A stretch of 63,629 nucleotides of DNA, filler included, from Candidatus Tectimicrobiota bacterium (lineage in GTDB: Bacteria > JACPSX01), in the NCBI GenBank assembly GCA_016193065.1. It is 7 parts of 7 records of this genome, joined end to end, with 100 filler letters (N's around TTAATTAATTAA, not from the genome) between each part and the next. Parts side by side here need not be neighbours in the genome. Positions count along the whole stretch, not along the records: positions 1 to 16,034 come from JACPSX010000164.1; 6 more parts are not named here. One strand, given 5' to 3'. Under the pieces are notes generated by a model. It had not been told where the DNA came from and made no database searches. It saw nothing but the letters and a program-made list of their open reading frames with translations. Positions 1-63,629 of the stretch are shown here, piece by piece. Position 1 is the first letter of the stretch; the number at the start of each line of letters is the position of its first letter. Position numbers and translations under genes: made by a program.

Positions 1-76
1 CGGATCCGATTGCCGGGGTGGCCGTGGAGAACAGAATCAGCAGCAGGGAAATGAAGCGCTCCGCGGTCCCGCGCAC
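1..76 (-). CDS. 5' fragment of a putative exported protein (runs off window)
   Basis: GTG at 76 just after the mazG stop; MRGTAERFISLLLILFSTATPAIGS resembles a signal peptide. Confidence 0.4.
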   Translation of the reverse strand, partial: MRGTAERFISLLLILFSTATPAIGS

Positions 77-78
77 GG

Positions 79-873
79 CTACTTCTCCTTGGCTTCTTCC
101 CAGTAGCGGTCCATCTCTTCCAGAGTGAGCTTCTCCAGATCCTTACCCTGGCGGGCAGCTTCCTTTTCGATGAACTGGAAGCGGGAGATGAATTTTTGAT
201 TGGTCTTGCGCAGAGCCTCTTCCGGATTGATGTCGAGAAATCGGGCCAGATTGACCAGAGCGAAAAAGAGATCGCCCATCTCCTCCTCGCGGCGGTTCTG
301 GTTGTGCCCGTTCAGGACGTGCTCGAGTTCACCCAGTTCTTCCTTCACCTTGGCCAAGACGGGTTCGATGGCGCCCCAGTCGAAGCCCACGCGGCTGGCC
401 TTTTCCTGCAGGCGGCGAGCCCGCAGCAGGGCCGGCAGTTCTTCAGGCACACCGTTGAGCGCCGAGGTTTTGCGGCGCTCCCCCTTTTCGGCGATCTTGA
501 TCTGCTCCCAGTTCTTCAAAGCTTCCTGGGCGCTGTTGACCTGGATCTGGCCGAAGACGTGGGGGTGGCGGCGGATTAACTTGTCGATCAGGTGGTCGAG
601 CACCTGGTAGATGTCGAATTCACCTCGTTCGCGGCCGATCTCGGCTTGAAAGATCGCCTGGAGGAGAAAATCGCCCAGCTCTTCTTGCAAGGCGGCCGGG
701 TTGTCGTGGTCGATGGCTTCCATGACCTCGTAGGTCTCTTCCAAAATGTAGGCCTTGAGGCTCTCGCGGGTTTGCTCGCGATCCCACGGGCATTGGGTGC
801 GCAGCGCGGTCATGATCTCCACCAGACGGTCGAAGCGGTGCTTCTCTTTCATCTCCATATCAACGGTCTCCAT
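79..873 (-). CDS. mazG: Nucleoside triphosphate pyrophosphohydrolase MazG
   Basis: CPWDREQT, EETYE, EELGD, KLIRRHPHVF and second EEMGD motifs; start trimmed to ATG 873 (858 also possible). Confidence 0.95.
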   Translation of the reverse strand: METVDMEMKEKHRFDRLVEIMTALRTQCPWDREQTRESLKAYILEETYEVMEAIDHDNPAALQEELGDFLLQAIFQAEIGRERGEFDIYQVLDHLIDKLIRRHPHVFGQIQVNSAQEALKNWEQIKIAEKGERRKTSALNGVPEELPALLRARRLQEKASRVGFDWGAIEPVLAKVKEELGELEHVLNGHNQNRREEEMGDLFFALVNLARFLDINPEEALRKTNQKFISRFQFIEKEAARQGKDLEKLTLEEMDRYWEEAKEK

Positions 874-1148
874 TGCCGGTGGGAGTACCGACAGTAATGA
901 ATACGGGAAAAACAATATTTTCCCCGGGCATGCCCGCTTATTATGGGCGAAGGGGGGGCGGCGCGCAAGGAGAGAAAGGGAAGGACCGGGGTGCCCCTTG
1001 GGGCTCCGGTAAACTTTTGCGCGGGAGGACGATTTAGGGTCAGTTGCCTTTCGCATGCGTGGAGTTTCAGATCTTCGGGAGGGCGGCGCCTGCAAAACTT
1101 TAAGTCGCCCTACGGGGCACACCCGGTCTCTTCCCACAATTCTTGGTT

Positions 1149-1411
1149 GCCTGCGGTGGCAACTCCCTCGGACTGAGACAACTGAGGAAGCTGCTCTCCT
1201 GCCCTGAGCGGAAGTGCCGGGAGCAGCGGCACCCAGAGGGTACCCGATCGGGAGCGGCCAGGGATGGGAAACCGCGCAGCCTAAACTTGCTTTAAGACAG
1301 CTAAATGCTTAACGTGGCGGTAGCGGAGGGGTCCGGGTACCCGTCCTGGGTGTGGGCGCCCCGAAAGGGTCACTGCGGGAGGCTTGAAGCGAAGGGCGGG
1401 AGGGCAGCTTC
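1149..1411 (+). repeat. Structured intergenic element copy 1 (candidate ncRNA or MITE)
   Basis: Clear homology to 48726-49000; 19-bp closing stem 1187-1205/1393-1411 with two G-U pairs; carries micro-elements at 1230-1246 and 1334-1352. Confidence 0.8.
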
Positions 1412-1609
1412 ATTCGTGATACCGTAGGAATAGACAGGGAATTAGCAAGAATCGAGGTGGAGGTTTTGATTGCAACCCCGCGGGACTTTTGTTAGGCTAA
1501 GCTTCCTTAGGACGCCGCTGGTGTTGCCAAGTCATCCTGTATCCAATTGTCCAGCGAGTTGCAAGAAAACGAAGGGCTGATCGCCGACGCTTTCTTGGGG
1601 AGACACATC

Positions 1610-2032
1610 GTGAGCGAGCAGGAAGAGGAAAAAGAAGGCTTCCGCGTTCAGGATCGCCGCAGTTTTACGGAAACGGGAGAGCGCCGTCCCGGGTCAGAAG
1701 ATACCCACCAGGAACGCAGCCGGGAAACCGAGAAGCCACCTCCCCGGGAATCACGACCCCGGCAGGCCCCCCCGCGGCGCGAGGAGGTCCCAGAGATCGA
1801 CTTCGTGACTTTCCTCCTGAGCCTGGGAAGCCAGACGCTCATCCACCTGGGGGAAATTCCAGACCCTGTGAGCCGGAAGCGGGAGAAGAATCTGCTGGCG
1901 GCCAAGCAGACCATCGATCTGCTGGGAATCCTGGCAGAAAAAACCCAGGGGAATCTGACCCGGGAGGAAGATGGAGTCTTGCAGAACCTTCTGACCGATC
2001 TGCGGATGCGATACGTGAAGGCCGCGCCGTAA
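1610..2032 (+). CDS. DUF1844 domain protein
   Basis: FRVQDRR N-terminus; F..FLLSL, HLGEIPDP, AKQTIDLL, KTQGNL..EE, LRMRYV. Confidence 0.85.
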   Translation: MSEQEEEKEGFRVQDRRSFTETGERRPGSEDTHQERSRETEKPPPRESRPRQAPPRREEVPEIDFVTFLLSLGSQTLIHLGEIPDPVSRKREKNLLAAKQTIDLLGILAEKTQGNLTREEDGVLQNLLTDLRMRYVKAAP

Positions 2033-2037
2033 ATCCC

Positions 2038-3831
2038 ATGGCTGGCAAAATCCGCAGGCTTCCCGAAGATCTCTCCAATAAGATTGCAGCGGGTGAGGTC
2101 ATCGAGCGCCCTGCTTCCGTCGTCAAGGAAACCATCGAGAACGCTCTGGATGCGGGAGCCTCCCGCATCGATGTGGAGCTGGAACAGGCGGGGCTGTCTT
2201 TGATCCGGGTTCGGGATGACGGTGAGGGGATGAGCCGGGAAGACGCTCTCCTGGCCTGCGAGCGCCACGCCACCAGCAAGATCCGCATGCTGGAGGATCT
2301 CTCGGCCATCCACACCCTGGGCTTCCGGGGAGAAGCCCTGGCCAGCATCGCGGCCGTGGCGCGGCTGCGCCTGCAAACCCAACCGGCAGGCGATTTGACG
2401 GGAACCGAAATCGAATTGATTCCCGGAGGGAAACCGGAAGTTCGCGAGATCGGGATTCCCCGGGGAACGGTCCTCGAAGTGCGGGATCTGTTCTTCAACC
2501 TCCCCGCCCGGCGCAAGTTCCTGAAGAGTGAAGCCACCGAGCTGGGCCACGTGAGCCGCGTGGTCCACGACCTGGCGATGGCCAACTGTTCCGTCCATAT
2601 CCGGCTGCGCCACGGGGATCGCCTGCTCATCGATGCTCTGCCCACCCCCGATCCATTGCAGCGCCTGTCCTCCATTGTCGGTACGGAAGCAGCGCGAACC
2701 CTGGTGATGCTGCGCTCGAGCCGGGGCTCCCTTGACGTAGAGGCTTTAATCAGCAAGCCCGGGGAGGGGAGGCGCGACCGCGGCGCCCAGCATTTCTACG
2801 TCAACGGCCGCCCGGTGCGCGATCGCCTCATGGGCCACGCCCTTCAGGAGGCGACCCGGACCCTGTTTCCCGGCGATGCCTTTCCCGTAGCTTATCTGTT
2901 CTTGTCTCTGGATCCCGGGGATGTGGACGTGAACGTGCATCCCACCAAAGCGGAGGTGCGATTTGCCCGCAGCCAGGAGGTGCACCGTTTTTTGGTGGAA
3001 AGCCTGAGAATTCAGCTCATCCAGACTTTGCGAGGCGAGGGCGCGGTTCTTGCCGAGCCGGCTCCGGGCGGTTCGGGTTCCGAGAGCGGCGCCGGGGACG
3101 CGAACCTCCTCCGCGAGGAAGCCGCACCCTTTTTCACCTCCAGGCTTTCTCCTCTGCAATCCTCTTTCCCCTCGACGATGATCTGGAGTCCGGTGCCGGT
3201 GGAGCCCTTCGTGCAACCTCCGACCCTGTCTGCAGATCTCATCCATCTCTCCCCCCTGGGGCAGATCGATCAAACCTTCCTTCTGTTTGAAGGTCCCCGG
3301 GGCTTGTACGTGATGGATCAGCACACGGCCCACGAGCGGGTCCTCTACGAGCGCTTCCGCCGCCAGTGGGAAAGGGGGGCCGTGGAGGTGCAGGGGCTCC
3401 TGATCCCGGAGGTTGTGGAACTGGAGCCCGAGCAGGCCTGTTGGCTAAGCGAGCATCTGGCCGAACTGGAGGCCCTGGGATTTGAGGTGGAGCCCTTCGG
3501 CGGCCATAGCTTCGCAATCCGTGCCGCCCCCGCCAGCCTGCTCGCCCCGGGTACCTGCCTTGCGGGTGTCCGCAATCTTTTCTTGGGGTTGGTCGATTTC
3601 CTGGAGCACTGGGGGGGGCCGTCTCCCCTGCCGAACCTGGCCGATGCCGTGGTCCAGGTGATGGCCTGCCATCAGGCGGTTCGGGCCCACGATCCCCTTG
3701 GCCCCGAAGAGATGCGGGCCCTGCTTCGCGAACTGATGGCCGCCGAAAGCCCGTTTACCTGTCCCCACGGGCGTCCCACGATTCTCCTCTGGAGCCTGCA
3801 GGACCTGCAGAAGGAGTTCTTGCGCAAGTAG
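2038..3831 (+). CDS. mutL: DNA mismatch repair endonuclease MutL
   Basis: NKIAAGEVIERP, GFRGEAL, DVNVHPTK, DQHTAHER, ACH and CPHGRP motifs. Confidence 0.97.
   Translation: MAGKIRRLPEDLSNKIAAGEVIERPASVVKETIENALDAGASRIDVELEQAGLSLIRVRDDGEGMSREDALLACERHATSKIRMLEDLSAIHTLGFRGEALASIAAVARLRLQTQPAGDLTGTEIELIPGGKPEVREIGIPRGTVLEVRDLFFNLPARRKFLKSEATELGHVSRVVHDLAMANCSVHIRLRHGDRLLIDALPTPDPLQRLSSIVGTEAARTLVMLRSSRGSLDVEALISKPGEGRRDRGAQHFYVNGRPVRDRLMGHALQEATRTLFPGDAFPVAYLFLSLDPGDVDVNVHPTKAEVRFARSQEVHRFLVESLRIQLIQTLRGEGAVLAEPAPGGSGSESGAGDANLLREEAAPFFTSRLSPLQSSFPSTMIWSPVPVEPFVQPPTLSADLIHLSPLGQIDQTFLLFEGPRGLYVMDQHTAHERVLYERFRRQWERGAVEVQGLLIPEVVELEPEQACWLSEHLAELEALGFEVEPFGGHSFAIRAAPASLLAPGTCLAGVRNLFLGLVDFLEHWGGPSPLPNLADAVVQVMACHQAVRAHDPLGPEEMRALLRELMAAESPFTCPHGRPTILLWSLQDLQKEFLRK
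3548..3568 (+). mobile_element. 21-bp micro-element inside mutL
   Basis: CGGGTACCT-GCCTTGC-GGGTG, one mismatch to the consensus. Confidence 0.75.
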
Positions 3832-3921
3832 TTACGGGAGGTCCTTGATTCCGCCCCAGGCGTCCTCTATACTTTGGCCATCCTTGGATTTGTCCAGGAG
3901 GAAAGGACAGGGGGTTCGATT

Positions 3922-5385
3922 ATGCTGCCGGAAAACATACCGGAAGCCTTGACGTTTGATGACCTGCTGTTGGTGCCCGGGCGCTCCCGGGTCTTGCCAC
4001 GTGATGTGGATGTAACCACCATGCTGACCCGGAAGATTCGCCTGAATACTCCCCTGGTCAGCGCCGCCATGGACACGGTCACGGAATCGGCGCTGGCCAT
4101 CGCCCTGGCTCAGGAGGGGGGAGTCGGAATCATCCACAAGAATCTGTCCATCGCGTCCCAGGCCCACGAGGTGGATAAGGTGAAGCGGTCGGAGAGCGGG
4201 ATGATCGTGGATCCGATCACCATAGGGCCTGATCGCAAGGTCAGCGACGCCCTGGAACTCATGAGGCGTTACCGGATCTCCGGGGTCCCGATTACCCGGG
4301 GGACCAAGCTGGTGGGGATCCTGACCAACCGGGATCTGCGCTTCGAGACGAACCTGGAGAAGAAAATCGGCGATCTCATGACCAAGGAGAATTTGATCAC
4401 CGCGCCCGAGGGAACCACCCTGGAGCAGGCCAAGAGAATTCTCCACGAGAACCGCATCGAAAAGCTCCTGGTCGTGGATCGGGAGTTTAACCTGAAAGGG
4501 CTCATCACGATCAAGGACATTGAGAAGGCTCGAAAGTATCCAAACGCCTGCAAGGATTCCCTGGGCCGGCTGATGATTGGAGCCGCGGTGGGGGTTGGTG
4601 AAGATCGGGCCGAGCGCGTGCAAGCCCTGGTCGAGGCAGGGGTGGATGTGCTGGCGGTGGATAGCGCTCACGGCCATTCGGAAGCGGTCTTGAAAACCGT
4701 GGAGTGGATTAAAGGAAACTACCCCCAGCTTCAGGTCATTGCGGGAAACGTGGCGACGGGGGAGGGGACCCGCGATCTGATCCAGGCAGGCACCGATGCC
4801 GTCAAGGTCGGCATCGGGCCCGGCTCCATCTGCACCACGCGGATCATCGCCGGAGTGGGCGTTCCCCAACTGAGCGCCGTCTCCGAGTGCGCCCGGGCGG
4901 CGGCCGAGGCCGGCATTCCCATCATCGCCGACGGGGGCATCAAGTTCTCCGGGGACCTGACCAAGGCCCTGGCGGCGGGGGCCAACTCCGTGATGATCGG
5001 CGGCCTCTTTGCGGGCACCGAAGAAAGCCCCGGAGAGAAGGTTCTCTTCCAAGGCCGCAGCTACAAGGTCTACCGCGGGATGGGATCCATCGGCGCCATG
5101 AGCGAGGGGAGCAGCGACCGCTACTTCCAGGAAGGAGAGCTTTCCGATGCCAAGCTCGTCCCCGAAGGGGTGGAAGGCAGAATCCCCTACAAGGGCCCCG
5201 TCTCCTCCGTGGTTTTCCAGTTGATCGGCGGGCTCAGGGCGGGCATGGGCTACTGTGGGGTCGCCACCATTGAAGAGCTCAGGCGCCATTCCCGTTTTGT
5301 GCGCATCACTTCCGCAGGGCTCAAAGAGAGTCACGTCCATGACGTGATTATCACCAGAGAAGCCCCGAATTACCAGAGGGAGTAG
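3922..5385 (+). CDS. guaB: IMP dehydrogenase
   Basis: [17 protein letters not shown] pair, [23 protein letters not shown]. Confidence 0.98.
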
Positions 5386-5576
5386 TGCCGGGCCAATTAA
5401 CTTCGCCTAACTTCGTTTATCGCCCCTCGCGCTCCCTGCGGCGTACTTTCTATGTACGCCTCAGTCGGCTCGGGGCTCGCGCCTCGTTATGCTCGTTTCT
5501 TGGCCCGGCAATATGCCGAGAGTTTTCGTCCGATTTAATTGGCAGAGGGAGTAGGACTCCGTTGGAGAGACACTAG
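5383..5576. mobile_element. MITE-like element copy 1 (ends TAGTG-N5-CCAA)
   Basis: Starts at the guaB TAG stop, ends TTGGAGAGACACTAG; homologous in inverted orientation to 53331-53516; GCGGCGTAC...GTACGCCTCA core. Confidence 0.8.
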
Positions 5577-5578
5577 GC

Positions 5579-7138
5579 GTGGACATCCGCGGGGACAAGA
5601 TCCTCATCCTTGATTTCGGCTCCCAGTACACCCAGCTCATTGCTCGCCGAATCCGGGAACTGAAGGTGTTCTCGGAGATCGTGCCCTTTTCCATGCCGGC
5701 TTCCGAAATCCGGCGGCAGGCCCCGAAGGGTCTGGTCCTTTCCGGGGGGCCCGCCAGCGTGTACGCCGCCGATGCTCCGATCTGTAATCCCGAGATCTTC
5801 TCGCTGGGGATTCCAGTGCTGGGGATCTGCTACGGCATGCAGGTCATGGCTCACCTCCTGGAGGGGAAGGTCAGCAGTTCCGCCAGGAGAGAGTACGGAC
5901 CGGCCCGGCTCCTGATCGACCGGGAGGTGGATCTCCTGAGCGGCCTGGAAGACAACGGAGCCCCGAACGGGACACCCGTGTGGATGAGCCACGGGGATCG
6001 CATCGAGAAGCTTCCGGCGGGATTTGTCCCCCTGGCCCACACGGATAACTCCCCCGTGGCGGTCATGGGTTCGCCGGCCCGCAGGCTCTACGGGGTCCAG
6101 TTCCATCCGGAGGTTGTCCATACTCCGAAAGGGGGCGTTTTATTTGCAAACTTTCTGTTTCGCGCTTGCAGTTGTACCCCCAGTTGGTCCATGGCCTCCT
6201 TTGCTGCTGAAGCGGTTGGTGAGATCCGCCGCAGGGTGGGAAGCGCTCGGGTTCTTTGCGCATTGAGCGGGGGGGTTGACTCCTCCGTGACGGCTGTCCT
6301 GGTCCACCGGGCGATCGGTGAGCAGCTCACCTGCGTGTTCGTCGACAACGGGCTCCTGCGGTCGGGGGAAGCGGAGGAGGTGGAGGCCACCTTCCGGCGC
6401 CACTTCCACATGAACTTGCGGGTGGTCGACGCCGGGCAGCGGTTCCTCTCCCGGCTGGCCGGCGTGGAAGATCCGGAGCAGAAGCGCAAGATCGTGGGGG
6501 AGGAGTTCATCGCCGTCTTTGAAGAGGAGGCAGGGCGGCTGGGAGAGATTCAGTTTCTGGCCCAGGGGACTCTTTACCCGGATGTGATCGAGAGCCGCTC
6601 GGTGCGCGGCCCTTCCGCGACCATCAAATCCCACCACAACGTGGGCGGCCTCCCGGAGCGGCTCCACTTTCAGCTCATCGAGCCCCTCAAGGATCTGTTC
6701 AAGGACGAGGTGCGCCGCCTGGGAAAAGAGCTCGGAATCCACGGGTCCATTCTCTGGCGCCAGCCCTTTCCCGGTCCCGGTCTGTCCATCCGGGTCCTTG
6801 GTCCGGTGAGCCGCGAAACCCTGGACCTGGTCCGGCAGGCGGACCGCATCCTTTTAGAGGAAGTCGAAGCGGCGGGACTTCTCGAACGCCTGTGGCAGTC
6901 CTTTGCCGTTTTGTTGCCGGTGCGGAGCGTGGGGGTGATGGGGGACGAGCGGACATACGAGCAGGTGGCCTGCCTGAGGGTCGTGGAGAGCCAGGACGGC
7001 ATGACGGCCGACTGGGCCAGGCTCCCCTACGATCTCCTGTCCCGGGTTTCCAACCGGATCATTAACGAAGTACGGGGAATCAACCGGGTGGTTTACGACA
7101 TCAGCTCGAAGCCGCCCAGCACGATTGAGTGGGAATAG
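5579..7138 (+). CDS. guaA: GMP synthase (glutamine-hydrolysing)
   Basis: [47 protein letters not shown]. Confidence 0.98.
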
Positions 7139-7150
7139 ACGGAGACTTGG

Positions 7151-10100
7151 ATGACCACGGCTGACTTTGTTCATCTCCACGTGCACAGCGAGTACAGTCT
7201 TCTGGACGGAGCCAACCGCCTCGATCAACTGATGGCGAAGGCCAGGGATTTCGGCATGGGCTCCATTGCGTTGACGGATCACGGCAACCTCTTCGGTGCC
7301 ATCCAGTTCTACAAGAAGGCCCGGGAGTACGGCATCCATCCCGTCCTGGGCTGCGAGGTCTACACGGCTCCGTCCAGCCGCTTTGAGCGCAACCCGGCCC
7401 AGGGCATCGGGGATTCCAGCAACCACCTGGTTCTGCTGGCGGAAAACGAGACGGGGTACAGGAATCTGATCCATCTGGTGACGGCGGGTTACCTGGAGGG
7501 GTTTTATTACCGTCCCCGGGTCGATCGGGAAATTCTGGCGGAGCATTCCGAGGGTCTGATTGTTTTCAGCGGCTGCCTGAAGGGGGAGATCCCCAGTTAC
7601 CTTTTGCAGGGCCAGACGGAGCGGGCCCGCCAGACGGCTTGCTGGTTTCGTGATGTTTTCGGTCCGGACCGCTTTTTCCTGGAGCTCCAGGATCACGGCC
7701 TGGAGGAGCAGGCCCATGTGAGCCCCATGCTGATCGACATGGCCCGCAAGCTCCAGATCCCCCTGGTGGTGACCAATGACTGTCACTACTTGAACCAGGA
7801 TGATTCCGTGGCCCACGATGTCCTGCTCTGCATACAGACGGGAAAAACCGTCAATGACCCCAAGCGGCTCAAATTTGCCACGAACCAGTTCTACGTGAAA
7901 TCTCCCCGGGAGATGGAGGAGCTCTTCGACGGGGTTCCCGAGGCTCTGAGCGTCACCCGGGAGATTGCCGAGCGTTGCCATCTCGATTTCCCCTTCGGCC
8001 AGATTCATCTCCCCCGCTACGAGACCCCGCCCGGAACGAACCTGGACGGCTACCTGGAGACTCTGGCCCGCAAGGGTCTGGAGGAGCGCCTGCGGCAGGC
8101 CGGCCTGTGGGGCGGCGAAGAAGCAGGCCGCTACCGGGAGCGCCTGGACGAGGAACTGCAGATCATCAACCGCATGGGGTACGCCGGTTACTTCCTGGTG
8201 GTCTGGGACTTCATCGACTACGCCCGCCGCCAGGGGATCCCCGTGGGTCCGGGCCGGGGTTCCGCGGCGGGGAGTCTGGTGGCCTACTCGCTACGGATCA
8301 CGGACCTGGACCCGATCCGCTACGGCCTCCTCTTCGAGCGCTTTCTGAACCCGGAGCGGATCAGCATGCCGGACATCGACATCGACTTTTGCATGGAGCG
8401 CCGGGACGAGGTGATCGACTACGTGGTGCGCAAGTACGGGCGGGAAAATGTGGCCCAGATCATCACCTTCGGAACCATGATGGCCAAGGCCGCGGTCCGG
8501 GACGTGGGCAGGGCCATGGACATGCCCTATGGGGAAGTGGACCGGATCGCCAAGCTGATTCCCAACCGTCTGAACATCACTCTTAGCGAGGCCATTCAGG
8601 ACGAAAGCCGGCTGGCCGAGTTGCAGGCCGCGGACCCCAAGGTCGATTTCCTGCTGAAGACGGCGCAGAAAATCGAGGGTCTGACCCGGCATGCCTCGAC
8701 CCATGCGGCCGGGGTGGTGATCTCCCCGCGGCCTCTCGCCGAGTTCGTGCCCCTGTACCGGGGCTCCAAAAACGAAATTCTCACCCAGTACGCCATGGGG
8801 GACATCGAGAGCCTGGGGTTGCTGAAGATGGATTTCCTGGGTTTGAGGACGCTCACGGTGATCCGCCATACGCTGGTTCTGGTCCGCGAGACTTCCGGGG
8901 TCGACCTGACGCCCGAGGAGCTTGCGCTGGACGATCCGGACACTTACGCCCTCCTGGGAGAAGCGCGCACGCTGGGGGTCTTTCAACTGGAGGGAAGCGG
9001 CCTCAGGGAAATCTTGCGAAAGCTGAAGCCGGAAGTCTTCGAGGACCTGATCGCCCTGGTGGCCCTCTACCGTCCGGGGCCTCTGGGCAGCGGGATGGTC
9101 GAGGACTTCATCCGGCGCAAGCACAAGCAGGTGCCGATCCACTACGATCACCCGCTGCTGGAAGAGATCCTGAAGGAGACCTACGGGGTCATCCTGTATC
9201 AGGAACAGGTCATGCAGATCGCCAGTGTCCTGGCCGGTTTTTCCCTCGGAGAGGCGGATCTCCTGCGCCGGGCCATGGGGAAAAAGCAGCCGGAGATCAT
9301 GGCCCAGCAGCGCCAGAAATTCCAGGAAGGGGCGCGCAGCCGGGGAATACCGGAAGGGGTGGCGATCAAGATTTTTGACCAGATGGAATACTTTGCCGGC
9401 TACGGGTTCAATAAATCCCACAGCGCCGCTTACGCCCTGGTGGCGTACTGGACCGCCTACCTGAAAGCCCACTTTTCCCGGGAGTTCATGGCGGCCCTGC
9501 TGACCAGCGACATGGACAACACGGACAAAGTCATCAAGTACCTGGATGGATGCCGGGAAATGGGGATTCCGGTTTCTCCCCCCGACGTGAACGAGAGCAG
9601 CAAGGATTTCTCCGTGGCCGGCAACTCACTGCGGTTCGGGCTGGCGGCGGTCAAGAATGTCGGGGTGGCGGCCGTGGAGAACATCCTGGCCGTGCGGCAG
9701 CGCAGCGGCCCATTTCCTTCCCTGGAAGCTTTCTGCCAGAGCATTGACCTGCGGGCGGTGAACCGGCGGGTGATAGAGAGCCTGATCAAGGGCGGGGCCT
9801 TTGATGGCTGGGGGATCTCGCGCGCCGCGCTCATGGCGGATCTGGACAAGACCATCGAAGTGGGGCACCGATCCCAGAAAGACAGAGAGACGGGACAAAC
9901 CAGCCTCTTCTCCCTGGTGAATCAGGTTCCGGAGCGAAAGCCCCGCACCAAACCGGTTCCCGAATGGCCGGAGAGCCTGCGGCTGCAGTACGAGAAGGAA
10001 GCCCTGGGCTTCTACATCACCGGCCACCCCCTGGCTCGATACGCCCAGCTCCTGAAGGCCTTTACCAACTCCACCACGCAGACCCTGGCGGAGAAGAACG

Positions 10101-10609
10101 GGAACCGGGAGGTGAGCCTGGGAGGGATGGTGAACAAGCTGCGCTCTCTGGTGACCAAGAAGGGAGATCCCATGGGGATCTTCGAGCTGGAGGACCTCTA
10201 CGGTTCGGTGGAAGTCGTGGTCTTCCCGGATGTTTACAAAGATGCCGGGCAATTTCTGGCAGGAGAAGAACCCGTTTGGGTCAAGGGGACCGCGGAGGTG
10301 GACGGGGATGCGGTGAAACTCAGAGCCAGCCGCGTGTTGCCCTTGGAGCAGGCCCCCCTCCTGCAGGGGTTTTCCGTGCACATTAATCTCCAGGTTGAAC
10401 AGGTGAAGCGTTCCACTCTCCTGGGGCTGCGCGATTTGCTGCAGGGCAGCCAGGGGGAGAGCAAAGTGTATCTCCACTTTCATTTCCCGAAACAAAGCAC
10501 AATCCATATGCTGGCCGGAAATTCTTTCCGGATCCTCCCCGAAGGTCCAATCCTGGAGGCCATCGAAGGCCTTGTCGGGGAAGGAAGCGTCGTGCTGGAG
10601 CCGGGCTAG
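7151..10609 (+). CDS. dnaE: DNA polymerase III alpha subunit
   Basis: PHP HLHVHSEYS, GRGSAAGS, PDIDIDF, KMDFLGL, FNKSH; no intein-sized insertion. Confidence 0.98.
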   Translation: MTTADFVHLHVHSEYSLLDGANRLDQLMAKARDFGMGSIALTDHGNLFGAIQFYKKAREYGIHPVLGCEVYTAPSSRFERNPAQGIGDSSNHLVLLAENETGYRNLIHLVTAGYLEGFYYRPRVDREILAEHSEGLIVFSGCLKGEIPSYLLQGQTERARQTACWFRDVFGPDRFFLELQDHGLEEQAHVSPMLIDMARKLQIPLVVTNDCHYLNQDDSVAHDVLLCIQTGKTVNDPKRLKFATNQFYVKSPREMEELFDGVPEALSVTREIAERCHLDFPFGQIHLPRYETPPGTNLDGYLETLARKGLEERLRQAGLWGGEEAGRYRERLDEELQIINRMGYAGYFLVVWDFIDYARRQGIPVGPGRGSAAGSLVAYSLRITDLDPIRYGLLFERFLNPERISMPDIDIDFCMERRDEVIDYVVRKYGRENVAQIITFGTMMAKAAVRDVGRAMDMPYGEVDRIAKLIPNRLNITLSEAIQDESRLAELQAADPKVDFLLKTAQKIEGLTRHASTHAAGVVISPRPLAEFVPLYRGSKNEILTQYAMGDIESLGLLKMDFLGLRTLTVIRHTLVLVRETSGVDLTPEELALDDPDTYALLGEARTLGVFQLEGSGLREILRKLKPEVFEDLIALVALYRPGPLGSGMVEDFIRRKHKQVPIHYDHPLLEEILKETYGVILYQEQVMQIASVLAGFSLGEADLLRRAMGKKQPEIMAQQRQKFQEGARSRGIPEGVAIKIFDQMEYFAGYGFNKSHSAAYALVAYWTAYLKAHFSREFMAALLTSDMDNTDKVIKYLDGCREMGIPVSPPDVNESSKDFSVAGNSLRFGLAAVKNVGVAAVENILAVRQRSGPFPSLEAFCQSIDLRAVNRRVIESLIKGGAFDGWGISRAALMADLDKTIEVGHRSQKDRETGQTSLFSLVNQVPERKPRTKPVPEWPESLRLQYEKEALGFYITGHPLARYAQLLKAFTNSTTQTLAEKNGNREVSLGGMVNKLRSLVTKKGDPMGIFELEDLYGSVEVVVFPDVYKDAGQFLAGEEPVWVKGTAEVDGDAVKLRASRVLPLEQAPLLQGFSVHINLQVEQVKRSTLLGLRDLLQGSQGESKVYLHFHFPKQSTIHMLAGNSFRILPEGPILEAIEGLVGEGSVVLEPG

Positions 10610-10613
10610 CCCC

Positions 10614-11591
10614 ATGATGCAACAGACTTTGGAGTTTGAAAAACCAATTATCGATCTGGAGATCCAGCTCAAGGAACTCGAGCGTTTGGCCTATACAGGC
10701 AACGGGGAGCACCGCGGGGAAGTCCGCAAGCTCAAGAGAAAGATCAACCATATGCGCAAGGATGTCCTGGACAACCTGACATCCTGGCAGCGCACCCAAC
10801 TGGCCCGCCATCCGAACCGCCCCTATTCTCTGGACTACATTGGTTTCATGTGTGGGGATTTTGTGGAGATGCACGGGGATCGCCTCTTTGCAGACGACCC
10901 TGCCGTGGTGGCGGGCCTGGGACGTTTGAACGGGCGCTTTCCCCTGATCGTCGCGGTGATCGGGCAGCAAAAGGGGCGGGAGACGCGGGAGAAGGTGTCG
11001 CGAAGCTTCGGGATGCCCCGCCCCGAAGGGTACCGGAAGGCGCTGCGGCTGATGAAGCTCGCCGAAAAGTTCCAATACCCCGTCATCACGCTCATCGATA
11101 CCCCCGGGGCTTTTCCCGGCATTGATGCGGAGGCTCGGGGGCAGGCGGAAGCCATTGCCCGGAACCTGCTGGAGATGTCGCGCCTGAAGGTTCCAATCGT
11201 GGCGGTGATCGTGGGAGAGGGGGGGAGCGGGGGCGCCTTGGCCCTGGGGCTCGCGGACCGGGTCGTCATGCTGGAGAACTCCATCTATTCGGTGATTTCT
11301 CCGGAAGCGTGCTCCTCGATCCTGTGGAAAAGCTCGGATAAGGCGGCGGAGGCGGCCGAAGCTCTCAAGCTGACGGCCCCGGACATCAAGAGCCTGGGGG
11401 TCATTGACGAGATTCTCAAGGAGCCGCCGGGGGGAGCACATCGGGAACCGGAGCGGATGGCCGCGGTGGTGCGCCGCTGCGTGACACGCCACCTGAGGGA
11501 ATTGCTGAGCTTGCCGGTCGACCTCCTGTTGGAGCAGCGCTTCGAAAAGTTTCGCCGGATGGGCAAGTGGGTGGACTTCTCCACCTCCTGA
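10614..11591 (+). CDS. accA: Acetyl-CoA carboxylase carboxyltransferase alpha subunit
   Basis: LEFEKPI, ARHPNRP, GYRKALRLM, GEGGSGGAL, YSVISPE. Confidence 0.97.
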   Translation: MMQQTLEFEKPIIDLEIQLKELERLAYTGNGEHRGEVRKLKRKINHMRKDVLDNLTSWQRTQLARHPNRPYSLDYIGFMCGDFVEMHGDRLFADDPAVVAGLGRLNGRFPLIVAVIGQQKGRETREKVSRSFGMPRPEGYRKALRLMKLAEKFQYPVITLIDTPGAFPGIDAEARGQAEAIARNLLEMSRLKVPIVAVIVGEGGSGGALALGLADRVVMLENSIYSVISPEACSSILWKSSDKAAEAAEALKLTAPDIKSLGVIDEILKEPPGGAHREPERMAAVVRRCVTRHLRELLSLPVDLLLEQRFEKFRRMGKWVDFSTS

Positions 11592-11601
11592 ATCGATGCT
11601 T

Positions 11602-11674
11602 AGCACTCAGCTCTCAGCTTAAAACTCGGAGGAGAATCAAGAGTTTCACCTCTCTGAAGCTGACATCTGAGAGC
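11602..11674. repeat. 73-bp heptamer-flanked element copy 1
   Basis: (TCAGCNN)n arm, CTCGGAGGAGAATCAAGA core, (GCTGANN)n arm; inverted homolog at 14423-14495. Confidence 0.8.
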
Positions 11675-11756
11675 CAATTGCCGACCGCCAGCCGCGGTTG
11701 CCCGAGGCCGGTATTTATGCTACTATCCAGCAAATTTTTGAAAGGAGCTGGACTCG

Positions 11757-12086
11757 ATGTCCGAAAAAATGGTGACTCTTAACGATAGCAATTTTGAGGG
11801 TGAAGTGCTTTGCAGCGAGATCCCGGTCCTCGTGGACTTCTGGGCCGAATGGTGCGGGCCTTGCCGCATGATTGCACCGGCAGTGGAACAACTGGCTGAA
11901 GAATACGCCGGACGGCTCAAGGTGGGCAAGCTCAATGTGGATGAAAACCCTCTAGTCGCTTCGCGCTTCGGGATCCGCAGCATCCCGAGCCTGCTCATTT
12001 TCAAGGGGGGTGTTGTGGTGGAACAGATCGTCGGGGTCCAGCCGAAAGCCTCCCTCAAGCAACTCGTAGAGAGAAACCTGTCCTGA
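11757..12086 (+). CDS. trxA: Thioredoxin
   Basis: [13 protein letters not shown] cis-Pro motif, 109 aa. Confidence 0.97.
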
Positions 12087-12090
12087 GCTT

Positions 12091-12176
12091 CCGTTCGCCT
12101 GGTTCGACAAGCTCACCACAGGCTTCGACCGCGGGTACCCGCGAAGCGGGTGCGGCTTCCGGGTGAGGGCGAACGG
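12091..12176. repeat. REP-like hairpin cluster carrying a nested double micro-element (12130-12165)
   Basis: CCGTTCGCC...GGCGAACGG ends; one empty unit TTCGAC-AAGCTC-A and one filled unit TTCGAC-[element]-A. Confidence 0.85.
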
Positions 12177-12216
12177 AGGTCGAAGGGCCTGTAGCGGGAA
12201 TGCTCCGGGGGGACAC

Positions 12217-13005
12217 GTGCCGCACGCCATCGCCTCCGGAAAAACGTACCACTATATCATTGGCAATGAGGGCGCGCGCCCGCAGCCCACGGCGGTCTTC
12301 GTGCACGGCGCCGGTGGGGACCACACGGTCTGGCTGGCGCAGTTCGATGCCCTGAAGTCTGCCGGGTACGGAGCTGTCGCCGTCGATCTGCCCGGCCACG
12401 GCCGCTCCGGGGGAGACGGAGAATCCTCCATCGAGGCGTTCGCCCACGGTGTGCTGGCGCTGGTTCATGATTTACAGATCAGGCGGCCGGTCCTGGTGGG
12501 GCATTCCATGGGTGGGGCCATTGCAATGGCTGCGGCGCTGATTTCCCCTTCGACACTGGATGGGCTCGTGCTGGTGGGGAGCGGGGCGCGCTTGCGGGTC
12601 AGCCAGCAATTCCTGGATGGAATCGAACAAAACTTCTCCGAAGCGGTGAGAAACATCTGCCGCGTGGCCTTTTCCGAGCGGGCCACGGCAGAGATGATCG
12701 AGCGCGGCATCGCCAACATGTTGCGGACCTCGCCTCGGGTTCTGGCTGCAGACTTCCGGGCCTGCAACGAGTTTGACATCCGGGACCGGCTCGGGGCCCT
12801 CACGCTTCCCGCTCTCGTCCTGTGCGGCAGCGAGGACCGGATGACCTTCCCCAAGTATTCGCAATACCTTCACGAACGGATTCCCGGGTCGATCCTGCGC
12901 TGGGTGCCGGGAGCCGGCCACATGGTGATGCTGGAAGAGCCCGAGGAAGTCTCCCAGGCTGTGCTGGAGTTTTTCAGTTCCAGAGCGGGATTCGCCTCAT
13001 CTTGA
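12217..13005 (+). CDS. Alpha/beta fold hydrolase
   Basis: HGAGG, DLPGHGRS, GHSMGG nucleophile elbow, GSED, AGH. Confidence 0.92.
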   Translation: MPHAIASGKTYHYIIGNEGARPQPTAVFVHGAGGDHTVWLAQFDALKSAGYGAVAVDLPGHGRSGGDGESSIEAFAHGVLALVHDLQIRRPVLVGHSMGGAIAMAAALISPSTLDGLVLVGSGARLRVSQQFLDGIEQNFSEAVRNICRVAFSERATAEMIERGIANMLRTSPRVLAADFRACNEFDIRDRLGALTLPALVLCGSEDRMTFPKYSQYLHERIPGSILRWVPGAGHMVMLEEPEEVSQAVLEFFSSRAGFASS

Positions 13006-13029
13006 GGTGAATTCCATGGAGGGGGGGAG

Positions 13030-14460
13030 ATGATGCACTACGATCTGGTCGTGATTGGATCGGGTCCGGCAGGGGAGAAAGGGGCGGCTCAGGCCGCCTA
13101 CTTCGGCAAGAAGGTGCTGGTCATCGAAGCGGGGGAAGAGGTCGGTGGGGCCGGTGTCAATACCGGTACGATCCCGAGCAAGACCCTGCGGGAAACCGCC
13201 CTTTACTTTTCCGGCCTGCGCCAGAGGGGGCTCTACGGCATCGACTACAGCCTGAAAGAGAACCTCACGATCCCGGATTTCATGTTCCGCAAGGACCGGG
13301 TCATCGAGAACGCCTGGCAGCGGGTCCGCCAGAACTTGAAGCGGCACGGGATCGATCTCCTGTGGGGGCAGGCTTCTTTCGAAGATCCCCGCACTCTGAG
13401 AGTCGTGGGGAAAGACGGGGAGACGGTGAGGGTGACCGGGGACGTGATCCTGATTGCCACCGGCTCCGTTCCCCACCGCCCCCCCTCCGTGCCATTTGAC
13501 GATCAGCGCGTTTACGACAGTGACTCGATCCTCCGAATGGACCGCATCCCGGGCTCCCTGGCGGTCATCGGCGGCGGCGTGATCGGCTGCGAGTATGCCT
13601 CCATATTCACCGCCTTGGGGGTAAAGGTCACATTGATCGACGGGCGGGACCGCCTTCTTCCCTTCCTGGACGGGGAGATCTCGGAGCGCCTGCGCATGCA
13701 ACTCTCCTTGCTCTCGGCCGTCATTCTTCTGGAGGAGGAAGTGGCTTTCCTGGAACCTGAGGGCGATGGAGTTTATGTGGCCCTGAAGAGCGGCAAGCAT
13801 CTCCGCGTGGACCGGGTGCTCCACGCCGCCGGGAGGCAGGGGAATTCCGCCGGACTGAACCTGGAGGCGGTGGGAATCCAGACCACCCCGCGCGGCCACA
13901 TCGTGGTGAACGATCGTTACCAGACTTCCGTCCCCCACGTTTACGCCGCAGGGGACGTCATCGGGTTTCCCGCCCTGGCGGCCACCTCCATGGAGCAGGC
14001 CCGGGTGGCGATGTGCCACGCCTTCGACCTGAAATACAAAACCCGGGTCTCTCCCCATCTGCCGCTGGCCATTTACACGATTCCGGAGATCTCCATGATC
14101 GGGGAAACGGAAGAATCGTGCCGGCAGAAAGGGATTGCCTATTGCGCCGGCAGGGCGCTGTACGCGGAAAATGCCCGGGGCCAGATCATCGGGGATTGCA
14201 GCGGTATGCTCAAGCTCCTGTTTTCCGCGCAGGACTTGAAGCTCGTGGGTGTCCACATCATCGGCGAGATGGCTTCGGAGGTGATCCACCTGGGAGCCGC
14301 AGTCCTGGCCGCGGGTGAGACCATTGATGTCTTCATCCAGTCCGTGTTCAACTACCCGACCCTCTCGGACGCTTACAAGTACGCGGCCTACGACGGGCTG
14401 GGCAACCTGCAGCGCATGAATAGCAGTCAGCTTTCAGCTTCGGAGGGCCGAGTTTCTTGA
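13030..14460 (+). CDS. sthA: Soluble pyridine nucleotide transhydrogenase
   Basis: GSGPAG, NTGTIPSKTLRE (no redox disulfide), GGGVIGCEYAS, GDVIGFPALA, FNYPTL. Confidence 0.9.
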   Translation: MMHYDLVVIGSGPAGEKGAAQAAYFGKKVLVIEAGEEVGGAGVNTGTIPSKTLRETALYFSGLRQRGLYGIDYSLKENLTIPDFMFRKDRVIENAWQRVRQNLKRHGIDLLWGQASFEDPRTLRVVGKDGETVRVTGDVILIATGSVPHRPPSVPFDDQRVYDSDSILRMDRIPGSLAVIGGGVIGCEYASIFTALGVKVTLIDGRDRLLPFLDGEISERLRMQLSLLSAVILLEEEVAFLEPEGDGVYVALKSGKHLRVDRVLHAAGRQGNSAGLNLEAVGIQTTPRGHIVVNDRYQTSVPHVYAAGDVIGFPALAATSMEQARVAMCHAFDLKYKTRVSPHLPLAIYTIPEISMIGETEESCRQKGIAYCAGRALYAENARGQIIGDCSGMLKLLFSAQDLKLVGVHIIGEMASEVIHLGAAVLAAGETIDVFIQSVFNYPTLSDAYKYAAYDGLGNLQRMNSSQLSASEGRVS

Positions 14461-14495
14461 TTCTCCTCCGAGTCTCAGGCTGATTGCTGAATGCT
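14423..14495. repeat. 73-bp heptamer-flanked element copy 2, overlapping the sthA 3' end
   Basis: Reverse complement aligns without gaps to 11602-11674. Confidence 0.8.
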
Positions 14496-14517
14496 TTCTC
14501 AAGAAAGGAGGCCAAGC

Positions 14518-14919
14518 ATGACCTTTGGCAAAAGGTGGCGCAGACTTCCCTTGGTCGGGGCAATTGCCCTTTGGGTGGTTTTTATTTCCGTGCTTCCCTC
14601 TCCCGCCGTGGCCATGCCGATTCCATCGCAGATGGTGGGCGGTGGACAGAGTTCGAGCTCCGGTGATCTGGCCAAACTGCAATCTTTTCTGGAGGAAAAG
14701 AAAGTCCGGGAACGGCTCAAGGATCTTGGTTTCAGCCCGGAGGAGATCAGCAGCCGCCTTGCCCGTCTCAGCCCGCAGCAGCTCCACGAGGTGGCGCAGC
14801 GCACCGAGAATCTTCGGGTCGGGGCCGATGCGGCAGGTGCCCTGGTCGCGATCGTCCTTATTTTGGCCATCGTAATTTTGGTTCTGGAGCTGACGGGGCA
14901 CCGGATCATCAGCCGTTGA
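14518..14919 (+). CDS. PA2779-family exported protein
   Basis: Signal peptide, V.ERL..LG.SPEE...RL..LS..QL pattern, C-terminal hydrophobic helix. Confidence 0.8.
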   Translation: MTFGKRWRRLPLVGAIALWVVFISVLPSPAVAMPIPSQMVGGGQSSSSGDLAKLQSFLEEKKVRERLKDLGFSPEEISSRLARLSPQQLHEVAQRTENLRVGADAAGALVAIVLILAIVILVLELTGHRIISR

Positions 14920-15521
14920 AATCTCCTCTCATCCCGACCCTAACTCTTCTCGCCTTTCTGGCAGCGGGCTGCGGGACGTTCCCCCGGCCCCTGCAAGTCA
15001 GCGAGGGTGGCCGCCTTCTTCTGGACGGAAAGCCGTTTGCCGGAACACTCATCCGCGGCGTCCCTTTTTACAAACAGAAGAGGGAGTACTGCGGCCCCGC
15101 CTCCCTGGCCATGGTCCTCAACTTCTGGGGCGGCAAGTTTTCCCAGGATGACATTGCCCCCGAGGTGTACTCGCCCACGGTGCACGGCTCCCTCACCCTG
15201 GACGTGGAGAACTTCGCTCGCAAGCGAGGGTTTTGGACCCGGAGTTACCGAGGGAACCTGAATGACTTGAAAGCCCACCTGGACCGGGGACACCCACTCA
15301 TTGTCTTCGAGAACCGCGGCTTCAACGTCCTGCCCCTCGACCATTACTCCGTGATCATCGGATATGGCGACGAGCAGGGAGGGGTCGTCATGCACTCCGC
15401 CGAGGATGAGAACCTTTTCATGTCTTATCCCCTGTTCCTGCGCAACTGGGAGAAGGGCGGGTTCTGGACCCTTCTCATCCTCCCCCCGGCGGCCGCCCGG
15501 AGAGAAGAGCTTCAGAGGTAG
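14916..15521 (+). CDS. C39-like cysteine peptidase lipoprotein (PA2778-like)
   Basis: Lipobox LAAGC, VPFYKQ...CGPASLAMVL, HYSVIIGY. Confidence 0.85.
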   Translation: MKSPLIPTLTLLAFLAAGCGTFPRPLQVSEGGRLLLDGKPFAGTLIRGVPFYKQKREYCGPASLAMVLNFWGGKFSQDDIAPEVYSPTVHGSLTLDVENFARKRGFWTRSYRGNLNDLKAHLDRGHPLIVFENRGFNVLPLDHYSVIIGYGDEQGGVVMHSAEDENLFMSYPLFLRNWEKGGFWTLLILPPAAARREELQR

Positions 15522-15582
15522 TCGTCCTGGGCTTGCGAGCGGGGTATCATCCACGGCGCCGCCGAACTCTGGAGGGGAAGCA

Positions 15583-16008
15583 ATGCAAAAGATGACGGAC
15601 TCCGAATGCAGGGACTTTCTGCGGGAGGGGACCCGCACTGGGAAAATCGCCACCGTGCGGCAGGACGGACGCCCGAACGTGGTTCCCATCTGGTTCGCTC
15701 TAGACGGGGAGGATCTCGTCTTCACGACCTGGCATGAATCCGTGAAGGCGAAGAACATGCGGCGCGATCCAAGAGTCTGCATCTGCGTCGAAGATGATCG
15801 GCCGCCTTTTGCCTTTGTCCAGATCGAAGGAACTGCTGAATTCCAGGAGATGCCAGGGGACCTCCTCTACTGGGCCACCCGGATCGCCGGCAGGTACATG
15901 GGGGACCAGGCGGAGGCCTACGGCAAGAGAAACAGCGTCCCGGGAGAGATGCTCGTGAAAGTGCACCCGACGAGGATGACGGGTGTCAAGGACGTCGCCG
16001 GGTGGTAA
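15583..16008 (+). CDS. PPOX-class (putative F420-dependent) oxidoreductase
   Basis: TRTGKIATVR.DGRP...PIWF, K.KNMRRDPRV. Confidence 0.85.
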   Translation: MQKMTDSECRDFLREGTRTGKIATVRQDGRPNVVPIWFALDGEDLVFTTWHESVKAKNMRRDPRVCICVEDDRPPFAFVQIEGTAEFQEMPGDLLYWATRIAGRYMGDQAEAYGKRNSVPGEMLVKVHPTRMTGVKDVAGW

Positions 16009-16034
16009 TCCCGTGTGAAAAATGATCAATCATA

Positions 16035-16134
16035 NNNNNNNNNNNNNNNNNNNNNNNNNNNNNNNNNNNNNNNNNNNNTTAATTAATTAANNNNNNNNNN
16101 NNNNNNNNNNNNNNNNNNNNNNNNNNNNNNNNNN
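16035..16134. other. Artificial contig linker
   Basis: N run + TTAATTAATTAA + N run. Confidence 0.99.
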
Positions 16135-16327
16135 CGGCCAGGTCCAGCACCGCTTCGTGGTAAGCAGACCAGGCTTTTTGAAACTCCTCGGGAAGCAGGT
16201 TCCGGATGTTCAAAGAGCGGACCAGGACCAGGAACCCTTCCGGAAGGATGCGTTGAAATTCCAGAGCTGGAACGTCGTACACTGCCGTCGGGTTGATGAA
16301 ACCGATTCTGCCTCGCCAACCGTACAT
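16135..16327 (-). CDS. Asp/Glu racemase / maleate isomerase family protein, 5' part
   Basis: MYGWRGRIGFINP N-terminus; truncated by the gap. Confidence 0.7.
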
Positions 16328-16352
16328 AGAGAGCCTCCCTTGGAAAACGGCC

Positions 16353-17369
16353 TCAGGGCTTGTAGAGCCCGTCGATGAATCCTTCCCGGTCCAGTTTGGC
16401 AACGATCTGGGAGTCAATGAAATCCTCCGTCTTTGCGGTGGCTGCCTTGGGGTTTCTGGCCTTGAGGATGTCCAGAATTGTCTGGATCCCCTTCTGGGTC
16501 GGGTAAGGTTTTTTCTGAAAGTACTGCGCGTAAGTCTTATAGTTTTGCTCGACCAGCTCGGGATCGCTGGCTCTAAGGTATTTCCCGAGGACTTTTTTGC
16601 TGAAGGCCGGATCCTTATAAAAAAGAGCAATTCCCTGAATGTATGCCTTCAGGAAACGCTCGAGGTCATTTTGATGTTCCGCCAACGCCTGGCGGTTCAC
16701 CGCGACTCCCGTCCACTGAATCTCCAGACCCAGAGATCCCAAACGAAGGAGCTGCTGAAGCCCGGCTTTCTCTGCCGTATAGACATATGTCTCCGTGAAA
16801 CAGCCTGCTTCCGCAGAGCCCGCTTTGACGGCGGCCAGCGTATTGGGCGCCGAGCCCACCTGGATCATCGTCACGTCCCGGTCGGGCTTAAGACCGAAAT
16901 GTTCCAGGGCGATCCGGGCGGACAGGTCGCTGGCTGAGCCAAATCGCGCCACCGCCATCCTTTTCCCTTTGAGATCCTGGAGCTGCCGGATACTCGGGAT
17001 GCTCACGATGCTCATCGGAAAGGCATTGACCGTGCCTGCCACCATAACGAGAGGGGCTCCAGCCAGGACCGCTTGCACGATGGGAATCCCCGTGATGGAG
17101 ACGATAGGGACATTCCCGCTCACCAGTGCCTGGGCTGCCAGGGAACCGGATTGCAAATAGACCATTTCGACGGAGACGCCGTAGCGGGGAAACAACTTCG
17201 CCTCGTAGGCATTCCACAGGGGACTCATCTCCGCCGCCAGGGCGGCATACCCCACGGTCAGGGGCTTTTGCTGAGCCTGCACAACTCTTGGCCCCCAGAG
17301 TACGAAAGCAGCCAGGATGAACAGGCACCAGCTTGTCTTCCGGAATCTCAAAGCGACCTCTCTCTTCAT
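16353..17369 (-). CDS. ABC transporter substrate-binding protein (NMT1/SsuA/TauA family)
   Basis: Signal peptide, DLKGKRMAVARFGSASD, GLKPDRDV. Confidence 0.88.
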   Translation of the reverse strand: MKREVALRFRKTSWCLFILAAFVLWGPRVVQAQQKPLTVGYAALAAEMSPLWNAYEAKLFPRYGVSVEMVYLQSGSLAAQALVSGNVPIVSITGIPIVQAVLAGAPLVMVAGTVNAFPMSIVSIPSIRQLQDLKGKRMAVARFGSASDLSARIALEHFGLKPDRDVTMIQVGSAPNTLAAVKAGSAEAGCFTETYVYTAEKAGLQQLLRLGSLGLEIQWTGVAVNRQALAEHQNDLERFLKAYIQGIALFYKDPAFSKKVLGKYLRASDPELVEQNYKTYAQYFQKKPYPTQKGIQTILDILKARNPKAATAKTEDFIDSQIVAKLDREGFIDGLYKP

Positions 17370-17501
17370 GGTTCCACCCTCCCATAATTTTCCGCAAGTC
17401 ATAGAGAATATACTCCATGCTGCCGGCAATGATTGGAAGCATAGAGAAAGCCTTTCAGGAGATCAAGACTTTACCATATCTTTTGTTTTTCTGGACCAGA
17501 G

Positions 17502-19508
17502 TCAGATCCGAGAAGCGGTGAGGAAGGCTTCGTGGATGGCGTCCAGTGCCTTGCGTGGCTTGCTGGCGTCGCCGACCAGATGAACCTCGGGGATCTTCCC
17601 TTCGAGTTCCTCGAAGAGGCGGCGCTCCGGCTGGGCTCCGATGGCCAGAACCACGGTATCTGCGGGCAGGAACTTGCGTCCATCGTTCCCTGACACCCAC
17701 ACACCTTCCGAGGTGATCTCTTCGGCCCGGGTCTCTGTGAGAATCTTGATCCCGTGTTCTTTCAGGGTCATCAGGGTACTCCAGCGGGTCGTTCGGCCGA
17801 TGTCGGCGCCCACACGCGGCAGCATCTCGATCAGCGTCACATCCCGCCTGGGCTTTTCACCGTTCGTTTGCTGCTCTCCCGGCAGAAGCTGGTAGTGCTG
17901 GAGATAGGAGAGGGGCGACATCTCCTTTTCCCCTTCCGAGGCCAGGAGGAGTGCGGTATCGCAGCCCACGCCGCCTCCGCCGATGACAATCACCCGGTCG
18001 CCGACAGGGATTCGCTCTGCTAGAACCTCATGGGCCTGCACGACGCCGGCTAAGGTGGCACCGGGAATCTTTGGAGAGATGGGTTTGGCTCCGCTAGCGA
18101 CTATGAGGACATCGGGCTGAAAGGCCAGGATGCTGTCCGCAGTGGCCTCCTTTTCCAGAACGATCTCGACTCCGAGAATGCGAAGCTGGGTTTCCAAGTA
18201 AGCAATGAGGTTCAAGTATTCTTTCTTCTCTTCCAGGACAGCCGCCAGGCGGAACTGTCCACCCAGAGATTTTTTCTTTTCCCAGAGGGTCACCCGATGG
18301 CCGCGCAGTGCCGCGACCCGGGCTGCTTCCATGCCGCCGGGCCCCCCGCCGATGACGAGGATCCGCTTGGGACGTCCAGCCCGGCCGATCTCTCTTTCCC
18401 CTTCGTAGCCCGCTCGTGCGTTGACCGTGCAGGTGATCCGATCGCCTGCAAAGAGGCGGTCGTAGCACCCTTGCTGGCAGGCAATGCAAAAAGAGATCTC
18501 GTCGATTCTCCCTTCCTGAGCCTTCTTGGGGAAAAACGGATCGATGATCAATGCGCGGGCGAGGGAAATAAAATCAACCTGTCCTTCGGCGATGGCCTCT
18601 TCCGCCACAAAGGGGTGGTTGATCCTTACCCCACCGATGACGGGGATCCGGAGCACGACCTTCTTGACCTCTGCGATCAGGGGCATGAAAGCTCCCCGGG
18701 GGACCATGGCCGGCGTCAGGGGTACCGAAGTTTCGTGACCTCCGACGGTGACGTGGATCGCATCGACACCGGCCTCTTCCAGGGCGGTGGCGATCTGCTT
18801 GGCTTCTTCCAGCCCATGGCCTCCCAAGAGACATTCATGGGCTGTTATCCGAACGATCAGCGGATAGGCTTCCACTTCCCGACGCGCTAAAGCGATCATC
18901 TCGAGAAGAAAGCGCAGCCGGTTCTCCAGGCTGCCGCCGTATTCATCCGTGCGTTGGTTTGTCAGAGGGGAGAGGAACTCACGGGTCAGGTAGCCGCTGC
19001 AGGCGTTGATCTCCACGGCGTCAAAGCCGGCCCGCCTCCCCCGGTCAATGTCTTCCACGAATTGCCGCTGGATTTCCTTGATCTCGGCGACGGTCAGTTC
19101 CCGGGGAACGGACCGGCTGTGCGGGGAGGGGATCGGGGAAGGAGAGACGGGCTGGGTGCCGATGATCTTGGGGTCCGCGTACTTCCCGGCGTGGAAGAGC
19201 TGGAAAGCGACGGCCGCTCCGGCTTCGTGAACGGCGTCGGCGAGAGTTTTCAAACCCGGCAGGAAACGCTCCTCGCCGATCCCCGGATACATGAGGTTTT
19301 GCAGACCGGTCTTCTGGTCCGCTTGGTAAGGACCGGCGATGATGAGTCCCGCACCGCCTCGGGCCCGTTCCTGGAAGAAGTGAATCATCCGAGGGGTCAC
19401 ATAGCTGTCCTCGGCGAAGTGGTGGGATACGCAGGCCATGACCACCCGGTTCTTAAGGGACAAAGAACCAATGAACCCTGGTTTAAACAGCTCTGAGAAC
19501 ATGAGCAT
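17502..19508 (-). CDS. NADH:flavin oxidoreductase, 2,4-dienoyl-CoA reductase (FadH)-like
   Basis: OYE TIM barrel (NQRTDEYGGSLENR), CIACQQGC...CTVN Fe-S motif, two GxGxxG motifs. Confidence 0.9.
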   Translation of the reverse strand: MLMFSELFKPGFIGSLSLKNRVVMACVSHHFAEDSYVTPRMIHFFQERARGGAGLIIAGPYQADQKTGLQNLMYPGIGEERFLPGLKTLADAVHEAGAAVAFQLFHAGKYADPKIIGTQPVSPSPIPSPHSRSVPRELTVAEIKEIQRQFVEDIDRGRRAGFDAVEINACSGYLTREFLSPLTNQRTDEYGGSLENRLRFLLEMIALARREVEAYPLIVRITAHECLLGGHGLEEAKQIATALEEAGVDAIHVTVGGHETSVPLTPAMVPRGAFMPLIAEVKKVVLRIPVIGGVRINHPFVAEEAIAEGQVDFISLARALIIDPFFPKKAQEGRIDEISFCIACQQGCYDRLFAGDRITCTVNARAGYEGEREIGRAGRPKRILVIGGGPGGMEAARVAALRGHRVTLWEKKKSLGGQFRLAAVLEEKKEYLNLIAYLETQLRILGVEIVLEKEATADSILAFQPDVLIVASGAKPISPKIPGATLAGVVQAHEVLAERIPVGDRVIVIGGGGVGCDTALLLASEGEKEMSPLSYLQHYQLLPGEQQTNGEKPRRDVTLIEMLPRVGADIGRTTRWSTLMTLKEHGIKILTETRAEEITSEGVWVSGNDGRKFLPADTVVLAIGAQPERRLFEELEGKIPEVHLVGDASKPRKALDAIHEAFLTASRI

Positions 19509-19690
19509 TTCCTTTCGACAGACCAACTGATCTTAACCGAGTACCACTTTCGGTGGATTTGCTTCAATAAGGCAGGAATACAGATTCCCTAATGCATTTT
19601 CATTAGATTCGCACCGGGACCTCCGTGGGGTATAGTGGCCAATAACGACCGGCTCTCTTCCGGGAGGAGAGAGGGACAGAAAGGGGAGCC

Positions 19691-20137
19691 ATGGAACTTA
19701 GCGATGACGGCATGTGCTTTGCCTGCGGCAAAAAGAACCCGTTGGGACTTCACCTAAAGGTTCGACTGGAGGGGGAGCGGGACGCGGTTGCCGAGTTTAC
19801 CCCAGCGAAAAACCACCAAGGCTACAAAGACATCGTCCACGGCGGGATTCTCGTCACGGTTCTCGACGAAGTGATTGCTCACACGCTCTATCAGCGGGGG
19901 ATCCTGGCCATGACGGGCAAGCTGGAGGTGCGCTATCACCGCCCGGCGCTGGTGGGTGAGACGCTGCAGGTCCGGGCCACAATCGAGAAGGAGTCCTCCC
20001 GGGGGTTTGACGTGAGAGCCCAGGCGGTCAACCGGGCCGGTGAGAAGGTGGCCGAGGCCCGGGCCACAATGATCCGTCAGCGTCATACCGGCCCGTCTTC
20101 AACTGGATCTGCCGGCCTCTTCCCGGCAAAACCATAG
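19691..20137 (+). CDS. PaaI-family thioesterase
   Basis: CFACGKKNPLGL, HGG...LDE. Confidence 0.88.
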   Translation: MELSDDGMCFACGKKNPLGLHLKVRLEGERDAVAEFTPAKNHQGYKDIVHGGILVTVLDEVIAHTLYQRGILAMTGKLEVRYHRPALVGETLQVRATIEKESSRGFDVRAQAVNRAGEKVAEARATMIRQRHTGPSSTGSAGLFPAKP

Positions 20138-20165
20138 TAACCAGGATACCCCCCGGCCGAGAGGC

Positions 20166-20557
20166 TCAAGACAGACTTCCCGGGGAGGAGGCTTTCTCTT
20201 CCTGAAGCTTGCGGGCAATGTAGGCGCGCAGATCCTTCTTGGAGATTTTCCCGAATCCAGACACGGGAAGCTCGGGCAAAATTTCCAGGCGTTCGGGGAG
20301 CTTGAAGCGGGCAATTTGCTTGGTCTCCAGGAAAGCGACGAGTTCAGGCAAACTAAGGTTTTTTCCTGCCCGGAGAACCACAAAGGCACACATCTTCTCT
20401 CCGAAAACCGGGTCGGGCATGGCCGTGCAGGCCACGTTGTGCACGCTCGGATGGGTAAGGACCAGGTTCTCGATCTCCTCAGCGCTGATCTTTTCCCCGC
20501 CCCGGTTGATGAGATCCTTGCGGCGCCCTTCCACGATCAGGTTTCCCGAAGGGTGGC
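20166..20557 (-). CDS. AMP-binding acyl/aryl-CoA ligase, 3' fragment (DhbE-like)
   Basis: GRRKDLINRGGEKISAEEIE, FKLPERL, GKI; 5' part lost in the gap. Confidence 0.88.
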
Positions 20558-20657
20558 NNNNNNNNNNNNNNNNNNNNNNNNNNNNNNNNNNNNNNNNNNN
20601 NTTAATTAATTAANNNNNNNNNNNNNNNNNNNNNNNNNNNNNNNNNNNNNNNNNNNN
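20558..20657. other. Artificial contig linker
   Basis: N run + TTAATTAATTAA + N run. Confidence 0.99.
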
Positions 20658-21365
20658 GCTGCCCCCTGAGCACTGGCACCATAGATATTGAGGCGCGGAA
20701 AGAAAAAGCGGAGCTGCGGCCCCGGTTCAACCTCTGCAACTGGCGAGTGGAAGAAGCCTCGGTAGGCATAGACCGAGAGATCCCAGCCCGCCACGTTCCG
20801 GAAGAGTCTGAGCCCGGCCTCGGTGTGGTCGATCGACGTTGAAGGCTCATCCGTCCGTCGGGACTCGATGGCAGCCATGGGATCCTGGAAGCGGATTCGG
20901 CTGCCGGCCTCGGGGACCGTGTCGGCCCTGAAGTGAGGAATCAGGACGAGCTGGAGCGAGGCACCTTTCCAGTAGCCAGTAGCACTGACTGCGTCAGACC
21001 CCTTCTTCAGGTACTCGAGCGGGAGGCCCGAGATGAATGCGACCCAGTCCTTTGGAAAGACGTCATTGATGAAGACCAGGTCGCCGACTCCCCAGGTAAT
21101 GACCTGCCGCCCGAGGCGCAGGTCCACGGTCGGCAACCCGAGGTCCAGATAGCTCTCCCTGATCTCACTGTCTACTTGGCTGCCCACCGCGTCGTAGATC
21201 AGCTCCCCTTTCGTCATGAGCGCCCAGCGCTCAGCTCTCGGGCCGGATCAGCCGATAGGCGGAGGCAGCCTGAAAGAACCCGTGAAGCGGAAACTCTGCC
21301 GCGGCTGACATCCCCGGGCCGAGGAAGACCAACACCACAACGACGAGTTCGATGCGGTACCTCAC
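20658..21365 (-). pseudogene. Outer-membrane beta-barrel-like protein (DUF1302-like), frameshifted near 21231 and truncated by the gap
   Basis: GTG 21365 gives a signal peptide + EFPLHGFFQ ending in TGA 21231-21233; body (IRESYLD, DLRLGRQVITWG.GD...INDVFP) continues in another frame. Confidence 0.65.
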
Positions 21366-21376
21366 GAGGCCCCATC

Positions 21377-22186
21377 TCACCGGACCAGTTCCGCCGGCGG
21401 TGCCCGGAGCGCGCGCTCGCTGAAGAGGTCGGGAGAAAGCTTCAGGTTATAGCGGACGTTCTTGAAGACGACCTCGGTCCAGTGCCCGGACTGGGCGTTC
21501 TTCATGAGCCGCTTCGTGATCGTCCAGAACCCCTGAACGTTTTCGGTTTCCTCAGCGGTGAAAACGCGCGCCCGGTCGCCGCGCCGGTCGGAGTGCTCCA
21601 CCTTCAGCGGCAGCCAGGTGGTCCTGTCAATCCAGGAAAGCTTCCGGCTGAAGTCCTCTCTGGCAGGGTCTTTCGGAATGCTCTCCACCACATAGGCGTC
21701 CCGCTCTCCGATCTTCTCCTCCCGGAGGAGTTTATGGGTGTCCTCCTCGGGCTCGCGGCCGGACACGTCCTCGTAGCTGAAGTCCGAGCCGACGAAGCTC
21801 GTGTGCTTGTCGCTGGCCGCGATCCGGCGGACCAGCTTGAGGGCTGGCACGTAAAGCCAGCGGTCATCGTCGCGCCCGAGGTAGGCCCAGACCAGGAGCG
21901 CCATGTCCCGCACATCCGGCGGCCGGTGGAAATAGAGGAAGTAGCGCTGCTCGCCACCCAGTTGGAGGTTGCGCCGAGTCATCGTCAGCTCGCGGATCCG
22001 CTCGTGCCCCTCCCTGGAGATAAGCCGCATGAAGATCCTGGCCCGCATGTCCTCTCCCTGGTAGTACATGGCCAGGTAGGAGCGTCGCATGATCTCGTCA
22101 GCGGACGGCGCCTGGGCGCGAGCCGGTAATGCGCTCCAGGCGACCAGCATGATTCCGGCGATCCACAACCACACGGCCTTTTTCAT
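21377..22186 (-). CDS. Outer membrane lipoprotein-sorting (LolA-like) protein
   Basis: Signal peptide, F..PPDVR, DDRWLYVPALKLVRRIA, SFVGSDFSYED. Confidence 0.88.
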   Translation of the reverse strand: MKKAVWLWIAGIMLVAWSALPARAQAPSADEIMRRSYLAMYYQGEDMRARIFMRLISREGHERIRELTMTRRNLQLGGEQRYFLYFHRPPDVRDMALLVWAYLGRDDDRWLYVPALKLVRRIAASDKHTSFVGSDFSYEDVSGREPEEDTHKLLREEKIGERDAYVVESIPKDPAREDFSRKLSWIDRTTWLPLKVEHSDRRGDRARVFTAEETENVQGFWTITKRLMKNAQSGHWTEVVFKNVRYNLKLSPDLFSERALRAPPAELVR

Positions 22187-24498
22187 CAACGTTCCTCCTT
22201 GAGCCTCTGGGTAAGCCACTGGGGAAATAGCGCGATCAGGGCTGGCAGGTAGACCACGGTGGCCAGCGCCGAGAGCAGCATGATGGCGATCATGAAGGCG
22301 CCAACCGTGATGTACGGGGTGAGGCCGGCAAAGAGCATGACGGCAAAGCCCGAGGCGAAGAGAAAGGCGTTCCTCACGATCCCGCGGCCTGGGCGTGCAG
22401 CCGTCCAGACGAGAGAGCCTTTAAGATCGCGCGTCTCCCGGTAACGCTGTTGGAAGCGGCTCACGAAGTGGATGGCGAAGTCAATGGCGAGGCCCAGGGA
22501 CAGGGTCGAGAGGACCGAGATGGGCATGTCGAAGTCCTTCCGGACAAAGCCCACGGCCCCGTAAATAAGGACCACGGTGAAGAGCAGCGGGAGGAAGCTC
22601 ACCACCCCCCAGCGCGGCGAGCGGTAGTCCAGGATCAGGAGGAAGAAAACGAAGATGCAGGAGGCGATGAACCCCTCCAGCATCCCGACGAGGACCTGGT
22701 CGTTCCAGACCATGTTGAAATAGGCGATCCCCGCGGGCTTCACCTCGGCGCCGGGGATCGGCGTGGCGGTAAGGTCACGCCGGACTTTCTCTAGGAGCGC
22801 ACGGGTCTCCACTGCATTCCAGCTCCTCAGTTGGACCATGAGGTTCGCCTTCTGGTGGGGGTAGTCCACGAGGTTGTTAAGGTCCCGGGGGCGCGCTGCC
22901 ATGCTGAAAAGGAGCAGCTCCTGGGCGACTGCCTCTTGCGAGTCCGGAATCATCGCGCGCGAGGGGCTGTTGTCGCTGAGAACCTGGTGGACGCGCTTCA
23001 CCACGTCCGCCACCGAGACCGCCTTTCCCACAACCGGCTCTCTCTCGATCCTCCGCTGGAGCCCTTCAAGGGCCTTGAGAAACTCGGGGCGGGTTACGGC
23101 GTCCGACTTCTTCCCGTCGGCGACTAGGTAGAGCATGGCCGTCCCCCCGAGGTCCCGGCTCAGTTGCCGGTCCGCCACCCGGATTTCACTCCCGGGTTTG
23201 AACCAGGACACCATGTTGTTGTTGATCCGGATCTTCGAAATCCCCACGGCGGAGATCACCAGCAGGACCACGCCCACCAAAGCCACCGGCGTCTTCCACG
23301 CCACGCAAGCCTGCCCGATCCTCCCGAGCCATGAGGAAGAGAGATCGTCCTCACGGCTCACCGGGATCGGTCGGCCCTCGCGGGCAAGTGCCAGAAGCGC
23401 GGGGACGAGGGTGAAGCTCATGAGGAGGATGACGAAGGTGCCGAAGGCCACCAGGAGGCCGAAGACTCGAACCGGGATGATCGGCCCGATCGCCAGGGAG
23501 GCGAAGCCCGCGATGGTGGTCAGATCCGAGAAGAGTACCGGGGTGGCTACGGCTGCCATGGTCTGGCGGATCGCCTCGCGCCGGTCCCCCACCTCCCGCC
23601 GCCGGAAGACGAACTCGTTAAAGATATGCACGGTGTCGGTTGAGATGGCCATGAGAAAGACCGGGCTCATGGAGGCCATGATGTGGATCGGGATTCCGAG
23701 ACCGATGAAGAGCCCCATGCCCCAGATGATGGCGATCATGGCCACCGCCATGTTGGCTCCGACCACCCACCAGCTCCGGAACATGAGGAAGAGGACCCCG
23801 CACATCACCATCCCGGCCAGCGGGGAGAAGAGCGCCATCTGGCGGAACATCTCGGCTCCGAAGGTATCCCGCGCCACGGGATCGCCCGCAATGTAGTAGC
23901 GCTCGGGACCGCGCTCTTTTCCTGTAAGCTGCCGGAGCCGGTCCGCGATGGCTTTCCCGTTGGCGCTCTTCTCGATGGGAATGTAGATGGCAGTCGCTCG
24001 CGCGTCAGTGGAGACCAGGCGCCCCGCCAGGAGCGGGTTGTCGAGAACCTGCCGCTTGAGCCCTTCGGCTTCGGCAGCATCATGCGGAATGCGGTCGAGG
24101 ATCGGGCGTGCTTGAAGGACGCCGTTAGCTATCGAGACATCATTGACGGTGGGCAGGGCGACTACATCCCGCGCAATGACCCCGGGGAATCTCAGGATGG
24201 CATCGGTGAGCCGGGCAATCCGGGCGAGGATCTCGGGCGTGAAGACCCCCCGCTCGCTTTGGATTTCCACGACGATCACGTCCGGATGGAGGCCGAACCA
24301 GCCTTCCACCTGATCGTTGTACTGTCGAACGGGCGAGGTGATCGGGAGCATGTTCTTGGGGTCGGTGTCCGTCCTGATCCGGGGAAGTTGGCTCCCGAAG
24401 GCGAGGGTGAGAATGAAGACCAGGACCAGGACGGTGCGGGGATGGTCAGCACACCATTGAACCAGGCCTTGGCGGAAGGATGTCCACCTCGCTCTCAT
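22186..24498 (-). CDS. MMPL/RND family transporter
   Basis: Two repeats of TM + periplasmic domain + TM bundle; GLAIDFAIH motif. Confidence 0.9.
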   Translation of the reverse strand: MRARWTSFRQGLVQWCADHPRTVLVLVFILTLAFGSQLPRIRTDTDPKNMLPITSPVRQYNDQVEGWFGLHPDVIVVEIQSERGVFTPEILARIARLTDAILRFPGVIARDVVALPTVNDVSIANGVLQARPILDRIPHDAAEAEGLKRQVLDNPLLAGRLVSTDARATAIYIPIEKSANGKAIADRLRQLTGKERGPERYYIAGDPVARDTFGAEMFRQMALFSPLAGMVMCGVLFLMFRSWWVVGANMAVAMIAIIWGMGLFIGLGIPIHIMASMSPVFLMAISTDTVHIFNEFVFRRREVGDRREAIRQTMAAVATPVLFSDLTTIAGFASLAIGPIIPVRVFGLLVAFGTFVILLMSFTLVPALLALAREGRPIPVSREDDLSSSWLGRIGQACVAWKTPVALVGVVLLVISAVGISKIRINNNMVSWFKPGSEIRVADRQLSRDLGGTAMLYLVADGKKSDAVTRPEFLKALEGLQRRIEREPVVGKAVSVADVVKRVHQVLSDNSPSRAMIPDSQEAVAQELLLFSMAARPRDLNNLVDYPHQKANLMVQLRSWNAVETRALLEKVRRDLTATPIPGAEVKPAGIAYFNMVWNDQVLVGMLEGFIASCIFVFFLLILDYRSPRWGVVSFLPLLFTVVLIYGAVGFVRKDFDMPISVLSTLSLGLAIDFAIHFVSRFQQRYRETRDLKGSLVWTAARPGRGIVRNAFLFASGFAVMLFAGLTPYITVGAFMIAIMLLSALATVVYLPALIALFPQWLTQRLKEER

Positions 24499-24511
24499 GA
24501 CTGTCCTCCCT

Positions 24512-25564
24512 TTAGGGTTCGACCCGGATTCTGCCTCTGGAGTCGGCAGTGATCTCACCGATGAGAGCCCGGACCGAAACTCCAGCGGTTTCCAGTTCCT
24601 CCAGCAACTGTTGGGTCTTCTGTTTGGGGACAGAAATGAGGAGCCCACCGGATGTCTGGGCATCGGCCAGAATCAGGCGCTCCACTTCGGAAATCTCCGG
24701 GTTCCAATCAATAGCCCCTTCCAGGAATCGCAGGTTCGCGTAAGTCCCGCCGGGTACGAACCCCTCTTGAGCCAGTTCCCGTGTGCCGGGAATCACGGGG
24801 ATCTGAGAGCGGTAGATCCGGGCTCCAACTCCTGCCCCCTCGGTCATTTCATGGAGATGACCGAGCAGGCCGAAGCCTGTGACGTCTGTGCAGGCATGGA
24901 CTCCCACCTTTTGCATGGCTCGAGCGGCAGGCCCGTTCAGTGTACTCATGGCCTCCACGGCCGCATCAACCGCAGCGGGATCGGGTTTTCCCTTCTTCAA
25001 TGCAGTCACGATGATGCCGATTCCCAGGGGCTTGGTGAGGATCAGATCATCCCCGGGCCGGGCTCCTGAGTTAGTGACCACGCGGGCCGGGTCGATGAGT
25101 CCGTTGACAATCAGGCCGTACTTGGGTTCCTGATCATCAATGGTGTGCCCGCCGATGATCTCGATCCCGGCCTCGGCTGCCTTGTGGGCCCCTCCTTTGA
25201 GGATCTCCCCCATTATGCTGAGGGGGAGGGTTCCAGAGGGGAAACCAATGATATTCAGGGCAAAGAGAGGCTCGGCTCCCATGGCGTAGATGTCGCTTAG
25301 GGAATTGGCAGCGGCAATTTGCCCGAAAACGTAGGGGTCATCCACAACGGGGGTGAAAAAGTCGACGGTTTGCACTAGCGCTTGATGGTCATTGATCCGG
25401 TACACGGCAGCATCGTCCGAAGTCTCCGGCCCTACCAGGACCCGAGAATCTCGTATGGGGGGTAGCTGGCGCAGAACCTGCGCCAGGTCCTGGGGACTGA
25501 TCTTGCACCCTCACCCCGCCCCGTGGCTTAGGCTTGTAAGGCGGATCGATTGACTAGCTTCCAT
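24512..25564 (-). CDS. selD: Selenide, water dikinase, selenocysteine-containing (UGA at codon 18)
   Basis: MEASQSIRLTSLSHGAG-U-GCKI; in-frame TGA at 25511-25513; QTVDFFTP, TDVTGFGLLGH, DAQTSGGLL. Confidence 0.95.
25466..25486 (-). promoter_or_regulatory. Candidate bacterial SECIS hairpin
   Basis: CTGGCGCAG-GTT-CTGCGCCAG perfect stem starting 24 nt after the UGA. Confidence 0.7.
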
Positions 25565-25610
25565 TTTTTTGCCCTCCCTTTTTGAATTGATGTTTTCACG
25601 CCGTGATTTC

Positions 25611-26399
25611 TTAACCCTGGAACACACCCCACCACATCCGGATGGCCGCAAAGGCGATCAGGAGGGCGAGCAGGGTGCGGAGCACGGGTGCTTTGACCCG
25701 CTGGCTCCACATTCCTCCCAACCACCCTCCGCCCAGTGCGCCGGCGCTTAGAAAAAGAGCCATTTCCCAGTGGATTTGGCCTCCAAGGGCTTTACCGAGA
25801 GTTCCGGCAAGGGCCGAGAGGAAGACAATGGCCAGAGAACTCCCCAAGGCCATCCGCGTGGGAATTTTCAGGACAAAGATAAGGGTCGGGACGATGATAA
25901 AGGCTCCGCTTTGACCCACGAGCCCGCCGAGAAATCCAATCACAAGACCTGAGCCGGCGGCAAGGAGGCGGCAAAAGCGGAGCTCTTCCCCCGGAGCGGG
26001 AGACTGTTCCTTTTTGGGTAAAATCATCAGGACGGCGGCCACGACGGCCATGCCGGCAAAGATAGCCAGTAAAGCTCTAGCCTCCGTGTGGCGAGATGCC
26101 AGGGCGCCGAGAAATGAGGCAGCCACGCTGCTTGTCCCCATGGTGAGGACCAGGTTCGGGTGCACGCGGTCGAATTGGCGGTGGGCGACAACGCCGGAGA
26201 GAGAGGCGGCAAGGCTCTGGACCATGGTAAGCCCGGCCACCACCTTCATATCGAAGGCGCCAACATGCAGGAGGGGCGGAACGTACAGAAGGAGAGGGGC
26301 CATGATGATGCCCCCACCAATTCCCAGAAGCCCTGCCAGGAGACCTCCGGCGAGCCCCAGTCCTGCCAGGCTGCCTGCGAGTTCAGCGGTCATTGACAC
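25611..26399 (-). CDS. Sulfite exporter TauE/SafE family protein
   Basis: GLLGIGGG...P and GLVGQSGA...P repeats, about 8 TM helices. Confidence 0.9.
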   Translation of the reverse strand: MSMTAELAGSLAGLGLAGGLLAGLLGIGGGIIMAPLLLYVPPLLHVGAFDMKVVAGLTMVQSLAASLSGVVAHRQFDRVHPNLVLTMGTSSVAASFLGALASRHTEARALLAIFAGMAVVAAVLMILPKKEQSPAPGEELRFCRLLAAGSGLVIGFLGGLVGQSGAFIIVPTLIFVLKIPTRMALGSSLAIVFLSALAGTLGKALGGQIHWEMALFLSAGALGGGWLGGMWSQRVKAPVLRTLLALLIAFAAIRMWWGVFQG

Positions 26400-26690
26400 G
26401 GTCCCTCCCGAGATCAGAAATCCATTCCGGCCCTACGCTACGTTTCTCTTTGAAGCTTGTCCAATCGGAAGTTTGGATAGAGCTATTTCTTCGATTGATA
26501 ACTGCGGCGGCCTGAAGGGAGTGTGATGCGGCAGAGAACAGGGCAGAAATTCTGGAAATGGCTGCGGATCGTGGTCAAGTCTTGCTCGAAGGTTGCCGAG
26601 GAAAGAGTAAGGATTTGCTTGATTTCTAATCAGGCCCCCTTTAACATGGGCCGGGAAGTGCTAGATCTCCCCTCTCTCCGGGAGTGAGCA

Positions 26691-28049
26691 ATGATCAGTC
26701 TTCGAAAGATTCTGGCGTTTGTCGGAATTCTTGTCGTCGTCGCTGCCGCCGTTTTTGCGTATTTCGACTACAAGCAGGGGATCTGGTTCTTCAAACCCAA
26801 GGGGCTCCCCCTGTTGCAAACAGCGCGTGCCGCCGAGGATCTGATCCCCGCGAGCCCCGTCTTCTATCTTTCCGTGCGCGATGGGGCCGGCCTTTGGCAG
26901 AAAGTCAAAACCTCCAACTTCTATCAGAGGGTCAGTGGTGCGGCGAGTAAGACTCCCCGGAAAAGCTCGGGGAGCGCACCCTGGTCCCAGCCCGTGCAGC
27001 AACTGGAACAAAATCTCGGTCTCAAGCTCGACGAGCAGAATCTTCTGAAGCTGTTCGGCAAGAAGGTGGTCCTGGCTTTTTACGGTGTGGGCGAGAAAAC
27101 CGGAGTCGACGGCCTGCTCATCACCGAGACGGACATGTCCCCGAAGGTTTGGGAGTTCTTTGTCCGCCTCAAAGGGAAGTACGGTAAGGACCCCATGGCT
27201 CCCCAGGCCGTTCCCTACAAGGGAGTGGAGATTTTTTCCTTCCGGAGGCCGGTCACCCGGGAGCCGGGTACCCGGCGCCAGGAGGCAGGGTTTTATGCCT
27301 TCGTCGGTAAGTATTTGTTCGCCTCCTCCCGAATGGAGCGCCTGAAAGGAGCCATTGACCTGGCATTGGGAGCGCCCCCAGCCAAGTCCTTCGGCCCCAA
27401 GGTCAAGAAGGCCGCCGATGACCTTGATAAGAATCCGTTCCTGGTTTTCGTCGGTGACAGCTCCAGGGCCTTGGAGTGGGTCCAGAGCGCCATCCCGCCA
27501 GCCCAGCGCCAGGTCTTCCAGGCTGGCGTTTTGCAGAGGTTTAAGGCGTTCGGGCAGGTGACCTTGACGGCTTCCGCGCAGAAGGGCCTCCTCGTCAAAT
27601 CCCGCCTTGAGTTCGACCCGGGGCAACTGGCCCCCGAGCAGGCGAAGCGCTTTGTCCAGCCTCCTGCCACCTACCGGTCCCTTGCTTTCGTTCCCGAGGA
27701 TGCCATTGCTTACGGGGCGGACAACAGTTTTGATCCCCGGACACCCGCAGGGCGGGTACCCGGGGGCCGCAGCCGTACGGCTTCCGAGGCGGACACCCGC
27801 AAGGCGGACACCCGCAAGGCGGACACCCGCAAGGCGGGTACCCGGCAAGCTGCAACTTCCGAGAAGTTGCGATTCTCTCTGGAAAAGGAACTGGGAGTCA
27901 GCATCGAGCGCGATCTGATCCCTCTGGCGGGAAAGGAATGGGCTTATGCCTTGCTGCCGCCGGATGCCGGGAGTTCGTTCCCGGTCCCCCAGCTCCTGGT
28001 GATCCTGCAGATCAAAGATCGGGCCAAGGTGGATCGTTTTCTCCGGGGG
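26691..28049 (+). CDS. Membrane-anchored periplasmic protein (DUF3352-like), 3' truncated
   Basis: N-terminal TM anchor, YKGVEI, ERDLIP.AGKE.A patterns; carries three micro-element insertions. Confidence 0.65.
27254..27274 (-). mobile_element. 21-bp micro-element in CDS
   Basis: CACCC-GGGAGCC-GGGTACCCG on the + strand. Confidence 0.8.
27742..27762 (-). mobile_element. 21-bp micro-element in CDS
   Basis: CACCC-GCAGGGC-GGGTACCCG on the + strand. Confidence 0.85.
27787..27844 (-). repeat. 21-bp micro-element (27824-27844) with 15-bp tandem expansion
   Basis: (AGGCGGACACCCGCA)x3 then AGGCGGGTACCCG; encodes ADTRK x3. Confidence 0.9.
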
Positions 28050-28149
28050 NNNNNNNNNNNNNNNNNNNNNNNNNNNNNNNNNNNNNNNNNNNNTTAATTA
28101 ATTAANNNNNNNNNNNNNNNNNNNNNNNNNNNNNNNNNNNNNNNNNNNN
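28050..28149. other. Artificial contig linker
   Basis: N run + TTAATTAATTAA + N run. Confidence 0.99.
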
Positions 28150-31100
28150 ATGTGGATCGCCACGGCTTCCCTCGCCGCTTTATCCAGGAGCGAATTTCCA
28201 TGGGAGCGTTGGAAAATGAGCGGCATCAGATATTCGAACATGGTCCCGGTCCAGCTGAGCAGCACCCGACGCCGGCCGATCGCGCTGTAGGGTCGGCTCA
28301 TCGAGAACCAATGTTCAATGGGGACGTCTCCCCGCGCGACGGCTACGAAACTTCCGAACCGCGCCTCACTCGCCAGAAGATCGTAGTAAGCGCTATCCAA
28401 GCGGCCTGCAGAGACGTTGTAGCCGATGGAGAACAGCCGTCGTTCAGGGTCATACAGGAAGCCCATGTCGATCGATTCGGATAACTCTCGCACATTTTTG
28501 ATGAGCCGCTCGCCCGAACCCAGCATTTCGCCGGCCAGCCATTTCGACTTTGCGAAGGTCTGCATAAGGTGGTCAAGCCATTCGAATAGGGGGACTACGG
28601 CCGCAGGAGCCGCCTCCCGGACCGACTGGAGGATCTGGATGCAACGAACGTGCCCGTTGGCAAGATCGACAAGTGAAGGCGCGTGATGCAGATCCTGGCG
28701 GATGGCAAGCACCGCATCCGGACCCAGCGGAGCGACCTCTTCTTCCGTCTTTTCAGCGAGGATTTCGATCCAGGCCAGATAACGATCCGCGATCCCTAGC
28801 CAGGCCGATACCTGACTCTCCATCTGCCCGGCCCAATAGGCTGCACCCGTTTCAATGTGGGCGGACTCACGCGCCTCATCGGCTAGAGTCCCTACGTACC
28901 CTTGCACGCTGCGCAACAGGTGAATCACGTCGACGATGCGATCCGGCGGGGCTTCCCATGCGCCCATCAGTTCGTCGAGAGCGTGCGCATTAAAACCGGC
29001 AATGCTTCCCTCTTCCACGACCCGTCTCAGAATTTCCTTGGTGTCACCCAGGCCTTCACAGGCTCTTCCATCAAGGACAGGTCGCTGAATCAGCTCATCA
29101 AGTCCATGCTCCAGGGTCCACAAGGCACCAAGCAGGTTTCCGCTGTCGACGGCGGACACGTAGCGGGGTTCGAGAGGGGTCAGAGTTTGAAGATCGTACC
29201 AATTCAGCAGATGACCCTCATGGCGCTCCAGTTTGCCGATCGTTTCCATGGAATGCGTCAGCTTTTCGACGACCTCATCCCCCGTCAGATATCCGAAATC
29301 ATGCGCGGCCAGCGCGCTCAGCATCCAGAGGCCGATATTCGTTGGACTGGTACGCATCGCCAACCGGTTCTGAGGAGAAACCTGGTAGTTGTCGGGCGGA
29401 AGCCAAGAGGTCTCCTCACTGACGAAGTCCGAGAAAAAGCGCCAGGTGCGTCGTGCGACATTCCTCAGGAACCGCAGATCCTGTCCTAGAAGCAGGTACT
29501 GCTGTTGCTTCGCCGGCGGTCCTACGTTCAAGAGCCATCCGAGCAAAGGAGACAAGAACCACAATACAAGCCAGGGGCTCGCCAGCGCCAGGTCTGACGG
29601 CATCCAGCGAACCACCGCCCAACCGACCATCACACTGAACAAGCTCCCCAGGCCCAAAGAAGCTACAAACAATGACTGCCGACGCGCGGCACTCCAAGGG
29701 ATCACCCGGGCCGGAGTCCACTCGAGCAACTTATGGCGAGTGATGAGGCGCCGGTACCAAACCCGCAAGATGGCATCTATAGCGAGCCCAGCTTGGTGCG
29801 GAAGCAGCGCGGCATCCGCAAGCGCCCGCAGCAGGTCGTGCGCCACCTTCGAGAAGGAGAAGCTCTTCAGACCCTTGTGGGTGGTCACCATTGTGAAGGG
29901 CTGCGCAAAAGGGTGGAAGAGCAACTGTATGGCGACCACAAGCGTAGAGATCCACCCAAGCTGGGAAGACGTAAGCCAGGAGGCGATCAGCAAGCCCAGG
30001 CTGGTCGCGGGTAGCAGGCTGCGGCGCAAGTTGTCGAAAATCTTCCAACGGTTGAACGTGGAGAGCGGGTTTGGGCCATGCCCTCTTCCCGACTGGGGAA
30101 CGCGAGGAAAGAGCCAATCCGCGATTTGCCAATCACCACGAATCCAACGATGCTGCCGGCTGCTGTAGCTCCGGTAACCCTGCGGGAACTCGTCATAGAG
30201 CTCAATATCACTGGCCAGACCCACTCGGACGTGCGCTCCTTCGATCAAGTCATGGCTCAGCACCCACTCTTCAGGGAACCTTCCTGAAAGCACCCGACTG
30301 AAGGCGCGCACATCATAGATGCCCTTTCCATGATAAGAGCCTTCGCCCGTGAGATCCTGATTGGCATCGGAAACCGCCTTGGTATATGGGTCAATTCCGA
30401 CCGCGTCGGCGAAGAGACGGCTGAAAGGCGAGGCACTTGTGCTCGGCAGGGTAGGACTCACGCGCGGCTGGATGACCGTGTAGGAGCCGGCTGCAATTCT
30501 CCCTTCGGCAGCGAAGCGCGGCTGGTTCAGGGGATGTGCCAGGGTCTCGATCATCCTGCGGGCAGTCCCATGAGGCAACTGTGTGTCGCTGTCCAAGGTG
30601 ATGATGAACCTCACGTTCGACAGATGATCCGGGTCGCCGACAAATACCAAACGGCCGGCATCTTCAGGCCGCGTTCCATCGATCAGGCGGTTGAGCTCTT
30701 CCAACTTTCCGCGTTTGCGCTCCCAACCGATGTACTTCTGCTCGGATTCACTCCATGTGCGGTTGCGATGGAAAAGGAAGAAACGCTCACCACCATACCG
30801 GTGATTGAGACCTTCGAGGCCTTCGATTGCAGTTTGGAGCAGCCGTTCATCTCCCTCACGGCGTGCCTGATCCGCATCGGTGTAGTCCGTGAAGAGGCTG
30901 AAGAGGAGATTGGCTTCTTTGTTGGCCAGGTACCTGATTTCCAGCTTCTCCACGTCGGCCCGGATCGCCTCCTCGTCCGCCAGCAGCACGGGCACAACGA
31001 CCAGCGTTCGAAATACATCTGGAATCCCTGAAGCCTCGAAATCCATCTTCGCAAGGGTGCGGGGTGGAAGCAGCCGCGTGACCAGGTAATTGATTACCTC

Positions 31101-32966
31101 GATCGCCAGTTGGCTGGCGGGGATCAGCAAAAGGAGTGCTATTGAGAGCTGAATCCCGGGCGACTGTCCGCCCAGGCCAAACCCGACGATCAGGGAAATG
31201 AACAGCGCAGAGAAGAAGCTGAGCCCAAGAAAGTACACGGCAGAATGATGGCGATATACCCATTGCAGAGCGCGGAAACGCGGTGTTTCACGACACCGTA
31301 TGAGCCGCGCAAACTCGCGCCTCCCTTCCCCGATGAGATAGGTCCCGACGTGGGTCCAGCGCTCATCCTCCGCCGATTCACGCCCGGCTCGTGTGGCCCT
31401 CTCGATAGCGCGTTGGGCGACTTGTTCCTCCGTTTGGCCGGACCCACGGGCGAACTCTTCAATCGCCCGGCGATACCGATCACGAGTGTCGAAATCCATC
31501 TTGGGATACACGCCGGATGGATCAAACCAAAGCAACTGCTCCACGTGGCTTAGATTCTCGAAGATCTGTCTCCAATCCAACAGAGCGAGCTGTCGCAAGC
31601 TGGTAAACGCATTCCCGATCGATATCTGATCCTTCGTCTGGCGGTTTTGCTCACGCAGGTTGAGATCGTTCAAGGATTTCCGGAGCGTGCGCTCAAGCCA
31701 GATCTGGACCGGCACCAATGCGGCCGCCTCGTCATAGAGATGACCGACAAGTTGAGAACCAAAATAGGGGCTCGGGCTCGGTTGGGTTTCAGCAAGTTCT
31801 GCCAGGATCGAGAAGAGCTGGTTAGGATCTCGCCGATTGGCTGTAATGAGCCTGTTCGCCCAGAAGCCGGCGATCTCACGCTCTCGCAGGTCTGTCAGGG
31901 CTCTTACGGCGAGACCCTGGATGCTCTCGATCAACGTGGTGCGCAGCATCTGGGGGACCGCCCAGAGTTCGCCGATCGTCAGCGTGCGCACGGATTGATA
32001 TGCTTCAATGAATGCCAGGATATTCTCCCGGTCGAGACGCAAGTCCGTATGGGAGACGAGTTCCTTCGCCAGGCCGTAGATGCGCGGTAGACCCCGGTAA
32101 GGCTCGTTGGCAAGTGCCGGTAGTTCCTGGTAGTAACGCCGGGGAAGGTTCAGATGAACCTCGCGGGCGTTGCCCTCGACGATGTATTCATTATCGAGAA
32201 TCCACTCGGCGCTTGGACTCACACTATGTTCCAGTCGACTCGCTTCGGAGAGATCCGAGCAAACCTGATGGACCCACTGACGGGCCCGTTCAAGACGATC
32301 GAGTAGTTCGGTATTCCGCTGCGGCTTTGGGTCCACCTGGTGATCCACAGCCAGGCGCTGGGCATGCTCCTGGATTTGTGCCGGGGAGAGCGGCACTCCG
32401 GAGCTCCGCACGTCTCCGATTGGACTCTCGCGCTGCGGATGCAGGACGAAGACCGCGGGCGGGACCTCGCCGATTTCCCGAAGTATCCCCACTGGAAGCC
32501 TCAAGGTCTCGACCGGCGCCTGGAGAATCAGAACGGTCTCCCCAGATACCAACCAACGTGCGTGATCCTCAAGCAGCCTTCGTTCGACACCGTATTTCGA
32601 CCGTCGTATCCACATCCCGCCAAAGAGGGCTCCGACGAATCCAGCCGACAGGATCGAAGTCAGGGGAGAAAAAGTTGCGCTCAGAATGGACTCCGGCCAG
32701 TGAAGGACCAGGGAAGCCACTCCGGCGAGACCCCCCAACAGGATGGTAGCCAGGGTCGCACCGAGGGCACGGCGCCAAAAGAACGGATCCCATTTGTGTA
32801 CGTCTCCGTCCGCGGTCTTGTGCACGAATGCAGCGCGCCGGAAGCCCCTCCTCTTCAGTTCCCGCAGGGCTCCACGAGCTTCATTCTGTCTTGCAAAGTA
32901 ACTTATGAGAATACCTGCTTCCACTTGCCGTCCTTGTCTCACCACTTTATCTAAGCTTCTAAGCAT
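28150..32966 (-). CDS. Cyclic beta-1,2-glucan synthase (NdvB/ChvB/Cgs-like), 3' truncated; start uncertain
   Basis: EWILDNEY, GWERKRGKLEE, ITLDSDT, GKGIYD, LSHDLIEG, RQHRWIRGDWQ, PPDNYQ, TSPTNIG, YDLLASEAR. Confidence 0.92.
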
Positions 32967-33161
32967 TGCGATGGTAGACCAGCCACTACTTCCGCCTCCG
33001 GATGGCCCGGATGATCTCGTCGAGACGATGGAGGGAGGTAAAGGTTCCAAGGGCAGACGTGGACGAGGAAACGAGGATAAGACCTCCCCCGAGTTGTTAG
33101 ATGGATGTTAGGTAAAAAGAGAAAGGGGCTAGGGAGTGTATCCCTAACCCCTATTATTATT

Positions 33162-33238
<77 letters not shown>

Positions 33239-33280
33239 CCGCGTTAGATTGGAAATGATCCGATCCAGAAAGCCGAATCC

Positions 33281-33308
33281 ATTATAGGTCTTGTTCCCAT
33301 AATGTCAA
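33281..33308 (-). promoter_or_regulatory. Sigma70 promoter for tRNA-fMet
   Basis: Perfect TTGACA-16 nt-TATAAT on the minus strand. Confidence 0.85.
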
Positions 33309-33367
33309 GATATTTCGGGCTCTTGCGCACCCCTTTCTTCCCGTATTCCCGTCCCCATGATGTGACC

Positions 33368-34579
33368 CTAGAGGGGGGTGACCACTTCCTCCCCCGACAG
33401 CTTCACATATATCTTCTCGGACCGCGCGGGCTTGCCCTCCATGCGGTCCTTGAGCCAGTCGGCCACGTACGTGCGAGGATGCGGGTTGGCAATTGAATGC
33501 TTTTCCCCTTCGCACACGATGAGGGTCTTGGGGACGGAAATTCCTTCCACATGGCGATAGACGTGCTCGATGGGGCAAAGCTCGTCATCTTCGCCAGCCA
33601 GAACGAGGTAAGGAGTCGTAATCCGGGAAGCAGCCTCTCGGGCGTCCAGAGTGCGGGCGAAGCGGTTAAATTCCTCTTCGTCCTGGTAGCCCGTCATGTA
33701 CATGTAGTTCAGCTTGAAGGTCGGCGAGGCTTTCTCGAATAGGCTGTTCATGCCCGGTTCCAGACAGATGTTGGCGACCGCGATGGCCCGCACCCGGTTG
33801 CCGGCTGCTGCGCCGACCAGCGTCCCCCAGTAGGACCCCATGCTCACCCCAAAGATGGCGATCCGTTCCGGATCGACCTCCGGGCGTCGGGCCAGCAGCT
33901 CCAGGGCCGCCGTTCCGGCCTCCGCGTAGTTCGTCGCGGTGACCCGGATCTTCCTCAAGTTGCTCGTGCCCTGCCCCGGTCCGTCCAGCCTCAGGACCGC
34001 CAGCCCCCGCTCCAGGAAGGAATCCCCATAAAGAGAGCCCTCCTCCTTCACGGAATCCATTCCTGGAATCCCCAGTATGGCCGGAACTTTCCCCTGGACC
34101 TCTCTGGGCAGGTGCAGAAGACCTGAGAGGCTTTTCCCCTCAAAGGGGACTTCCACCCGCTCGATCCGGTGATCCGCGTAGGCGATGTACTTGTCGTAGC
34201 AGTGGTCCTTGTCCTCTTCCCAGGCCATCTTCTGAGGATTGTCGTCTTCAAAGAGCGGCCACTGGGCGTGGCAAAAGAGCTGGGCCGCGATGAAATAGTT
34301 CTCCCGGGCCGTGACCAGGTAGCCTTCCCGCTCGGCCTTTTCCCCCATCTCCTGGCGCCGCTGGCCCCCCCGGGCAAACTCCCGGCCGATGTCGTTAAAC
34401 TTTTTCACCCGTTGGCCGATCGCCCGCAGGTCGCCGCCCACCGCCGCCCCGCAGTTGGCCAGGATCCTTCGGGTGCGCCCCTGATCCCAATCGAGCCCCA
34501 CCACGTTCACGATGTGATCGAGGAGCCAGCGCTGCTCCTGCCAGCGCTGGACTTTCTTTTCCGTATCGTCCCGCATCAT
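33368..34579 (-). CDS. Alpha/beta hydrolase (FrsA / 2,6-dihydroxypseudooxynicotine hydrolase-like)
   Basis: PGMDSVKEE, DGPGQG, GVSMGS, GEDD, H near the C-terminus. Confidence 0.85.
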   Translation of the reverse strand: MMRDDTEKKVQRWQEQRWLLDHIVNVVGLDWDQGRTRRILANCGAAVGGDLRAIGQRVKKFNDIGREFARGGQRRQEMGEKAEREGYLVTARENYFIAAQLFCHAQWPLFEDDNPQKMAWEEDKDHCYDKYIAYADHRIERVEVPFEGKSLSGLLHLPREVQGKVPAILGIPGMDSVKEEGSLYGDSFLERGLAVLRLDGPGQGTSNLRKIRVTATNYAEAGTAALELLARRPEVDPERIAIFGVSMGSYWGTLVGAAAGNRVRAIAVANICLEPGMNSLFEKASPTFKLNYMYMTGYQDEEEFNRFARTLDAREAASRITTPYLVLAGEDDELCPIEHVYRHVEGISVPKTLIVCEGEKHSIANPHPRTYVADWLKDRMEGKPARSEKIYVKLSGEEVVTPL

Positions 34580-34914
34580 GCCCCATTCTCCCGGTTTCGT
34601 AAACGCTCTTCACCGTGGCCCGCACCAACTCCGATGCTTTCTGCCGCCCGCGCGCGTTCTGCACCGCGACAAACGCCTCGATGTTCTTGGCCTTTTACTC
34701 CTTCGCCCCTTTTACTGTCAACTGCAAACCCGTCTTTTCAAGAGACTGCCAGTTCGTTTCCGACCCCGGCTTACCGGGGAATTTCCTTGAAATTTCCCGT
34801 CTTCTTTTGCTACGATTCCCTCTGTCGTAATTCCGGAGGGGCAGCTCCCTAATCCCAAAAAGGGTCCGTTTTCCAGCCAAGTTCCGGGCCCAGGAACGCG
34901 TTGGAGTTCCCGAC

Positions 34915-35820
34915 ATGGCAAACAAGCTGAAAAGCGCTGCCGATGTGGTTCGGTCCATTCCGGACGGCTCCTCCATCGCCTTGGGCGGGTTCGCCGTCGC
35001 CCGCAACGTCATCACCGTCGTCCACGAGCTGATCCGCCAGCACAAGAAAAATCTCACCCTCTCCCAATGCGTGATGGGGATGGATACCGATCTCCTGGTG
35101 GGTGCCGGCCTGGTGAGCCGTCTCATTGTCGGTGGGGGATCCCTGGACCGGTTCGGCCTCGTGAACTGTGTGAACAGGGCTCGGGAGTCGGGGCAGGTCG
35201 AATCTCATGACTACAGCAGCCTCTCCATCTGCTTCCGATATCTGGCCGGGGCCCTGGGAATTTCCTTCATCCCGATTAAATCCCTGATTGCCTCCGAGGT
35301 GCTCGAGCGGCTGGAATCGGGGCCGGCTGCCACGGATGTGCAGCGAATGAAATGCCCTTTTACGGGGGAAGAATACCTGCTGCTCAAGGCTCTGACCCCC
35401 GATGTCGCTCTCGTTCACGTGCAGGTGGCCGACCGCGAGGGAAACTGCCGGATCGACGGGCCTCGCTGGGAGAACGAGGAGCAGGCCAAAGCAGCCCGCC
35501 GGGTCATCATCATTGCCGAGGAGATCGTGCCCACAGAGTACATCCAACGTTACCCAGAGCGAACCGTGATCCCGGCACACCGGGTGGAAGCGGTCATTCA
35601 CCAGCCCTTCGGTGCCCACCCGACGGCCGTCTTTGGCTGCTACGATTACGACGGGGCTCACCTGGAGCTCTATGTGGATCACGTAAAGCGTCCCGATCGA
35701 GTGAACAAGTACCTGGACGAGTATGTCCTGAGCACTCGGGATCACTGGGAATACCTGGAGAAGGTGGGAGGACTCCAGCGCCTGAATGGACTGAGGGCCA
35801 GCCGCATCCTGGGCTATTGA
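34915..35820 (+). CDS. CoA-transferase subunit A (glutaconate CoA-transferase-like)
   Basis: IPDGSSIALGG, PDVALVHVQVADREGN, PFGAHPT, YDYD. Confidence 0.88.
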   Translation: MANKLKSAADVVRSIPDGSSIALGGFAVARNVITVVHELIRQHKKNLTLSQCVMGMDTDLLVGAGLVSRLIVGGGSLDRFGLVNCVNRARESGQVESHDYSSLSICFRYLAGALGISFIPIKSLIASEVLERLESGPAATDVQRMKCPFTGEEYLLLKALTPDVALVHVQVADREGNCRIDGPRWENEEQAKAARRVIIIAEEIVPTEYIQRYPERTVIPAHRVEAVIHQPFGAHPTAVFGCYDYDGAHLELYVDHVKRPDRVNKYLDEYVLSTRDHWEYLEKVGGLQRLNGLRASRILGY

Positions 35821-35867
35821 CCTCGCTCGCAGTCGCAGGGGATTCGCGTTTTGCCACTAGTAACCCC

Positions 35868-35973
35868 CCGTTCAGCCTTCGACCGGGTACCCGGCTTCCG
35901 GGTGAGGCCGAACGGGACGGGTATTGAAATCACTTGGTAGTTGACCGTTCGTGGTGAGCCTGTCGAACCACGA
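35868..35973. repeat. Two REP-like hairpins; the first carries a micro-element at 35884-35904
   Basis: CCGTTC..CCTTCGAC[CGGGTACCCGGCTTCCGGGTG]AGGCCGAACGG, then an empty copy CCGTTCGTGGTGAGCCTGTCGAACCACGAA. Confidence 0.85.
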
Positions 35974-36028
35974 AAAAGACTTTTTCAGCAGCTCGCTAGG
36001 GTTCTGAAGTCCGACCCAGGGAGGAGCC

Positions 36029-36593
36029 ATGACGGAAGGAGTCAGCGCCGCGGAAATCATGGCGGCTGCCGGAGCCAGAGAGTTGCGGGACGGGGAACTC
36101 ATTGTCGTGGGCCTGGGGTTGCCCCAGGTGGCCTGCGTCCTTGCCAAGCGCACCCATGCCCCCGGCCTCACCTCCCTCCTGGAGATCGGTGTGGTCGACA
36201 TGAACCCGATCGACACGCCGGTGGGACTGGCTGATTCCCGAATCTTTTACAGAGCAACCTGTTGGAGCGGCTTCCTGGACATCCTGGGCATGAACCTCCA
36301 CCGTGGTGTCGTGGACGTGGGATTCCTGGGCGCCCTGGAAGTGGACCAGTTCGGCAACATCAACACCACCCTCTTGAAAGAGGACTCCGGGAAGGTCCGC
36401 TACTTTAACGGCAGCGCCGGGGGCAATGACGTGGCTTCCCTCGCCAAGAGAGTCATCGTCATCATGCGCCATGAGAAACGCAAGCTCCCCACGGCAGTGG
36501 CTCATCTCACCAGCCCCGGGTTCCCGGGCGGGAAGCGTCGCCAGGAAGTGGGCCTGCGAGGGGGAGGGCCCCACCGGGTCATTACGGACAAGG
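36029..36593 (+). CDS. CoA-transferase subunit B, 3' truncated
   Basis: VGLGLP, E.G, DVGFLGA.EVDQFGNINTT, GSAGGND, TSPG. Confidence 0.88.
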
Positions 36594-36693
36594 NNNNNNN
36601 NNNNNNNNNNNNNNNNNNNNNNNNNNNNNNNNNNNNNTTAATTAATTAANNNNNNNNNNNNNNNNNNNNNNNNNNNNNNNNNNNNNNNNNNNN
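36594..36693. other. Artificial contig linker
   Basis: N run + TTAATTAATTAA + N run. Confidence 0.99.
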
Positions 36694-36797
36694 TGGGAGC
36701 GCGACTTTCCAGCCGGGTGCATGGAGACTGGATCATCCGGGGGCTGGCCATCGCCCTCGGGTTCGTGGGCATCCGGATTCTGTGGATGGCTTTCTAA
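36694..36797 (+). CDS. 3' end of a membrane protein (TauE/SafE-like)
   Basis: GARLSSRVHGDWIIRGLAIALGFVGIRILWMAF*. Confidence 0.55.
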
Positions 36798-36855
36798 GGA
36801 GTGCGCCGATCCTTCGGTCAGCGTCCGACGAACCGGCACCTCTGGATGTGACGCA

Positions 36856-37179
36856 GTGGAAATTCTGGAGCGTTACAAGACCTGGATTCACACCCACTTC
36901 GTGACCGACTGCGTTCGCCTGCCCGCGCACCGGATACGGGAAATTCAACAGGGGATTACCCCGGTGCTCCGGCGCCTGGGCATCGTCTACGGAATCCACT
37001 TTGAAAGCTTGATATCCGAGAAGACGATCCGCATCGTCCTCGAGTGCCTCCCCCTGCGGGAGGACCTGCAGGTGATCGAGGCCGAACTCAAGTCGATCAT
37101 CAAAACCATTCCCGCCCGGCCCGTTCCCACCGAAGCCATCCGCGCTGAAGAGCCCCCATCTCCTAAACGCAGAATCTAG
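36856..37179 (+). CDS. Hypothetical protein
   Basis: Globular-looking 107-aa ORF from GTG 36856. Confidence 0.55.
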   Translation: MEILERYKTWIHTHFVTDCVRLPAHRIREIQQGITPVLRRLGIVYGIHFESLISEKTIRIVLECLPLREDLQVIEAELKSIIKTIPARPVPTEAIRAEEPPSPKRRI

Positions 37180-37198
37180 AGCCGCTGCTGTCTCCGGC

Positions 37199-37615
37199 TC
37201 AGGCCCTGCCGTCCGCAATCCAGCGGTCAAGGAACCGGAAAATCAGCGCAATGAACAAGAGGCTCAAGCCCATCCAGACCCACTTCAGCCAGCCGTGAAA
37301 CAGCGCCGTCACCGCCTCCCCGGCAAAATATCCAGCACTGGTGACCAGGCCGGCCCAGACGAGACAGTTCACGGCTTCATACAGCGCAAACCGTCCGAAG
37401 GGCAAGGTGGTCGATCCCAGGGCCACGGCCCCCATCATGCGCATCCCGTACAGGTACTGGAGGATGAAGATGGCGGTCCGCGGATGGACCTCCAAGACCC
37501 GTTTCATTCGGGCGACGGTTTCCGCGAGCCTTTTCGAGGCCACCCGCGGAATCCCTCCCGGGAATCTTCGGCCGATAAGAATGAGAAGGCCGTACTGTGA
37601 AGCCAGGGCGATCAT
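37199..37615 (-). CDS. DedA family protein with apparent in-frame N-terminal deletion
   Basis: AGGAG RBS; QYLYGMR, F..YEAVNCLVW..AGY..G; lacks the EGE...D segment present in the paralog at 62808. Confidence 0.7.
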   Translation of the reverse strand: MIALASQYGLLILIGRRFPGGIPRVASKRLAETVARMKRVLEVHPRTAIFILQYLYGMRMMGAVALGSTTLPFGRFALYEAVNCLVWAGLVTSAGYFAGEAVTALFHGWLKWVWMGLSLLFIALIFRFLDRWIADGRA

Positions 37616-37738
37616 GGCCGGATCCTACTCCTTCCGAGAGGAAAGGAAACACAAAACCGGTCAACCCGGCAGCAACGTGAATCACTGTCATTCCGTCAGG
37701 CGGGTCGTCCAGGCCCGGGCCGCTGCGCAGGAGAGGTG

Positions 37739-37945
37739 CTAGCGATTCGTTTTTCCCGTGCCGGGAATCTCGGGACCCGACTTCTTTTCCCCGATTTCCT
37801 CCCGGGCTTCCCGCATCCCCGCTTTGAAATTCCGGATCGCCTTCCCCATGGAGGAGCCCAGCTCCGGCAGCTTGCCCGCCCCGAAGATCAGGACGGCGAT
37901 TGCCAGGATCACGATGAGTTCCGGCATGCCCAGATCCCCGAACAT
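37739..37945 (-). CDS. tatA: Twin-arginine translocase TatA/TatE
   Basis: G.PEL..IL.I.VLIFGAGKLPELG..MGKAIRNFK. Confidence 0.95.
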   Translation of the reverse strand: MFGDLGMPELIVILAIAVLIFGAGKLPELGSSMGKAIRNFKAGMREAREEIGEKKSGPEIPGTGKTNR

Positions 37946-38001
37946 AGTCTTTCCCCTCCCAGCGCGGCGGGCGTCCGCGTCTTTTCACGCGGACTCCGCC
38001 G

Positions 38002-38724
38002 TCAAGATTCTGTTCCACTCCCGGACCTCTTTGCTACTTCTTCCATGAGGTCAATTTGAACCTGCTGGATCTCGATCAAACGCTGCCACTGGTGGGACAA
38101 CAAATGGTCCAACTTTTCGTGAAGCTGGCGGATTTCCAGCTCCGCCTTCAGGTTGATCTGGTAGTCGTTCTCCGACCGCAGGCGATCTCTGGACTCCAGG
38201 CGGTTCTGGCTCATCATGATGATGGGAGCCTGAATGGCAGCCAGGCAGGACAGGACCAGATTGAGAAGAATGAAGGGAAAGGGATCAAACGGTTTCCTCA
38301 GCAGCATCACCGAATTGATCCCGATCCAAACGACGAGCACCGCCCCGAACGTCAGGATAAAGGTCCAGCTCCCGCCGAACGAAGCGATCTTGTCGGCCAG
38401 CCTTTCCCCGAGCGTTAAGGCCTTTTCAAACTCCACGTTGATGTTGCTGGACAGGAACTCATGCTGCTTGAGGCTGTCGACGACCTCCGCTTCCAGGGAC
38501 GAAAATTCCCCCTTTTCCGCTTCCAGGAGGTCTTCGATGTATTCGGCGCGAAACCGGTTCAGGTCGGTGAGACAGATGTATCCGGTCCGGGACCAGTTCG
38601 AGTGCCGCTTCCGGATCAGTTCCGCGATGGAGTTTCGGACCGCTTCCGCGGGCATCAGTTCGCTGCGGCTCACTGTCCGGCCGCAGATCTGGCAGGTGAT
38701 GGGAATGGGTTTCTTCTCTTTCAT
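38002..38724 (-). CDS. DUF1003 domain membrane protein
   Basis: GERLADKIASFGGSWTFI, FDPFPFILLNL, QAPIIMMSQNR. Confidence 0.92.
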   Translation of the reverse strand: MKEKKPIPITCQICGRTVSRSELMPAEAVRNSIAELIRKRHSNWSRTGYICLTDLNRFRAEYIEDLLEAEKGEFSSLEAEVVDSLKQHEFLSSNINVEFEKALTLGERLADKIASFGGSWTFILTFGAVLVVWIGINSVMLLRKPFDPFPFILLNLVLSCLAAIQAPIIMMSQNRLESRDRLRSENDYQINLKAELEIRQLHEKLDHLLSHQWQRLIEIQQVQIDLMEEVAKRSGSGTES

Positions 38725-39074
38725 TGCCTGGCTCCTCCCGCCGCCCTCCCGGAGCGACGACCGGGGACTTCGCCGCGCCGCACTCTCCTACGATAGGTCC
38801 GCACCGCAAGAAAACCATTAGAACTCAATTAGAATCCTCTCATGGGATGTGTAGGGAGGAACCTCAATTCCGCGAAGCCAAAACACGCATATACACCCCA
38901 TATGGAAGAAATCTCTCTGACTCAGTTAGTTTTCAGACGCTTGAGCCAACCAGAACGGGACTTTTTCGCCTCCAGGCCAAACCTCTATGCGCTGCCCTTT
39001 AGGCTATAGAAGTAACCCCCAAAATGTCATATACTTAGATCGATCAGCTAGTCTGTGCAGAGGCTTGAAGGAAA

Positions 39075-41131
39075 ATGATCGATCGGGCAGTAGAACTGAT
39101 TACGGCTCAAGAATTCGAGATGGTTACCAGTTCCTGGGACCCAGAAAAGTGGGCCCGTTTCTGCAACACCCTGATCGCCAGCTACGCGGAAGGGTTGAAA
39201 TCAGAAATTGGTGTCCAGGGGCAGATTTATGCCCCCGACGGGGGTATCGATGCCGAGCTAGTTGTACACGAGCCAGATCTTCACGAAGACACCTTCGGCT
39301 TACTGGGACCGGGAAAAACCGTTTATCAGTTCAAGAAACGGGATGTGAGTGGGCGGAATAGGAATGAGATCATTGCTAAGTTCAAGGGAAAAGAAGAGGC
39401 AGAGAAAATCGCCCGTGGTCAAGAAGTCCCGGACAGATACGTGTTTCTCACCAATGTGGAACTGCAACGAAAACAACGCGAGTCACTAAAACATAAAATC
39501 CAATCCGGATTCGGCCCCAAATCTCCCGTGGCTGTTCGGGTTTTTGGAGCCGCTGAATTAACCGCTCTGGTACTGAACCGTCCTCACCTCCAGCAGATCT
39601 TCTTCGCCCGCGGTCCATTCTACTCCTACGAAGAAGCGAGGCAGATGCATATACGGGCTTCCCGAGCCGGGGAAATTCCACCTTTCGTGGGGCGGGAAGA
39701 AATTCTGAAAGAATTAACAGCGGTTCTCCTGGACCCTCAGTGCAGGGTGATCGTGCTCTATGGTCCCCCGGAAGTCGGGAAGAGCCGTCTGTGCCTGGAA
39801 GCGCGAAAGTCTCAAGAATGGCGAGCAAGGAGCGCATGGGCTTCAGATCCCTTTCAGGTTTCCGCCGAAGACTTGCGACGCCTGGAGCCTCCCAAGAATG
39901 TCGTGTTTGTAGTACTCGAAGATCTCGATGAGCAGCGCGCCGAAGAGCTGGCCCGCCATGCCAGCATAAGAGAGCATCTGAAGCTGATCATCACGTCGCG
40001 CCGCCCCGTTTTTGCAAAAGAACCTTTTTGGGTCCGACAGCTAGAAGTGAGTCCCCTAGAAGATCATGAAGCAGCAAGGCTCATTCGGGAGGAATCCGGA
40101 CGCCGCCTCTCAGGATCTTGATGAATCATTAGGTGATCTGAAGACCCGGGTCGGGGAATCGCTTGCGCGCCAGCTAACCTCCAATCTCACGCCCGATGAA
40201 CTGAAGCACCTGCGCATTTTGTCCCTGCTACCCACAGTGGGCGTCGAAGGCAATTACCGAGACGAGCTTGAAGCACTCTGCAAGTCAGCCGGGGTGAGTT
40301 CCGGAGACATGCTGGCGGAGCTTGCCGACTTTGAAAGGGAAGGGCTACTCATACGCAGGGGCTCTTTCGTCGCGGTTATCCCTTCTTTGCTGGCGAACCA
40401 TCTCGCTCTCACGGCTCTCTCGGACAGGCAAGAGGTTCTCGACAATCTCTTTGCAATACTCCCCCCCAGAGGTCGCCTCGCTCTGGCCAGGAGGCTCAGC
40501 GAAATAGGAGGGAAAAAGGTCCAGGCATTTCTTCGAGACATCCTGGGACCCCGGGGCGTCTTCAAGAACGTCTCGGATCTGGAGGCGAATCCAAGACTTC
40601 TGAATGAGCTGAGCCTTGCCGATCCATCAGCCGTCCTCGAATGCTTGACTCGCCTCATCAAGAAAAATCTCGGTCCGGAAGAGAGAAGGGAGCAAATCGC
40701 GAGAGATCTGAGAAGTCACGTCATTTCTGCGCTCGAAGATCTGTTGGGTTTCGAGGCAACGTTTGCCGGAGCTGTAGAACTTCTCTTCCTTTTAGCGCAA
40801 CCATCCCCAGATCCCCGTCTCCCTCGACGAACGATTGGACCGTCTAAACTATCTCGCCACCAATTACCCAAAATCTCATGCGATTCTTGTGCATGCCGTG
40901 GAGGACGCATTTTCCCAATTCATTGTTCGAGTCCGCCAGGGCCAAGCGGGACGCCCGTACGACCGGGAATGGTGGCCACGGCCTGAAGAAATCTCCAGAT
41001 ACGTCGAAGGGATCTTGTTTCTGCTAAAGTCGTTCGCGGAGGAAAACGAGAACTCTGAGACAGCCAGGGAGGCCTGCAACGCAATTGCAGAGATCGTTAA
41101 GGAGATATTCTTTTGGGCCAAGGACAGTGCA
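39075..41131 (+). pseudogene. PD-(D/E)XK nuclease-STAND NTPase protein, split over three frames and truncated by the gap
   Basis: DGGID..QFK nuclease motif, FVGRE, Walker A GPPEVGKS, Walker B VVLED; frame changes near 40115 and 40800. Confidence 0.7.
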
Positions 41132-41231
41132 NNNNNNNNNNNNNNNNNNNNNNNNNNNNNNNNNNNNNNNNNNNNTTAATTAATTAANNNNNNNNNNNNN
41201 NNNNNNNNNNNNNNNNNNNNNNNNNNNNNNN
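41132..41231. other. Artificial contig linker
   Basis: N run + TTAATTAATTAA + N run. Confidence 0.99.
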
Positions 41232-41253
41232 ACTCACCTCTTTGGGACGGTTT

Positions 41254-42412
41254 TCAAATGACACCCGCTTGCTTGAGAATCGTCAGATCCTCGTGTCTGA
41301 GACCGAGCTCCCCTCCATAGATCTCAAGATTGTGCTCTCCGATCCGCGGTGCCCTGCAGCGGGGAGTGAAACTGCCCTGCGTGAAAAGGGCCGCCGGCCC
41401 CGGATAAGTGATCTCGCGTCCCAGCTCGGGATGAGGGAGCGTCACCCAAAAGTTCCTGGCCGCCAGTTGGGGATCGTTGAAGATGTCCTCCGGGGTCTGG
41501 ACCGGGTAGCCGAGCATGCTCCGTTCTATGACGCCCGCGAAGTATTCCGCTTTGGTCAAGGTCTTAAGAAACTCTCCGGCAGGCTTCTCGATGGCGTCGA
41601 TCTGTTCCTGGGTCGCGGTCGCGATGTCGAACTTGTCCCAATCAATCTCCTTTAGGTGAGCGGGGGCCATCCCCTTGCTGTCCATCCATTTCACCATCTC
41701 CCGGTTCGTCTTGCCGGTGAGGGTCGTCCCGGTTCAGGTCCCAGCAGGCCGGCGCGTGCGCCAGTGAGGAGAGGGTGCTCGCCTGGGCGGAAACATCCAC
41801 GTGCTGGCCTTCGCCGCTCAGCTCGCGCTCATAGTGAGCCATCAGGGTCCCCGCTGCCGCGTGCATCCCGGTCCACATGGGCGATTGGGGCAGAGAAATC
41901 CTCAGGGGCGGTCCATTTCTTTCCCCCGACAACGACATGGCACCCGATGTGGCCATGATTTCGATGTCGTGAGCTTTATAACCGCTATAGGGTCCGGACT
42001 GGCCAAAAGGGGTAATGGAGGTAAGGACGAGCCGGGGGGTTTCCTGCTTCAGGACCTCATAGCCGAGGCCCCAGCCTGCCAGCGTCCCCGGAGGGAAAGA
42101 TTCAAGGACGAAATCCGCTTTTCTGACCAGTCGCTTGAAAAGTTCCTGACCCGTTTTCTCAGTGATATTGAGCGTAATCCCCCGCTTGCTCGTATTGTAC
42201 GCAAACCAGTAGAGGCTCTTTTCCGGATCGAGCACGCCGTCCACGAACGGCCCGATGCTCCGGGAAGGATCACCGCCGGGGGGCTCCACCTTGATCACAT
42301 CGGCCCCCATATCCCCCAGAATCTTTCCGCACAGAAAACCCAGGTCATCGGTGAGATCAAGAACCCGATAAGGAGCTAAGATCCCCTCGGGCTGGTTCGG
42401 AACCTTATCCAT
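41254..42412 (-). pseudogene. Class III CoA-transferase (CaiB/BaiF), frameshifted near 41725
   Basis: N-part RVLDL, GADVIKVEPPGGD, GEGQHVDVS; C-part DPQL..R, AP.IGEHN in another frame. Confidence 0.8.
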
Positions 42413-42469
42413 CTCCTGGCTCTCCTCTGCCAGAATCCTTCCTGCCTGCGGCCGGAATGCCGGCACAAG

Positions 42470-42500
42470 AAAGAGGCAGGGCCCTCTCCCTGCCTCTTTT
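42470..42500. terminator. Intrinsic terminator-like hairpin after the UbiD gene
   Basis: AAAGAGGCAGGG-loop-CCCTGCCTCTTT with T-rich tails in both directions. Confidence 0.7.
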
Positions 42501-42521
42501 CTTATCTGCTCTGAAATTCCA

Positions 42522-44075
42522 CTAGAATCCCGTCTTGGCCAGATACTTGCTGTATTCGGTCATCCCCTCTTTGGCCTTTTCAATCTGCTGCTTGCTGAAC
42601 CACTTGTTCAGATCCACCGCATCGATGGGGTACGGGGGCCTCTCAAAAGCATCCCTGTACTGGAACGGGACGGTGGCGTCGACAGCCATCCCGCCAGCGA
42701 AGCGGATGTTTGTCTGTGTCCAATCCCGGTCTCCCGCCGAGCTTCTCTCCGCGGGCTGGAAGGTCTGGCCAAATCCGCCCTGGCAAACCGCCTGGATGCT
42801 GAAAGGAGTCGTGCGCGTCACCAGAGCCCACATGACGTCCTCCACGTTGTAAATATCGATGTCCGTATCGACCGCAATGGTCATCCTCATTCCTAAGGAA
42901 GAGGAGAGAGCCGCGGAGAGAATGTTGCGCTGCAAGCCTTCGTCTCGCTGGCGCCTCTTCTTGATTTGGAAAATCGCTCCACCCCAATCGGTCATGGCCA
43001 TAGGAATGTGGATATCCACACAGAGACCGGGGCTGATCCGGTCCGCAAGCTCCAAAAAGCAGGCTTCCCGCATCATCACATCGATGTAATGGTCGTCAAA
43101 CCCGTGGACGATGAGCGGGTAATAGATCGGCTTCTCGGCCCTGTGAGTGATGGCAGTGACGACGAACTTATAGGTCCGGTAGGCCTTCCCCATATAGCCG
43201 GCCCACTCGGGATGGAACGGGAAGACCCCCTGCTTGCCGGTCCTTTCGGCCTCCTCGCTCTCCCAGACTTTCTGGGTCGTATCCAGATACCCCTCGATGA
43301 CATACTCGGCCTGGGCAATCGAATAGGCATCCACGGTGCGAGCCTTGACAATCTCAATCGGAGAGCCCTGCATGGCTCCCGCCACACCCAGCTCATCCGA
43401 GCCCTTGTGCAGGATCATATAGAGGAACCCCGCTCCGGCCATCAAGGTGCAGGCAGGCGGAACCCCCATATTGATCGTCATGGGGATCGGCTCTTTGCGG
43501 TACCACTCGGTGGCGATCATATCCGTGTGGGAACCCGGAGAGATCTGGAAGCTGGAGAAATTGGGACCGCGGAAGTGCATGCGGTTGTAGCTGATGTGTG
43601 TCCCGCCCCAGAAGTATTTCCCCGTGACCAGGGTATTTCCCCCGCCCAGTGTGCGCCCGGGATCCTTCCTCGTGTGGGAGATCATCGGGATCACCTTCCA
43701 GGCATCTATATCCTTGTCGATGACCACTTCCTGGCAGGGGGCATCCTTGACCACTTTGGGAGGCAACGGGTGCCGCAAGGCCTCGACGCACTTGAACTTG
43801 AATTTCCTGGGATCCTCGACTCCGAATAGGCGGGACACCCGTTCTTCGTTGGCAAACAAGTTGGTGAACAAGCGGCCGTTCGGGTAACCTTTTACCTTTT
43901 GGAACAGAAGGGATTTTCCTCCGTCCAGATGCTTTTGAATCGCAGCCATCTCCAGGGCAGGATCAATCTCTACTTCCGTCTCTATCAGCTCGCCCGCATC
44001 CCGCAAATATTCAATGGTGCTCCGTAGCGAAGTGAAATCTTTCACCGCTACTGCGGTTCCGCCGTCTTTTGCCAT
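42522..44075 (-). CDS. UbiD-family (prFMN-dependent) decarboxylase/carboxylase
   Basis: DELGVAGA.QG, AEYVIEG, PEWAGY, IAVDTDIDI, DAT.P. Confidence 0.88.
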   Translation of the reverse strand: MAKDGGTAVAVKDFTSLRSTIEYLRDAGELIETEVEIDPALEMAAIQKHLDGGKSLLFQKVKGYPNGRLFTNLFANEERVSRLFGVEDPRKFKFKCVEALRHPLPPKVVKDAPCQEVVIDKDIDAWKVIPMISHTRKDPGRTLGGGNTLVTGKYFWGGTHISYNRMHFRGPNFSSFQISPGSHTDMIATEWYRKEPIPMTINMGVPPACTLMAGAGFLYMILHKGSDELGVAGAMQGSPIEIVKARTVDAYSIAQAEYVIEGYLDTTQKVWESEEAERTGKQGVFPFHPEWAGYMGKAYRTYKFVVTAITHRAEKPIYYPLIVHGFDDHYIDVMMREACFLELADRISPGLCVDIHIPMAMTDWGGAIFQIKKRRQRDEGLQRNILSAALSSSLGMRMTIAVDTDIDIYNVEDVMWALVTRTTPFSIQAVCQGGFGQTFQPAERSSAGDRDWTQTNIRFAGGMAVDATVPFQYRDAFERPPYPIDAVDLNKWFSKQQIEKAKEGMTEYSKYLAKTGF

Positions 44076-44331
44076 GTGATTCTCCTCCTTTAGGAAATCC
44101 CAATCCGGATATAACACAGCCAGGGGACTCACGCAAAACCCGACCCCCCCGGGAAATTGTGCGCTTGGAACCGGGTTTGATGTTCGCAGGCTGAGTTCGG
44201 ATTGCGGTAGTTTAGTCTACTTCTACTCCCTAACCCAGCGGAAGATCCCTGGCCTGAAGGTATTTGCCGAGCGACTTTAACACGCAGCCCGACCCCCCTG
44301 TCAAGCGCAAAAATTCACTCGCACGGACGAC

Positions 44332-44679
44332 TCACTCTTCGTCATCGTAAACTTCTTCTTCCTCCGGAAGAGGGCCCTCCAGATCTTCAATTGTTGCGCC
44401 TCCAAGATCTTCTTCGAGAAATTCCCCCTCCGCAAGGTCCGCTTCTTCTTCATATCCAATCTCATCGCCGGGAGGCGGGAGGACATCCAGTTCCTCTTCC
44501 TCGATCTCAACAGGTCTGCGGGCGCTGCGCGCGGCCGCCGCCTTCAATTCGTCATGGCGGGCCGACTTCTGGTTCGCGTTGCAGCGCGGGCAGACCGGTT
44601 CCGGGCGGCCGAGATCGTAAAACTTGCAGGCGCATTTAAAGCAGGTGTGTTTCTTGCCAAGTACCGGCTCTTTTGCCAT
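44332..44679 (-). CDS. FYDLN acid domain protein (TIGR02300-like)
   Basis: LGKKHTC..C..KFYDL....VCPRC plus acidic tail. Confidence 0.9.
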   Translation of the reverse strand: MAKEPVLGKKHTCFKCACKFYDLGRPEPVCPRCNANQKSARHDELKAAAARSARRPVEIEEEELDVLPPPGDEIGYEEEADLAEGEFLEEDLGGATIEDLEGPLPEEEEVYDDEE

Positions 44680-44814
44680 TCTTCCCAAACCTCACTGCTG
44701 GCATCCCAGCAAAAATGCAAGTCACTTTTAGAGACCCTTTTCAAAAATGTCAACAGCTTTTTATAAACAATCTCTCAAAGGGTTACCCGCTGTCCGGCAG
44801 GGTCCTGGGGGAAT

Positions 44815-46434
44815 TTACGGGGCCCCGCCTGATCCGCACCCACTTCGTGGGTACCCGCGCTTTGCGGGTGTCCCGTAGCCGCCCCCTCCCGGGGTAGAAA
44901 TCGAGATTCGATCTCCCCTGGCGGTGCAAAAGGTCACTTTGCCGGGCAGGGGCTCCACTCTTCCTTCCCGGGTGAGAAGATTCTCCCCGGGTTTCCCGGG
45001 ATACCCCCCCTGAAGTCCATAGGGGGCAAACTTCCTGCGTTCCGAGAGAATGGACACTGTGGCCGGCGTCAAACACTCTATTTCCCGGATGATTCCGTCC
45101 CCGCCTCTCCGGCTCCCGGCCCCTCCGGACCCCCTCCGTAATCCGTACCGGAGCACCCGCAAGGGAAACGACAATTCCAAGGCTTCCACCGGAGTATTCA
45201 TGGTATTCGTCATATGGGTGTGAACCCCATCCAGCCCGTCTCGATCCGGGCGGGCCCCCATTCCCCCAGCGATGGTCTCATAGTAGGTAAAAGGCTCTCC
45301 TGTCTGCGGGTCCACCCCTCCCACGACCAGGCTGCTCATGCTTCCGCAACTGGCGGCCGGTATGCGCTCCGCTATAGCCTGGGCCAGAGCCCCCAAAAGA
45401 ACATCCACAATCCGCTGGGAAGTTTCGGTATTACCGGCTCCCACGGCAGCCGGGTAGACCGCGTTGACGACCGACCCCCGGGGAGCCCGGATTTCGATCG
45501 GAGACAGGACACCTGAGTTACTCGGTAGACGTGGATCACTTAATGAACGAAAGACGTAGAAAACTGCTGCCACCGTGACCGCCAATACCGCATTGACCGG
45601 CCCCTGACACTGGGGATCAGAGCCCGTGAAATCGACCGCGGCCTTCTCACCAGCAATGGTGATCTGGACGGCGATTCGAACGGGCTCCTCGGAAATCCCG
45701 TCATCGTCCAAATAATCAGTAAAGGAGTAAACCCCGTCCGGAATCTCCCGGATCATGGCCCGGGTCATCCGTCCCGAATACTCGAGCAGAGAAACCATCG
45801 CCTCGCAGGTCAGCTCGACCCCTTCTTTACGGAGGAGTTCCGACAGCCGGCGTTGCCCGGTGTAATTCGCGGCCACCTGCGCCATCAAATCCCCCCGGCG
45901 CTCCTCCGGAGTCCGCACGTTGGCCAGGATCAGGCGCAGGAGATGCTCATCGACCTCCCCTGCGCGGCAGATCCGCAGGGGGGGCAACCGCAGCCCTTCC
46001 TGAAAGATTTCCCGGGCTGTGGACAGCGATCCGGGAGCCATGCCTCCCACATCAGCGTGATGGGCCCGGTTCGCGACAAACCCGACCAGCCGGTCTGCGG
46101 CGGCCGAAAAGACCGGAGCCACCAGGGTTAGATCGGGGAGATGGGTGCCGCCGCGGTACGGATCGTTGAGCAGGACCATGTCCCCTGGTTCCCACGCGGG
46201 CATGGACTCCAGCGCGCTTTGTACGGACATCGGCATAGAACCCAGGTGCACGGGGAGATGGGAGGCCTGCTCCACCATGCGCCCCTGGGAGTCGAACAGG
46301 GCGCAAGAATAATCCCGCCGCTCCTTTATATTCGGGGAAAACGCGCTGCGGCACAGGGCTACCCCCATCTCCTCAGCAATAGCGCTGAAGCGGTGCCGAA
46401 AAATTTCCAGCCTGACGGGATCCATTCTCTCCAA
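44815..46434 (-). CDS. Hydantoinase B / 5-oxoprolinase family subunit
   Basis: SPNIKERRDYSCA, NDPYRGGTHLPD, HHADVGG, NTPVEALE, TPGGGGYG. Confidence 0.93.
   Translation of the reverse strand: MERMDPVRLEIFRHRFSAIAEEMGVALCRSAFSPNIKERRDYSCALFDSQGRMVEQASHLPVHLGSMPMSVQSALESMPAWEPGDMVLLNDPYRGGTHLPDLTLVAPVFSAAADRLVGFVANRAHHADVGGMAPGSLSTAREIFQEGLRLPPLRICRAGEVDEHLLRLILANVRTPEERRGDLMAQVAANYTGQRRLSELLRKEGVELTCEAMVSLLEYSGRMTRAMIREIPDGVYSFTDYLDDDGISEEPVRIAVQITIAGEKAAVDFTGSDPQCQGPVNAVLAVTVAAVFYVFRSLSDPRLPSNSGVLSPIEIRAPRGSVVNAVYPAAVGAGNTETSQRIVDVLLGALAQAIAERIPAASCGSMSSLVVGGVDPQTGEPFTYYETIAGGMGARPDRDGLDGVHTHMTNTMNTPVEALELSFPLRVLRYGLRRGSGGAGSRRGGDGIIREIECLTPATVSILSERRKFAPYGLQGGYPGKPGENLLTREGRVEPLPGKVTFCTARGDRISISTPGGGGYGTPAKRGYPRSGCGSGGAP
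44835..44870. mobile_element. Nested double micro-element in the hydantoinase B 3' end
   Basis: CG[CACCCACTTCGTGGGTACCCG]CGCTTTGCGGGTG. Confidence 0.85.
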
Positions 46435-46446
46435 ACCCGCGCCTAT

Positions 46447-48420
46447 CTATAAACTCACCACGAGGTTGCCGTACTCGTCCACACAGGCCGAGAACCCGGG
46501 CGGGAGAAAAGTCGTGGCGCTAAACTCCACCACCAGAGCAGGACCCGAGATCTCATGGCCCCATCTGAGTTTGTCCCGATCGAAGACCGCAGCCATAAAT
46601 CGCTCCCCGCCGTAAACCAGATCCTGGCTGCAGGCGAGGGCCGAAGAGGAATCCGTTTCGCACCGTTCTCCCTTTGGCCAAACGGGCCTCGGAACCGTTC
46701 CAGAGGCCCTCACCCTCAGGTTCACCACCTCCACCGGACGCCGGGGATCCGAGTGCCCGTACGCCTGCCGGTGGGCCTGGTGGAAGTCGGCAAGGACTGT
46801 CGGGCCAAAGGGCAGCATCAGCTCATAGGACTGCCCGGCATAGCGCAGATCCACAAAACATTCAAGGAGCCTGTTCTCAAAGGGGATTTCCTCCTCTGCC
46901 AGCTCCCGGTCCCCTTTTTCCAACAAGGGAGAAAACAGGCCGCCAATTTCCTCCAGGTCCCCCTCGCTTAGGGGCCTTAGAACCGAGAGCGAAGTGTCCC
47001 GGACCACGTCCGCCATGAGCATGCCCAGTGCAGAGAGAACTCCCGGGTACTTGGGGATCAAAACCCGCGGAATCGCCAGAAACCGGGCCAGCTCGCAGGC
47101 GTGCAGGCCCCCCGCTCCTCCAAAGCTCACCAGGGTAAACTCCTTGGGATCGTGCCCTTTCTCCACCGACCCGACCCGTATGGCACGCTCCATGGTGGCA
47201 TTGGCGACCGCCAGGACCCCCTCGGCTGCCTGTAAAGGGGTCATGTGCAGCGCCTGAGCCAGCTCTTCAAATGGGGCTTCGAGGCGGGCCGGATACAAGG
47301 GGAACTGTCCGCCCAGCAAAGAATGACGAAACAGCCGGCCCAACAGGAGATGGGCATCGGTCACCGTAAGACGGCAGCCGCGGCCATAACACACCGGCCC
47401 TGGATCAGCGCCTGCGCTTTCCGGCCCCACCGCCAGGCCGCCTGCCCGATCGACCCGCGCGATGGATCCACCTCCGGCCCCGACGCTGTGGATGGCGAGC
47501 ATTGGCATGCGGACCGGATATCCGGCGATTTCCGCCTCGCTCGTGAAGGGAGCCTTTCCGGGACACAGTGAGACATCCGTGGAGGTGCCCCCCATATCAA
47601 AGGAAATGATCCGGTCAAATCCGGCCCTCCGGGCCACGGCCAGGGCTCCCACTACCCCGCCCGCCGGTCCCGAAAGCAGAGTATGAACTGGAGCTCTTTG
47701 CGCCGCCGCAAGGGACATGGAGCCCCCATTGGACTGCATGACCCGCAGACGACCGGGGGCGATCCCGTCCTCCAGGCGATCCAGGTAGCGGGCCATGACC
47801 GGCATCACGTATGCGTTCATGACCGTGGTCGAGCAACGCTCGTACTCCCGGTATTCGGGGACGACCTCGCTGGACGGGGAGCACGGGAAGCCTGCACCCC
47901 TCAGGAGTACAGCCACCCGGTTCTCATGCTCCGGGCGAAGGAAGGAAAAGAGCAAGCAGATCGCCACCGATTCCACCCCCTGCCGCCGCAGTTCTTCCAC
48001 CAGATTCTGGACCTCCCGCGGATCCAACGGGGACAGAATTTCTCCCCGGGCCGAGACCCGTTCCCGGACCCCGAACCGGCGGCTGGCGGGCACCAAAACA
48101 GGACGCCGTTCCACGGAAAAGTTGTAGATTTCGCGCCGGATCTGGCGGCCAATCTCAAGCACGTCCTCGAAGCCGGCCGTCGTGATCAGTGCCGTACGTG
48201 CCCCTTTTCCTTCCAGCACTGCATTGGTGGCCACCGTAGAACCATGGACCCCGGACCAGGGAAGTTCTCCAACACATTTCCGGATCCCCTGCCCAATTGC
48301 CTCCTCGGGAGCCGACGGAGTCGAGGGAACTTTATGGATCCTCACGCTCCCGTCCGGGGCCAGGAAGACAAAGTCCGTAAAGGTCCCTCCCGTGTCAATC
48401 CCCGCCAGCAATCGTTCCAT
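46447..48420 (-). CDS. Hydantoinase A / 5-oxoprolinase family subunit
   Basis: DTGGTFTD, HGSTVATNA, SGPAGG, DMGGTSTD, GAGGGSIA. Confidence 0.93.
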   Translation of the reverse strand: MERLLAGIDTGGTFTDFVFLAPDGSVRIHKVPSTPSAPEEAIGQGIRKCVGELPWSGVHGSTVATNAVLEGKGARTALITTAGFEDVLEIGRQIRREIYNFSVERRPVLVPASRRFGVRERVSARGEILSPLDPREVQNLVEELRRQGVESVAICLLFSFLRPEHENRVAVLLRGAGFPCSPSSEVVPEYREYERCSTTVMNAYVMPVMARYLDRLEDGIAPGRLRVMQSNGGSMSLAAAQRAPVHTLLSGPAGGVVGALAVARRAGFDRIISFDMGGTSTDVSLCPGKAPFTSEAEIAGYPVRMPMLAIHSVGAGGGSIARVDRAGGLAVGPESAGADPGPVCYGRGCRLTVTDAHLLLGRLFRHSLLGGQFPLYPARLEAPFEELAQALHMTPLQAAEGVLAVANATMERAIRVGSVEKGHDPKEFTLVSFGGAGGLHACELARFLAIPRVLIPKYPGVLSALGMLMADVVRDTSLSVLRPLSEGDLEEIGGLFSPLLEKGDRELAEEEIPFENRLLECFVDLRYAGQSYELMLPFGPTVLADFHQAHRQAYGHSDPRRPVEVVNLRVRASGTVPRPVWPKGERCETDSSSALACSQDLVYGGERFMAAVFDRDKLRWGHEISGPALVVEFSATTFLPPGFSACVDEYGNLVVSL

Positions 48421-48497
48421 TGCGCTCTCCTGCTTGACCGAATCCTCGCACGGTATCTTAGGATCTGACCGCGCAAAGTCAAGCCGGGCTTAAAAGA

Positions 48498-48580
48498 GCG
48501 TTCAGTAATCAGCTACCAGCTGTCAGCCCGGGAAATTCAAGGCCTCCCAACCTCCTCCGGGTGTCAAGCTGATAGCTGAG
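48498..48580. repeat. Heptamer (TCAGCNN / GCTGANN) short tandem repeats
   Basis: TTCAGTAATCAGCTACCAGCTGTCAGC...GCTGATAGCTGA; similar tracts at about 49033-49060 and 58420-58450. Confidence 0.65.
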
Positions 48581-48725
48581 TCCGCCCACCCCCAGTTTGC
48601 CTAAGAATGAAGAATTGCTACCCCCATGAACTCCTCGGGGTGCCCCCTTGGGCTCACGAAGCGCTTGCGATGAGACATTTGCCGGCTGAATCGAGAGAGG
48701 TGTTCGCCTCGCAACCGCTTAGATC

Positions 48726-49000
48726 GCCTGCGGGGGCAACCCCTCGGAGGAGAGAGCACCAAGGGGACTGTCCTTCCTGCCCTGAGCGCAACTGCCGGGA
48801 GCAGCGCAACACCCGCAAAGCGGGTACCCGCACCGGGAGCGGCCAGGGATGGGAAACCGCGCAGCTAGACTTGCTGGCAGATAGCTGAAAACTTATCGTG
48901 GCGGTAGCGGAGGGCTCCGGGTACCCGTCCTGGGTGTGGGCGCCCCGAGAAGGGTCGCTGCGGGAGGCGTGGAGCGAAGGGCAGGAAAACAGTCCCTTTG
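48726..49000 (+). repeat. Structured intergenic element copy 2 (candidate ncRNA or MITE)
   Basis: Homologous to 1149-1411; closing stem 48760-48783/48978-49000; micro-elements at 48810-48830 and 48918-48936. Confidence 0.8.
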
Positions 49001-49082
49001 CTATGGATTCGCCAAAACTGGGGGTGGGCAAGGATAGCTGACCGCTGAAAGCTGAATGCTCTCTTCAATGACCGCTCTCCTC

Positions 49083-49111
49083 TTGACAGAACTAATGGTT
49101 CCCGTTATCGT
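49083..49111 (+). promoter_or_regulatory. Candidate sigma70 promoter for ispH
   Basis: TTGACA-17 nt-TATCGT. Confidence 0.55.
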
Positions 49112-49159
49112 AGAGAAGATTGATCGATGATTTCCATCCGTGAGAGGGGGAAACTCCTG

Positions 49160-50902
49160 GTGAAAAAGGTCATCGCAAAGGAAGGGGCCGGTTACTGCAT
49201 GGGGGTGCGCAGGGCGATGAACATCGTCCTGGACGCCGCCAACAAAGAAGAGAAATCCGTCACGACCTTTGGACCCATCATCCATAACCCCCAGGCCGTA
49301 GAGATCCTTAATTCCAAAGACGTAAGAGTTGTCAACCAGGTCTCCGAGCTCAAGTCAAACGGCACCGTCATTGTCCGGGCCCATGGAATTGGCCCCGACG
49401 TGCGCCAGGAGCTCAAATCCACAGGGCTTACCATTCGCGATGCCACCTGCCCCCTGGTCAGCAAGGTTCACTCCTCCATCCGGCGCTACCTGAAGCGCGG
49501 GCACCACCTGATCATTGTCGGAGAGGAAAAGCACCCCGAGGTGATTGGGCACCTCGGCTTTGCCCGCGGGCAGGGGAGCGTGATCAGCAGAATCGAAGAC
49601 GTCGAGAAGCTGCCTGATTTCAAAAAGGTCTGCGTCGTTTCCCAAACCACCTTTGACGAGGAGTACTTCCTGCAAATTGCAGACGCCCTAAGAAAACGTT
49701 ATCCGGTCTGCGAGGTGGTCAACACAATATGCTTCGAGACCTTGAACCGCCAGAGGGAGGTCCGGGAGATGGCCCAGAAGGTCGATGCCATGGTGGTCAT
49801 CGGCGGCAAAAACAGCGGCAATACCCGGCGCCTGGCTCAGATTTCCGAGTCTTACGGAATCCCTGCTTTCTTCGTCGAGACCGAGAAAGAGATCAACCTG
49901 GACGAGCTCGAAAAGTTTGAGAGTGTCGGCATCACAGCCGGCGCATCGACACCCAACTGGCTTATCCAGAAAGTCATTGATCACATCGATGCCCTCGAGC
50001 ACCGTCACGAGCCTCTCTGGATGCAGGGGCTGAGGCGAATGACGACCACCCTCTTCCGTCTCAGCTTCTTCGTCGCTCTGGGCGCCGCCCTTCTTACCCA
50101 CGGAGCCGCATTGCTCCAGGGGATCCAACCCAAGCCCGTCTACCCCCTCATAGCCATCCTCTACACACTTTCCATGTTCATCTTAAACCGCTGCCTGGAT
50201 AAGGAGGCGGATAAATTCAACGAGCCCGGCCGCACAGAGTTTTACGAGCGGCACGGGCGGTCCCTGCTGGGAGCCGGCCTGGCCGCCGGCATCACTGCCC
50301 TGGCTCTGGCTTTCCCTCTAGGACCCCTTCCCTTTCTGTGTCTGCTGATCTTTAGCCTGGCGGGGGTTCTCTACAGTGTAAGGCTCATTCCGCCGCGCTG
50401 GCAGGATGTGCTTCACATACGGCGGCCCAAGGATATACCGGCTTCGAAGAGCTTTTTCATTCCGATCGCCTGCGCCGTGGTGATGGTCTTTATCCCCTAT
50501 CTGAGTTCGGATTCCGGAGCACTGCCGGCAACCCTGGCCACGAGTCTTTTCGTCTTCACGGTTGTTTTCCTGCGCACGGCTCTGCTGGACATGAGCGACA
50601 TCGAGCGGGACCGGATCGCAGGCAGCGAAATCCTGACCATGCTCATCGAAAAGCCGGCGACCCTCAGGCTGCTCTGGGGCATGCTCGGGTTCATGGCTGC
50701 CGTCGTCACGGGGCTCGCCCTGGCCGGTTGGTTATCCCTTCTCGCAGTTGCCATGCTGGCGGCTCTGGGATATTCCGCTTTGAGCCTCTACCTTTACCAG
50801 CGCAAGGTGGTTTTCAACGGCCTCACATTTCTCCTCATAGTGGACGGCAACCTGATCGTAGCAGGTCTTCTGGCCTATCTAGGGTCCCTATTGCTGGCCT
50901 AA
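49160..50902 (+). CDS. ispH: IspH (HMBPP reductase) fused to a UbiA-like membrane domain
   Basis: AGYCMGVRRA, IIHNP, DATCP, NTIC..T..RQ, SGNT, TAGASTP; C-terminal TM bundle with N..LD..AD..N and DMSDIERD motifs. Confidence 0.92.
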   Translation: MKKVIAKEGAGYCMGVRRAMNIVLDAANKEEKSVTTFGPIIHNPQAVEILNSKDVRVVNQVSELKSNGTVIVRAHGIGPDVRQELKSTGLTIRDATCPLVSKVHSSIRRYLKRGHHLIIVGEEKHPEVIGHLGFARGQGSVISRIEDVEKLPDFKKVCVVSQTTFDEEYFLQIADALRKRYPVCEVVNTICFETLNRQREVREMAQKVDAMVVIGGKNSGNTRRLAQISESYGIPAFFVETEKEINLDELEKFESVGITAGASTPNWLIQKVIDHIDALEHRHEPLWMQGLRRMTTTLFRLSFFVALGAALLTHGAALLQGIQPKPVYPLIAILYTLSMFILNRCLDKEADKFNEPGRTEFYERHGRSLLGAGLAAGITALALAFPLGPLPFLCLLIFSLAGVLYSVRLIPPRWQDVLHIRRPKDIPASKSFFIPIACAVVMVFIPYLSSDSGALPATLATSLFVFTVVFLRTALLDMSDIERDRIAGSEILTMLIEKPATLRLLWGMLGFMAAVVTGLALAGWLSLLAVAMLAALGYSALSLYLYQRKVVFNGLTFLLIVDGNLIVAGLLAYLGSLLLA

Positions 50903-51025
50903 GAGCTAAAATAGCCTTCAGCTGAACGCTTTCCAGCTTCAGGCTTGATGCCAGCCCGCGCAGGCGTATAATCGTATAATAAGCTCTAACGCTCCCCGTC
51001 CATTACCCCGAAGCGGAGGAATCCA

Positions 51026-51826
51026 ATGCCATACGATACAATCCTCTGGGAAATGAAAAACAACGTGGCTCAGATCACCCTGAACCGGCCGGACCAGCTC
51101 AATGCCCTCAACATCCCCATGTGCCGGGAAGTGATGTCCGCTCTGGAGATCTGCCAGTCGGATCCCCAAGTGCGGTGTGTGACCGTGACGGGGGCCGGGC
51201 GCGCTTTTTGCTTCGGTGGCGACGTGAAGCTCATGCTGGAGTCAGTGCAGAGAGGCGACTCAGAAGGGGAGCGCTTCTTGCGGGAGCTGGTCTTTTACCT
51301 GCACGGCATGATTTCCGCGATCCGGCGTCTGGAAAAACCGGTCGTCGGAGCGGTAAACGGTGTGGCCAGCGGGGCTGGTTTCAGCCTCGCCCTGGCCTGC
51401 GATTTGGTCCTGGCTTCCGACGCGGCGCGATTCAACCAGGCATATGTGAAGATCGGGCTTTCCGTGGACGGCGGATCCAGCTACTTCCTGCCCAGACATC
51501 TGGGTATGAAAAAAGCCGCGGAGCTGTTCTTCACGGGGGATATGATCGACGCGGCCAAGGCTTTCGAGCTGGGCATCGTAAACCGGGTGGTGCCCGCGGA
51601 TGAACTGAACCGAGCCGCATTCGATCTCGCCTCGCGATTGGCGGAGGGCGCAACCCTGGCCATGGGGCGCACCAAAATGCTGCTCAACTCCTGCTTTCAC
51701 GAAAGCCTGGAGAGCCAGATGGAGATCGAGCGGCAACTCATCAGACAGAGCACGCGGAGCCAGGACTTCGCCGAAGGAATCCGTGCCTTTGCCGAGAAGC
51801 GCAGCCCCAAATTCCAGTCCCGTTAG
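51026..51826 (+). CDS. Enoyl-CoA hydratase/isomerase (PaaG-like)
   Basis: ITLNRPD.LNA, AFCFGGD, NG.ASGAG.SLALACD, AF.EKR.PKF. Confidence 0.92.
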   Translation: MPYDTILWEMKNNVAQITLNRPDQLNALNIPMCREVMSALEICQSDPQVRCVTVTGAGRAFCFGGDVKLMLESVQRGDSEGERFLRELVFYLHGMISAIRRLEKPVVGAVNGVASGAGFSLALACDLVLASDAARFNQAYVKIGLSVDGGSSYFLPRHLGMKKAAELFFTGDMIDAAKAFELGIVNRVVPADELNRAAFDLASRLAEGATLAMGRTKMLLNSCFHESLESQMEIERQLIRQSTRSQDFAEGIRAFAEKRSPKFQSR

Positions 51827-52025
51827 CCCCGATCCGGAAAAAGATTCAGGAAGGAGTGCGCAGACTGGCACTCATCCATGACATGGAGGATTCGGTAGTT
51901 AGATTCATAAGCCCGCAAGCGCACAGTGGGACCGCGGGGCATGTGAGGTTATTTGGCTCCTCCCGAGCCTTTCAGGGAGCCTTCGCATTGGTCAAAATTT
52001 CGGATCGGGGTTAGGAGGACAGGCC

Positions 52026-53297
52026 ATGGAGTTAAAGAAACGGCTGGAGCCCTGGGTATTCAAGGTCCCCATCGACAAAATCCGGGCCGGTTATTACACC
52101 GACAAGTACTTCCTCCGGGTAAGCGAGATCCTCGAAAAGGAAAATCACAACCCCCGGGTCATGTACCAGTTTTTTGTCCGGGAGCCGGTGGTGGTGGTGG
52201 GGATCGACGAAGCCATAGCGATCCTCAAATTCTGCACCGGCTACTATTCGGACCGGGAGGCCGCCGATCGCCTCTACAAGCGACTCCGGGAGGTGCAATA
52301 CAACCTCTACCGGCTAACGGACCAGGGGCCCGAGGAGACCATTGCGGGCCTCCACGTGGAGAGGGCCCGGATCCGGCAGGAATTGAACCGGCTCTGGGTG
52401 AACTGCTGGAACCAGATCCGGGTGCGGGCTCTGTTTGACGGAGATCGAGTCGAACCATGGGAGCCCCTCATGATCATCGAGGGCCCCCAGCAATACTTCG
52501 CCTATCTGGAAACCGTCTTGCTCGGGGTCATCGCCCGTCCCACCGCCACTGCCACCGCCACCGCGGAAGTGGTCGGGGCAGCCCAGGGCAAGCCGATCCT
52601 GTTTTTTCCAGCCCGCTTCGACCACTTCTGGGTGCAAGCGACGGACGGGTACGCAGCCATGAAGGCCGGAGCCTTCGGGGTCAGCACGGATGCCAACGCG
52701 GATTACTGGGGAGACGTGGGGGTCGGGACGATCCCCCACTGCCTGATCGCCGCTTACGGCGGCTCCACTGTGGAAGCCTCCCTGGCCTTCGACCGGCAGA
52801 TCGAGGACAGCGTAAACCGGGTCGTTCTGGTGGATTGGGACAACGATTGCATCGGGACCACCCTGCAGGTGATCAACGCCCTTTACGACAAGCATTGGGG
52901 AGTCACCCCGCGGGATCTGAAAAAGGCCGTGGGCCCGGGAAAGCACAAGATCTGGGGGATTCGCTTCGACACTTCCGGGAACCTGCGCGATAAGTCGGTG
53001 GCCCCACACGACGAACACAGTTTGGGAGTCTGTCCGGAGCTCGTGCACAAGGCCCGGGAGGTTTTTGACGCCCACGGGCTTCAGGATCTGAAGATCGTCG
53101 CCTCCGGAGGATTCAACGCCGCCAGGATCGAGCTGTTTGAGAAACTCCAGGTCCCGGTCGATTCCTACGGCGTCGGCTCAAGCTTGCTGCAAAAAAAAAT
53201 CGACGTCACCGCCGATGTGGTGGAGGTGGATGGCAAGCCCTGCGCCAAGGTCGGTCGCAAAAAAGGAGATCTCAGCCGGCTTGCCCCGGTCGATTAG
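52026..53297 (+). CDS. Nicotinate phosphoribosyltransferase-like protein
   Basis: YTDKYF, FFPARFDH, GTIPH, LVD.DND, IRFDTS, ASGGF, YGVGS. Confidence 0.85.
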   Translation: MELKKRLEPWVFKVPIDKIRAGYYTDKYFLRVSEILEKENHNPRVMYQFFVREPVVVVGIDEAIAILKFCTGYYSDREAADRLYKRLREVQYNLYRLTDQGPEETIAGLHVERARIRQELNRLWVNCWNQIRVRALFDGDRVEPWEPLMIIEGPQQYFAYLETVLLGVIARPTATATATAEVVGAAQGKPILFFPARFDHFWVQATDGYAAMKAGAFGVSTDANADYWGDVGVGTIPHCLIAAYGGSTVEASLAFDRQIEDSVNRVVLVDWDNDCIGTTLQVINALYDKHWGVTPRDLKKAVGPGKHKIWGIRFDTSGNLRDKSVAPHDEHSLGVCPELVHKAREVFDAHGLQDLKIVASGGFNAARIELFEKLQVPVDSYGVGSSLLQKKIDVTADVVEVDGKPCAKVGRKKGDLSRLAPVD

Positions 53298-53330
53298 TCC
53301 CCGGACGGTCTAGATCTCTGATCCGAGGTG

Positions 53331-53516
53331 CTAGTGCGGTTCCAACTATCTTGCCCTGAGAGAGCGGCTAACGTGCCGGGCCAAGGAACGAGCATAACGA
53401 GGCGCGAGCCCAGAGCCGACTGAGGCGTACTAAGGAAGTACGCCGCAGGGAGAGCGAGGGATCGCGCCCAGGACGGGCACCCGGAAGTTAGGCGAAGTTC
53501 ATTGGACCGGCACTAG
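53331..53516. mobile_element. MITE-like element copy 2 with a 19-bp micro-element variant at 53465-53483
   Basis: CTAGTGCGGTTCCAA...TTGGACCGGCACTAG; right CTAG contains the Rrf2 gene stop. Confidence 0.82.
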
Positions 53517-53956
53517 GGCTGGGAGAGAAACAGAGGGGAAGGCAAGTCCAGGCGCTGCATCTCCATCAGCCCCGCGATCGTGGTCTTGTCCAGGATATCG
53601 GTGATCTGGCGGTGGATCTCCAACCAGACCGGCTGCAGAGGGCAGTCGGAGCGGCGTACACACAGTTGGGGCTCCACGAGGCACTCGCTTAACCGCATGG
53701 GCCCCTCGATCACCTCCAGGATCTCCCGCACCGTGATCGTTTCCGGAGAACGGGCCAGGGTGAAACCTCCTCTGGCGCCGCGCACAGAACGGATGATGTT
53801 CACTCGGGAGAGCTGCTGGAAAATCTTGGCGAGGAAGCTCTGGGGAATGTCCTGGGAGGTGGCGATCTCGCTCAACAACACCACCTTGCCCGGAGGCTGC
53901 TTGGCCAGGTAGAAGACTCCCAGAATCCCGTACTCTCCCCCCCGGGTCAGTTGCAT
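53513..53956 (-). CDS. Rrf2-family transcriptional regulator with three Cys
   Basis: EIA..QDIP..FL.KI, S.RGARGGF.LAR, C-x6-C-x5-C. Confidence 0.92.
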   Translation of the reverse strand: MQLTRGGEYGILGVFYLAKQPPGKVVLLSEIATSQDIPQSFLAKIFQQLSRVNIIRSVRGARGGFTLARSPETITVREILEVIEGPMRLSECLVEPQLCVRRSDCPLQPVWLEIHRQITDILDKTTIAGLMEMQRLDLPSPLFLSQP

Positions 53957-54080
53957 ATTCCCCCCATACGAAGAAGTCGACAAAGGTGAGGTCTGCCTTC
54001 ATTAATAGCGGACGTGTCCCCCCATGTCAATGGCCTGAGCCCTTCAATAAAGAGCATTCAGCGCGCTTTCCGAAGGCGCG

Positions 54081-54108
54081 TTGACTTGACCCGTCCGGCG
54101 TATATAAT
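54081..54108 (+). promoter_or_regulatory. Candidate sigma70 promoter for dapF
   Basis: TTGACT-16 nt-TATAAT. Confidence 0.65.
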
Positions 54109-54158
54109 GGGGGCAGCGATTCGCGCCGGGATCTTATCCACCCAGAAAGGATCCGCAA

Positions 54159-54989
54159 ATGAAGTTCACGAAAATGCACGGCGCCGGCAACGACTACATT
54201 TTTATCGATTGTCTGCAGGAAAACGTCACGGATCCGGCCAATCTGGCCCGGGCCATGAGTGATCGCCACTTCGGGATCGGCGGAGACGGGATCATTCTCA
54301 TCATGCCAGCGGAGAGCGCCGATTTCCGCATGCGCATCTTCAACGCCGACGGCAGTGAAGCAGAAAATTGCGGCAACGGCATCCGCTGCGTGGCCAAATA
54401 CGTCTACGACCGCGGCTATACCACAAAGACGGCGATCCGGATCGACACTCTGGCGGGCATCTTGCCGATCACCCTGCACGTGAACGGCCGCAAGGTGAAA
54501 GCGGCCACCGTCGATATGGGGTGCCCCCGCCTCGAGCGCCGCGAGATTCCCATGGCGGGTCCGGAAGGGCAAGTCATCGGCGAAGAAATCGAGGCGGACA
54601 AGAAGAAGTTCAAGGTCACCGCCGTCTCCATGGGAAATCCGCACTGCGTGATTTTCGTCGACAAGGTCAATGACTTTGAGGTCGGCTTCTACGGACCCTT
54701 GATCGAGAACCACCCAGTTTTCCCCAGCCGGACCAACGTGGAATTTGTCGAGATTTTAAACCGCAGCGAGGTCTCCCAGCGCACCTGGGAGAGAGGTTCA
54801 GGGGAGACCATGGCCTGCGGCACGGGTGCTTCAGCCACCGCGGTCGCCGGCGTTCTAAACGGCAGGACGGACCGCCGGGTCACCATCCACTTGCGAGGGG
54901 GAGATCTGAACTTGGAATGGGCTGAAGACAACCACGTCTACATGACAGGTCCTGCCGTCGAAGTGTTCAGCGGAGAATGGCTAGGGTGA
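54159..54989 (+). CDS. dapF: Diaminopimelate epimerase
   Basis: FTKMHGAGND, CGNGIRC, MGNPH, ERGSGET.ACGTG. Confidence 0.97.
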   Translation: MKFTKMHGAGNDYIFIDCLQENVTDPANLARAMSDRHFGIGGDGIILIMPAESADFRMRIFNADGSEAENCGNGIRCVAKYVYDRGYTTKTAIRIDTLAGILPITLHVNGRKVKAATVDMGCPRLERREIPMAGPEGQVIGEEIEADKKKFKVTAVSMGNPHCVIFVDKVNDFEVGFYGPLIENHPVFPSRTNVEFVEILNRSEVSQRTWERGSGETMACGTGASATAVAGVLNGRTDRRVTIHLRGGDLNLEWAEDNHVYMTGPAVEVFSGEWLG

Positions 54990-55726
54990 AGGATAATTCT
55001 GTCGATTTCCTTACCCCCCACTACAATCGGGACCTACCGCTTCTCTTGCCCCGCTTCGACGAGATGCGGGATATCGTTGTCCAGATGATCCCCTACGACC
55101 GGGACTTCCCCCTCACCTTCCTCGACCTGGGAGCCGGCAGCGGCAGCCTCACAGCGGCGATTCTCGAGCAGTACCCCAACTCAAAGGCGATCTGCGTGGC
55201 CCCATCCGAGCAGGCTCTGACCTGCGCCCGGGAATGCCTGGCCCCCTTTCCAGAGCGCGTCAACTATCACACAGAAGACCTGAACGACTACGAAGCCCTG
55301 GAGTCGATCCACGATCCCCTTCACCTGGCCATCTCGATCCTGGTGCTCCACCAACTCCCTCACCCCCGCAAACGGTCTCTGTTTGCCGAGATCTTCGTCA
55401 AGCTGGCCCTCGGGGGAGCCCTGATCGTTGCGGACGAGATCCTGTCCCCTTCCGATCACCTGCAGCGCTTCTATTACAAACGCTGGGACCTCCACGTCCA
55501 GGAGCAACTGAAGGCGGGGCGGCTGTCGGCGGAAACGGAGAGCCGGTGGGGGGAGTTTGTGCGGGAAAACCTCGGTGAGTCAAGCTTTCCCGCCCAGCCA
55601 GGCAGCCACCATCGCGCCGGTATGGGAATCCAGATGAAGTGGCTGGTGGAGCTGGGTTACCGGGAAGTCGACTGCTACTGGAAATACCATCACTGGTCCA
55701 TCTTCGGCGGTTTCAGGACGGCGTGA
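54977..55726 (+). CDS. Class I SAM-dependent methyltransferase
   Basis: LDLGAGSG motif I, L..GG.LIVAD, VDCYWK. Confidence 0.82.
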   Translation: MARVKDNSVDFLTPHYNRDLPLLLPRFDEMRDIVVQMIPYDRDFPLTFLDLGAGSGSLTAAILEQYPNSKAICVAPSEQALTCARECLAPFPERVNYHTEDLNDYEALESIHDPLHLAISILVLHQLPHPRKRSLFAEIFVKLALGGALIVADEILSPSDHLQRFYYKRWDLHVQEQLKAGRLSAETESRWGEFVRENLGESSFPAQPGSHHRAGMGIQMKWLVELGYREVDCYWKYHHWSIFGGFRTA

Positions 55727-55733
55727 GGAAGCG

Positions 55734-57725
55734 ATGAGAACCTACCGGCTCCGCCACGATCCGGGCTCTCCCCCGCTCTCCCCGACCATCGACTACGGCG
55801 CGGCCCTCAACGAGAGCCAGATGAAAGCGGTGGAGACCCTGGAAGGCCCGGTGCTGGTGGTGGCAGGAGCCGGGACGGGGAAGACCCGCACCCTCGTCTA
55901 CCGGGTGGCCCGCCTCGTGGACCGCGGGATACCCCCCGAGCAGATCCTCCTGCTGACCTTCACCCGCAGGGCCGCGGAAGAGATGCTGCGCCGGGCCAGC
56001 GCTCTTATCGACGGCCGCTGTGACCGTGTCCAGGGGGGGACCTTTCACTCGGTCGCCTACCTGATCCTGAGGAAGTACGGCCAACTTCTCGGTTACCCTC
56101 CTGCGTTCACGATCATGGACCGCAGCGACGCGGAGGACGTCATCCAGCTCCTGCGCGGGCGCCTGGGTTTGAGCGACAAGGAAAAGAGATTCCCCCGCAA
56201 GACGACTCTGGCGGACATGCTGAGCAAATCCGTGAACCGGCAAGAACCACTGGAGTCCACCCTGAACCGCGAATACCCCCATTTTTTCCACTACCTCGAC
56301 GACCTGGTCCGGCTCCAGGAAGAATACACCTCCTTCAAGAGGGAGAAGGCTCTGCTGGATTACGATGATCTCCTGGTCCAATTGACGGAGCTGCTGAGCC
56401 GGCATGAAGACGTGCGGGAGAGGCTCTCCCAGAGGTACCGCTACATTTTGGTGGATGAATACCAGGACACGAACAAGATCCAGTCTGCGATCATCCGGCT
56501 TCTTGCCTTCCATCACGACAACGTCATGGTCGTGGGGGACGACGCCCAGAGCATCTACTCCTTCCGGGGCGCGAACTTCCGCAACATCATGGACTTCCCG
56601 CAGCACTTTCCGGGGACCCGGATCATCCCCCTGGAGGAAAACTACCGCAGCACCCCCGCCATCCTGGAGTTCACCAACGCCGTCATCGAGGGCGCCCGGG
56701 AAAAATACACGAAGCATCTCTTCAGCCGCAAGCCGCACGGGGAGCGCCCGGCCCTGGTGCAGACCCGGGAGGAAAGAGAGCAGTCCCGGTTCGTCTGCCA
56801 AAAAGTTCTCGAGCTCCGCGAGGAAGGAGTGCCCCTGGGGGATATGGCCGTTCTGTTCCGCTCCAGTTTCCATTCCTTCGACCTGGAGATCGAACTGGGA
56901 CACCGGAGCATCCCTTTCGTCAAACGGGGAGGGCTGCAGTTCATCGAGACCTCCCACGTCAAAGACACCATGGCTCATCTCCGGGTCCTGCTGAACCCCG
57001 CGGATTCCGTAAGCTGGCACCGCATCCTTCAGCTCATCGAGGGGATCGGCCCCCGCCATTGTCTGGCCATCACCGACAGGATCCAGCAAACCCCGGAGGA
57101 TCCGGTCTCCTCTCTGCGCTCCTATCCGGCTCCGACCCGCTCCCGGGCCGGCCTCTCCCGGCTGTGCGATCTCTTGAGCGATCTCTGGAGGAACTCCTCT
57201 CCGCCCAGCGAGCTCCTCTCCCTTCTCCTCTACTACTACGAGCCGATCCTGCAGGAAAAATTCGATAACTTTCCCAAAAGGGCCAGGGACCTGGAACACC
57301 TCGTAGCCATGAGCCAGCGCTACCGGACACTGGAGGCGTTCCTGGCCGATGTGGCTCTCGAGCCACCCACCGAGAGTGTCTCCGGCATGACTCCTGAAGA
57401 CCAGGATGACGAGAAGCTCATCCTCTCGACGATCCACTCGGCCAAGGGGCTCGAGTGGCATACGGTCTTCATCCTGTGGGCCGTGGACGGAAAATTCCCC
57501 TCTCCCCACTCCCTGCATCGGGAGGAAGACCTGGAAGAGGAGAGGCGTCTCATGTACGTGGCCTCAACGCGGGCCAGCCGGAACCTGTTTATCCTTTTCC
57601 CCCTGCACATGTACGATCATGCCTTCGGCCACACCCTGGCCCAGCCCTCTGTTTTCCTGCGGGAGCTGCCCAGCGATCTGGTCGATTTCTGGACCACACA
57701 AGATGACGACAGCTCTATACTCTGA
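55734..57725 (+). CDS. UvrD/PcrA/Rep-family helicase
   Basis: AGAGTGKT, VDEYQD, VGDDAQSIY.FRGA, ENYRST, TIHSAKGLE, EERRLMYVA.TRA. Confidence 0.95.
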   Translation: MRTYRLRHDPGSPPLSPTIDYGAALNESQMKAVETLEGPVLVVAGAGTGKTRTLVYRVARLVDRGIPPEQILLLTFTRRAAEEMLRRASALIDGRCDRVQGGTFHSVAYLILRKYGQLLGYPPAFTIMDRSDAEDVIQLLRGRLGLSDKEKRFPRKTTLADMLSKSVNRQEPLESTLNREYPHFFHYLDDLVRLQEEYTSFKREKALLDYDDLLVQLTELLSRHEDVRERLSQRYRYILVDEYQDTNKIQSAIIRLLAFHHDNVMVVGDDAQSIYSFRGANFRNIMDFPQHFPGTRIIPLEENYRSTPAILEFTNAVIEGAREKYTKHLFSRKPHGERPALVQTREEREQSRFVCQKVLELREEGVPLGDMAVLFRSSFHSFDLEIELGHRSIPFVKRGGLQFIETSHVKDTMAHLRVLLNPADSVSWHRILQLIEGIGPRHCLAITDRIQQTPEDPVSSLRSYPAPTRSRAGLSRLCDLLSDLWRNSSPPSELLSLLLYYYEPILQEKFDNFPKRARDLEHLVAMSQRYRTLEAFLADVALEPPTESVSGMTPEDQDDEKLILSTIHSAKGLEWHTVFILWAVDGKFPSPHSLHREEDLEEERRLMYVASTRASRNLFILFPLHMYDHAFGHTLAQPSVFLRELPSDLVDFWTTQDDDSSIL

Positions 57726-57741
57726 GCCGGAGTAGAATTCC

Positions 57742-58419
57742 ATGACCGGAACCCTCGTCAATGTGGTCGCCGTCCTGGTGGGCAGCAGCGTGGGGATGGC
57801 GATCGGAAAGCGGATCCCCGAAGGGCTCAAGAAAGGCATTATTTCCGGCCTGGGGCTGGCCACGCTCCTGATCGGCATTCAGATGGCGCTGAAAACCGGC
57901 AACATCCTGATCCCCATCGCCAGCATCGTTCTGGGCGGCCTGGTTGGAGAACTTCTGCAAATCGAAACCTTCCTGGAGCAACTGGCGGAGCGGCTGCGCG
58001 GCTACAGCCGCTCGGGGTCCAGCACGTTTGTAACCGGATTCATCACCGCGAGCCTGGTTTTCTGCGTGGGTTCCATGACCATCGTGGGCTCTCTCCAGGA
58101 AGGGATCAACGGGGATTCCACGCTGTTAATTACAAAGTCCCTCATGGACGGCACTGCCTCCATCGCCTTTGCCTCCACCCTGGGGATCGGAGTTGCCTTC
58201 TCCGCTCTCACCGTCCTCATCGTACAGGGCTCGCTCACCCTCCTGGGACAGAATCTGGCCTTCCTTCTCAGCGGATCCCTGCTCAACGAGATGACCGCCG
58301 CCGGAGGACTCATGATCATCGGCATCGGCTTCCTGCTCCTGGACATCAAGAAGCTGAAGATCGCCAACTTTCTCCCGGCTCTGATCATTGCCCCGGCCCT
58401 GGCCTGGCTTTTCCCCTGA
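57742..58419 (+). CDS. DUF554 membrane protein
   Basis: GTLVN, FITASLVFCVG.M, KS.MDG, ANFLP. Confidence 0.92.
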   Translation: MTGTLVNVVAVLVGSSVGMAIGKRIPEGLKKGIISGLGLATLLIGIQMALKTGNILIPIASIVLGGLVGELLQIETFLEQLAERLRGYSRSGSSTFVTGFITASLVFCVGSMTIVGSLQEGINGDSTLLITKSLMDGTASIAFASTLGIGVAFSALTVLIVQGSLTLLGQNLAFLLSGSLLNEMTAAGGLMIIGIGFLLLDIKKLKIANFLPALIIAPALAWLFP

Positions 58420-58490
58420 GAGCCATCAGCGATCAGCTTTCAGCAATCAGATCTCCCGATCCCTCTCCCCCCCGAGACTGTGTCATAAAT

Positions 58491-58523
58491 CCGTTCATGG
58501 TTCGACAGGCTCACCACGAACGG
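58491..58523. repeat. REP-like hairpin, empty copy
   Basis: CCGTTCATGGTTCGACAGGCTCACCACGAACGG at the contig end. Confidence 0.8.
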
Positions 58524-58528
58524 ACAAG

Positions 58529-58628
58529 NNNNNNNNNNNNNNNNNNNNNNNNNNNNNNNNNNNNNNNNNNNNTTAATTAATTAANNNNNNNNNNNNNNNN
58601 NNNNNNNNNNNNNNNNNNNNNNNNNNNN
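58529..58628. other. Artificial contig linker
   Basis: N run + TTAATTAATTAA + N run. Confidence 0.99.
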
Positions 58629-58663
58629 CGGGCGGCCTGGGATCCGCGTGCGGGATCGAGGTC

Positions 58664-59161
58664 TTACTTGGGCCTCATCGCAGGCGATGAGGCGCTCAGA
58701 CTACACTGCACTTCCCCCGACAAATCGTCTCCCGACACCACCTCTTTGGTCTTTTCGTCCACGTATGCGACAAATTCCCAGAGCACGCGGCAAAACATGT
58801 CCTCTCTTCGAATGACGTAGGAGGTGGACCCCCGTCCATCCGCGTCATACCGAAGATCGGCGCGCCAGCCTTTGCGATACATCTCCCCACTCTCGGACGC
58901 AGACAACAGCGTTTGCGGAGCCGGCTGTACATTCGCCCCGATCAGCGACCATCGGGTCTTGAACACGACTTCGCACCCCCGGTAGGGCTTGCCGTCGAAC
59001 TCAAACGTGGCCGGCCGCGTCTCGTTCTGAATGTGCTTGTAAATGGGGAGGGCACGGCGGAATTCCTCGCATACCTCCGGCGGGGGATCGGCCGCCCACG
59101 CCGGCACTGCGAAGAGTGTTAACAAAACCAGGAGAACTGGTACGCATTTCACCCGGTGCAC
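58664..59161 (-). CDS. Hypothetical exported protein
   Basis: Signal peptide ending AWA, four Cys in the mature part, GW..D..Y.ADG motif. Confidence 0.65.
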   Translation of the reverse strand: MHRVKCVPVLLVLLTLFAVPAWAADPPPEVCEEFRRALPIYKHIQNETRPATFEFDGKPYRGCEVVFKTRWSLIGANVQPAPQTLLSASESGEMYRKGWRADLRYDADGRGSTSYVIRREDMFCRVLWEFVAYVDEKTKEVVSGDDLSGEVQCSLSASSPAMRPK

Positions 59162-59359
59162 TCCGTGGCCTGCCTGGGATTCGACAGGCCTGTCGAATCC
59201 CCTAAACGCAGCAGTGTACCGCAGCCTGACAGCTTTACGGCTATTGAGCGAGCAGGAAAGAAATCCTACATACCGGGAAAGGACTGGTCAATCAGAAAAA
59301 GCCTCTCCAAGGACCGGGCGATCCTCAGCGACTGGCGACAGACTGCGTCCACAAGCCAC

Positions 59360-59764
59360 TCATCTCGCAGCGAAAACGTCCAGAGACATCGCTGTGGCGG
59401 GAAATTCGGACAGGATCTGTCCATCGGACGTTACGAGAGGGACGCCGATCTGCCGCGCCAGAGCGACGAATTCGCAATCATAGGCCGAACAGCGGGACGA
59501 CGACACCAGACTCAATACCTGCCCAGATTCTACTTCGAACTCCGCTCCCTGTAAGATGAGCTCGGCTTCGCGAACCAAATCGAGTGCATCGGAAAGGGCC
59601 AGTTTTTCCTGCCGCAAATAGGCGGCTAGCACGTTGCGAAACTCGCTTCGCCACAGGACCGGAGCAGCCCATACCGGATCCTTCTGGAATGCTGAGCGCG
59701 CCTGGAGTGTTTTCTCACCGCCCAGGAACAGGTAGGCGACCACATTCGTATCGACGACGATCAT
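59360..59764 (-). CDS. PIN-domain toxin (VapC family)
   Basis: IVVDTN, SEFRN, SAYD, LVTSD. Confidence 0.92.
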   Translation of the reverse strand: MIVVDTNVVAYLFLGGEKTLQARSAFQKDPVWAAPVLWRSEFRNVLAAYLRQEKLALSDALDLVREAELILQGAEFEVESGQVLSLVSSSRCSAYDCEFVALARQIGVPLVTSDGQILSEFPATAMSLDVFAAR

Positions 59765-60003
59765 GGGCGCCCAGCGGACTTCGCGGCACGAAGGAAGTCT
59801 TCTGTGAGCGGGGGCAATGCCACTCTCTCCCGCAGGGCATCCACACGCGCCAACAGGGCCTCCGGTTCCATACGTTTGCTCAACAGGGTTCGCTCCAGGC
59901 ACACAATCACTTCGCTGTTTATGCTGCGGCGGTGCTCGGCAGCGCTTTGCTTGATGCGTTCGTAGAGATCTTTGGGAATGTTCTTGATCGTAAGTGTGGG
60001 CAC
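59761..60003 (-). CDS. Arc/FitA-like ribbon-helix-helix antitoxin
   Basis: LTIKNIP..LY..IK..A..HRRSINSE; ATGA overlap with the toxin. Confidence 0.9.
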   Translation of the reverse strand: MPTLTIKNIPKDLYERIKQSAAEHRRSINSEVIVCLERTLLSKRMEPEALLARVDALRERVALPPLTEDFLRAAKSAGRP

Positions 60004-60146
60004 CCTAGATCCTCCCCTTTTGATTCCATAATGCAACCAAAATGGATGATACATGAATTCATCTCGTCTTTCAAGAAATTGCTCTCTTGGGAACGAATTA
60101 CCTGAGAGCCGTGAAAAGTCGCTTGACAAGGTCGAACAAATAAATA

Positions 60147-60171
60147 ATCATTTGAACACTTGTGCAATTAT
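60147..60171. promoter_or_regulatory. Candidate ArsR/SmtB operator
   Basis: Imperfect inverted repeat ATCATTTGAACACTTGTGCAATTAT, downstream of TTGACA (60123) and upstream of the repressor gene. Confidence 0.45.
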
Positions 60172-60211
60172 AGTGCCTGGGTCTTACGGTCGATGTGTAA
60201 GGAGGAGGTTT

Positions 60212-60577
60212 ATGGCGGTTACCGTGGCTTCGGATGGCACCTGCGAAATCCAGTACATAGACCGGGAGAAGGTTTCCAAGGTTCTTTCCTTGATGAAACC
60301 CGAGCGGACCTTCCAGGAACTGGCTGAGACCTTCAAGATCCTCGGGGACTCAACGCGGATCAAGATCCTCTTTGCGCTTTCCAAGGAGGAACTGTGCGTT
60401 TGTGACCTCGCCCACCTGCTGGGAGTGAGCACCTCGGCCGTGTCTCACCAGCTCCGCCTTCTGCGTAACATGAAGCTCGTGAAATTCCGTAAAGAAGGGA
60501 AGATGGCCTACTACTCGCTGGACGACCAGCACATCGAGACCCTGTTCACAGAGGGTCTCCGCCATGTGGAGGAATGA
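60212..60577 (+). CDS. ArsR/SmtB metalloregulator (CadC/ZiaR-like)
   Basis: ELCVCDLA, SAVSHQLR.LR, DDQH...HVEE. Confidence 0.93.
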   Translation: MAVTVASDGTCEIQYIDREKVSKVLSLMKPERTFQELAETFKILGDSTRIKILFALSKEELCVCDLAHLLGVSTSAVSHQLRLLRNMKLVKFRKEGKMAYYSLDDQHIETLFTEGLRHVEE

Positions 60578-60580
60578 GCA

Positions 60581-62497
60581 TTGAGCGGCAACGGTTGTTG
60601 CGCAGAAGGGGCATCCTGCAGCACCTCGGCACATGAGCTGCGGCGGGAGGTCCGGCTGACCGCCGCCTGCGGACTTCTCGGCTTGTTCGCCTTTTTCCTC
60701 TCCCGGTCCTCCCTTCCACCCCAGGCCGGAATTGCGTTTTACGCCCTGGCCATCGGGCTCGGCTTGCGGCCGATTGCCGCCAAGGGCTTCTCCGCCTTGC
60801 GGCAGCGGCGACTGGATATCAACTTTCTGATGTCCCTGGCAGTCGTTGGGGCAGCGGCCATTGGAGAGTGGCTGGAAGCGACCTCTATTGTGTTTCTCTT
60901 CCTGCTGGCTGAACTTCTAGAGTCCTTAAGCCTCGGTAAGGCTCGCAACGCCATCCAATCCCTGGTCGAGCTTGCCCCACATCGGGCCCTGGTGCGAAAA
61001 AACGGCGGCGAAATCCTCCTTCCCGTGGAGGAAGTGGCACCGGGCGACAGAATCATCGTGAAGCCGGCAGAGCGCATCGCCCTGGATGGAATCGTGCGGG
61101 AAGGAATCTCCACGGTCAATCAGTCCCCAATCACCGGGGAATCCATGCCGGTTGAGAAACACCCGGGGGACCCCGTTTACGCGGGAACCATCAACCAAGA
61201 GGGAGCACTAGAGGTTGAAGTCACCGCCCCAGCCAGGGAAACCGTGCTGGCGCGGGTCATCCGCATGGTGGAAGAAGCCCAGTTACGGAAGCCCTCGGCG
61301 CAGAAATTCGTCGATCGATTTGCTCACTACTACACCCCGGCAGTCGTCGTGGCGGCTGTCCTGATTGCCACGCTCCCCCCGCTGCTCACGGGCGCTCCGT
61401 TCTCTTCCTGGTTCTACCGGGCTCTGGTCCTGCTGGTGATTTCGTGCCCCTGCGCTCTGGTCATTTCAACCCCCGTGACCATCCTTTCGGGGCTTGCCGG
61501 GGCCGCCCGCCGGGGAGTTCTCATCAAGGGGGGAAACTTTCTGGAAGCGATCGGCAGCATCCAGGTCATCGCTTTTGACAAGACGGGCACGCTAACCCTT
61601 GGTCAACCCCGGGTGAGCCGGGTCCTCCCTCTAAACTCCCACTCCCCTGCTCAAGTTCTGCAGATAGCCGCTTCCCTCGGAGCGCGCTCGGAACACCACC
61701 TGGCGGGATCGGTCGTCAGTCATGCTGTCAAGGAAGGGATCCCGCTTCTCAGTGCGGAGCAAATTCAGGCCATCCCCGGCAGAGGGTTGCAGGGACAGGT
61801 GGAGAACGGTTCTTTCTTCATGGGGAACCATCGCTTCCTGGAGGAAAAGGGACAGTGCAACCCGGACCTGGAAAAGATTCTACAAATCTCCGAGAGACGG
61901 GGGGAGACCGCCGTCTTCTTGGGAAACCAGGATCAGGTCATGGGCATGATCACGTTCGTCGACACTCCACGTCCCGAAGCGCGCACTGCCCTCCACCAGA
62001 TCAAGGACTGCGGTCTCGAAGTCGTCATGCTCACGGGCGATAACCGGGGAGCCGCCGAGGCCATGGCCTCCCAATTGGGAATCGACCGTGTTTATCACGA
62101 GCTCCTGCCCGAAAACAAAGTTCAGGTGGTGCAGAAGCTGACAGCGGGCGGGAAAAAGGTCGCCATGGTGGGAGACGGGATCAACGATGCTCCGGCCCTT
62201 GGAGCTTCTGCGGTTGGAATCGCCATGGGGGGCGCGGGTACCCATGCCGCCCTGGAAACCGCGGATATCGTCCTCATGGGAGACGATCTCTCTCAGCTTC
62301 CGCTGACCATCCGGACCGGGCGCCGGGCCGTCAACATCATCAAAACGAACATCGCTCTGGCCCTGCTCATTAAGGCCGTTTTCCTGTTCCTGGCCATACC
62401 GGGGCTGGCCAGCTTGTGGATGGCACTGGCGGCCGACATGGGCGGCTCGCTTCTGGTGACCGCCAACGGGCTCCGCCTGCTCAGAACCCGCACCTGA
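60581..62497 (+). CDS. Heavy-metal P1B-type ATPase (CadA/ZntA-like)
   Basis: TGES, CPC, DKTGT, GDGINDAP, ADMG; short Cys-rich N-terminus. Confidence 0.95.
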   Translation: MSGNGCCAEGASCSTSAHELRREVRLTAACGLLGLFAFFLSRSSLPPQAGIAFYALAIGLGLRPIAAKGFSALRQRRLDINFLMSLAVVGAAAIGEWLEATSIVFLFLLAELLESLSLGKARNAIQSLVELAPHRALVRKNGGEILLPVEEVAPGDRIIVKPAERIALDGIVREGISTVNQSPITGESMPVEKHPGDPVYAGTINQEGALEVEVTAPARETVLARVIRMVEEAQLRKPSAQKFVDRFAHYYTPAVVVAAVLIATLPPLLTGAPFSSWFYRALVLLVISCPCALVISTPVTILSGLAGAARRGVLIKGGNFLEAIGSIQVIAFDKTGTLTLGQPRVSRVLPLNSHSPAQVLQIAASLGARSEHHLAGSVVSHAVKEGIPLLSAEQIQAIPGRGLQGQVENGSFFMGNHRFLEEKGQCNPDLEKILQISERRGETAVFLGNQDQVMGMITFVDTPRPEARTALHQIKDCGLEVVMLTGDNRGAAEAMASQLGIDRVYHELLPENKVQVVQKLTAGGKKVAMVGDGINDAPALGASAVGIAMGGAGTHAALETADIVLMGDDLSQLPLTIRTGRRAVNIIKTNIALALLIKAVFLFLAIPGLASLWMALAADMGGSLLVTANGLRLLRTRT

Positions 62498-62807
62498 TCT
62501 AGCCGCACCGACCAGCAAGAACCCCCACGGCCCCGCTCATCCTGTTTTTTCAAGCGGCGACAGGAAGCGGTCCTTTAATTCCTGTACCCCCGCAGCCAAG
62601 GTCAGGGCCAGGATCTTGTCCCCGGCGGCCAGGGAAGTGTCCCCCCGGGGAATCACCACTTTCCCTGCCCGAATCACGGAGATGAGGGTGAGCAAGCCAC
62701 AAATTAGGGCAACCGGACCCGGATCCCGAGCGTGCCATCAAAACAAAGCCAAAAGAAGCCCATAATTTCTGCTAAGATACGGCCATTTTGGGGAGCCATC
62801 TCTGCCC

Positions 62808-63368
62808 ATGCAAATGATGTGGATTGTCGAGCAGTACGGGTATCTGGCCGTTTTTGCGGGTGCCTTCCTGGAAGGAGAAGTGGTCTTGATCCTGGCGGGG
62901 TTTGCCGCCTTTCACGGCTACCTCAACCTGCAAATGGTTTTGATCATTGCATTCCTGGGAACCGTCCTCAGTGATGAATTCTTTTACTACCTGGGCCGCT
63001 GGCAGGGCAGATCCCTGATCGCGCGATCGAGGCGCCTCTCGGAAAAATACCCGTACGCCCTCCATTACATCGAGCGCTTCGGAACCTGGGTCGTTTTATT
63101 GCAGAGGTTCCTTTATGGCTTCCGCATCGCAATCCCCGTGGTGATCGGCACCAGCTCCATGAAACCGGTCAGGTTCGCCATACTGAACATGAGCAGCGCC
63201 GTGGTCTGGGTCCTCCTCTTCGGATACCTGGGATATGGGTTCGGCGACGCCCTTACCGCGATCCTGGGGGACCTCAAGCGCGTCGAGGCCTACATTTTCC
63301 TGGGGGTTTTCTTCGTGGCCCTGACCATCTGGGCCGCCCATACCATCACGAAGAAAACCCGCCTCTGA
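62808..63368 (+). CDS. DedA family protein
   Basis: YGYLAVF.GAFLEGE, D...YYLGR, RFLYGFR. Confidence 0.92.
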   Translation: MQMMWIVEQYGYLAVFAGAFLEGEVVLILAGFAAFHGYLNLQMVLIIAFLGTVLSDEFFYYLGRWQGRSLIARSRRLSEKYPYALHYIERFGTWVVLLQRFLYGFRIAIPVVIGTSSMKPVRFAILNMSSAVVWVLLFGYLGYGFGDALTAILGDLKRVEAYIFLGVFFVALTIWAAHTITKKTRL

Positions 63369-63519
63369 GCGGCGCCCTCCCCGAAACTCAGCGCCGGAAA
63401 AACATCTTGCTCAGGGGCACCCGGGAGTTATATGTTATGAACGGTACATTTGCTGGGTGAAGAACGGAAAGTAACATTCTCTATTCAAACTGTTAGGCAG
63501 TCTGCCTAAGGAGGAGAAC

Positions 63520-63629
63520 ATGAGATCCTGGAAGCGAATTCTCCTGCCTATCCTCAGCTTTATCGCCCTCTCAACTCTTATTTTCTTCATGCCAATCCCC
63601 GGGAATTCAGGAACGATTGCCCCGGGGCA
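63520..63629 (+). CDS. 5' fragment of an exported or membrane protein
   Basis: AGGAGG RBS; MRSWKRILLPILSFIALSTLIFF signal-like sequence; runs off window. Confidence 0.6.
   Translation, partial: MRSWKRILLPILSFIALSTLIFFMPIPGNSGTIAPG

Follow-up and report, generated by a model that had tools for sequence, protein, structure and literature searches.

An apparently undescribed ultra-small hairpin insertion element in a groundwater bacterium and other phyla

A hairpin element, usually 21 nt long (range 17–25 nt), is repeated through part of the genome of an unclassified groundwater bacterium. Within the stretch analysed here (the window: 63,629 nucleotides in seven contigs with N spacers between them, from Candidatus Tectimicrobiota bacterium, GCA_016193065.1), copies have been added repeatedly and recently, between genes and inside them. 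With a net gain of 15 nt per event, reading frames are preserved, and new copies have also entered older ones at their GGTACC centre, as well as the tip of a REP hairpin. Several other phyla, including CPR with small AT-rich assemblies, have this cassette too, its ends unchanged and its complementary centre different. The repeated element had been noticed in a sequence-only reading of the window, and that observation is confirmed; the element is real, apparently undescribed, and seems to be among the smallest mobile DNA elements seen. On balance we lean towards a family of ultra-short, gene-less hairpin cassettes that are copied from existing copies and put in place of about 6 nt, a reading that we hold with a little more than even confidence.

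Census, fold and placement

The pattern CGGGTACCC-N3-9-GGGTG has 10 exact matches on the two strands of the window, where 100 dinucleotide-preserving shuffles give a mean of 0.00. GGGTACCC occurs 11 times where 0.86 are expected, and 10 of these 11 matches lie within elements; the other, at 62236, is ordinary coding sequence. With two diverged copies and the remains of one outer copy in each of two nested pairs, the total reaches 14, spread over four of the seven contigs (Table 1). The sequence-only reading had listed at least 14 copies on four contigs; all of its coordinates hold, and the window has 10 exact copies where none is expected by chance. Some copies are non-independent: those at 1334 and 48918, and those at 1230 and 48810, occupy the same positions of one ~210-nt repeat, and copy 35884 and the outer copy at 12130 lie in related REP copies.

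Table 1. Element copies and comparison sites in the window
Feature	Position	Strand	Evidence
17-mer, 4-bp stem, 3-nt loop, in ~210-nt intergenic repeat	1230..1246	-	exact match, fold, outside ORFs
19-mer, 4-bp stem, 5-nt loop, in ~210-nt repeat	1334..1352	+	pattern, fold
21-mer inside mutL (2038-3831), read PGTCLAG, net +5 aa	3548..3568	+	orthologs
Nested pair inside composite REP 12091-12176	12130..12165; inner 21-mer 12132-12152	+	pattern, flanks
21-mer in DUF3352/PilP-family ORF 26691-28049, net +5 aa	27254..27274	-	orthologs
21-mer in DUF3352/PilP-family ORF 26691-28049, read TPAGRVP, net +5 aa	27742..27762	-	orthologs
21-mer 27824-27844 and 15-nt tandem array in DUF3352/PilP-family ORF, net +15 aa	27787..27849	-	Tandem Repeats Finder, orthologs
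21-mer at tip of REP hairpin 35868-35915	35884..35904	+	pattern, REP comparison
Nested pair, 3' end of hydantoinase-B gene (44815-46434, minus strand)	44835..44870; inner 21-mer 44837-44857(-)		
21-mer in second copy of ~210-nt repeat	48810..48830	-	pattern, fold
19-mer, position equivalent to 1334	48918..48936	+	pattern
Diverged 19-mer in ~150-nt MITE-like repeat, two changes keep stem pair	53465..53483	-	fold
REP copy without element, empty comparison site	58491..58523	+	REP comparison
MITE-like repeat copy without element; comparison not clean	5411..5422	+	

The element is formed by three arms, CGGGT / ACCC-NN-loop-N'N'-GGGT / G, and its first and last bases make a direct repeat, CGGGT, 15 nt apart. 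Under DNA parameters, each of the window's nine 21-mers adopts the fold .....((((((...)))))). (6-bp stem, 3-nt loop). Their variable stem positions, which are of three types (GC/GC, GG/CC and AC/GT), are Watson–Crick paired in each of the nine, in agreement with the earlier claim that the hairpin is kept while the centre varies. In the diverged copy at 53465-53483(-) the two changes, A6>G and T18>C, compensate each other within the stem. Long ACCC-NN-loop-N'N'-GGGT hairpins in the window are joined to the third arm in eight of eight cases, and none is bare. Identical 21-mers stand at unrelated loci, with CGGGTACCCGCCTTGCGGGTG at 27824 being the canonical form of the copy in MutL, and the centre GCTTTGC is common to 48810 and the outer copy of 44835-44870.

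Six of the 14 copies lie within ORFs, which make up 86% of the window, a share as expected if many genic insertions are lost. The 17- and 19-mers are all outside ORFs, as the sequence-only reading had it, and both orientations occur within one gene set. At gathering thresholds, Rfam identifies tRNA-Met alone in the window and no family matching the element. A functional site under selection and multiplied by point mutation (protein-binding, uptake-type, or an RNA or terminator hairpin, in the manner of HIP1 or uptake sequences) would be in keeping with the density of 14 copies in 63 kb, the enrichment outside ORFs, ends conserved across phyla, and, in L117 (the single contig obtained by scanning metagenomes with a 23-nt core of the ~210-nt repeat), a copy some 60 nt past the stop codon of a gene. 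We nevertheless regard it as very unlikely: genic copies are block insertions relative to orthologs rather than substitutions, they nest and expand in tandem, and the use of both orientations in one gene set and the lack of a matching Rfam family also count against such a site.

Insertion footprint, nesting and tandem growth

Judged against orthologs, each of the four testable genic sites has gained 5 aa or a multiple of it, the lineage-specific insertions anticipated from the sequence; the empty states were read from protein sequences. The +5-aa insert in MutL is missing from seven of seven aligned orthologs, including relatives at 82% and 70% identity, and the three in the DUF3352/PilP-type protein (+5, +5 and +15 aa) are each missing from three of three (72, 57 and 55% identity). 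The MutL copy, 3548-3568(+), has one mismatch, CCT for CCC; at this position (3556) the window has T and contigs of runs X4 and X6 have C, the canonical base. The last bases of this copy encode a Gly-Val that is already present in the orthologs, and the case fits a 15-nt insertion beside a pre-existing GGGTG-like site as well.

Replacement of 6 nt by 21 nt is exact in a pair of REP copies, 58491-58523 (16+6+11 nt) and 35868-35915 (16+21+11 nt), and the same geometry is exact in both nested copies. A Saccharibacteria PheT fits at the codon level, with seven codons (HPQGGYP) where 53 of 54 homologs have two; the replaced codons, mostly Gly-Gly, resemble GGCGGG inside the element. The insert was placed by alignment of the 54 homologs, and a HMMER PDB alignment put the five extra residues a few positions downstream. 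A contiguous 15-nt insertion was considered for PheT and set aside: it would leave CACCCG or TACCCG (His-Pro or Tyr-Pro), found in 0 of 54 homologs. Three more diverged comparisons do not fit a 6-nt replacement cleanly: the MITE-like pair differs by 14 nt across a badly aligned junction, and the two sites of the ~210-nt repeat differ from its relative L117 by +12 and by about +10/+17. The constant 6-bp replacement proposed at the outset thus stands for the two nested copies, one REP pair and, at the codon level, PheT, but not for the MITE pair or the ~210-nt repeat. The accompanying claim of no target duplication agrees with the 12 element flanks inspected, where none was seen; it is made less clear-cut by the terminal CGGGT repeat and by the native Gly-Val overlap in MutL.

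The 19-mers at 1334-1352 and 48918-48936 are identical and so represent one ancestral feature of the ~210-nt repeat, not two events, and the 17-mer at 1230 corresponds to the 21-mer at 48810 in its paralogous copies. Searched against Rfam at E up to 10, this repeat returns nothing except a chance snoRNA match.

Copies nest in one another's GGTACC with exact flanks in two cases, as had been read from the sequence. At 12130-12165 the inner 21-mer occupies the GGTACC of the outer copy, of which CG ... CGGCTTCCGGGTG remains, and the outer copy has an intact counterpart at 35884-35904 in a related REP. At 44835-44870 the inner, minus-strand 21-mer occupies the GGTACC of a plus-strand outer copy. 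A 90%-identical hydantoinase-B relative (P0126) ends ...GGYG-HPQSG-HPQSGYP-AERVPG, which is the intact outer copy in another frame; ahead of it stands a 5-aa repeat of its first 15 nt, and behind it a second stretch that resembles the element. This relative thus keeps whole the outer copy that is nested in the window, an apparent change since the two lineages separated. Two other geometries were tried on the nested pairs: insertion at the palindrome centre (CGGGT^ACCCG) does not reproduce their sequences, and a pure tandem-duplication origin requires two extra changes.

A tandem array of period 15, absent from the sequence-only reading, continues copy 27824 across 27787-27849 (4.1 copies, 93% matches; Tandem Repeats Finder). 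Its 15-nt unit is CGGGTGTCCGCCTTG, and the array is read as (ADTRK)x3-AGTR.

Could the copies arise in place, by template switching and slippage at GGGT/ACCC-rich or palindromic sites, with CGGGT slippage adding and removing 15-nt units and no transposition at all? The 15-nt array and the HPQSG-HPQSG repeat of P0126 are what slippage would give. The targets, moreover, resemble the element, in the native Gly-Val codons overlapped by its 3' end in MutL and in the G-rich Gly-Gly codons of PheT, like an element arm; with such likeness a homology- or template-driven origin could apply in place of transposition. Intrastrand template switching is the process known as quasipalindrome correction, and perfect stems with compensatory changes are its expected product. 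Yet the exact flanks of the nested copies are not reproduced by a tandem model, identical 21-mers stand at non-homologous loci, and the His-Pro or Tyr-Pro expected from a contiguous 15-nt insertion is lacking in the PheT homologs. We consider an origin in place possible though unlikely, and the distribution of the ends across hosts, given below, also counts against it.

Hosts and the putative mobilizing activity

The MutL of the window is at most 44% identical to that of any named lineage. Seven groundwater metagenome runs from three studies contain the stretch or part of it. When runs X4-X7 were compared with it at 80% likeness, other organisms contributed thousands of partial matches; among the best-supported rows listed there is no insertion or deletion at an element, a result uninformative on filled/empty polymorphism. 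An assembly or sequencing artefact might be suspected of a metagenome bin of seven contigs, but other runs have independent Logan contigs that carry the MutL copy, one base different, and related copies turn up in the assemblies of many projects as well as among the relatives' protein records; we give this explanation practically no weight.

Outside the window, CPR bacteria, Gemmatimonadota, Nitrospirota and further phyla carry low copy numbers of a cassette with the same ends and a complementary variable centre. Pattern counts were 17, 5, 3, 4 and 1, against 0, 1, 1, 0 and 0, respectively, in the backwards-read control; four CPR genomes (0.3-1.5 Mb) hold 2, 1, 5 and 3 copies, against 0 in this control. 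MutL in 10 genomes behind the pattern matches reaches a best identity of 40-48%, and none is a relative of the window. At the CPR loci, surroundings of 36-42% GC enclose a GC-rich cassette; in-frame copies elsewhere lie in PheT, a CCA-adding enzyme and a presenilin-like protein. This distribution argues against an origin in place, which would have to yield the same nine 5' and five 3' bases again and again, at loci and in phyla that are unrelated, among them AT-rich CPR genomes unable to supply them locally. In a Gemmatimonadaceae genome the 21-mer is only one tip among the many that the hairpins of a single REP family can have, and it probably spread with that larger unit, which counts against the cassette reading; the many different perfect tips between constant flanks in this family give an origin in place some support. 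Six matching loci in viral contigs are all 65-79% GC; single matches in high-GC genomes cannot be told from chance, nor can the viral matches be told from chance or ordinary hairpins. The strict double-hairpin form of the motif was found in none of five CPR genomes tested. In the literature, the motif letters gave cloning primers only among the matches listed, and a search for palindromic in-frame insertions in Patescibacteria found none.

The element encodes nothing, so its movement would fall to an enzyme acting in trans or to a host replication or repair activity. The three arms, X-X'-X, can pair in two ways. We infer mobility, mobilization in trans and the following mechanism. New copies may be made from existing ones through recognition of the folded single strand or a cruciform. 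The cassette would then be placed instead of about 6 nt of target; many targets are rich in G (GGGTG- or GGNGG-like) or form the apex of a hairpin or palindrome. Once a copy is in place, its two CGGGT repeats, which lie 15 nt apart, could slip and so produce the 15-nt tandem arrays, and the perfect stem may be kept by selection for mobilization or by intrastrand template switching.

Scanning of 40 window ORFs revealed no transposase, HUH, GIY-YIG or reverse transcriptase domain and no IS, and the precomputed Pfam labels of three further ORFs include no such domain either, which bears out the earlier statement that no candidate enzyme is visible in the window. Outside it, no consistent enzyme pattern was found. 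A REP-like sequence moved by a RAYT or IS200-type Y1 (HUH) transposase encoded elsewhere in the genome, which would cut and join hairpins of single-stranded DNA next to a short guide, would match the element in size, in its hairpin and in a conserved GTAC 5' of the stem, resembling the GTAG head of REPs. Nesting and clustering with REPs point the same way; single-strand transposition leaves no target duplication; and Y1_Tnp genes are present in two of five element-bearing CPR genomes. They were not found in the other three, which are incomplete assemblies, nor in the window; six of 14 copies lie inside ORFs, unlike REPs; and known Y1 systems insert beside their target with no 6-nt replacement. 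We therefore hold a Y1 transposase to be quite unlikely. A bolder reading would have a self-contained cassette of at most 21 nt moved within and between phyla by one dedicated structure- and sequence-specific enzyme, which would cut out some 6 nt from an exposed loop, the apex of a palindrome or a G-rich site and leave the folded cassette there. We propose this reading only tentatively, as an unlikely one; if true, no smaller autonomous unit of DNA mobility would be known, and essential proteins would regularly receive 5-residue loops from it.

Comparison with known systems

How small dispersed repeats (SDRs), mitochondrial GC clusters and double-hairpin elements move is a decades-old question, long open because each family is known from one narrow host group. 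The present element makes it testable, as a defined 21-nt unit with invariant ends and a reproducible footprint (net +15 nt, best read as 21-for-6), and its occurrence in widely differing bacteria, CPR with small, gene-poor assemblies among them, narrows the possible enzymes. Essential proteins of uncultivated bacteria (MutL, PheT) gain 5-residue loops from selfish DNA, and these affect metagenome alignments, gene calling and protein family models.

In kind, the element appears closest to cyanobacterial SDR5 and to mitochondrial GC clusters. Small dispersed repeats of cyanobacteria, SDR5 among them, were reportedly described by Elhai et al. in 2008 (in Genome Res 18:1484). In the cited passages SDR5 is 21 nt long (PMC13756078), is inserted precisely between nucleotides 3 and 4 of HIP1, GCGATCGC (PMC4390886), is reported in Nostocaceae only (PMC5861425), and has no coding capacity and an unknown function and mechanism (PMC4390886, PMC5861425, PMC13756078). 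Compared by these partial descriptions and not by sequence, both are non-coding, dispersed units of ~21 nt tied to a palindrome, GGTACC being where our element lands. As so described, however, SDR5 splits its HIP1 site, whereas copies of the present element replace the GGTACC of CGGGTACCCG, the palindrome being part of the element itself and 6 nt being replaced; and SDR5 is restricted to Nostocaceae, whereas the element occurs in a groundwater lineage, CPR, Gemmatimonadota and Nitrospirota.

Double-hairpin elements of Allomyces are said to have been described by Paquin et al. in 2000. Together with yeast mitochondrial GC clusters they are presented, in the part of the source cited, as short GC-rich hairpin units in genes and spacers that merge and shuffle as units and are suspected to be mobile, with no enzyme of their own and an unresolved mechanism (PMC4478555). 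The present element likewise merges, nests and shuffles (two nested pairs, one tandem array and one REP-tip copy), but its hosts are bacterial, its unit is 21 nt, its best-fitting footprint is a loss of 6 nt, and its sole direct repeat is the internal CGGGT, the flanks sharing none.

Palindromic elements that insert in frame inside protein genes and are translated were reportedly found in Rickettsia by Ogata et al. in 2000. Our element is also an in-frame, translated insertion in protein genes (MutL, DUF3352/PilP-type, PheT), but at 17-25 nt and across phyla, whereas the Rickettsia elements are about 100-150 bp and confined to that genus. REPs and BIMEs are gene-less hairpins of 20-40 nt, extragenic, clustered and nested, with a conserved GTAG head by the stem. 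The element shares with the REP/RAYT system its gene-less hairpin, conserved head, nesting and clustering; it differs in a head, GGGTAC (GTAC), that lies within a palindrome and is not GTAG, and in having six of 14 copies in ORFs, with four sites verified as insertions. MITEs derive from an IS and combine terminal inverted repeats with a target-site duplication; the element is set apart from them by its single hairpin with one extra arm, by 12 inspected flanks free of duplication, and by the lack of an IS among the window ORFs scanned.

Copies and anatomy of the hairpin element

The element is real. CGGGTACCC-N3-9-GGGTG has 10 matches in the window and none in 100 shuffles; for the octamer GGGTACCC the count is 11, with 0.86 expected. 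Allowing one mismatch adds the mutL copy and a diverged 19-mer; with the nested copies, this reaches the 14 copies on four contigs counted in the sequence-only reading. Some are non-independent: 1230 and 48810 (17-/21-mer) are matching sites in two copies of a ~210-nt repeat, as are 1334 and 48918 (19-mer), and two others are located in related REPs. Six of the 14 lie within ORFs, though ORFs make up 86% of the window.

All window 21-mers have the form CGGGT / ACCC-NN-NNN-N'N'-GGGT / G. Folding with DNA parameters gives a 6-bp stem and 3-nt loop in nine of nine (-3.3 to -6.5 kcal/mol) and 4-bp stems in the 17- and 19-mers. The hairpin is indeed kept while its centre varies, as had been claimed: 9/9 21-mers have complementary bases at both variable stem positions, in three types, and both partners of one stem pair are altered in the diverged copy at 53465. 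Every long hairpin of this type in the window, eight in all, has the third arm; none is bare. The element's first five bases recur 15 nt downstream, so the unit is at the same time a 15-nt direct repeat of 1.4 turns, which in one place continues as an array.

Coordinates of element copies, repeats and other features (window positions unless a locus is named)
Feature	Position	Detail
Element copy in mutL	3548-3568	one mismatch
Diverged 19-mer	53465-53483	both partners of one stem pair changed
Nested pair	12130-12165	21-mer within 21-mer
Nested pair	44835-44870	21-mer within 21-mer
15-nt tandem array	27787-27849	4.1 units
DUF3352/PilP-family ORF	26691-28049	
Conserved non-coding repeat	1150-1410, 48725-48990; L117 2330-2548 (-)	~210-260 nt
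MITE-like repeat	5383-5545, 53330-53500	~150 nt
Window REP family	12091-12176, 35868-35915, 35945-35977, 58491-58523	
AT/AT variant with AT-rich flanks	L043 1-60; L137; L138	CPR
IspH-UbiA ORF	49127-50902	
Family III CoA-transferase	41254-41697 + 41642-42466 (-)	overlapping ORFs
Element-free contigs	16135-20557, 36694-41131, 58629-63629	G+C 0.54-0.59
Large ORF left out of enzyme scan	7151-10609	

Insertions in genes and the proposed replacement footprint

Comparison of host genes with orthologs bears out the predicted 5-aa insertions, with blocks of 5 aa or multiples in MutL and a DUF3352/PilP-family ORF, and the genic copies are true in-frame insertions. MutL carries an extra PGTCL between LLA and (Q>A)GVRNLF relative to 7/7 aligned orthologs, including relatives at 82% and 70%; the DUF3352/PilP-family ORF has three extra stretches (+5, +5 and +15 aa) relative to 3/3 orthologs (72, 57 and 55% identity), the longest being the tandem array, translated as ADTRK repeats. 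Because these are block insertions, a selected functional site is a very improbable explanation of the element. In hydantoinase-B the C-terminal tail is made of a nested pair. The relative P0126, which comes from another source and is 90% identical, ends in ...GGYG-HPQSG-HPQSGYP-AERVPG, where the outer copy is intact in another frame, its first 15 nt occur twice and one more element-like stretch follows; tails of remoter relatives are unrelated. The outer copy being intact there and nested in the window, this site has gone on changing after the two lineages split. Position 3556, in the mutL copy, is T in the window and C, the canonical base, in contigs from two public groundwater metagenome runs (X4 and X6; an X6 contig at roughly 90% identity spans the element site). 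The mutL copy is thus common to close strains, and the window's version has started to decay.

The proposed constant replacement of 6 nt by 21 nt stands at some sites and not at others. At 12130, flanks CG and CGGCTTCCGGGTG are identical to those of the intact copy 35884, with a new 21-mer where GGTACC stood; the outer copy at 44835 likewise has a 21-mer for GGTACC, and its intact form is present in P0126. The REPs at 58491 and 35868 measure 16+6+11 and 16+21+11 nt, with compensatory arm differences. In a Saccharibacteria PheT gene (L084) the 21-mer forms exactly seven codons, HPQGGYP, at a site where 53/54 homologs have two codons, mostly x-Gly, and one has its own different insert; if 15 contiguous nt had been inserted, His-Pro or Tyr-Pro would remain, and none of the 54 has either. 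By contrast, the MITE-like pair shows a 14-nt difference across a poorly aligning junction, and the ~210-nt repeat, set against its one relative outside the window (L117, a JGI metagenome contig), shows differences of +12 and of about +10 or +17 at its two sites. MutL is equivocal: the element's last bases encode Gly-Val already present in orthologs, so the case is matched just as well by a 15-nt insertion beside an AGGGTG-like site that was already there. TCC directly follows the element in 4/12 copies, and in MutL and at 27742 falls within codons of residues common to close orthologs. We read this as a probable preference for G-rich or element-like targets; a replacement footprint fits best, but other readings exist.

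Host repeats, lineage and distribution

Element biology includes landing on hairpin tips and travel within larger repeats. A Gemmatimonadaceae genome (G011) has a REP family whose constant arms, CATTCCGAGC and GAGGAAT, enclose many alternative perfect-hairpin tips, the 21-mer among them, and on two viral contigs the 21-mer stands at the apex of a longer hairpin. AT-rich flanks (AATTTTCAA.. / ..TTCAATTTTCA) are shared by copies of the AT/AT variant from two different phylum-level groups of CPR, where a larger composite unit carries the element along. Another copy from this CPR set is embedded in TTTTGAA-type short repeats. The G011 REP family (CATTCCGAGC-tip-GAGGAAT) numbers 178 copies, its many different tips (5 to 28 nt) form perfect hairpins in which GAA or GCA loops are frequent, and it looks like a modular 'tip-swapping' system.

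Hairpin elements occupy the two variable spots of the window's ~210-260-nt conserved non-coding repeat. This repeat has an identical 32-nt core, CGGGAGCGGCCAGGGATGGGAAACCGCGCAGC, and no Rfam match; it lies upstream of unrelated genes (DUF1844 and mutL; a fusion with IspH (LytB) and UbiA prenyltransferase domains in one reading frame; an M24-like peptidase on the JGI contig) and could be a leader RNA or a promoter-carrying MITE. The MITE-like repeat has terminal inverted repeats TGCCGGGCCAA / TTGGCCCGGCA, its first copy with CAGAGGGAGTAG on either flank. The window REP family, CCGTTC...TTCGACAGGCTCA...GAACGG, shows compensatory arm variants and resembles a 'FDKL...' type repeat found in many phyla.

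A scan for the GC/GC form, with one genome per species, gave at least 109 loci; among the matches listed were, by record title, Gemmatimonadota (26), Actinomycetota (19), Nitrospirota (17), Chloroflexota (11), Deltaproteobacteria-type (8), Methylomirabilota/Rokubacteria, Planctomycetota and CPR (6 each), Armatimonadota (3) and other groups (7). Single matches in genomes of about 65-70% GC are little proof, because by our own estimate on the order of a hundred are expected there by chance over the whole collection. CPR matches are another case: their loci are 36-42% GC, and CPR genomes of 0.3-1.5 Mb hold 1 to 5 copies each with an unbiased pattern versus 0 for a backwards-read control. Their centres are complementary though varied (GC/GC, AC/GT, AT/AT, longer stems), and in-frame copies occur in PheT (two Saccharibacteria genomes, same site), a CCA-adding enzyme and a presenilin-like protein. 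The family is present across phyla. Exact copies reach 10 per 63.6 kb in the window (~160 per Mb) against 17 copies in the 7.1 Mb of G011, so the window's lineage shows strong expansion of a widespread but rare family.

The window's 63,629 bases consist of seven contigs with N spacers between them. Contig 1 was found in public groundwater metagenome runs. For the window's MutL the closest relatives, labelled 'bacterium' or without label, are 82% and 70% identical and the next best 44%, so the organism belongs to a poorly sampled lineage. The three element-free contigs have the lowest G+C in the window; they might come from a different genome in the bin, or their lack of copies may be due to chance. 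The CoA-transferase is split over its two ORFs (profile positions 3-220 and 273-366), perhaps by a frameshift or assembly error.

Mechanism and known small elements

A Pfam scan of 40 of 51 picked window ORFs, leaving out one large and some small ORFs, found ordinary metabolic and housekeeping genes and no transposase, HUH, GIY-YIG, HNH or reverse transcriptase domain, in agreement with the earlier remark that no candidate enzyme is visible; precomputed labels served to name MutL, the DUF3352 protein and hydantoinase B. Y1 transposase genes occur in two of five CPR genomes carrying the element.

These comparisons demonstrate that a defined cassette has been added repeatedly, recently and lineage-specifically at net +15 nt, with nesting, tip insertion and 15-nt tandem growth, its ends and pairing kept across phyla. 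Mobility and the existence of an enzyme are what we infer. On balance we lean towards copies being made from copies: a process acting in trans would recognise a folded strand, and the cassette, copied from an existing copy, would be substituted for about 6 nt of target. Identical 21-mers at non-homologous loci support such copying. A specific version, movement by a RAYT-type enzyme, we consider improbable. Local formation of the hairpins at GGGT-rich sites, with template switching and slippage building and perfecting them, would account for 15-nt arrays, perfect stems and target likeness but leave the invariant ends in AT-rich genomes and the PheT footprint unexplained; this main rival we judge unlikely.

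No description of this motif was found in open-access text, which does not prove its absence. Assignment to SDR5, to GC clusters or double-hairpin elements, or to RPEs fails on at least one tested defining feature each. RPEs have only in-frame translation in common with the window element. SDR5 of Nostocaceae is closest in kind, being likewise 21 nt, and inserts precisely into the HIP1 palindrome (PMC4390886, PMC13756078, PMC5861425). Yeast mitochondrial GC clusters and Allomyces double-hairpin elements resemble the window element in merging, nesting and a still unsettled mechanism, and differ from it in their AG/ACT flanking repeats (PMC4478555).

Follow-up and report, generated by a model that had tools for sequence, protein, structure and literature searches.

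A hairpin-forming repeat in a Candidatus Tectimicrobiota genome, very probably the interior of an IS4-like MITE, and the -35 hexamers beside its ends

Related elements and the make-up of the two copies

Correia/NEMIS, ERIC, RUP, CIR and YPAL are described as non-coding, multi-copy and mostly intergenic sequences with terminal inverted repeats (TIRs) and target duplications; transcripts of bacterial MITEs are predicted to form long stem-loops, and the arms of CIR carry conserved exposed motifs (Delihas 2008, PMC2229807). MITEs are defined by a length of 50 to 800 bp, a TIR of at least 10 to 15 bp and a target-site duplication of 2 to 10 bp, with about 90% of them lying in intergenic DNA (PMC11602168). 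For the IS4 family, the hallmarks given are a single open reading frame (ORF) for a DDE transposase with the signature Y(2)R(3)E(6)K and duplications of roughly one helical turn (about 10 bp); some members show strong target-arm specificity, and the word 'promoter' is absent from that paper (De Palmenaer et al. 2008, PMC2266710). A constant spacing between the insertion point and a host sequence that occurs repeatedly has been described for the IS1202 group, which lies beside dif/pdif, and for insertion sequences that target REP sequences (PMC10132070, PMC1525189).

The repeat analysed here, called Y, is a unit of about 265 nt, and the MITE that bears it is like Correia/NEMIS, ERIC, RUP, CIR and YPAL in being non-coding, multi-copy and intergenic, with TIRs, duplications and a predicted stem-loop. 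Compared with described bacterial MITEs, which measure about 100 to 200 bp in the accounts cited, the Y-bearing MITE is much longer and G+C-rich, has no TA ends and is flanked by a 10-bp duplication. Its fold is an internal rod and not an end-to-end pairing, and its ends keep a fixed spacing of 13 nt to a -35 hexamer, which those descriptions do not mention.

The window, that is, the whole stretch of 63,629 nucleotides under analysis, consists of several contigs of one MAG (G000; 2.9 Mb, 294 contigs, 86% complete). Runs of N at 16035-16134, 20558-20657, 28050-28149, 36594-36693, 41132-41231 and 58529-58628 mark the joins of separate contigs, so that gene order and distance across them have no meaning. 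In the species-representative set, the phylum comprises G000 and its sister species G001 only, the latter being a fragmented MAG that is 91% complete. Eight public runs matched the locus, all of them DNA runs from groundwater.

The initial annotation had described Y as a two-copy structured element, a candidate new ncRNA or MITE, at 1149-1411 (copy A, contig C118) and 48726-49000 (copy B, contig C123). The long blocks that it had reported as shared were recovered, since the two stretches align with a mean column identity of 84% and contain identical blocks, but two copies proved to be far too few. A BLAST search of G000 with copy A gave 43 matches, and iterated nhmmer at E<=1e-5 gave 36 Y matches in G000, 22 of which were near full length (from model position 6 or lower to 248 or higher) and 71 to 85% identical to copy A. 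At least nine Y matches touch a contig end, as expected because assemblers break on repeats. Over 48614-49066, the summed depth of DNA contigs from two runs climbs from about 30 to about 3200, which fits a repeat and gives no copy count.

Copy B is a complete element of 452 bp at 48581-49032 (7350-7801 of its contig), of which 48726-49000 is only the interior; the limits first drawn were thus too narrow. On the + strand, a left TIR with its first four nucleotides degenerate (48581-48597) is followed by a left arm (48598-48719) with conserved blocks and a short 5' hairpin module, and then by the Y body (48720-48993; nhmmer model positions 1-255, E 4e-68). The right TIR lies on the - strand at 49016-49032, as found by the terminal-repeat scan and by reading the sequence. 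The element is flanked by a target-site duplication, GATAGCTGAG on the left (48571-48580) and GATAGCTGAC on the right (49033-49042), which agree at 9/10 positions. The left arm also occurs without a Y body, in G000 as well as in G001.

Copy A is a rearranged, older member of the MITE that has lost its left end. Its Y body (1144-1408, + strand; nhmmer model positions 2-255, E 1.2e-71) comprises a short 5' hairpin module and then, at about 1186-1411, a rod with a long closing stem. No left TIR was found upstream; the stretch is preceded by two modules outside the limits of the initial annotation, namely, a dispersed repeat, module X (984-1100, + strand), and a 31-nt repeat, module K (1101-1131, + strand). 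A degenerate remnant of the right TIR was read from the sequence at the usual place of the right end (1429-1449, + strand) and went undetected in the terminal-repeat scan, which allowed up to 4 mismatches. The only ORF of at least 50 aa confined to the repeat region of copy A encodes 50 aa (1143-1295). Over the positions of module X there are about 18 to 22 other genome matches; 10 matches in blastn-short cover at least half of the module, the first 45 nt or so of which also occur in the orthologous spacer of G001. Module K gave 30 genome matches in both orientations, with or without a Y body following. The occurrences of modules X (117 nt) and K (31 nt) number about 10 to 30 in the genome, and K often stands with the same left arm in places where Y is absent.

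Both copies lie between divergently transcribed genes, as the initial annotation had named them: MazG (-) and DUF1844 (+) for copy A, and Hydantoinase_A (-) and a LytB/IspH protein fused to UbiA (+) for copy B. The latter gene, downstream of copy B, occupies 49127-50902 on the + strand and encodes 591 aa with a LytB/IspH domain and a UbiA prenyltransferase domain.

Across the genome, Y is the internal domain of a MITE of 400 to 465 bp. The TIR measures 17 to 18 nt and reads CTTGCCCACCCCCAGTT at the far left, with its reverse complement at the far right of many copies. A scan of G000 for paired terminal repeats (<=4 mismatches) returned 13 inverted pairs of the 17-nt end, 132 to 822 bp apart, with element sizes of 237 to 464 bp. 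Seven of the 13 pairs were flanked by a direct repeat of 10 to 11 bp with at most one mismatch (10/10 on C14 and C153; 9/10 on C61, C123, C246 and C260; 10/11 on C201), while the other six had no clear duplication, one showing 7/10 and five none. About 53 ends in G000 were classified by their inner sequence. In eight full elements, the mean pairwise identity of conserved blocks was 0.84 to 0.91 in the left arm versus 0.84 to 0.96 in Y; conserved blocks are therefore not special to Y.

Y copies are intergenic, the indels between them do not come in threes, and they decay through truncation and internal deletion; short elements without Y are internally deleted versions of the Y-bearing ones. Y is, moreover, embedded in a mosaic of repeats, in which the 5' hairpin module also occurs without Y and two alternative arms are found upstream, and the intergenic DNA of G000 as a whole is a mosaic of recombining repeat modules. 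Small G+C-rich hairpins around GGGTACCC are seen at 1226-1247 and 48805-48831 of the window, at insertion positions that vary among Y copies. In some elements (C117, C190, C35 and C108 of G000, and C46 of G001) they also stand in inverted form some 70 nt before the left arm begins, and their behaviour is that of a tiny mobile or recombining module in its own right.

Outside G000, Y is scarce. G001 contains many copies of the left-arm modules and a single truncated Y, and 39 more distant genomes gave no Y match. The exact pattern of the Y core had no match in the species-representative genomes, and in metagenomes it was found on three contigs, all carrying the same truncated copy of the G001 type. 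BLAST of the 452-bp element against plasmid and phage collections gave no match. The initial annotation had proposed to compare presence and absence at orthologous loci: the mazG-DUF1844 spacer of G001 is without Y and shares the start of module X, but it contains other repeat DNA and so offers no clean empty site. A search of G001 for the empty site of the C153 element returned repeat matches only and no orthologous flanks, and contigs of four DNA runs over 46500-51000 contained neither an empty-site joint across 48581-49032 nor a piece spanning the stretch.

Same-end elements in other genomes

The exact 18-nt end was present in more than 117 stretches of representative genomes of other species; by our estimate, chance alone would yield about 17 matches to an 18-mer in a collection of 596 Gb. 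Among the matches listed, the genomes were labelled Thermodesulfobacteriota/'delta proteobacteria', Nitrospirota, Nitrospinota, Acidobacteriota, Actinomycetota and others, and several of them had many ends, some forming inverted pairs 170 to 330 bp apart, that is, MITEs. Two further inverted pairs with exact 18-nt ends, again among the matches listed, were 1870 and 1985 bp apart (L073/L074 and L129/L130), in records labelled Thermoanaerobaculia and Actinomycetota. Each of these elements of about 1.9 kb encloses an ORF of 114 to 122 aa, which matches DUF6788, followed by an ORF of 407 aa, and both copies are flanked by perfect 10-bp duplications. The left end at L073 lies inside a 338-aa reverse-strand ORF that resembles another, putative, transposase.

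The 407-aa proteins matched DDE_Tnp_1 (PF01609) with 42.7 and 51.9 bits (cut-off, 23), and the Y(2)R(3)E(6)K signature (YREK) was recognized in both by inspection. The best NCBIfam match was an IS4 model (118.5 bits, compared to a cut-off of 152), and the only PDB matches were to the Tn5 transposase and were weak (E 0.12). In their transposase signature and 10-bp duplications, the elements of about 1.9 kb are thus like the IS4 family (IS231, IS10 and IS50/Tn5), as far as the family is described in the source cited above; they differ from that description in carrying a second ORF, DUF6788, upstream of the transposase, and the transposase scores below the cut-off of every NCBIfam IS4 model. Because of this score and the extra ORF, we call them IS4-like and assign them to no named subgroup. 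A parallel for cargo between IS4-type ends is provided by MIC231, cassettes that derive from IS231 and lack a transposase.

Among protein clusters from metagenomes, at least 336 are related to the transposase at E<=1e-10, and those among the clusters listed come mostly from contigs of about 2 kb and bear generic names only. Searched as a single protein query, the transposase had no match in G000 or G001, both of which are fragmented MAGs. The only DDE_Tnp_1/PF01609 gene of G000 (on C242) is not flanked by the terminal repeat. The only pair of terminal repeats 900 to 6000 bp apart in G000 is on C61 and spans 4415 bp, with four ORFs by a crude call; its far end is a loose match (<=3 mismatches). 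Our searches of the literature on the end sequence and on DUF6788 found nothing relevant.

The MITEs with the same ends in other genomes differ from ours in their interiors. The nhmmer model of Y had no match in 80 same-end loci of other phyla, and all four of the same-end MITEs that were folded showed long internal stems of sequence unrelated to Y (z between -12 and -18 for the + strand and between -8 and -19 for the - strand). What the 18-nt ends do is tie the MITE of G000 to a widespread, unnamed IS4-like element whose ends are identical across genomes labelled as several phyla. Taken together, the TIRs, the 10-bp duplications, the dozens of copies, the lack of an ORF and the autonomous same-end elements elsewhere bear out the second half of the initial proposal, and Y is very probably the hairpin-forming middle of a multi-copy, IS4-like MITE that is bounded by TIRs and 10-bp duplications and has expanded in one species. 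What is new is this MITE family; the kind of element was already known.

As to how such a MITE would move, an IS4-type transposase supplied in trans may bind the terminal repeats and transfer the element by cut-and-paste.

Placement of element ends beside -35 hexamers

The surroundings of the ends were compared for 52 ends of G000 that had been classified by inner sequence and had at least 45 nt of flank. Twenty-one of them had a match of at least 5/6 to TTGACA starting 13 to 15 nt outside the end, compared to 216 of 20,000 random intergenic positions (1.1%). A tally by position placed the hexamer at nucleotides 14 to 19, three bases past the 10-bp duplication and preceded by a C-rich stretch. 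At 13 of the 21 TTGACA-adjoining ends, but only 4 of the 31 other ends, a TAnnnT followed at 16 to 18 nt, and the end faced a co-oriented gene in 19/21 cases versus 16/29 for the other ends. The promoters that adjoin element ends fire outward from the element. Left and right ends were represented about equally (11 and 10), the element being inserted in either orientation without preference. An earlier figure for co-orientation of Y with the downstream gene, 23/32 by a crude ORF count, is not relied on here, the end-based count of 11 versus 10 being cleaner.

The same spacing was found elsewhere: among the matches listed in other genomes, 31 of 84 exact-match ends, from 20 assemblies, lay 13 nt from a TTGACA, one of the two autonomous copies included. 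Where an element has perfect duplications, the hexamer stands past the duplication on one side only and is therefore part of the target and not of the element. At copy B, a TTGACA box pointing away from the element lies 13 nt outside the left end (48562-48567, - strand), with no TAnnnT found at 16 to 18 nt from it. The promoter scan found none within the element itself (48581-49032). Outside it, a sigma-70-like promoter of the downstream ispH-ubiA gene was identified at 49083-49111 on the + strand (TTGACA, 17 nt, TATCGT; 10/12 matches), and another promoter-like site at 48482-48455 on the - strand. On contig C95 of G000 (L020, 3474-3718), about 26 nt separate the end of a Y copy from a TTGACA box that is followed by a tRNA-like sequence; judging from this sequence, tRNA promoters may also be neighbours of MITE ends.

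In the constant spacing of its ends to a repeated host landmark, the MITE resembles the IS1202 group and the REP-targeting insertion sequences as their sources describe them. The landmark differs, however, being the -35 hexamer of sigma-70 promoters, and so does the transposase family. With a -35 hexamer as landmark, each genome offers hundreds of possible sites, each of them beside a gene control region. Limited searches of the literature on MITEs and -35 boxes and on the target specificity of insertion sequences yielded no description of insertion next to a -35 box. From the position of the ends in these genomes, we consider it probable that the IS4-like superfamily homes to sigma-70 promoters and integrates 13 bp upstream of the -35 hexamer. 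The choice of target might then be guided by the hexamer itself or by promoter-bound proteins. It is this promoter-adjacent placement that is the interesting part of the finding.

Fold of Y, rival readings and meaning

The fold of Y was derived with RNAalifold from 21 near-full copies, all from one genome. It is a rod of 54 pairs, in which a closing stem of about 20 bp surrounds short nested helices separated by conserved loops. The initial annotation had noted that the outer closing stem differs between the two copies and yet pairs in each, and that the G-U pairs fit the + strand. Both observations extend to the larger set, in that the stem forms in 21/21 near-full copies with energies of -28 to -46 kcal/mol (-41.8 in copy A and -38.6 in copy B) and is stabler on the + strand in 19 of them. 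The minimum free energy of copy A was -131.2 kcal/mol (z, -2.3).

A functional structured RNA that is spread by the MITE, acting as an sRNA, as a decoy or processing RNA or as an insulator against read-through, with its fold under selection in the transcript, would account for several features of the alignment. On the rod structure, 96.5% of the cells are paired, compared to 41 to 50% when the partners are slid; 17 cells show changes on both sides, a number reached in 0/500 shuffles; and the closing stem exists in several fully complementary variants. The strands are unequal too, since the alignment folds with -68.9 kcal/mol on the + strand versus -54.9 kcal/mol on the - strand, and by our own count the minority cells of mostly Watson-Crick pairs contain about 31 G-U versus 16 A-C. 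Together with the + preference of the closing stem, this asymmetry is expected of a single-stranded + molecule, and a purely double-stranded role fails to explain it. One G-U pair is invariant in 21/21 copies, and the loop blocks are invariant although the copies are only 71 to 85% identical, suggesting a constraint beyond that on the MITE ends. Only 6 of the 54 pairs change on both sides, however, a number reached in 17/500 shuffles, 20 pairs never vary, the covariation term is -0.53 kcal/mol, and such counts overstate independence because the copies, all of a single genome, group into subfamilies. The selection on single-stranded structure that the initial annotation had proposed is weakly supported, with double changes in these 6 pairs and a preference of 19/21 closing stems for the + strand, and a very similar picture would be expected if an inverted repeat were maintained in the DNA itself. 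An RNA gene also accords poorly with the surroundings of Y: none of the 22 near-full copies has an internal sigma-70-type promoter on either strand, no intrinsic terminator was found in copy B, and the adjoining promoters point outward, with no preferred orientation of the element. Copies of Y decay, moreover, and are confined to one species plus the truncated copy in its sister; the left-arm blocks outside Y match those of Y in conservation, and the hairpins of same-end MITEs from other genomes are just as strong and fold equally well whichever strand is taken. At the gathering score, Rfam 15 found only a tRNA (33165-33238) in the whole window; on 1000-1560 it gave 0 matches at E<=10, and ARAGORN found 0 genes on 900-1600. 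The absence of a match to 6S, SRP, RNase P, tmRNA or a riboswitch, which the initial annotation had stated, thus held. We regard a functional structured RNA as an unlikely reading of Y.

Two other readings tie Y to transposons of a different kind. A transposon guide RNA, whether an omega/reRNA of IS200/IS605 or a PATE derivative or else an IS110 bridge RNA, could be many-copy, structured, about 250 nt long and encode no protein, as Y is, and the genome has two Y1_Tnp matches. These Y1_Tnp genes, however, adjoin none of the modules, the TnpB-type domain PF07282 was not found in G000, the only match to Transposase_20 (PF02371) is below the cut-off, and Rfam gave no match, HEARO included. IS200/IS605 and IS110 elements are not known to make inverted terminal repeats or target duplications, and the elements described here have both, so that we hold a guide RNA to be extremely improbable. 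We consider it just as improbable that Y is a BIME-like mosaic whose REP hairpins were dispersed by a tyrosine transposase of the REP-associated kind. The mosaic make-up of the repeats, the small G+C-rich hairpins at differing places in different copies and a 215-aa Y1_Tnp ORF in the genome recall such a system, but none of these repeats borders a Y1 gene, and the units are bounded by TIRs with 10-bp duplications that match an IS4-like insertion sequence. The REP/RAYT, omega-RNA and bridge-RNA readings were accordingly rejected on their defining features, given the TIRs and duplications and the lack of a flanking Y1, TnpB or IS110 gene.

For Y as the interior of an IS4-like MITE, the rod would be the counterpart in G000 of the long inverted repeat that same-end MITEs elsewhere have in their interior. 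Since the inverted repeats of those MITEs are long and unrelated in sequence to Y, we think that the rod is probably maintained for the sake of the element itself, where it may, for instance, join the ends or bind transposase or host proteins on DNA. The covarying closing stem would then reflect upkeep of an inverted repeat and not a free-standing RNA gene, and this upkeep could come about through selection on mobility, through hairpin-templated correction or through selection on a transcript. A role of Y as RNA or as single-stranded DNA is kept in mind because of the + strand bias and the invariant loops, but it seems improbable to us. What was tempting to call a new structured RNA thus appears to be the inside of a family of transposon relics, and covarying stems between two copies can stem from a repeat.

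A wider reading joins the fold to the placement. An IS4-like superfamily found in genomes labelled as several phyla would home to promoters, and its MITEs would deliver structured cargo such as the Y rod to about position -48 of many genes, making Y a promoter-proximal module that may serve as a read-through insulator, as a protein-binding scaffold or cruciform, or as a short RNA. As a whole we find this reading unlikely, and a host-level or RNA function of Y itself is much less likely than the homing. If the fixed 13-nt placement reflects target choice, this would be a bacterial transposon that reads promoters, and such behaviour, if true, would bear on how mobile DNA spares its host and rewires gene control and might offer a tool for promoter-proximal integration.

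Follow-up and report, generated by a model that had tools for sequence, protein, structure and literature searches.

The REP hairpin at positions 12091–12176 of the analyzed DNA carries in its loop a 21-nt element, here called E21, in whose center lies a second copy of the same element. We propose, with a probability of roughly 0.7, that the loop of this REP was hit twice by E21, a tiny non-autonomous hairpin element, and that the filled REPs stayed mobile within their carriers. The REP occurs in this genome in three states with exact 21-for-6 junctions, E21 is present in a lineage-specific manner and rose in copy number in a burst, and genes have gained it in frame. All positions refer to the window, the whole stretch of 63,629 nt, which consists of seven contigs joined by N linkers. 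The underlying assembly comprises 2.9 Mb in 294 contigs with 59.6% G+C, and the locus belongs to contig C118. Because of the 86% completeness of the genome and its fragmentation at repeats, the copy numbers given below are lower bounds.

Architecture of the Locus

The following features of the window are used throughout.

11757–12086 (+): thioredoxin gene (open reading frame; Pfam PF00085, 109 bits)
12077–12081 (+): CCTGT, left copy of the 5-bp direct repeat bordering the lineage-specific insertion
12082–12192 (+): insertion relative to the sister species G001, 111 bp, i.e., 106 bp plus the second CCTGT (12188–12192)
12082–12090 (+): left half of the outer shell, CCTGAGCTT, resembling an inverted REP-B core
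12084–12086 (+): stop codon TGA of the thioredoxin gene, contributed by the inserted composite
12091–12176 (+): REP hairpin, an 86-nt member of the CCGTTC...GAACGG set
12091–12099 and 12167–12176 (+): REP stems, CCGTTCGCC and GGGCGAACGG
12100–12122 (+): 23-nt REP-A-type core insert TGGTTCGACAAGCTCACCACAGG, containing TTCGACAAGCTCA (12103–12115)
12124–12129 (+): TTCGAC, left part of the REP loop, preceded by a single C; E21 starts immediately 3' of it
12130–12165 (+): outer E21, split into CG (12130–12131) and CGGCTTCCGGGTG (12153–12165), with GGTACC replaced
12132–12152 (+): inner E21, CGGGTACCCGCGAAGCGGGTG, with the hairpin ACCCGC-GAA-GCGGGT
12179–12187 (+): right half of the outer shell, GTCGAAGGG, resembling an inverted REP-B core
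35868–35915 (+): single-fill REP, 48 nt, with the E21 copy CGGGTACCCGGCTTCCGGGTG at 35884–35904 after TTCGAC and before A
35955–35967 (minus strand) and 58501–58513: TTCGACAGGCTCA
44835–44870 (+): inverted nest in unique DNA (contig C123:3604), 36 nt, composed of CG, reverse-complemented E21 and CGCTTTGCGGGTG
58491–58523 (+): empty REP-A, 33 nt, at a contig end

The copy at 12082–12192 is a five-layer nest of shell, REP stem, REP-A-type 23-mer, outer E21 and inner E21. The shell halves were assigned by comparison with the reverse complement of 33-nt REP-B copies and with a 24-nt unit, CCTGTCCTGAGC-NNN-GTCGAAGGG, that is found in REP-A loops. Apart from the replaced hexamer, the outer E21 equals the intact single fill at 35884–35904: when GGTACC of the latter is swapped for the 21-mer at 12132–12152, the 36 nt of 12130–12165 are obtained with 0 mismatches. 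A single A lies between the end of CGGCTTCCGGGTG at 12165 and the right stem GGGCGAACGG. The 23-nt insert TGGTTCGACAAGCTCACCACAGG is missing from the five canonical 63-nt doubles, which read CCGTTCNCCC-TTCGAC directly.

The strings quoted in the initial annotation were found where it had placed them, namely, TTCGACAAGCTCA at 12103–12115, TTCGACAGGCTCA at 35955–35967 (minus strand) and 58501–58513, and the element at 35884–35904. Its reading of an "AAGCTC variant" near 12103 as a separate empty REP had to be given up; the string belongs to the 23-nt REP-core-like insert at 12100–12122 in the left stem region of the same composite. Nesting as such was confirmed, and its extent turned out to have been underestimated, with five nested layers at this locus and E21 also present in genes and in other phyla.

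A search of the window against Rfam returned only one tRNA and no match at 12091–12176. The DNA fold of 12077–12192 has an energy of −27.9 kcal/mol with z = −1.74; thus, the composite shows no exceptional structure. The single fill at 35868–35915 has as its partner a degenerate, inverted REP-A (about 35945–35974), and the unit of roughly 140 bp that holds it is missing at the orthologous site of G001.

The motif matches were also compared with shuffled sequences. For TTCGACARGCTCA three matches were found versus 0.24 expected, and at least three occurred in 1 of 100 shuffles. With up to one mismatch CGGGTACCCG was found 16 times (2.24 expected), and with up to two mismatches CGGCTTCCGGGTGA was found 7 times (1.13 expected); none of 100 shuffles scored as high in either case. 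A chance origin of these matches is excluded.

Empty, Single and Double REPs in the Genome

In order to classify REPs genome-wide a strict frame, CCGTTC-N4-TTCGAC-N(11–41)-GAACGG, was used. It yielded 58 matches, while the backwards control gave 0. Empty REPs account for 43 of the 58 frames (37 of 33 nt and 6 of 34 nt), single-filled REPs of 48 nt for 8 and double-filled REPs of 63 nt for 5. The remaining two are one frame of 57 nt, in which a 24-nt REP-core unit lies inside a REP-A loop, and one of 60 nt. Empty, single and double REPs have identical frames and differ only by one exchange of 6 nt for 21 nt and then a second one; each fill step brings 21 nt in and takes 6 out, a net gain of 15. 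The initial annotation had proposed a three-stage series together with a genome-wide classification of the copies as empty, single or nested. This classification was carried out and gave three classes of discrete length, 33–34, 48 and 63 nt (43, 8 and 5 frames).

The loops of the single fills are only GCTTC or GTTTC, point variants aside. The exact direct nest, CG + E21 + CGGYTTCCGGGTG, was found seven times by the strict pattern, and an eighth copy is truncated where its contig starts. In the seven the GGTACC of the outer element is replaced without a mismatch, exactly as first described. All eight direct nests lie in REP loops, carry the inner loop CGAAG and have different far flanks. Because the inner loop is the same at all eight loci, the doubly filled REP arose once and later spread with its REP carrier. 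The claim that the REP kept spreading after it had been filled agrees with these data: the eight doubles share the CGAAG loop, lie between different flanks and have no counterpart in G001. Each filled state essentially arose once and was multiplied along with the REP carrier.

As a single historical event, with all inner loops CGAAG, the direct nest counts as one data point for the proposed 6-bp replacement rule. E21's GGTACC is replaced by a direct copy at the 8 loci described and by an inverted copy at 7 more loci in seven different contexts, and orthologous comparison shows gains of +15 three times and of +30 and +45 once each. The inverted nest is a 36-mer of CG, inverted E21 and CGCTTTGCGGGTG; one of the seven lies in the window (44835–44870).

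The carriers of the doubles are of at least three kinds, one of them MITE-like. The MITE-like carrier has terminal inverted repeats, GAGACTGTGTC/GACACAGTCTC, and encloses a REP-B, a spacer of about 30 nt and an inverted REP-A. It occurs with empty, single and double REP-B (window 58462–58528, C277:7740–7930, C139, C172).

A second tiny nesting element is present in both species. This is the 24-nt unit CCTGTCCTGAGC-NNN-GTCGAAGGG, which equals the REP-B core plus ACAGG, enters the REP-A loop beside CCTGT/ACAGG and also forms head-to-tail arrays (C98:89–145, C35:10790–10930 and C291:9419 in this genome; C229:2942–2998 in G001).

The E21 Element

E21 has the sequence CGGGT/ACCCGS-NNN-SCGGGT/G and folds into a stem of 7 bp capped by a triloop. 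The stem is preceded by 5 nt that repeat the element's 3' arm, which gives rise to the palindrome CGGGTACCCG. The exact pattern CGGGTACCCG-N5-CGGGTG was found 99 times in this genome (backwards control 0) and 8 times in G001; 29 other genomes contained none. E21 thus underwent a burst in this genome (99 exact copies versus 8 in G001). A relaxed pattern gave 187 copies. Among 143 cores, stem pair 5 is G-C in 100, A-T in 25 and G-T in 11 and is formed in 136, and stem pair 6 is C-G in 93, G-C in 28 and T-A in 7 and is formed in 129. The 7-bp stem is thus maintained by compensatory changes. Stop codons were found in only 2 of 270 reading frames of distinct E21 cores. When coding-like regions were defined crudely by GC3, a criterion under which 88.5% of the genome qualifies, 105 of the 187 copies fell into open frames of this kind, with all six frames represented.

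E21 inserts without target duplication and favors the position after TTCGAC and the GGTACC center, in either orientation. Of the 99 exact copies 18 start right after TTCGAC, with the loops GCTTC (10), GTTTC (5), CCTTG (2) and CTTTG (1). This position was hit more than once, since three copies there have loops other than those of the single fills (CCTTG twice, CTTTG once). The loops of the other 74 exact copies are diverse (CCTTG 18, CTTTG 10, CCTGG 10, CAGAG 8). Neither a transposase nor a terminal inverted repeat or target duplication attributable to E21 was found.

A pure 15-nt hairpin insertion was considered in place of the 21-for-6 exchange and rejected: by inspection it requires 3–5 extra substitutions at the REP and E21 junctions versus 0 for the exchange. 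A plain insertion of 15 nt is compatible with one tandem double, which lies in a 24-nt unit (C72:3246). A KpnI-like restriction explanation was also dismissed; GGTACC has 616 sites, 259 of them within GGGTACCC, with an observed/expected ratio of 1.17, and is not depleted outside E21. A different hexamer, CAGCTG, is strongly avoided genome-wide, with 120 sites observed versus 707 expected from a maximal-order Markov model (ratio 0.17), which suggests a PvuII-type restriction system.

Some adjacent E21 copies are arranged in tandem rather than nested, with remainders of 15–17 nt. Tandem arrays of the E21 hairpin unit with a period of 15–16 nt occur at 27790–27844 of the window and at C15:11965–12045, C29:3577–3628 and C249:3062–3100; an example is three units of GGACACCCGCAAGGC followed by GGGTACCCG.

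Another repeat of about 250 nt, structured-looking and intergenic (...ctgccgggagcagcg...gggagcggccagggatgggaaaccgcgcag...), lies at about 1180–1430 and 48770–49030 of the window and on many other contigs. It has more than 15 copies genome-wide, bears old E21-like hairpins and is found between unrelated genes (MazG/DUF1844; hydantoinase/LytB). No Rfam family matched it at the gathering threshold.

Support for the Nested Form in Public Contigs

The nested form could in principle be an artefact of a fragmented metagenome assembly, with two repeat copies merged or wrongly connected, and the initial annotation had named such a misassembly as the finding that would speak against it. Many REPs do lie at the ends of the 294 contigs. 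We therefore examined Logan contigs of four public groundwater runs from one study which contain the locus; one of the runs may be the source sample. Left-flank contigs run without a difference from the thioredoxin gene to 12152 (X1), 12142 (X2) and 12141 (X3) and take in the left junction and the inner element. Right-flank contigs in the four runs start at 12148, 12148, 12144 and 12148 and begin with GGGTG+CGGCTTCC, a start that is impossible from a single fill. Among the contigs of these runs none spans the whole composite 12091–12176, which leaves the artefact some room; yet a 43-nt piece covering 12126–12168 crosses both nested junctions with 0 differences at a depth of about 180 (X2), and the nested 36-mer occurs at 8 loci whose flanks differ. 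Both nested junctions are supported, and an assembly artefact is hardly credible.

Orthologous Sites in the Sister Species

In the species-level genome collection (GTDB) the whole phylum consists of this genome (G000) and G001, which belong to one genus. The two are only about 80% identical, so the boundaries of orthologous sites are uncertain by 1–2 nt. At the locus G001 has adjacent thioredoxin and hydrolase genes with the sequence AACCTGT/AGCGGG, and the flanks abut at about 11615–11619 of its contig C95. CCTGT is present once in G001 and twice, at both insertion ends, in G000. The insertion fell on the thioredoxin stop codon, which reads CTG TAG in G001 versus CTG TCC TGA in G000. By sequence comparison the 12091–12176 composite probably arrived after the split from G001; as the phylum comprises two genomes, this direction of gain versus loss is read from these two.

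G001 contains empty REPs, one single-fill REP and the 57-nt form, a double in 0 of 5 frames and the loop CGAAG in 0 of 8 E21 copies. The presence of empty and single REPs without a double gives the order empty, single, double. No REP was found in G001 at the four double loci that could be placed (12091–12176, C277, C142 and C230); the C230 double lies within a 1.1-kb stretch specific to G000. The C139 double had no match in G001, and the doubles on C3, C98 and C172 were outside the comparison. Filling in situ, i.e., an empty or single REP in G001 opposite a double in G000, was looked for and not found, there being no REP at the four placed double loci.

The comparison was extended to 37 E21 copies on ten contigs. 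Both flanks were placed on one G001 locus for 13 copies; three of these 13 placements are paralogous repeat copies, and nine sites, including the 12091–12176 locus, were kept. E21 is missing from G001 at all nine. In-frame gains relative to G001 were seen in GlnE (PF03710), at a first site with +15 nt and at a second with +30, where 36 nt (CG + inverted E21 + CGCTTTGCGGGTG) stand for GGGAGA. Thymidylate kinase (PF02223) has likewise gained 15 nt in frame, and beside a CarD/TRCF domain (PF02559) 51 nt replace GAGGCG, an in-frame gain of 45. The gain at C99:1458 is +15 nt, the G001 target being GGGGTACCGG. Two intergenic sites gained about 14 and 46 nt, which are not multiples of 15, in alignments that are doubtful, and one of the nine sites resisted alignment. 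That the gains in genes are multiples of three could be due in part to selection.

E21 Outside the Genus

The bare 21-nt pattern was discarded as a measure of prevalence; it matched at least 107 stretches, mostly as single matches in GC-rich genomes. Among the 108 matches listed from one-genome-per-species contigs, 53 have a complementary sixth pair, for which about a quarter are estimated by chance, and CGAAG is the commonest loop (11) of those with a complementary sixth pair. Five E21-bearing genomes from the listed matches contain 1–5 copies each and 14 in total, all of them perfect hairpins (backwards control 0). Of 121 genomes sampled evenly from the phylum to which one of the five, a Gemmatimonadaceae genome, belongs, four have 1–5 E21 copies. 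E21 is not private to this lineage, as copies of the 21-mer turn up sporadically in other phyla.

E21 lies inside genes in two small genomes, where the surrounding 2-kb stretches have a G+C content of only 35–39%. The hosts in the low-GC genomes are a TsaE homologue, a phosphoglucomutase-family protein and a PolyA_pol/CCA-adding-family protein; the phosphoglucomutase-family protein is 5 residues longer at E21 than its best solved homologue. In the Saccharibacteria PolyA_pol-family gene (L287:1060–1110) a second GC-rich hairpin (...ctgctgtcgcagacagcag...) lies directly downstream of E21 in AT-rich coding surroundings and may represent another kind of mini-insertion.

In the Gemmatimonadaceae genome E21 occupies the loop of another REP family. 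This family, CATTCCGAGC...GAGGAATC, has 163 matches, with either a 5-nt loop or one of many GC hairpins of 17–23 nt with GNA triloops, E21 among them. The filling of REP loops by mini-hairpins may be widespread.

A scan of metagenomes for REP fills returned 20 loci. Of these, 4 hold a genuine single fill and represent 2 distinct loci, the other 16 match by chance within coding sequence, and none is a double fill. Viral contigs gave 18 stretches on 17 contigs, each with one match and 10 with a complementary pair, and thus no sign of a phage link.

Proposed Mechanism and Alternative Explanations

According to our proposal each E21 insertion would remove 6 bp of target and add 21, a net gain of 15. 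A first E21 would have replaced AAGCTC/AGGCTC after TTCGAC in the REP loop, and a second one GGTACC at the center of the palindrome of the first copy. The filled REP would have remained mobile within larger REP/MITE carriers, by which each state was carried to new loci. The thioredoxin copy would then have come already doubly filled, wrapped in further REP-derived layers, onto the stop codon. We infer that E21 is moved in trans by a hairpin-recognizing enzyme, probably as single-stranded DNA, and that hairpin loops and small palindromes are its preferred targets. We know of no transposition chemistry that replaces 6 bp.

The same exchange might come about with no dedicated mobility at all, through ectopic short-patch gene conversion or replication template switching with hairpins and palindromes as break or stall sites. 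A copied 21-nt patch would replace target bases without duplication, hairpin loops and a palindrome center are the targets seen, tandem arrays of 15–16-nt period and chimeric REP forms such as GACAGGCCTGTC occur, and no enzyme has been linked to E21. We nevertheless rate this explanation lower and consider it unlikely, because the gene targets (GGGAGA, GAGGCG and others) have no evident homology to the E21 flanks that could serve for priming and because the gain is a constant 21-for-6 exchange instead of a patch of variable length. It also fits poorly with the finding of this 21-mer in distant phyla and in genomes of low G+C content that have no donor array. Still further from the data is the idea of a motif under selection for its function, in which E21 would bind a protein, act as a terminator or RNA-stabilizing hairpin or be an extraordinarily stable GNA-loop mini-hairpin, and would recur by point mutation instead of being a copied element. 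The compensatory changes in the stem, the dominance of GAA, GCA and GGA triloops in other phyla and the location just behind a stop codon, a place at which REP hairpins are commonly held to influence transcripts, would agree with such a role. But orthologous sites differ by clean length gains of 15–45 nt and not by substitutions, 105 of 187 copies fall in coding-like frames and occupy all six of them, and the 16 fixed bases are identical in unrelated contexts, which makes recurrent point mutation very improbable.

If the insertion of a mobile E21 into REP loops is taken as the working explanation, a broader one may be added with considerable reserve: E21 could be an unrecognized pan-bacterial micro-insertion, a 21-nt hairpin written by horizontally traveling machinery, for example, a hairpin-specific single-strand recombinase or a templated patch-insertion enzyme. 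It would exchange 6 bp for 21 in loops and palindromes, its own center among them, and about 100 copies in this genome would be the trace of a burst.

The genome contains a multi-copy Y1 (IS200-like/RAYT-like, HUH) transposase gene, at C67:1–900, at C67:26299–27119 and at both ends of C207, which is flanked by GGGGACACC inverted repeats and GGAATTCC repeats. The gene at C67:157–792, the only intact Y1 gene in the genome, scores 62.8 bits on NF047646 and is below the cut-off of 80. Its GGGGACACC flanks fit the GGGGWSAS "TIRtron" motif described in PMC3733652. In G001 only a fragment with an internal TGA stop was found. Y1 genes are present in 3 of 5 other E21-bearing genomes versus 6 of 14 control genomes. 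A link between E21 and Y1 was considered and dropped; the Y1 flanks contain neither REP nor E21, GGGGACACC is not enriched, and no connection is drawn.

Comparison with Known Small Repeats

The closest analogues of E21 in behavior are the SDR elements of Nostocaceae. SDR1–8 are said to have been described by Elhai et al. in 2008 (Genome Res 18:1484) as dispersed elements of 21–27 nt, with one element nested in another. SDR and E21 are alike in being very small, dispersed and apparently mobile hairpin repeats that insert at the center of a short palindrome; E21 shows the features of this type, namely, a 21-nt unit, a compensated hairpin, insertion in a specific short palindrome and nesting. According to PMC5861425 and PMC4390886, SDR5 inserts precisely between nucleotides 3 and 4 of HIP1 without loss, and SDRs are reported only in Nostocaceae. 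In contrast, E21 replaces its 6-bp palindrome where SDR5 splits HIP1, a comparison made by description and not by sequence. Its net gain of 15 keeps genes in frame, and its lineage is a groundwater phylum of two known species plus sporadic occurrences in other phyla.

The host hairpin resembles REP/BIME/REPIN repeats in being a 33-nt imperfect palindrome of high copy number (58 strict frames) and in often forming inverted doublets about 62 nt apart. At least 12 REP-A/REP-B pairs of such REPIN-like type are in opposite orientation with starts 52–64 nt, mostly 62–63 nt, apart. To our knowledge a stepwise series of self-nested fills has not been described for REPs. PMC3733652 gives a GTAG or CGTC tetranucleotide tag at one end as a criterion for REP/REPIN and states that REPs are known targets of other elements, can supply stop codons and can sit inside genes. 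The REPs studied here differ from RAYT-mobilized REPs, as by inspection no GTAG/CGTC tag is present on the 33-nt consensus copies and as they have no cognate RAYT, the Y1 flanks being GGGGACACC and not these REPs.

In-frame insertion in genes is shared with the Rickettsia palindromic elements (RPE), which PMC10969869 and PMC3733652 describe as palindromic repeats in frame in unrelated housekeeping genes. RPE measure about 100–150 bp and encode a conserved peptide, whereas E21 has 21 nt, adds 5 residues and is read in six frames. For fungal mitochondria Paquin et al. reportedly described double-hairpin elements in 2000. Such elements and GC clusters appear in PMC4478555 as GC-rich hairpins in AT-rich DNA that are sporadic, merge and reshuffle into larger composites and occasionally lie within genes. 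The fungal GC clusters are organellar and of 18–48 nt or more; E21 differs by removing 6 bp without duplication. Nor is E21 a MITE, a class with terminal inverted repeats, target-site duplication and a length of 70–300 bp, since it has 21 nt, makes no duplication and costs the target 6 bp; the REP carriers do look MITE-like with their inverted repeat GAGACTGTGTC/GACACAGTCTC.

These comparisons draw on PMC3116915, PMC5861425, PMC2884548, PMC4390886, PMC10969869, PMC3733652 and PMC4478555, and for REPs also on PMC2817692. In the literature consulted on small dispersed repeats, in-frame palindromic elements, double-hairpin elements and GC-rich hairpin insertions no 21-nt bacterial element is described that replaces 6 bp, nests in itself and inserts in frame; the paper defining the SDRs may bear on the newness of the rule.

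Significance

It has long been asked how repeats that are too short to code for anything get around, be they REPs, cyanobacterial SDRs or mitochondrial GC clusters. The genome studied here is an unusually clean record of such movement, with three successive states of one host hairpin, base-exact junctions and a fixed 21-for-6 exchange, self-nesting in both orientations and empty sites in G001. Dated insertions that preserve the reading frame are also present in GlnE, thymidylate kinase and a TRCF-domain gene. Owing to the constant net gain of 15, E21 can colonize coding sequence without frameshift and would be a source of 5-residue loop insertions in proteins. The occurrence of the same 21-mer in distant phyla hints at a shared insertion machinery, which, if there is one, could be sought by phylogenetic profiling. 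Should E21 indeed be pan-bacterial, it would silently add five residues to essential proteins in this phylum, in Gemmatimonadota and in small low-GC genomes.

Follow-up and report, generated by a model that had tools for sequence, protein, structure and literature searches.

The minus strand of the window, the whole stretch of 63,629 nucleotides from a Candidatus Tectimicrobiota bacterium that was analysed, carries an ORF of the hydantoinase B/oxoprolinase family, hyuB, which ends in a TAA stop codon at 44815-44817 (Table 1). The database record of its product, P0001, is 536 aa long and starts three residues downstream of the TTG start. PF02538, precomputed for P0001 and for all 120 listed relatives, places the protein in this family, while comparison with the NCBIfam equivalogs gave scores far under the cut-offs (263.7 bits for a caprolactamase-beta-like match) and assigned no specific substrate. 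The C-terminal end of HyuB reads ...STPGGGGYGTPAKRGYPRSGCGSGGAP*. The codons of the terminal PGGGGYG motif occupy 44872-44892 and are followed by a 36-nt composite translated as TPAKRGYPRSGCG, the very residues that the original prediction had added at this point, and the reading frame is uninterrupted across the composite up to the stop codon. The prediction had also placed the structure inside a coding region, which is correct, but the region concerned is the last 19 codons of hyuB, and the net gain is of ~10 codons, within a tail of family-variable length. When C-termini were compared, the GGGG[YFW]G motif aligned in six orthologues (43-60% identity), which stop 2-5 residues past it, as opposed to 18 in HyuB here. 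HyuB-family tails are 0 to 51 residues long, and the original tail length is therefore uncertain.

Table 1 Positions of hyuB, of the parts of its composite, and of the related sites in the window
Feature	Position	Strand	Description
hydantoinase B/oxoprolinase-family ORF (hyuB)	44815..46434	minus	539 aa from TTG
36-nt composite (nested dimer)	44835..44870	.	CG + inverted 21-mer + 13-nt arm of outer unit
left remnant CG of outer unit	44835..44836	plus	comparison with empty paralogues ..CG GGTACC CG..
inner unit CACCCACTTCGTGGGTACCCG, inverted relative to outer unit	44837..44857	minus	AC/GT stem, GAA-loop subfamily (minus-strand reading)
shared palindromic core GGGTACCC (GTAC 'tag'), junction of both hairpins	44849..44856	.	
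right arm of outer unit, CGCTTTGCGGGTG	44858..44870	plus	GC stem, TTT loop; same TTT-loop unit intact in P0004
other nest in the window	12130..12165	plus	forward 21-mer CGGGTACCCGCGAAGCGGGTG replaces GGTACC of a unit in a larger repeat
empty (un-nested) paralogue of the 12130 repeat	35877..35906	plus	CTTCGACC GGGTACCC GGCTTCCGGGTG AG

The sequence at 44835-44870, CGCACCCACTTCGTGGGTACCCGCGCTTTGCGGGTG, parses exactly into the structure that had been claimed, CG + CACCCACTTCGTGGGTACCCG + CGCTTTGCGGGTG. As single-stranded DNA, it folds into two abutting stem-loops (-12.3 kcal/mol; z -3.0 for the plus and -2.6 for the minus strand). Both hairpins are of one kind, a 21-mer of the form C-GGGTACCC-stem/loop/stem-GGGTG, in which C-GGGTACCC is followed by a 2-nt stem extension, a 3-nt loop, the complement of the extension and GGGTG. 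The unit thus forms a 6-bp hairpin with a 3-nt loop, preceded by the self-complementary GTAC tag. Strict copies number 143 in the 2.9-Mb, 294-contig genome, a fragmented assembly that is 86% complete, and none were found with the reversed-pattern control. Taken as 20-mers, 134 of the 143 have C at position -1, and the stem extensions are fully complementary in 126. Far exceeding chance, the hairpin ACCCxyNNNy'x'GGGT has 135 perfect 15-nt occurrences, versus 2-26 for 11 control tetramer pairs, and carries the asymmetric flanks GGGT..G or C..ACCC on 124 of them. A narrower pattern, GGGTACCCSSNNNSSGGGTG, was matched 98 times here, 8 times in the congener and never in the reversed control, and GGGTACCC itself occurs 259 times in the genome, 136 of them inside CGGGTACCCG. 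A hyper-abundant palindrome of the HIP type was considered and rejected, GGTACC being found 616 times against 527 expected and being rarer than GGATCC (1905).

Units are found in both orientations, in intergenic as well as intragenic positions. Single units predominate, with 27 head-to-head pairs versus 143 units, and further composite geometries comprise period-16 tandem arrays at four loci and, at two, head-to-head pairs whose arms measure 8+7 nt. By a crude, unvalidated test based on GC3 and open frames, 24 of 111 testable clusters were located 60 or more codons within a frame resembling coding sequence, versus 764 of 1500 random sites, suggesting that units are depleted from, yet present in, gene interiors. 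Where translated, the 21-nt unit is read in several frames, giving HPQGGYP, PGTRLAGA, RGYPRSG and others. Literature searches with the four commonest 20-mers of the family returned no papers, and a search with GGGTACCCG returned, among the matches listed, none concerning bacterial repeats. The 21-mers of this groundwater bacterium belong to a known kind of selfish DNA but form a new family. At the hyuB site, two of these very small, REP-like palindromes, which are dispersed throughout the genome, probably lie together.

The original prediction held that the palindromic core is itself a target, used in either direction. Genome-wide regular expressions for nests gave 17 inverted and 7 forward matches, and none in the reversed-genome control; among the inverted matches, 8 of 17 have an inner unit of the GAA-loop subfamily, as does the copy on contig C185. 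CG stands on the right in 23 of the 36 units with GC on the left, but in just 5 of the 107 remaining units. Moreover, four larger repeat families include both empty (..CG GGTACC CG..) and filled (..CG + 21-mer + CG..) copies. Aligning empty to filled copies with a single contiguous 15-nt insertion costs 5 extra mismatches, while a 2+13 split around GGTACC costs none, which equals a 21-mer replacing 6 nt. The other nest in the window, CG + CGGGTACCCGCGAAGCGGGTG + CGGCTTCCGGGTG, follows the same rule: compared with its empty paralogue, the 2+13 split leaves 0 mismatches and one 15-nt gap at least 5. Its flanking junctions are those of the hyuB composite, while its inner unit and orientation differ, as had been stated; the two events are independent of each other. 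These data show that new copies arise as a net gain of 15 nt, with the 21-mer in place of 6 nt, and that the GGTACC core of a resident unit serves as a target, yielding a nest of two hairpins with one common core. Together with an un-nested unit in the HyuB homologue P0004 (below), the exact split bears out use of the core in either direction. An IS608-style model, with a plain 15-nt hairpin inserted after GGGT, was rejected: it predicts period-15 tandem hairpins rather than the observed nests, and is opposed both by the single period-15 tandem match and by the 5 extra mismatches of single-gap alignments.

The only congener genome, G001, served as the reference for empty sites of this genome, G000. 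Four unit-bearing genes were verified against it. GlnE carries a single unit (+15 nt, in frame) and also the same composite as hyuB (+30 nt, in frame); RNase R and the TamB-like gene each gained 15 nt, in frame, and Mfd 45 nt. The orthologous empty sites revealed no target-site duplication, but six nucleotides replaced and a net gain of 15. They look loosely core-like, for example AGATACCC versus GGGTACCC in the TamB-like gene; with n = 4 and ~16-20% divergence, no target consensus is claimed. Three further sites gave no empty counterpart in G001: that of the C98 composite falls within ~1.2 kb skipped by the G001 matches, that of the C110 composite in a region without a match, and at the DnaX site the right flank did not align.

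How the composite came to lie in hyuB is best explained, though at modest odds, by two-step nesting of REP-like units in the gene's tail. An outer unit with a GC stem and TTT loop would have landed first, just past the last conserved motif, and an inverted AC-stem unit would then have taken its core. Both steps would lengthen the gene by a multiple of three, leaving its reading frame and original stop codon intact. A homologue from another metagenome, P0004 (89% identical), ends in GGGGYG-HPQSGHPQSGYP and, at the level of protein comparison, has the outer TTT-loop unit intact at the same site, without the inverted inner unit. Its tail and unit arrangement differ from those of HyuB here, and its HPQSG-HPQSGYP implies a 15-nt tandem. 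A metagenome-contig search with P0004 found at best 59% identity among 80 loci, the P0004 contig not being one of them, and a search for close shorter HyuB fragments (region 440-539) gave 323 matches, the best at 64% identity and none close.

The most serious alternative, which we regard as possible although the less probable course, is that the 36-nt composite is itself a replicative unit, a tail-to-tail REP dimer akin to a REPIN, and reached hyuB ready-made, with no nesting there. Indeed, four near-identical 36-mers were found, on C123, at C15:26785, at C142:14102 and at C15:12013, where the copy caps a tandem array. The C15:26785 copy is identical to that in hyuB at 36/36 positions (43/44 with flanks) and the C142:14102 copy, which is the one in GlnE, at 35/36. 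At the GlnE site, nothing is present in G001 and the whole composite (+30 nt) in G000, with no intermediate seen, and parts of PMC3116915 make the case for REP doublets as the unit of replication in Pseudomonas. Given these copies, and since the GC-TTT-GC type makes up just 11 of the 143 units, it is unlikely that nesting took place independently at each of the sites, and the composite must also spread as one piece. Against a ready-made arrival at hyuB stand the lone outer TTT-loop unit of P0004, the excess of single units over pairs, and the retention of the family's own outer loop in the filled copies of three larger repeat families, which points to nesting in place; the filled copy on C65, for instance, keeps CTG like the empty paralogues on C40, C133 and C269. 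We modestly favour an outer unit first, with the inner one added in place, over arrival of the finished 36-mer. The event at hyuB, which the original prediction had called independent without qualification, is favoured, not proven, to have occurred at that site itself.

That the element is kept for a role, whether in stabilising or terminating hyuB mRNA at its 3' end or as a useful C-terminal peptide, seems improbable. Stable twin hairpins do lie at the extreme 3' end of hyuB, and REPs downstream of ORFs are thought to be RNA elements in passages of PMC3733652. However, no T-run terminator was found in 44300-45100, where promoter predictions likewise numbered 0, and no Rfam match in 44000-45500 (E <= 1). 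The site varies between close populations, with 11 extra letters in the outer arm in run X5 and another arrangement and tail in P0004, and the placement of units in either orientation, within and between genes, also argues against a function. The ~10 added residues look harmless, and we infer that the insertion is tolerated rather than useful. Less probable still is that replication produced both hairpins locally, through slippage or template switching at a quasi-palindrome, rather than that dispersed elements were copied. The core is a perfect palindrome, and the period-16 arrays and the P0004 tandem resemble local amplification, but the left and right hairpins are unlike (AC/GT versus GC/GC stem), so that neither is an inverted copy of the other, and other contigs carry identical 21-mers and the 36-mer at unrelated loci, which largely refutes this origin.

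Other samples corroborate the locus through Logan contigs, rather than raw reads, of runs X2-X4, all from the study to which the probable source belongs. Both junctions of the composite are present in contigs of these three samples. Pieces from X3 span 44807-44862 and 44842-44901 with 0 differences (records 11 and 14), and pieces from X2 span 44500-44862 with 1 difference and 44842-45300 with 0 (records 1 and 8). Between them, the X2-X4 pieces connect the unique sequence on either side to the composite. Contig breaks within the repeat explain why no single Logan contig is exact with at least 31 letters on each side; record 17 of X4 does bridge 44500-44901, with 5 substitutions and 6 gap letters. 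A repeat-induced chimera in this metagenome-assembled genome is scarcely credible. In its favour, the window joins 7 short contigs end to end, and Logan contigs break within the element, where the pile-up of other copies raises summed depth 10-fold. Against it, each unique flank is linked, in exact pieces of three further samples, to sequence well beyond the shared core, and the hyuB ORF is open through the composite to its stop.

Copying may be performed by a trans-acting enzyme recognising the hairpin and the core, candidates being a RAYT-like Y1 transposase encoded on contig C67 and the product of an unassembled gene. PF01797 matches lie at C67:157-792 (211 aa) and, as a fragment, on C217; the C67 gene reaches 62.8 bits with NF047646, for which the cut-off is 80. 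No units were found near these matches, in C67:1-1500 or C217:5000-7475. Likewise, no transposase-like ORF lies between unit pairs 350-2600 nt apart (29 of 29 pairs), the enclosed ORFs being housekeeping-looking by eye (part of GlnE, PntB-like, Hsp20-like and so on). A flanked RAYT gene may be missing from the incomplete assembly.

Among known systems, as far as passages of the sources describe them, the closest are tagged REPs, intragenic REP dimers included (PMC3733652), and the Rickettsia palindromic elements (PMC10969869). The GTAG- and CGTC-tagged palindromic repeats, in passages of Di Nocera, De Gregorio and Rocco (2013, PMC3733652), are, like the units here, short GC-rich stem-loops with a conserved tetranucleotide at one end and tens to thousands of copies. 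They too occur as singles or as head-head, tail-tail and tandem dimers, some 1-2 bp apart, form heterodimers with unlike stems, and lie inside ORFs, COOH terminus included, where they are thought neutral; the T. roseum GTAG-23 family even sits within small target palindromes. By contrast, the tag here is GTAC rather than GTAG or CGTC, lies inside GGGTACCC and is invariant next to the stem, 'GTAC' being absent from the main text of PMC3733652. It is self-complementary, so that tail-tail partners here have one tag in common and no spacer. The unit is also merely 21 nt, and the replacement of a 6-nt core by a whole unit, net +15, does not appear in passages of that paper.

The REP/BIME elements of E. 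coli and their RAYT (TnpA-REP), in parts of Ton-Hoang et al. (2012, PMC3333891) and Nunvar et al. (2010, PMC2817692), offer further likenesses: the REPs are imperfect palindromes, mostly in inverted pairs, and RAYT is a Y1 (HUH) transposase that binds a hairpin and 5' tetranucleotide, a RAYT-like ORF being present here as well. Those REPs differ in being 30-40 nt long, GTAG-tagged and separated by linkers, and the E. coli RAYT gene is flanked by its REPs, whereas the RAYT-like gene here lacks nearby units and scores below the family cut-off. A REP-RAYT system or REPtron, a single-copy RAYT flanked by the REPs it mobilises, was thus not found in this incomplete assembly. REPINs, in passages of Bertels and Rainey (2011, PMC3116915), are inverted REP doublets acting as a replicative unit, and the near-identical 36-mers suggest that the dimer here can spread likewise. 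However, the two halves of a REPIN are separated by a spacer (71 or 110 bp being typical totals) and form one long hairpin, while the dimer here is spacerless with two separate hairpins, and pairs are outnumbered by units. Rickettsia palindromic elements, as summarised in parts of Minnick (2024, PMC10969869), are palindromic selfish DNA inserted in frame in unrelated housekeeping genes and translated. The units here share the in-frame insertion, but neither the size (~100-150 bp) nor the single conserved peptide, each adding 5 residues net in several frames. REPs are also preferred landing sites of mobile DNA, in passages of Tobes and Pareja (2006, PMC1525189), the incoming DNA there being a full IS, while the DNA arriving here is a further copy of the mini-element itself, at one exact position. 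With REPs in the broad sense, the units share the short GC-rich stem-loop palindrome and the high, dispersed copy number. MITEs are defined by terminal inverted repeats plus a target-site duplication, and the units differ from them in showing no such duplication at orthologous empty sites.

A bolder reading, which we put forward tentatively and consider rather unlikely, would count the 21-nt units among the smallest self-propagating DNA elements, moving by a core-specific swap of a 6-bp GGTACC-like target for a whole unit, unlike RAYT/IS200-type insertion, with a fixed, frame-neutral quantum of 15 nt that allows both nesting and colonisation of essential genes. The genes named as essential for this reading are GlnE, RNase R, Mfd, the TamB-like gene and HyuB. 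The host's candidate phylum is known from two species genomes.

It matters for annotation that conserved proteins of this lineage owe odd C-terminal tails, and extra loops of 5 or 10 residues, to repeat insertions, rather than to lineage-specific functional motifs or frameshift errors. As an instance of the spread of the smallest bacterial repeats, the family is clean and countable, with an exact junction, a fixed quantum that is a multiple of three, its own core as a target, and different states at one site in related populations. These features make the mechanism of REP-like insertion, unsettled even for the classical families, testable.

In the source genome (G000), the hairpin ACCCxyNNNy'x'GGGT is present 135 times, versus 2-26 times for each of eleven control tetramer pairs, and asymmetric flanks (GGGT...G or the complement C...ACCC) border 124 of the 135. 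The unit thus reads GGGTACCC-xy-NNN-y'x'-GGGTG, made a 21-mer by the C that stands before it in 134 of 143 strict copies, with covarying stems (GC/GC, GG/CC, AC/GT, AT/AT) and loops that, read from GGGTACCC to GGGTG, are mainly CTT, TTT or CTG; the GC-TTT-GC form accounts for only 11 of the 143. A narrower pattern gave 98 matches in G000 and 8 in its congener G001, the only comparison genome for the whole phylum, with no match to the reversed control in either. Units are depleted from genes yet by no means excluded: in a crude test of our own, 24 of 111 clusters lay deep inside coding-like frames, versus 764 of 1500 random sites. No mention of the four commonest 20-mers was found in the literature searched. 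G000 is a metagenome assembly of 2,904,462 bases in 294 contigs (59.6% G+C, completeness 86%), whose DNA was matched in groundwater metagenomes of three studies. The window comprises its contigs C118-C124, joined by runs of N; adjacent parts are not known to be neighbours in the genome.

Two such units meet at 44835-44870, within the gene of HyuB, a hydantoinase B-type protein; Pfam PF02538 (hydantoinase B/oxoprolinase) is assigned to every one of its listed relatives. This composite reads CG CACCCACTTCGTGGGTACCCG CGCTTTGCGGGTG, exactly as parsed in the original prediction, which saw one unit nested, inverted, in the core of another; the composite at 12130-12165 reads CG CGGGTACCCGCGAAGCGGGTG CGGCTTCCGGGTG. 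As single-stranded DNA, the hyuB composite is predicted to form two abutting stem-loops (-12.3 and -12.1 kcal/mol, z -3.0 and -2.6), and its region held no Rfam match and no terminator-like or promoter-like site. Genome-wide, 'CG + inverted 21-mer + C...GGGT' matched 17 times and 'CG + forward 21-mer + C...GGGT' 7 times, with none in the reversed genome. CG stands at the right of 23 of the 36 units with GC at their left, versus 5 of the 107 remaining units. Four larger repeat families hold both empty and filled copies at one position; the filled copy on C65 retains the CTG loop of its family. When empty and filled copies were aligned, the best single gap left 5 mismatches in the forward case and a 2+13 split around GGTACC left 0, while two inverted cases gave 6 versus 1 and 9 versus 4. 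A single contiguous 15-nt insertion therefore cannot account for the step from empty to filled; the most economical description is a complete 21-mer, in either orientation, in place of the hexamer GGTACC. Taken together, regex counts, empty and filled paralogues and alignment costs show the nesting to be genuine and precise, and support the proposal that the palindromic core is a target used in both directions. Nest junctions are highly though not absolutely uniform, the exceptions being four loci (C15, C29, C60, C249) with tandem arrays of period 16, a single pair of period 15, and two head-to-head pairs whose arms measure 8+7 nt.

Repeats, genes and insertions discussed in the text (C, contigs of G000; L, loci)
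Feature	Location	Strand	Remarks
Runs of N	window 16035-16134, 20558-20657, 28050-28149, 36594-36693, 41132-41231, 58529-58628		between contigs
hyuB composite	window 44835-44870 = C123:3604-3639
hyuB ORF	window 44815..46434	minus	translation ends ...ISISTPGGGGYGTPAKRGYPRSGCGSGGAP*
A-subunit-type ORF	window 46447..48420		upstream of hyuB
Gene downstream of hyuB	window 44332-44688	minus	TIGR02300 (FYDLN_acid) zinc-ribbon-like protein, 35.8 bits, slightly under cut-off; adjoining 130-nt spacer has a TTGACA-like hexamer
Inverted nests, AC-stem inner in GC-stem outer	C15:26785, C15:12013, C65, C98, C110, C123 (hyuB), C128, C142:14102		8/17
Inverted nests, AT-stem inner in short outer	C83, C104, C109, C142:11574, C272		5/17
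Inverted nest, AC-stem inner in short-outer family	C185		1/17
Inverted-pattern matches, forward-nest family on opposite strand			2/17
Inverted-pattern match within cluster	C156		1/17
TTCGACC...GGGTGAGGGC family	window 35877 (empty), 12130 (filled)		5 empty (32 nt), 4 filled (47 nt), single regex
GAGGAGGCGACCC...TCAGGAC family	C40, C57:8454, C133, C269 (empty); C65 (filled)
CCCTTCGCTTCC...TTCCGCAGCGACC family	C55, C182, C57, C84, C241 (empty); C15:26785, C128 (filled)
GAGCC...TGGGCAC family			filled with two different inner subfamilies
Period-16 arrays (GGGTACCCGCNNNGCC)	C15:11966-12045, C29:3577-3627, C60:6383-6417, C249:3063-3097		outside the +15 nest rule; inverted AC-type unit caps the C15 array
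Large repeat (~200 nt or more), ...GCCGGGAGCAGCG-unit-CCGGGAGCGGCCAGGGATGGGAAACCGC..., then CGTGGCGGTAGCGGAGGGG-unit ~90 nt on	window 1210-1360, 48790-48940; also C43, C78, C84, C117, C128, C153, C169		on many contigs; two units per copy
GlnE	C142:11768-15040 (L101)		GGGTACCC at locus positions 1537 and 2349
RNase R	C256 (L102)		+15 nt vs G001, in frame
Mfd	C51 (L103)		+45 nt and +24 nt vs G001, in frame
TamB-like gene	C157 (L116)		+15 nt vs G001, in frame
Membrane-anchored protein, 440 aa	C35:10163-11482 (L104)		six translated units (HPQGGYP, HPQSGYP, HPPGGYP, others) in linker
Repeat-rich DNA, ~1.2 kb	C98:2380-3625 (L113 positions 380-1625)		includes a composite; skipped by G001 DNA matches, the flanking matches lying ~60 nt apart in G001
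RAYT-like Y1 transposase, 211 aa	C67:157-792 (L002)	minus	PF01797, E 7e-14

Insertions elsewhere were compared with orthologues of the congener (84-86% protein identity), where GlnE, RNase R, the TamB-like protein, Mfd and the C35 membrane protein are all without units. In GlnE, a single unit (HPQGGYP) adds 15 nt, and a 36-nt composite (RTHSVGTRALRV), identical to that of hyuB at 35 of 36 positions and directly preceding the second nucleotidyltransferase motif, adds 30 nt. The linker of the C35 protein is unit-free and about 50 residues shorter in G001. Single-unit sites hold 21 nt where G001 has 6, and no target duplication was seen at the sites compared.

The hyuB insertion shows in the protein: 18 residues follow GGGG[YFW]G in HyuB versus 2-5 in six orthologues (43-60% identity), bearing out the original claim of an extended C-terminus. 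Tails of other relatives range from 0 to 51 residues, suggesting that the HyuB tail is not strongly constrained. Taking a net 30 nt out of hyuB leaves the frame and the TAA stop unchanged, and the composite has thus added about 10 codons, in frame, within the final few codons of the gene, without displacing the stop. For HyuB, this insertion is most likely neutral. At this site P0004, an 89%-identical relative from another metagenome, reads GGGGYG-HPQSG-HPQSGYP-..., in which HPQSGYP, by analogy with HPQGGYP (CACCCGCAAGGCGGGTACCCG) in GlnE, appears to be the translation of an intact outer TTT-loop unit. In this protein-level comparison, P0004 has a 15-nt tandem step in place of the inverted inner unit. 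Its downstream tail (IPAGPCRTAGNPLRDC...) matches the translated spacer past the hyuB stop codon, indicating that the site is homologous. P0004 is the strongest evidence, all at the protein level, that the outer unit probably preceded the inner one at hyuB. Close populations also differ at the composite: a 151-nt contig from X5, a run of a different groundwater study, matched both the inverted unit and the flank to its left, and its outer arm is longer by 11 letters. These letters (contig aligned to window 44739-44878) resemble another G000 repeat family (GGGTACCCCGGGTGCCCTCTGGGCGTGCGG, e.g. C73:1573) and would shift the frame of the HyuB tail.

Logan contigs from three other samples, taken in the same study as the source, support the composite sequence at hyuB, with exact pieces that extend across the shared core from either unique flank (X2, 44500-44862 and 44842-45300; X3, 44807-44862 and 44842-44901). 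X4 gave one bridging contig with 5 substitutions and 6 gap letters. The roughly ten-fold rise in summed depth within the element, where contigs are broken, reflects other repeat copies aligning to the composite. As first proposed, the nests at 12130 and 44835 represent separate events, since their inner units share neither sequence nor orientation. Origin in place at hyuB must be qualified: the 36-mer is identical to that at C15:26785 (36/36, and 43/44 with flanks), and C142:14102 is near-equal. The same pair is unlikely to have been put together independently several times, and the dimer must therefore also spread as one piece; such whole movement would take the form '36 replaces 6', net +30, as in GlnE. 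With this second route available, we lean only modestly towards formation of the nest in place at hyuB.

Copies are dispersed and near-identical, and sites grow by multiples of 15 nt; nests join exactly at the hexamer core, and states vary among close populations. A trans-acting enzyme recognising the core or the hairpin would copy units into GGTACC-like sites. The RAYT-like protein on C67 is a candidate, reaching 62.8 bits over the full NF047646 profile, below the 80-bit cut-off. No unit lies near its gene, and no transposase-like gene is enclosed between paired units. A different short repeat (GGAATTCCCG-like) adjoins the C67 gene, with no GGGTACCC unit nearby. A model in the style of IS608 was rejected: placing a 15-nt hairpin 3' of GGGT should yield hairpins in tandem and leaves nests unexplained.

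Among known elements, the units come nearest to those of the tagged-REP framework set out by Di Nocera et al. 2013 (PMC3733652), which describes stem-loops with a tetranucleotide at the end, dimers arranged head-head, tail-tail or in tandem, some 1-2 bp apart, heterodimers, and one family sitting inside small target palindromes; intragenic copies, including COOH-terminal ones, are judged there likely neutral. In those terms the hyuB composite is a tail-tail heterodimer. The units differ from the REPs described there in their tag, a self-complementary GTAC within GGGTACCC. GTAC being its own complement, a single tag serves both dimer partners, which abut without a spacer, and incoming units land in the tag region. 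By contrast, E. coli REPs are described as 30-40 nt long, GTAG-tagged and linker-paired in BIMEs, with a RAYT that requires GTAG (PMC3333891), REPINs as having spacers and forming a single long hairpin (PMC3116915), unlike the two stem-loops of the composite, and Rickettsia palindromic elements as spanning about 150 bp (PMC10969869), versus 21 nt here. The original observation is thus confirmed and its interpretation supported, with caveats on independence and exceptions. The units form a new family, tagged with GTAC, within a known kind of element; its self-nesting and frame-neutral insertion rule are unusually exact.
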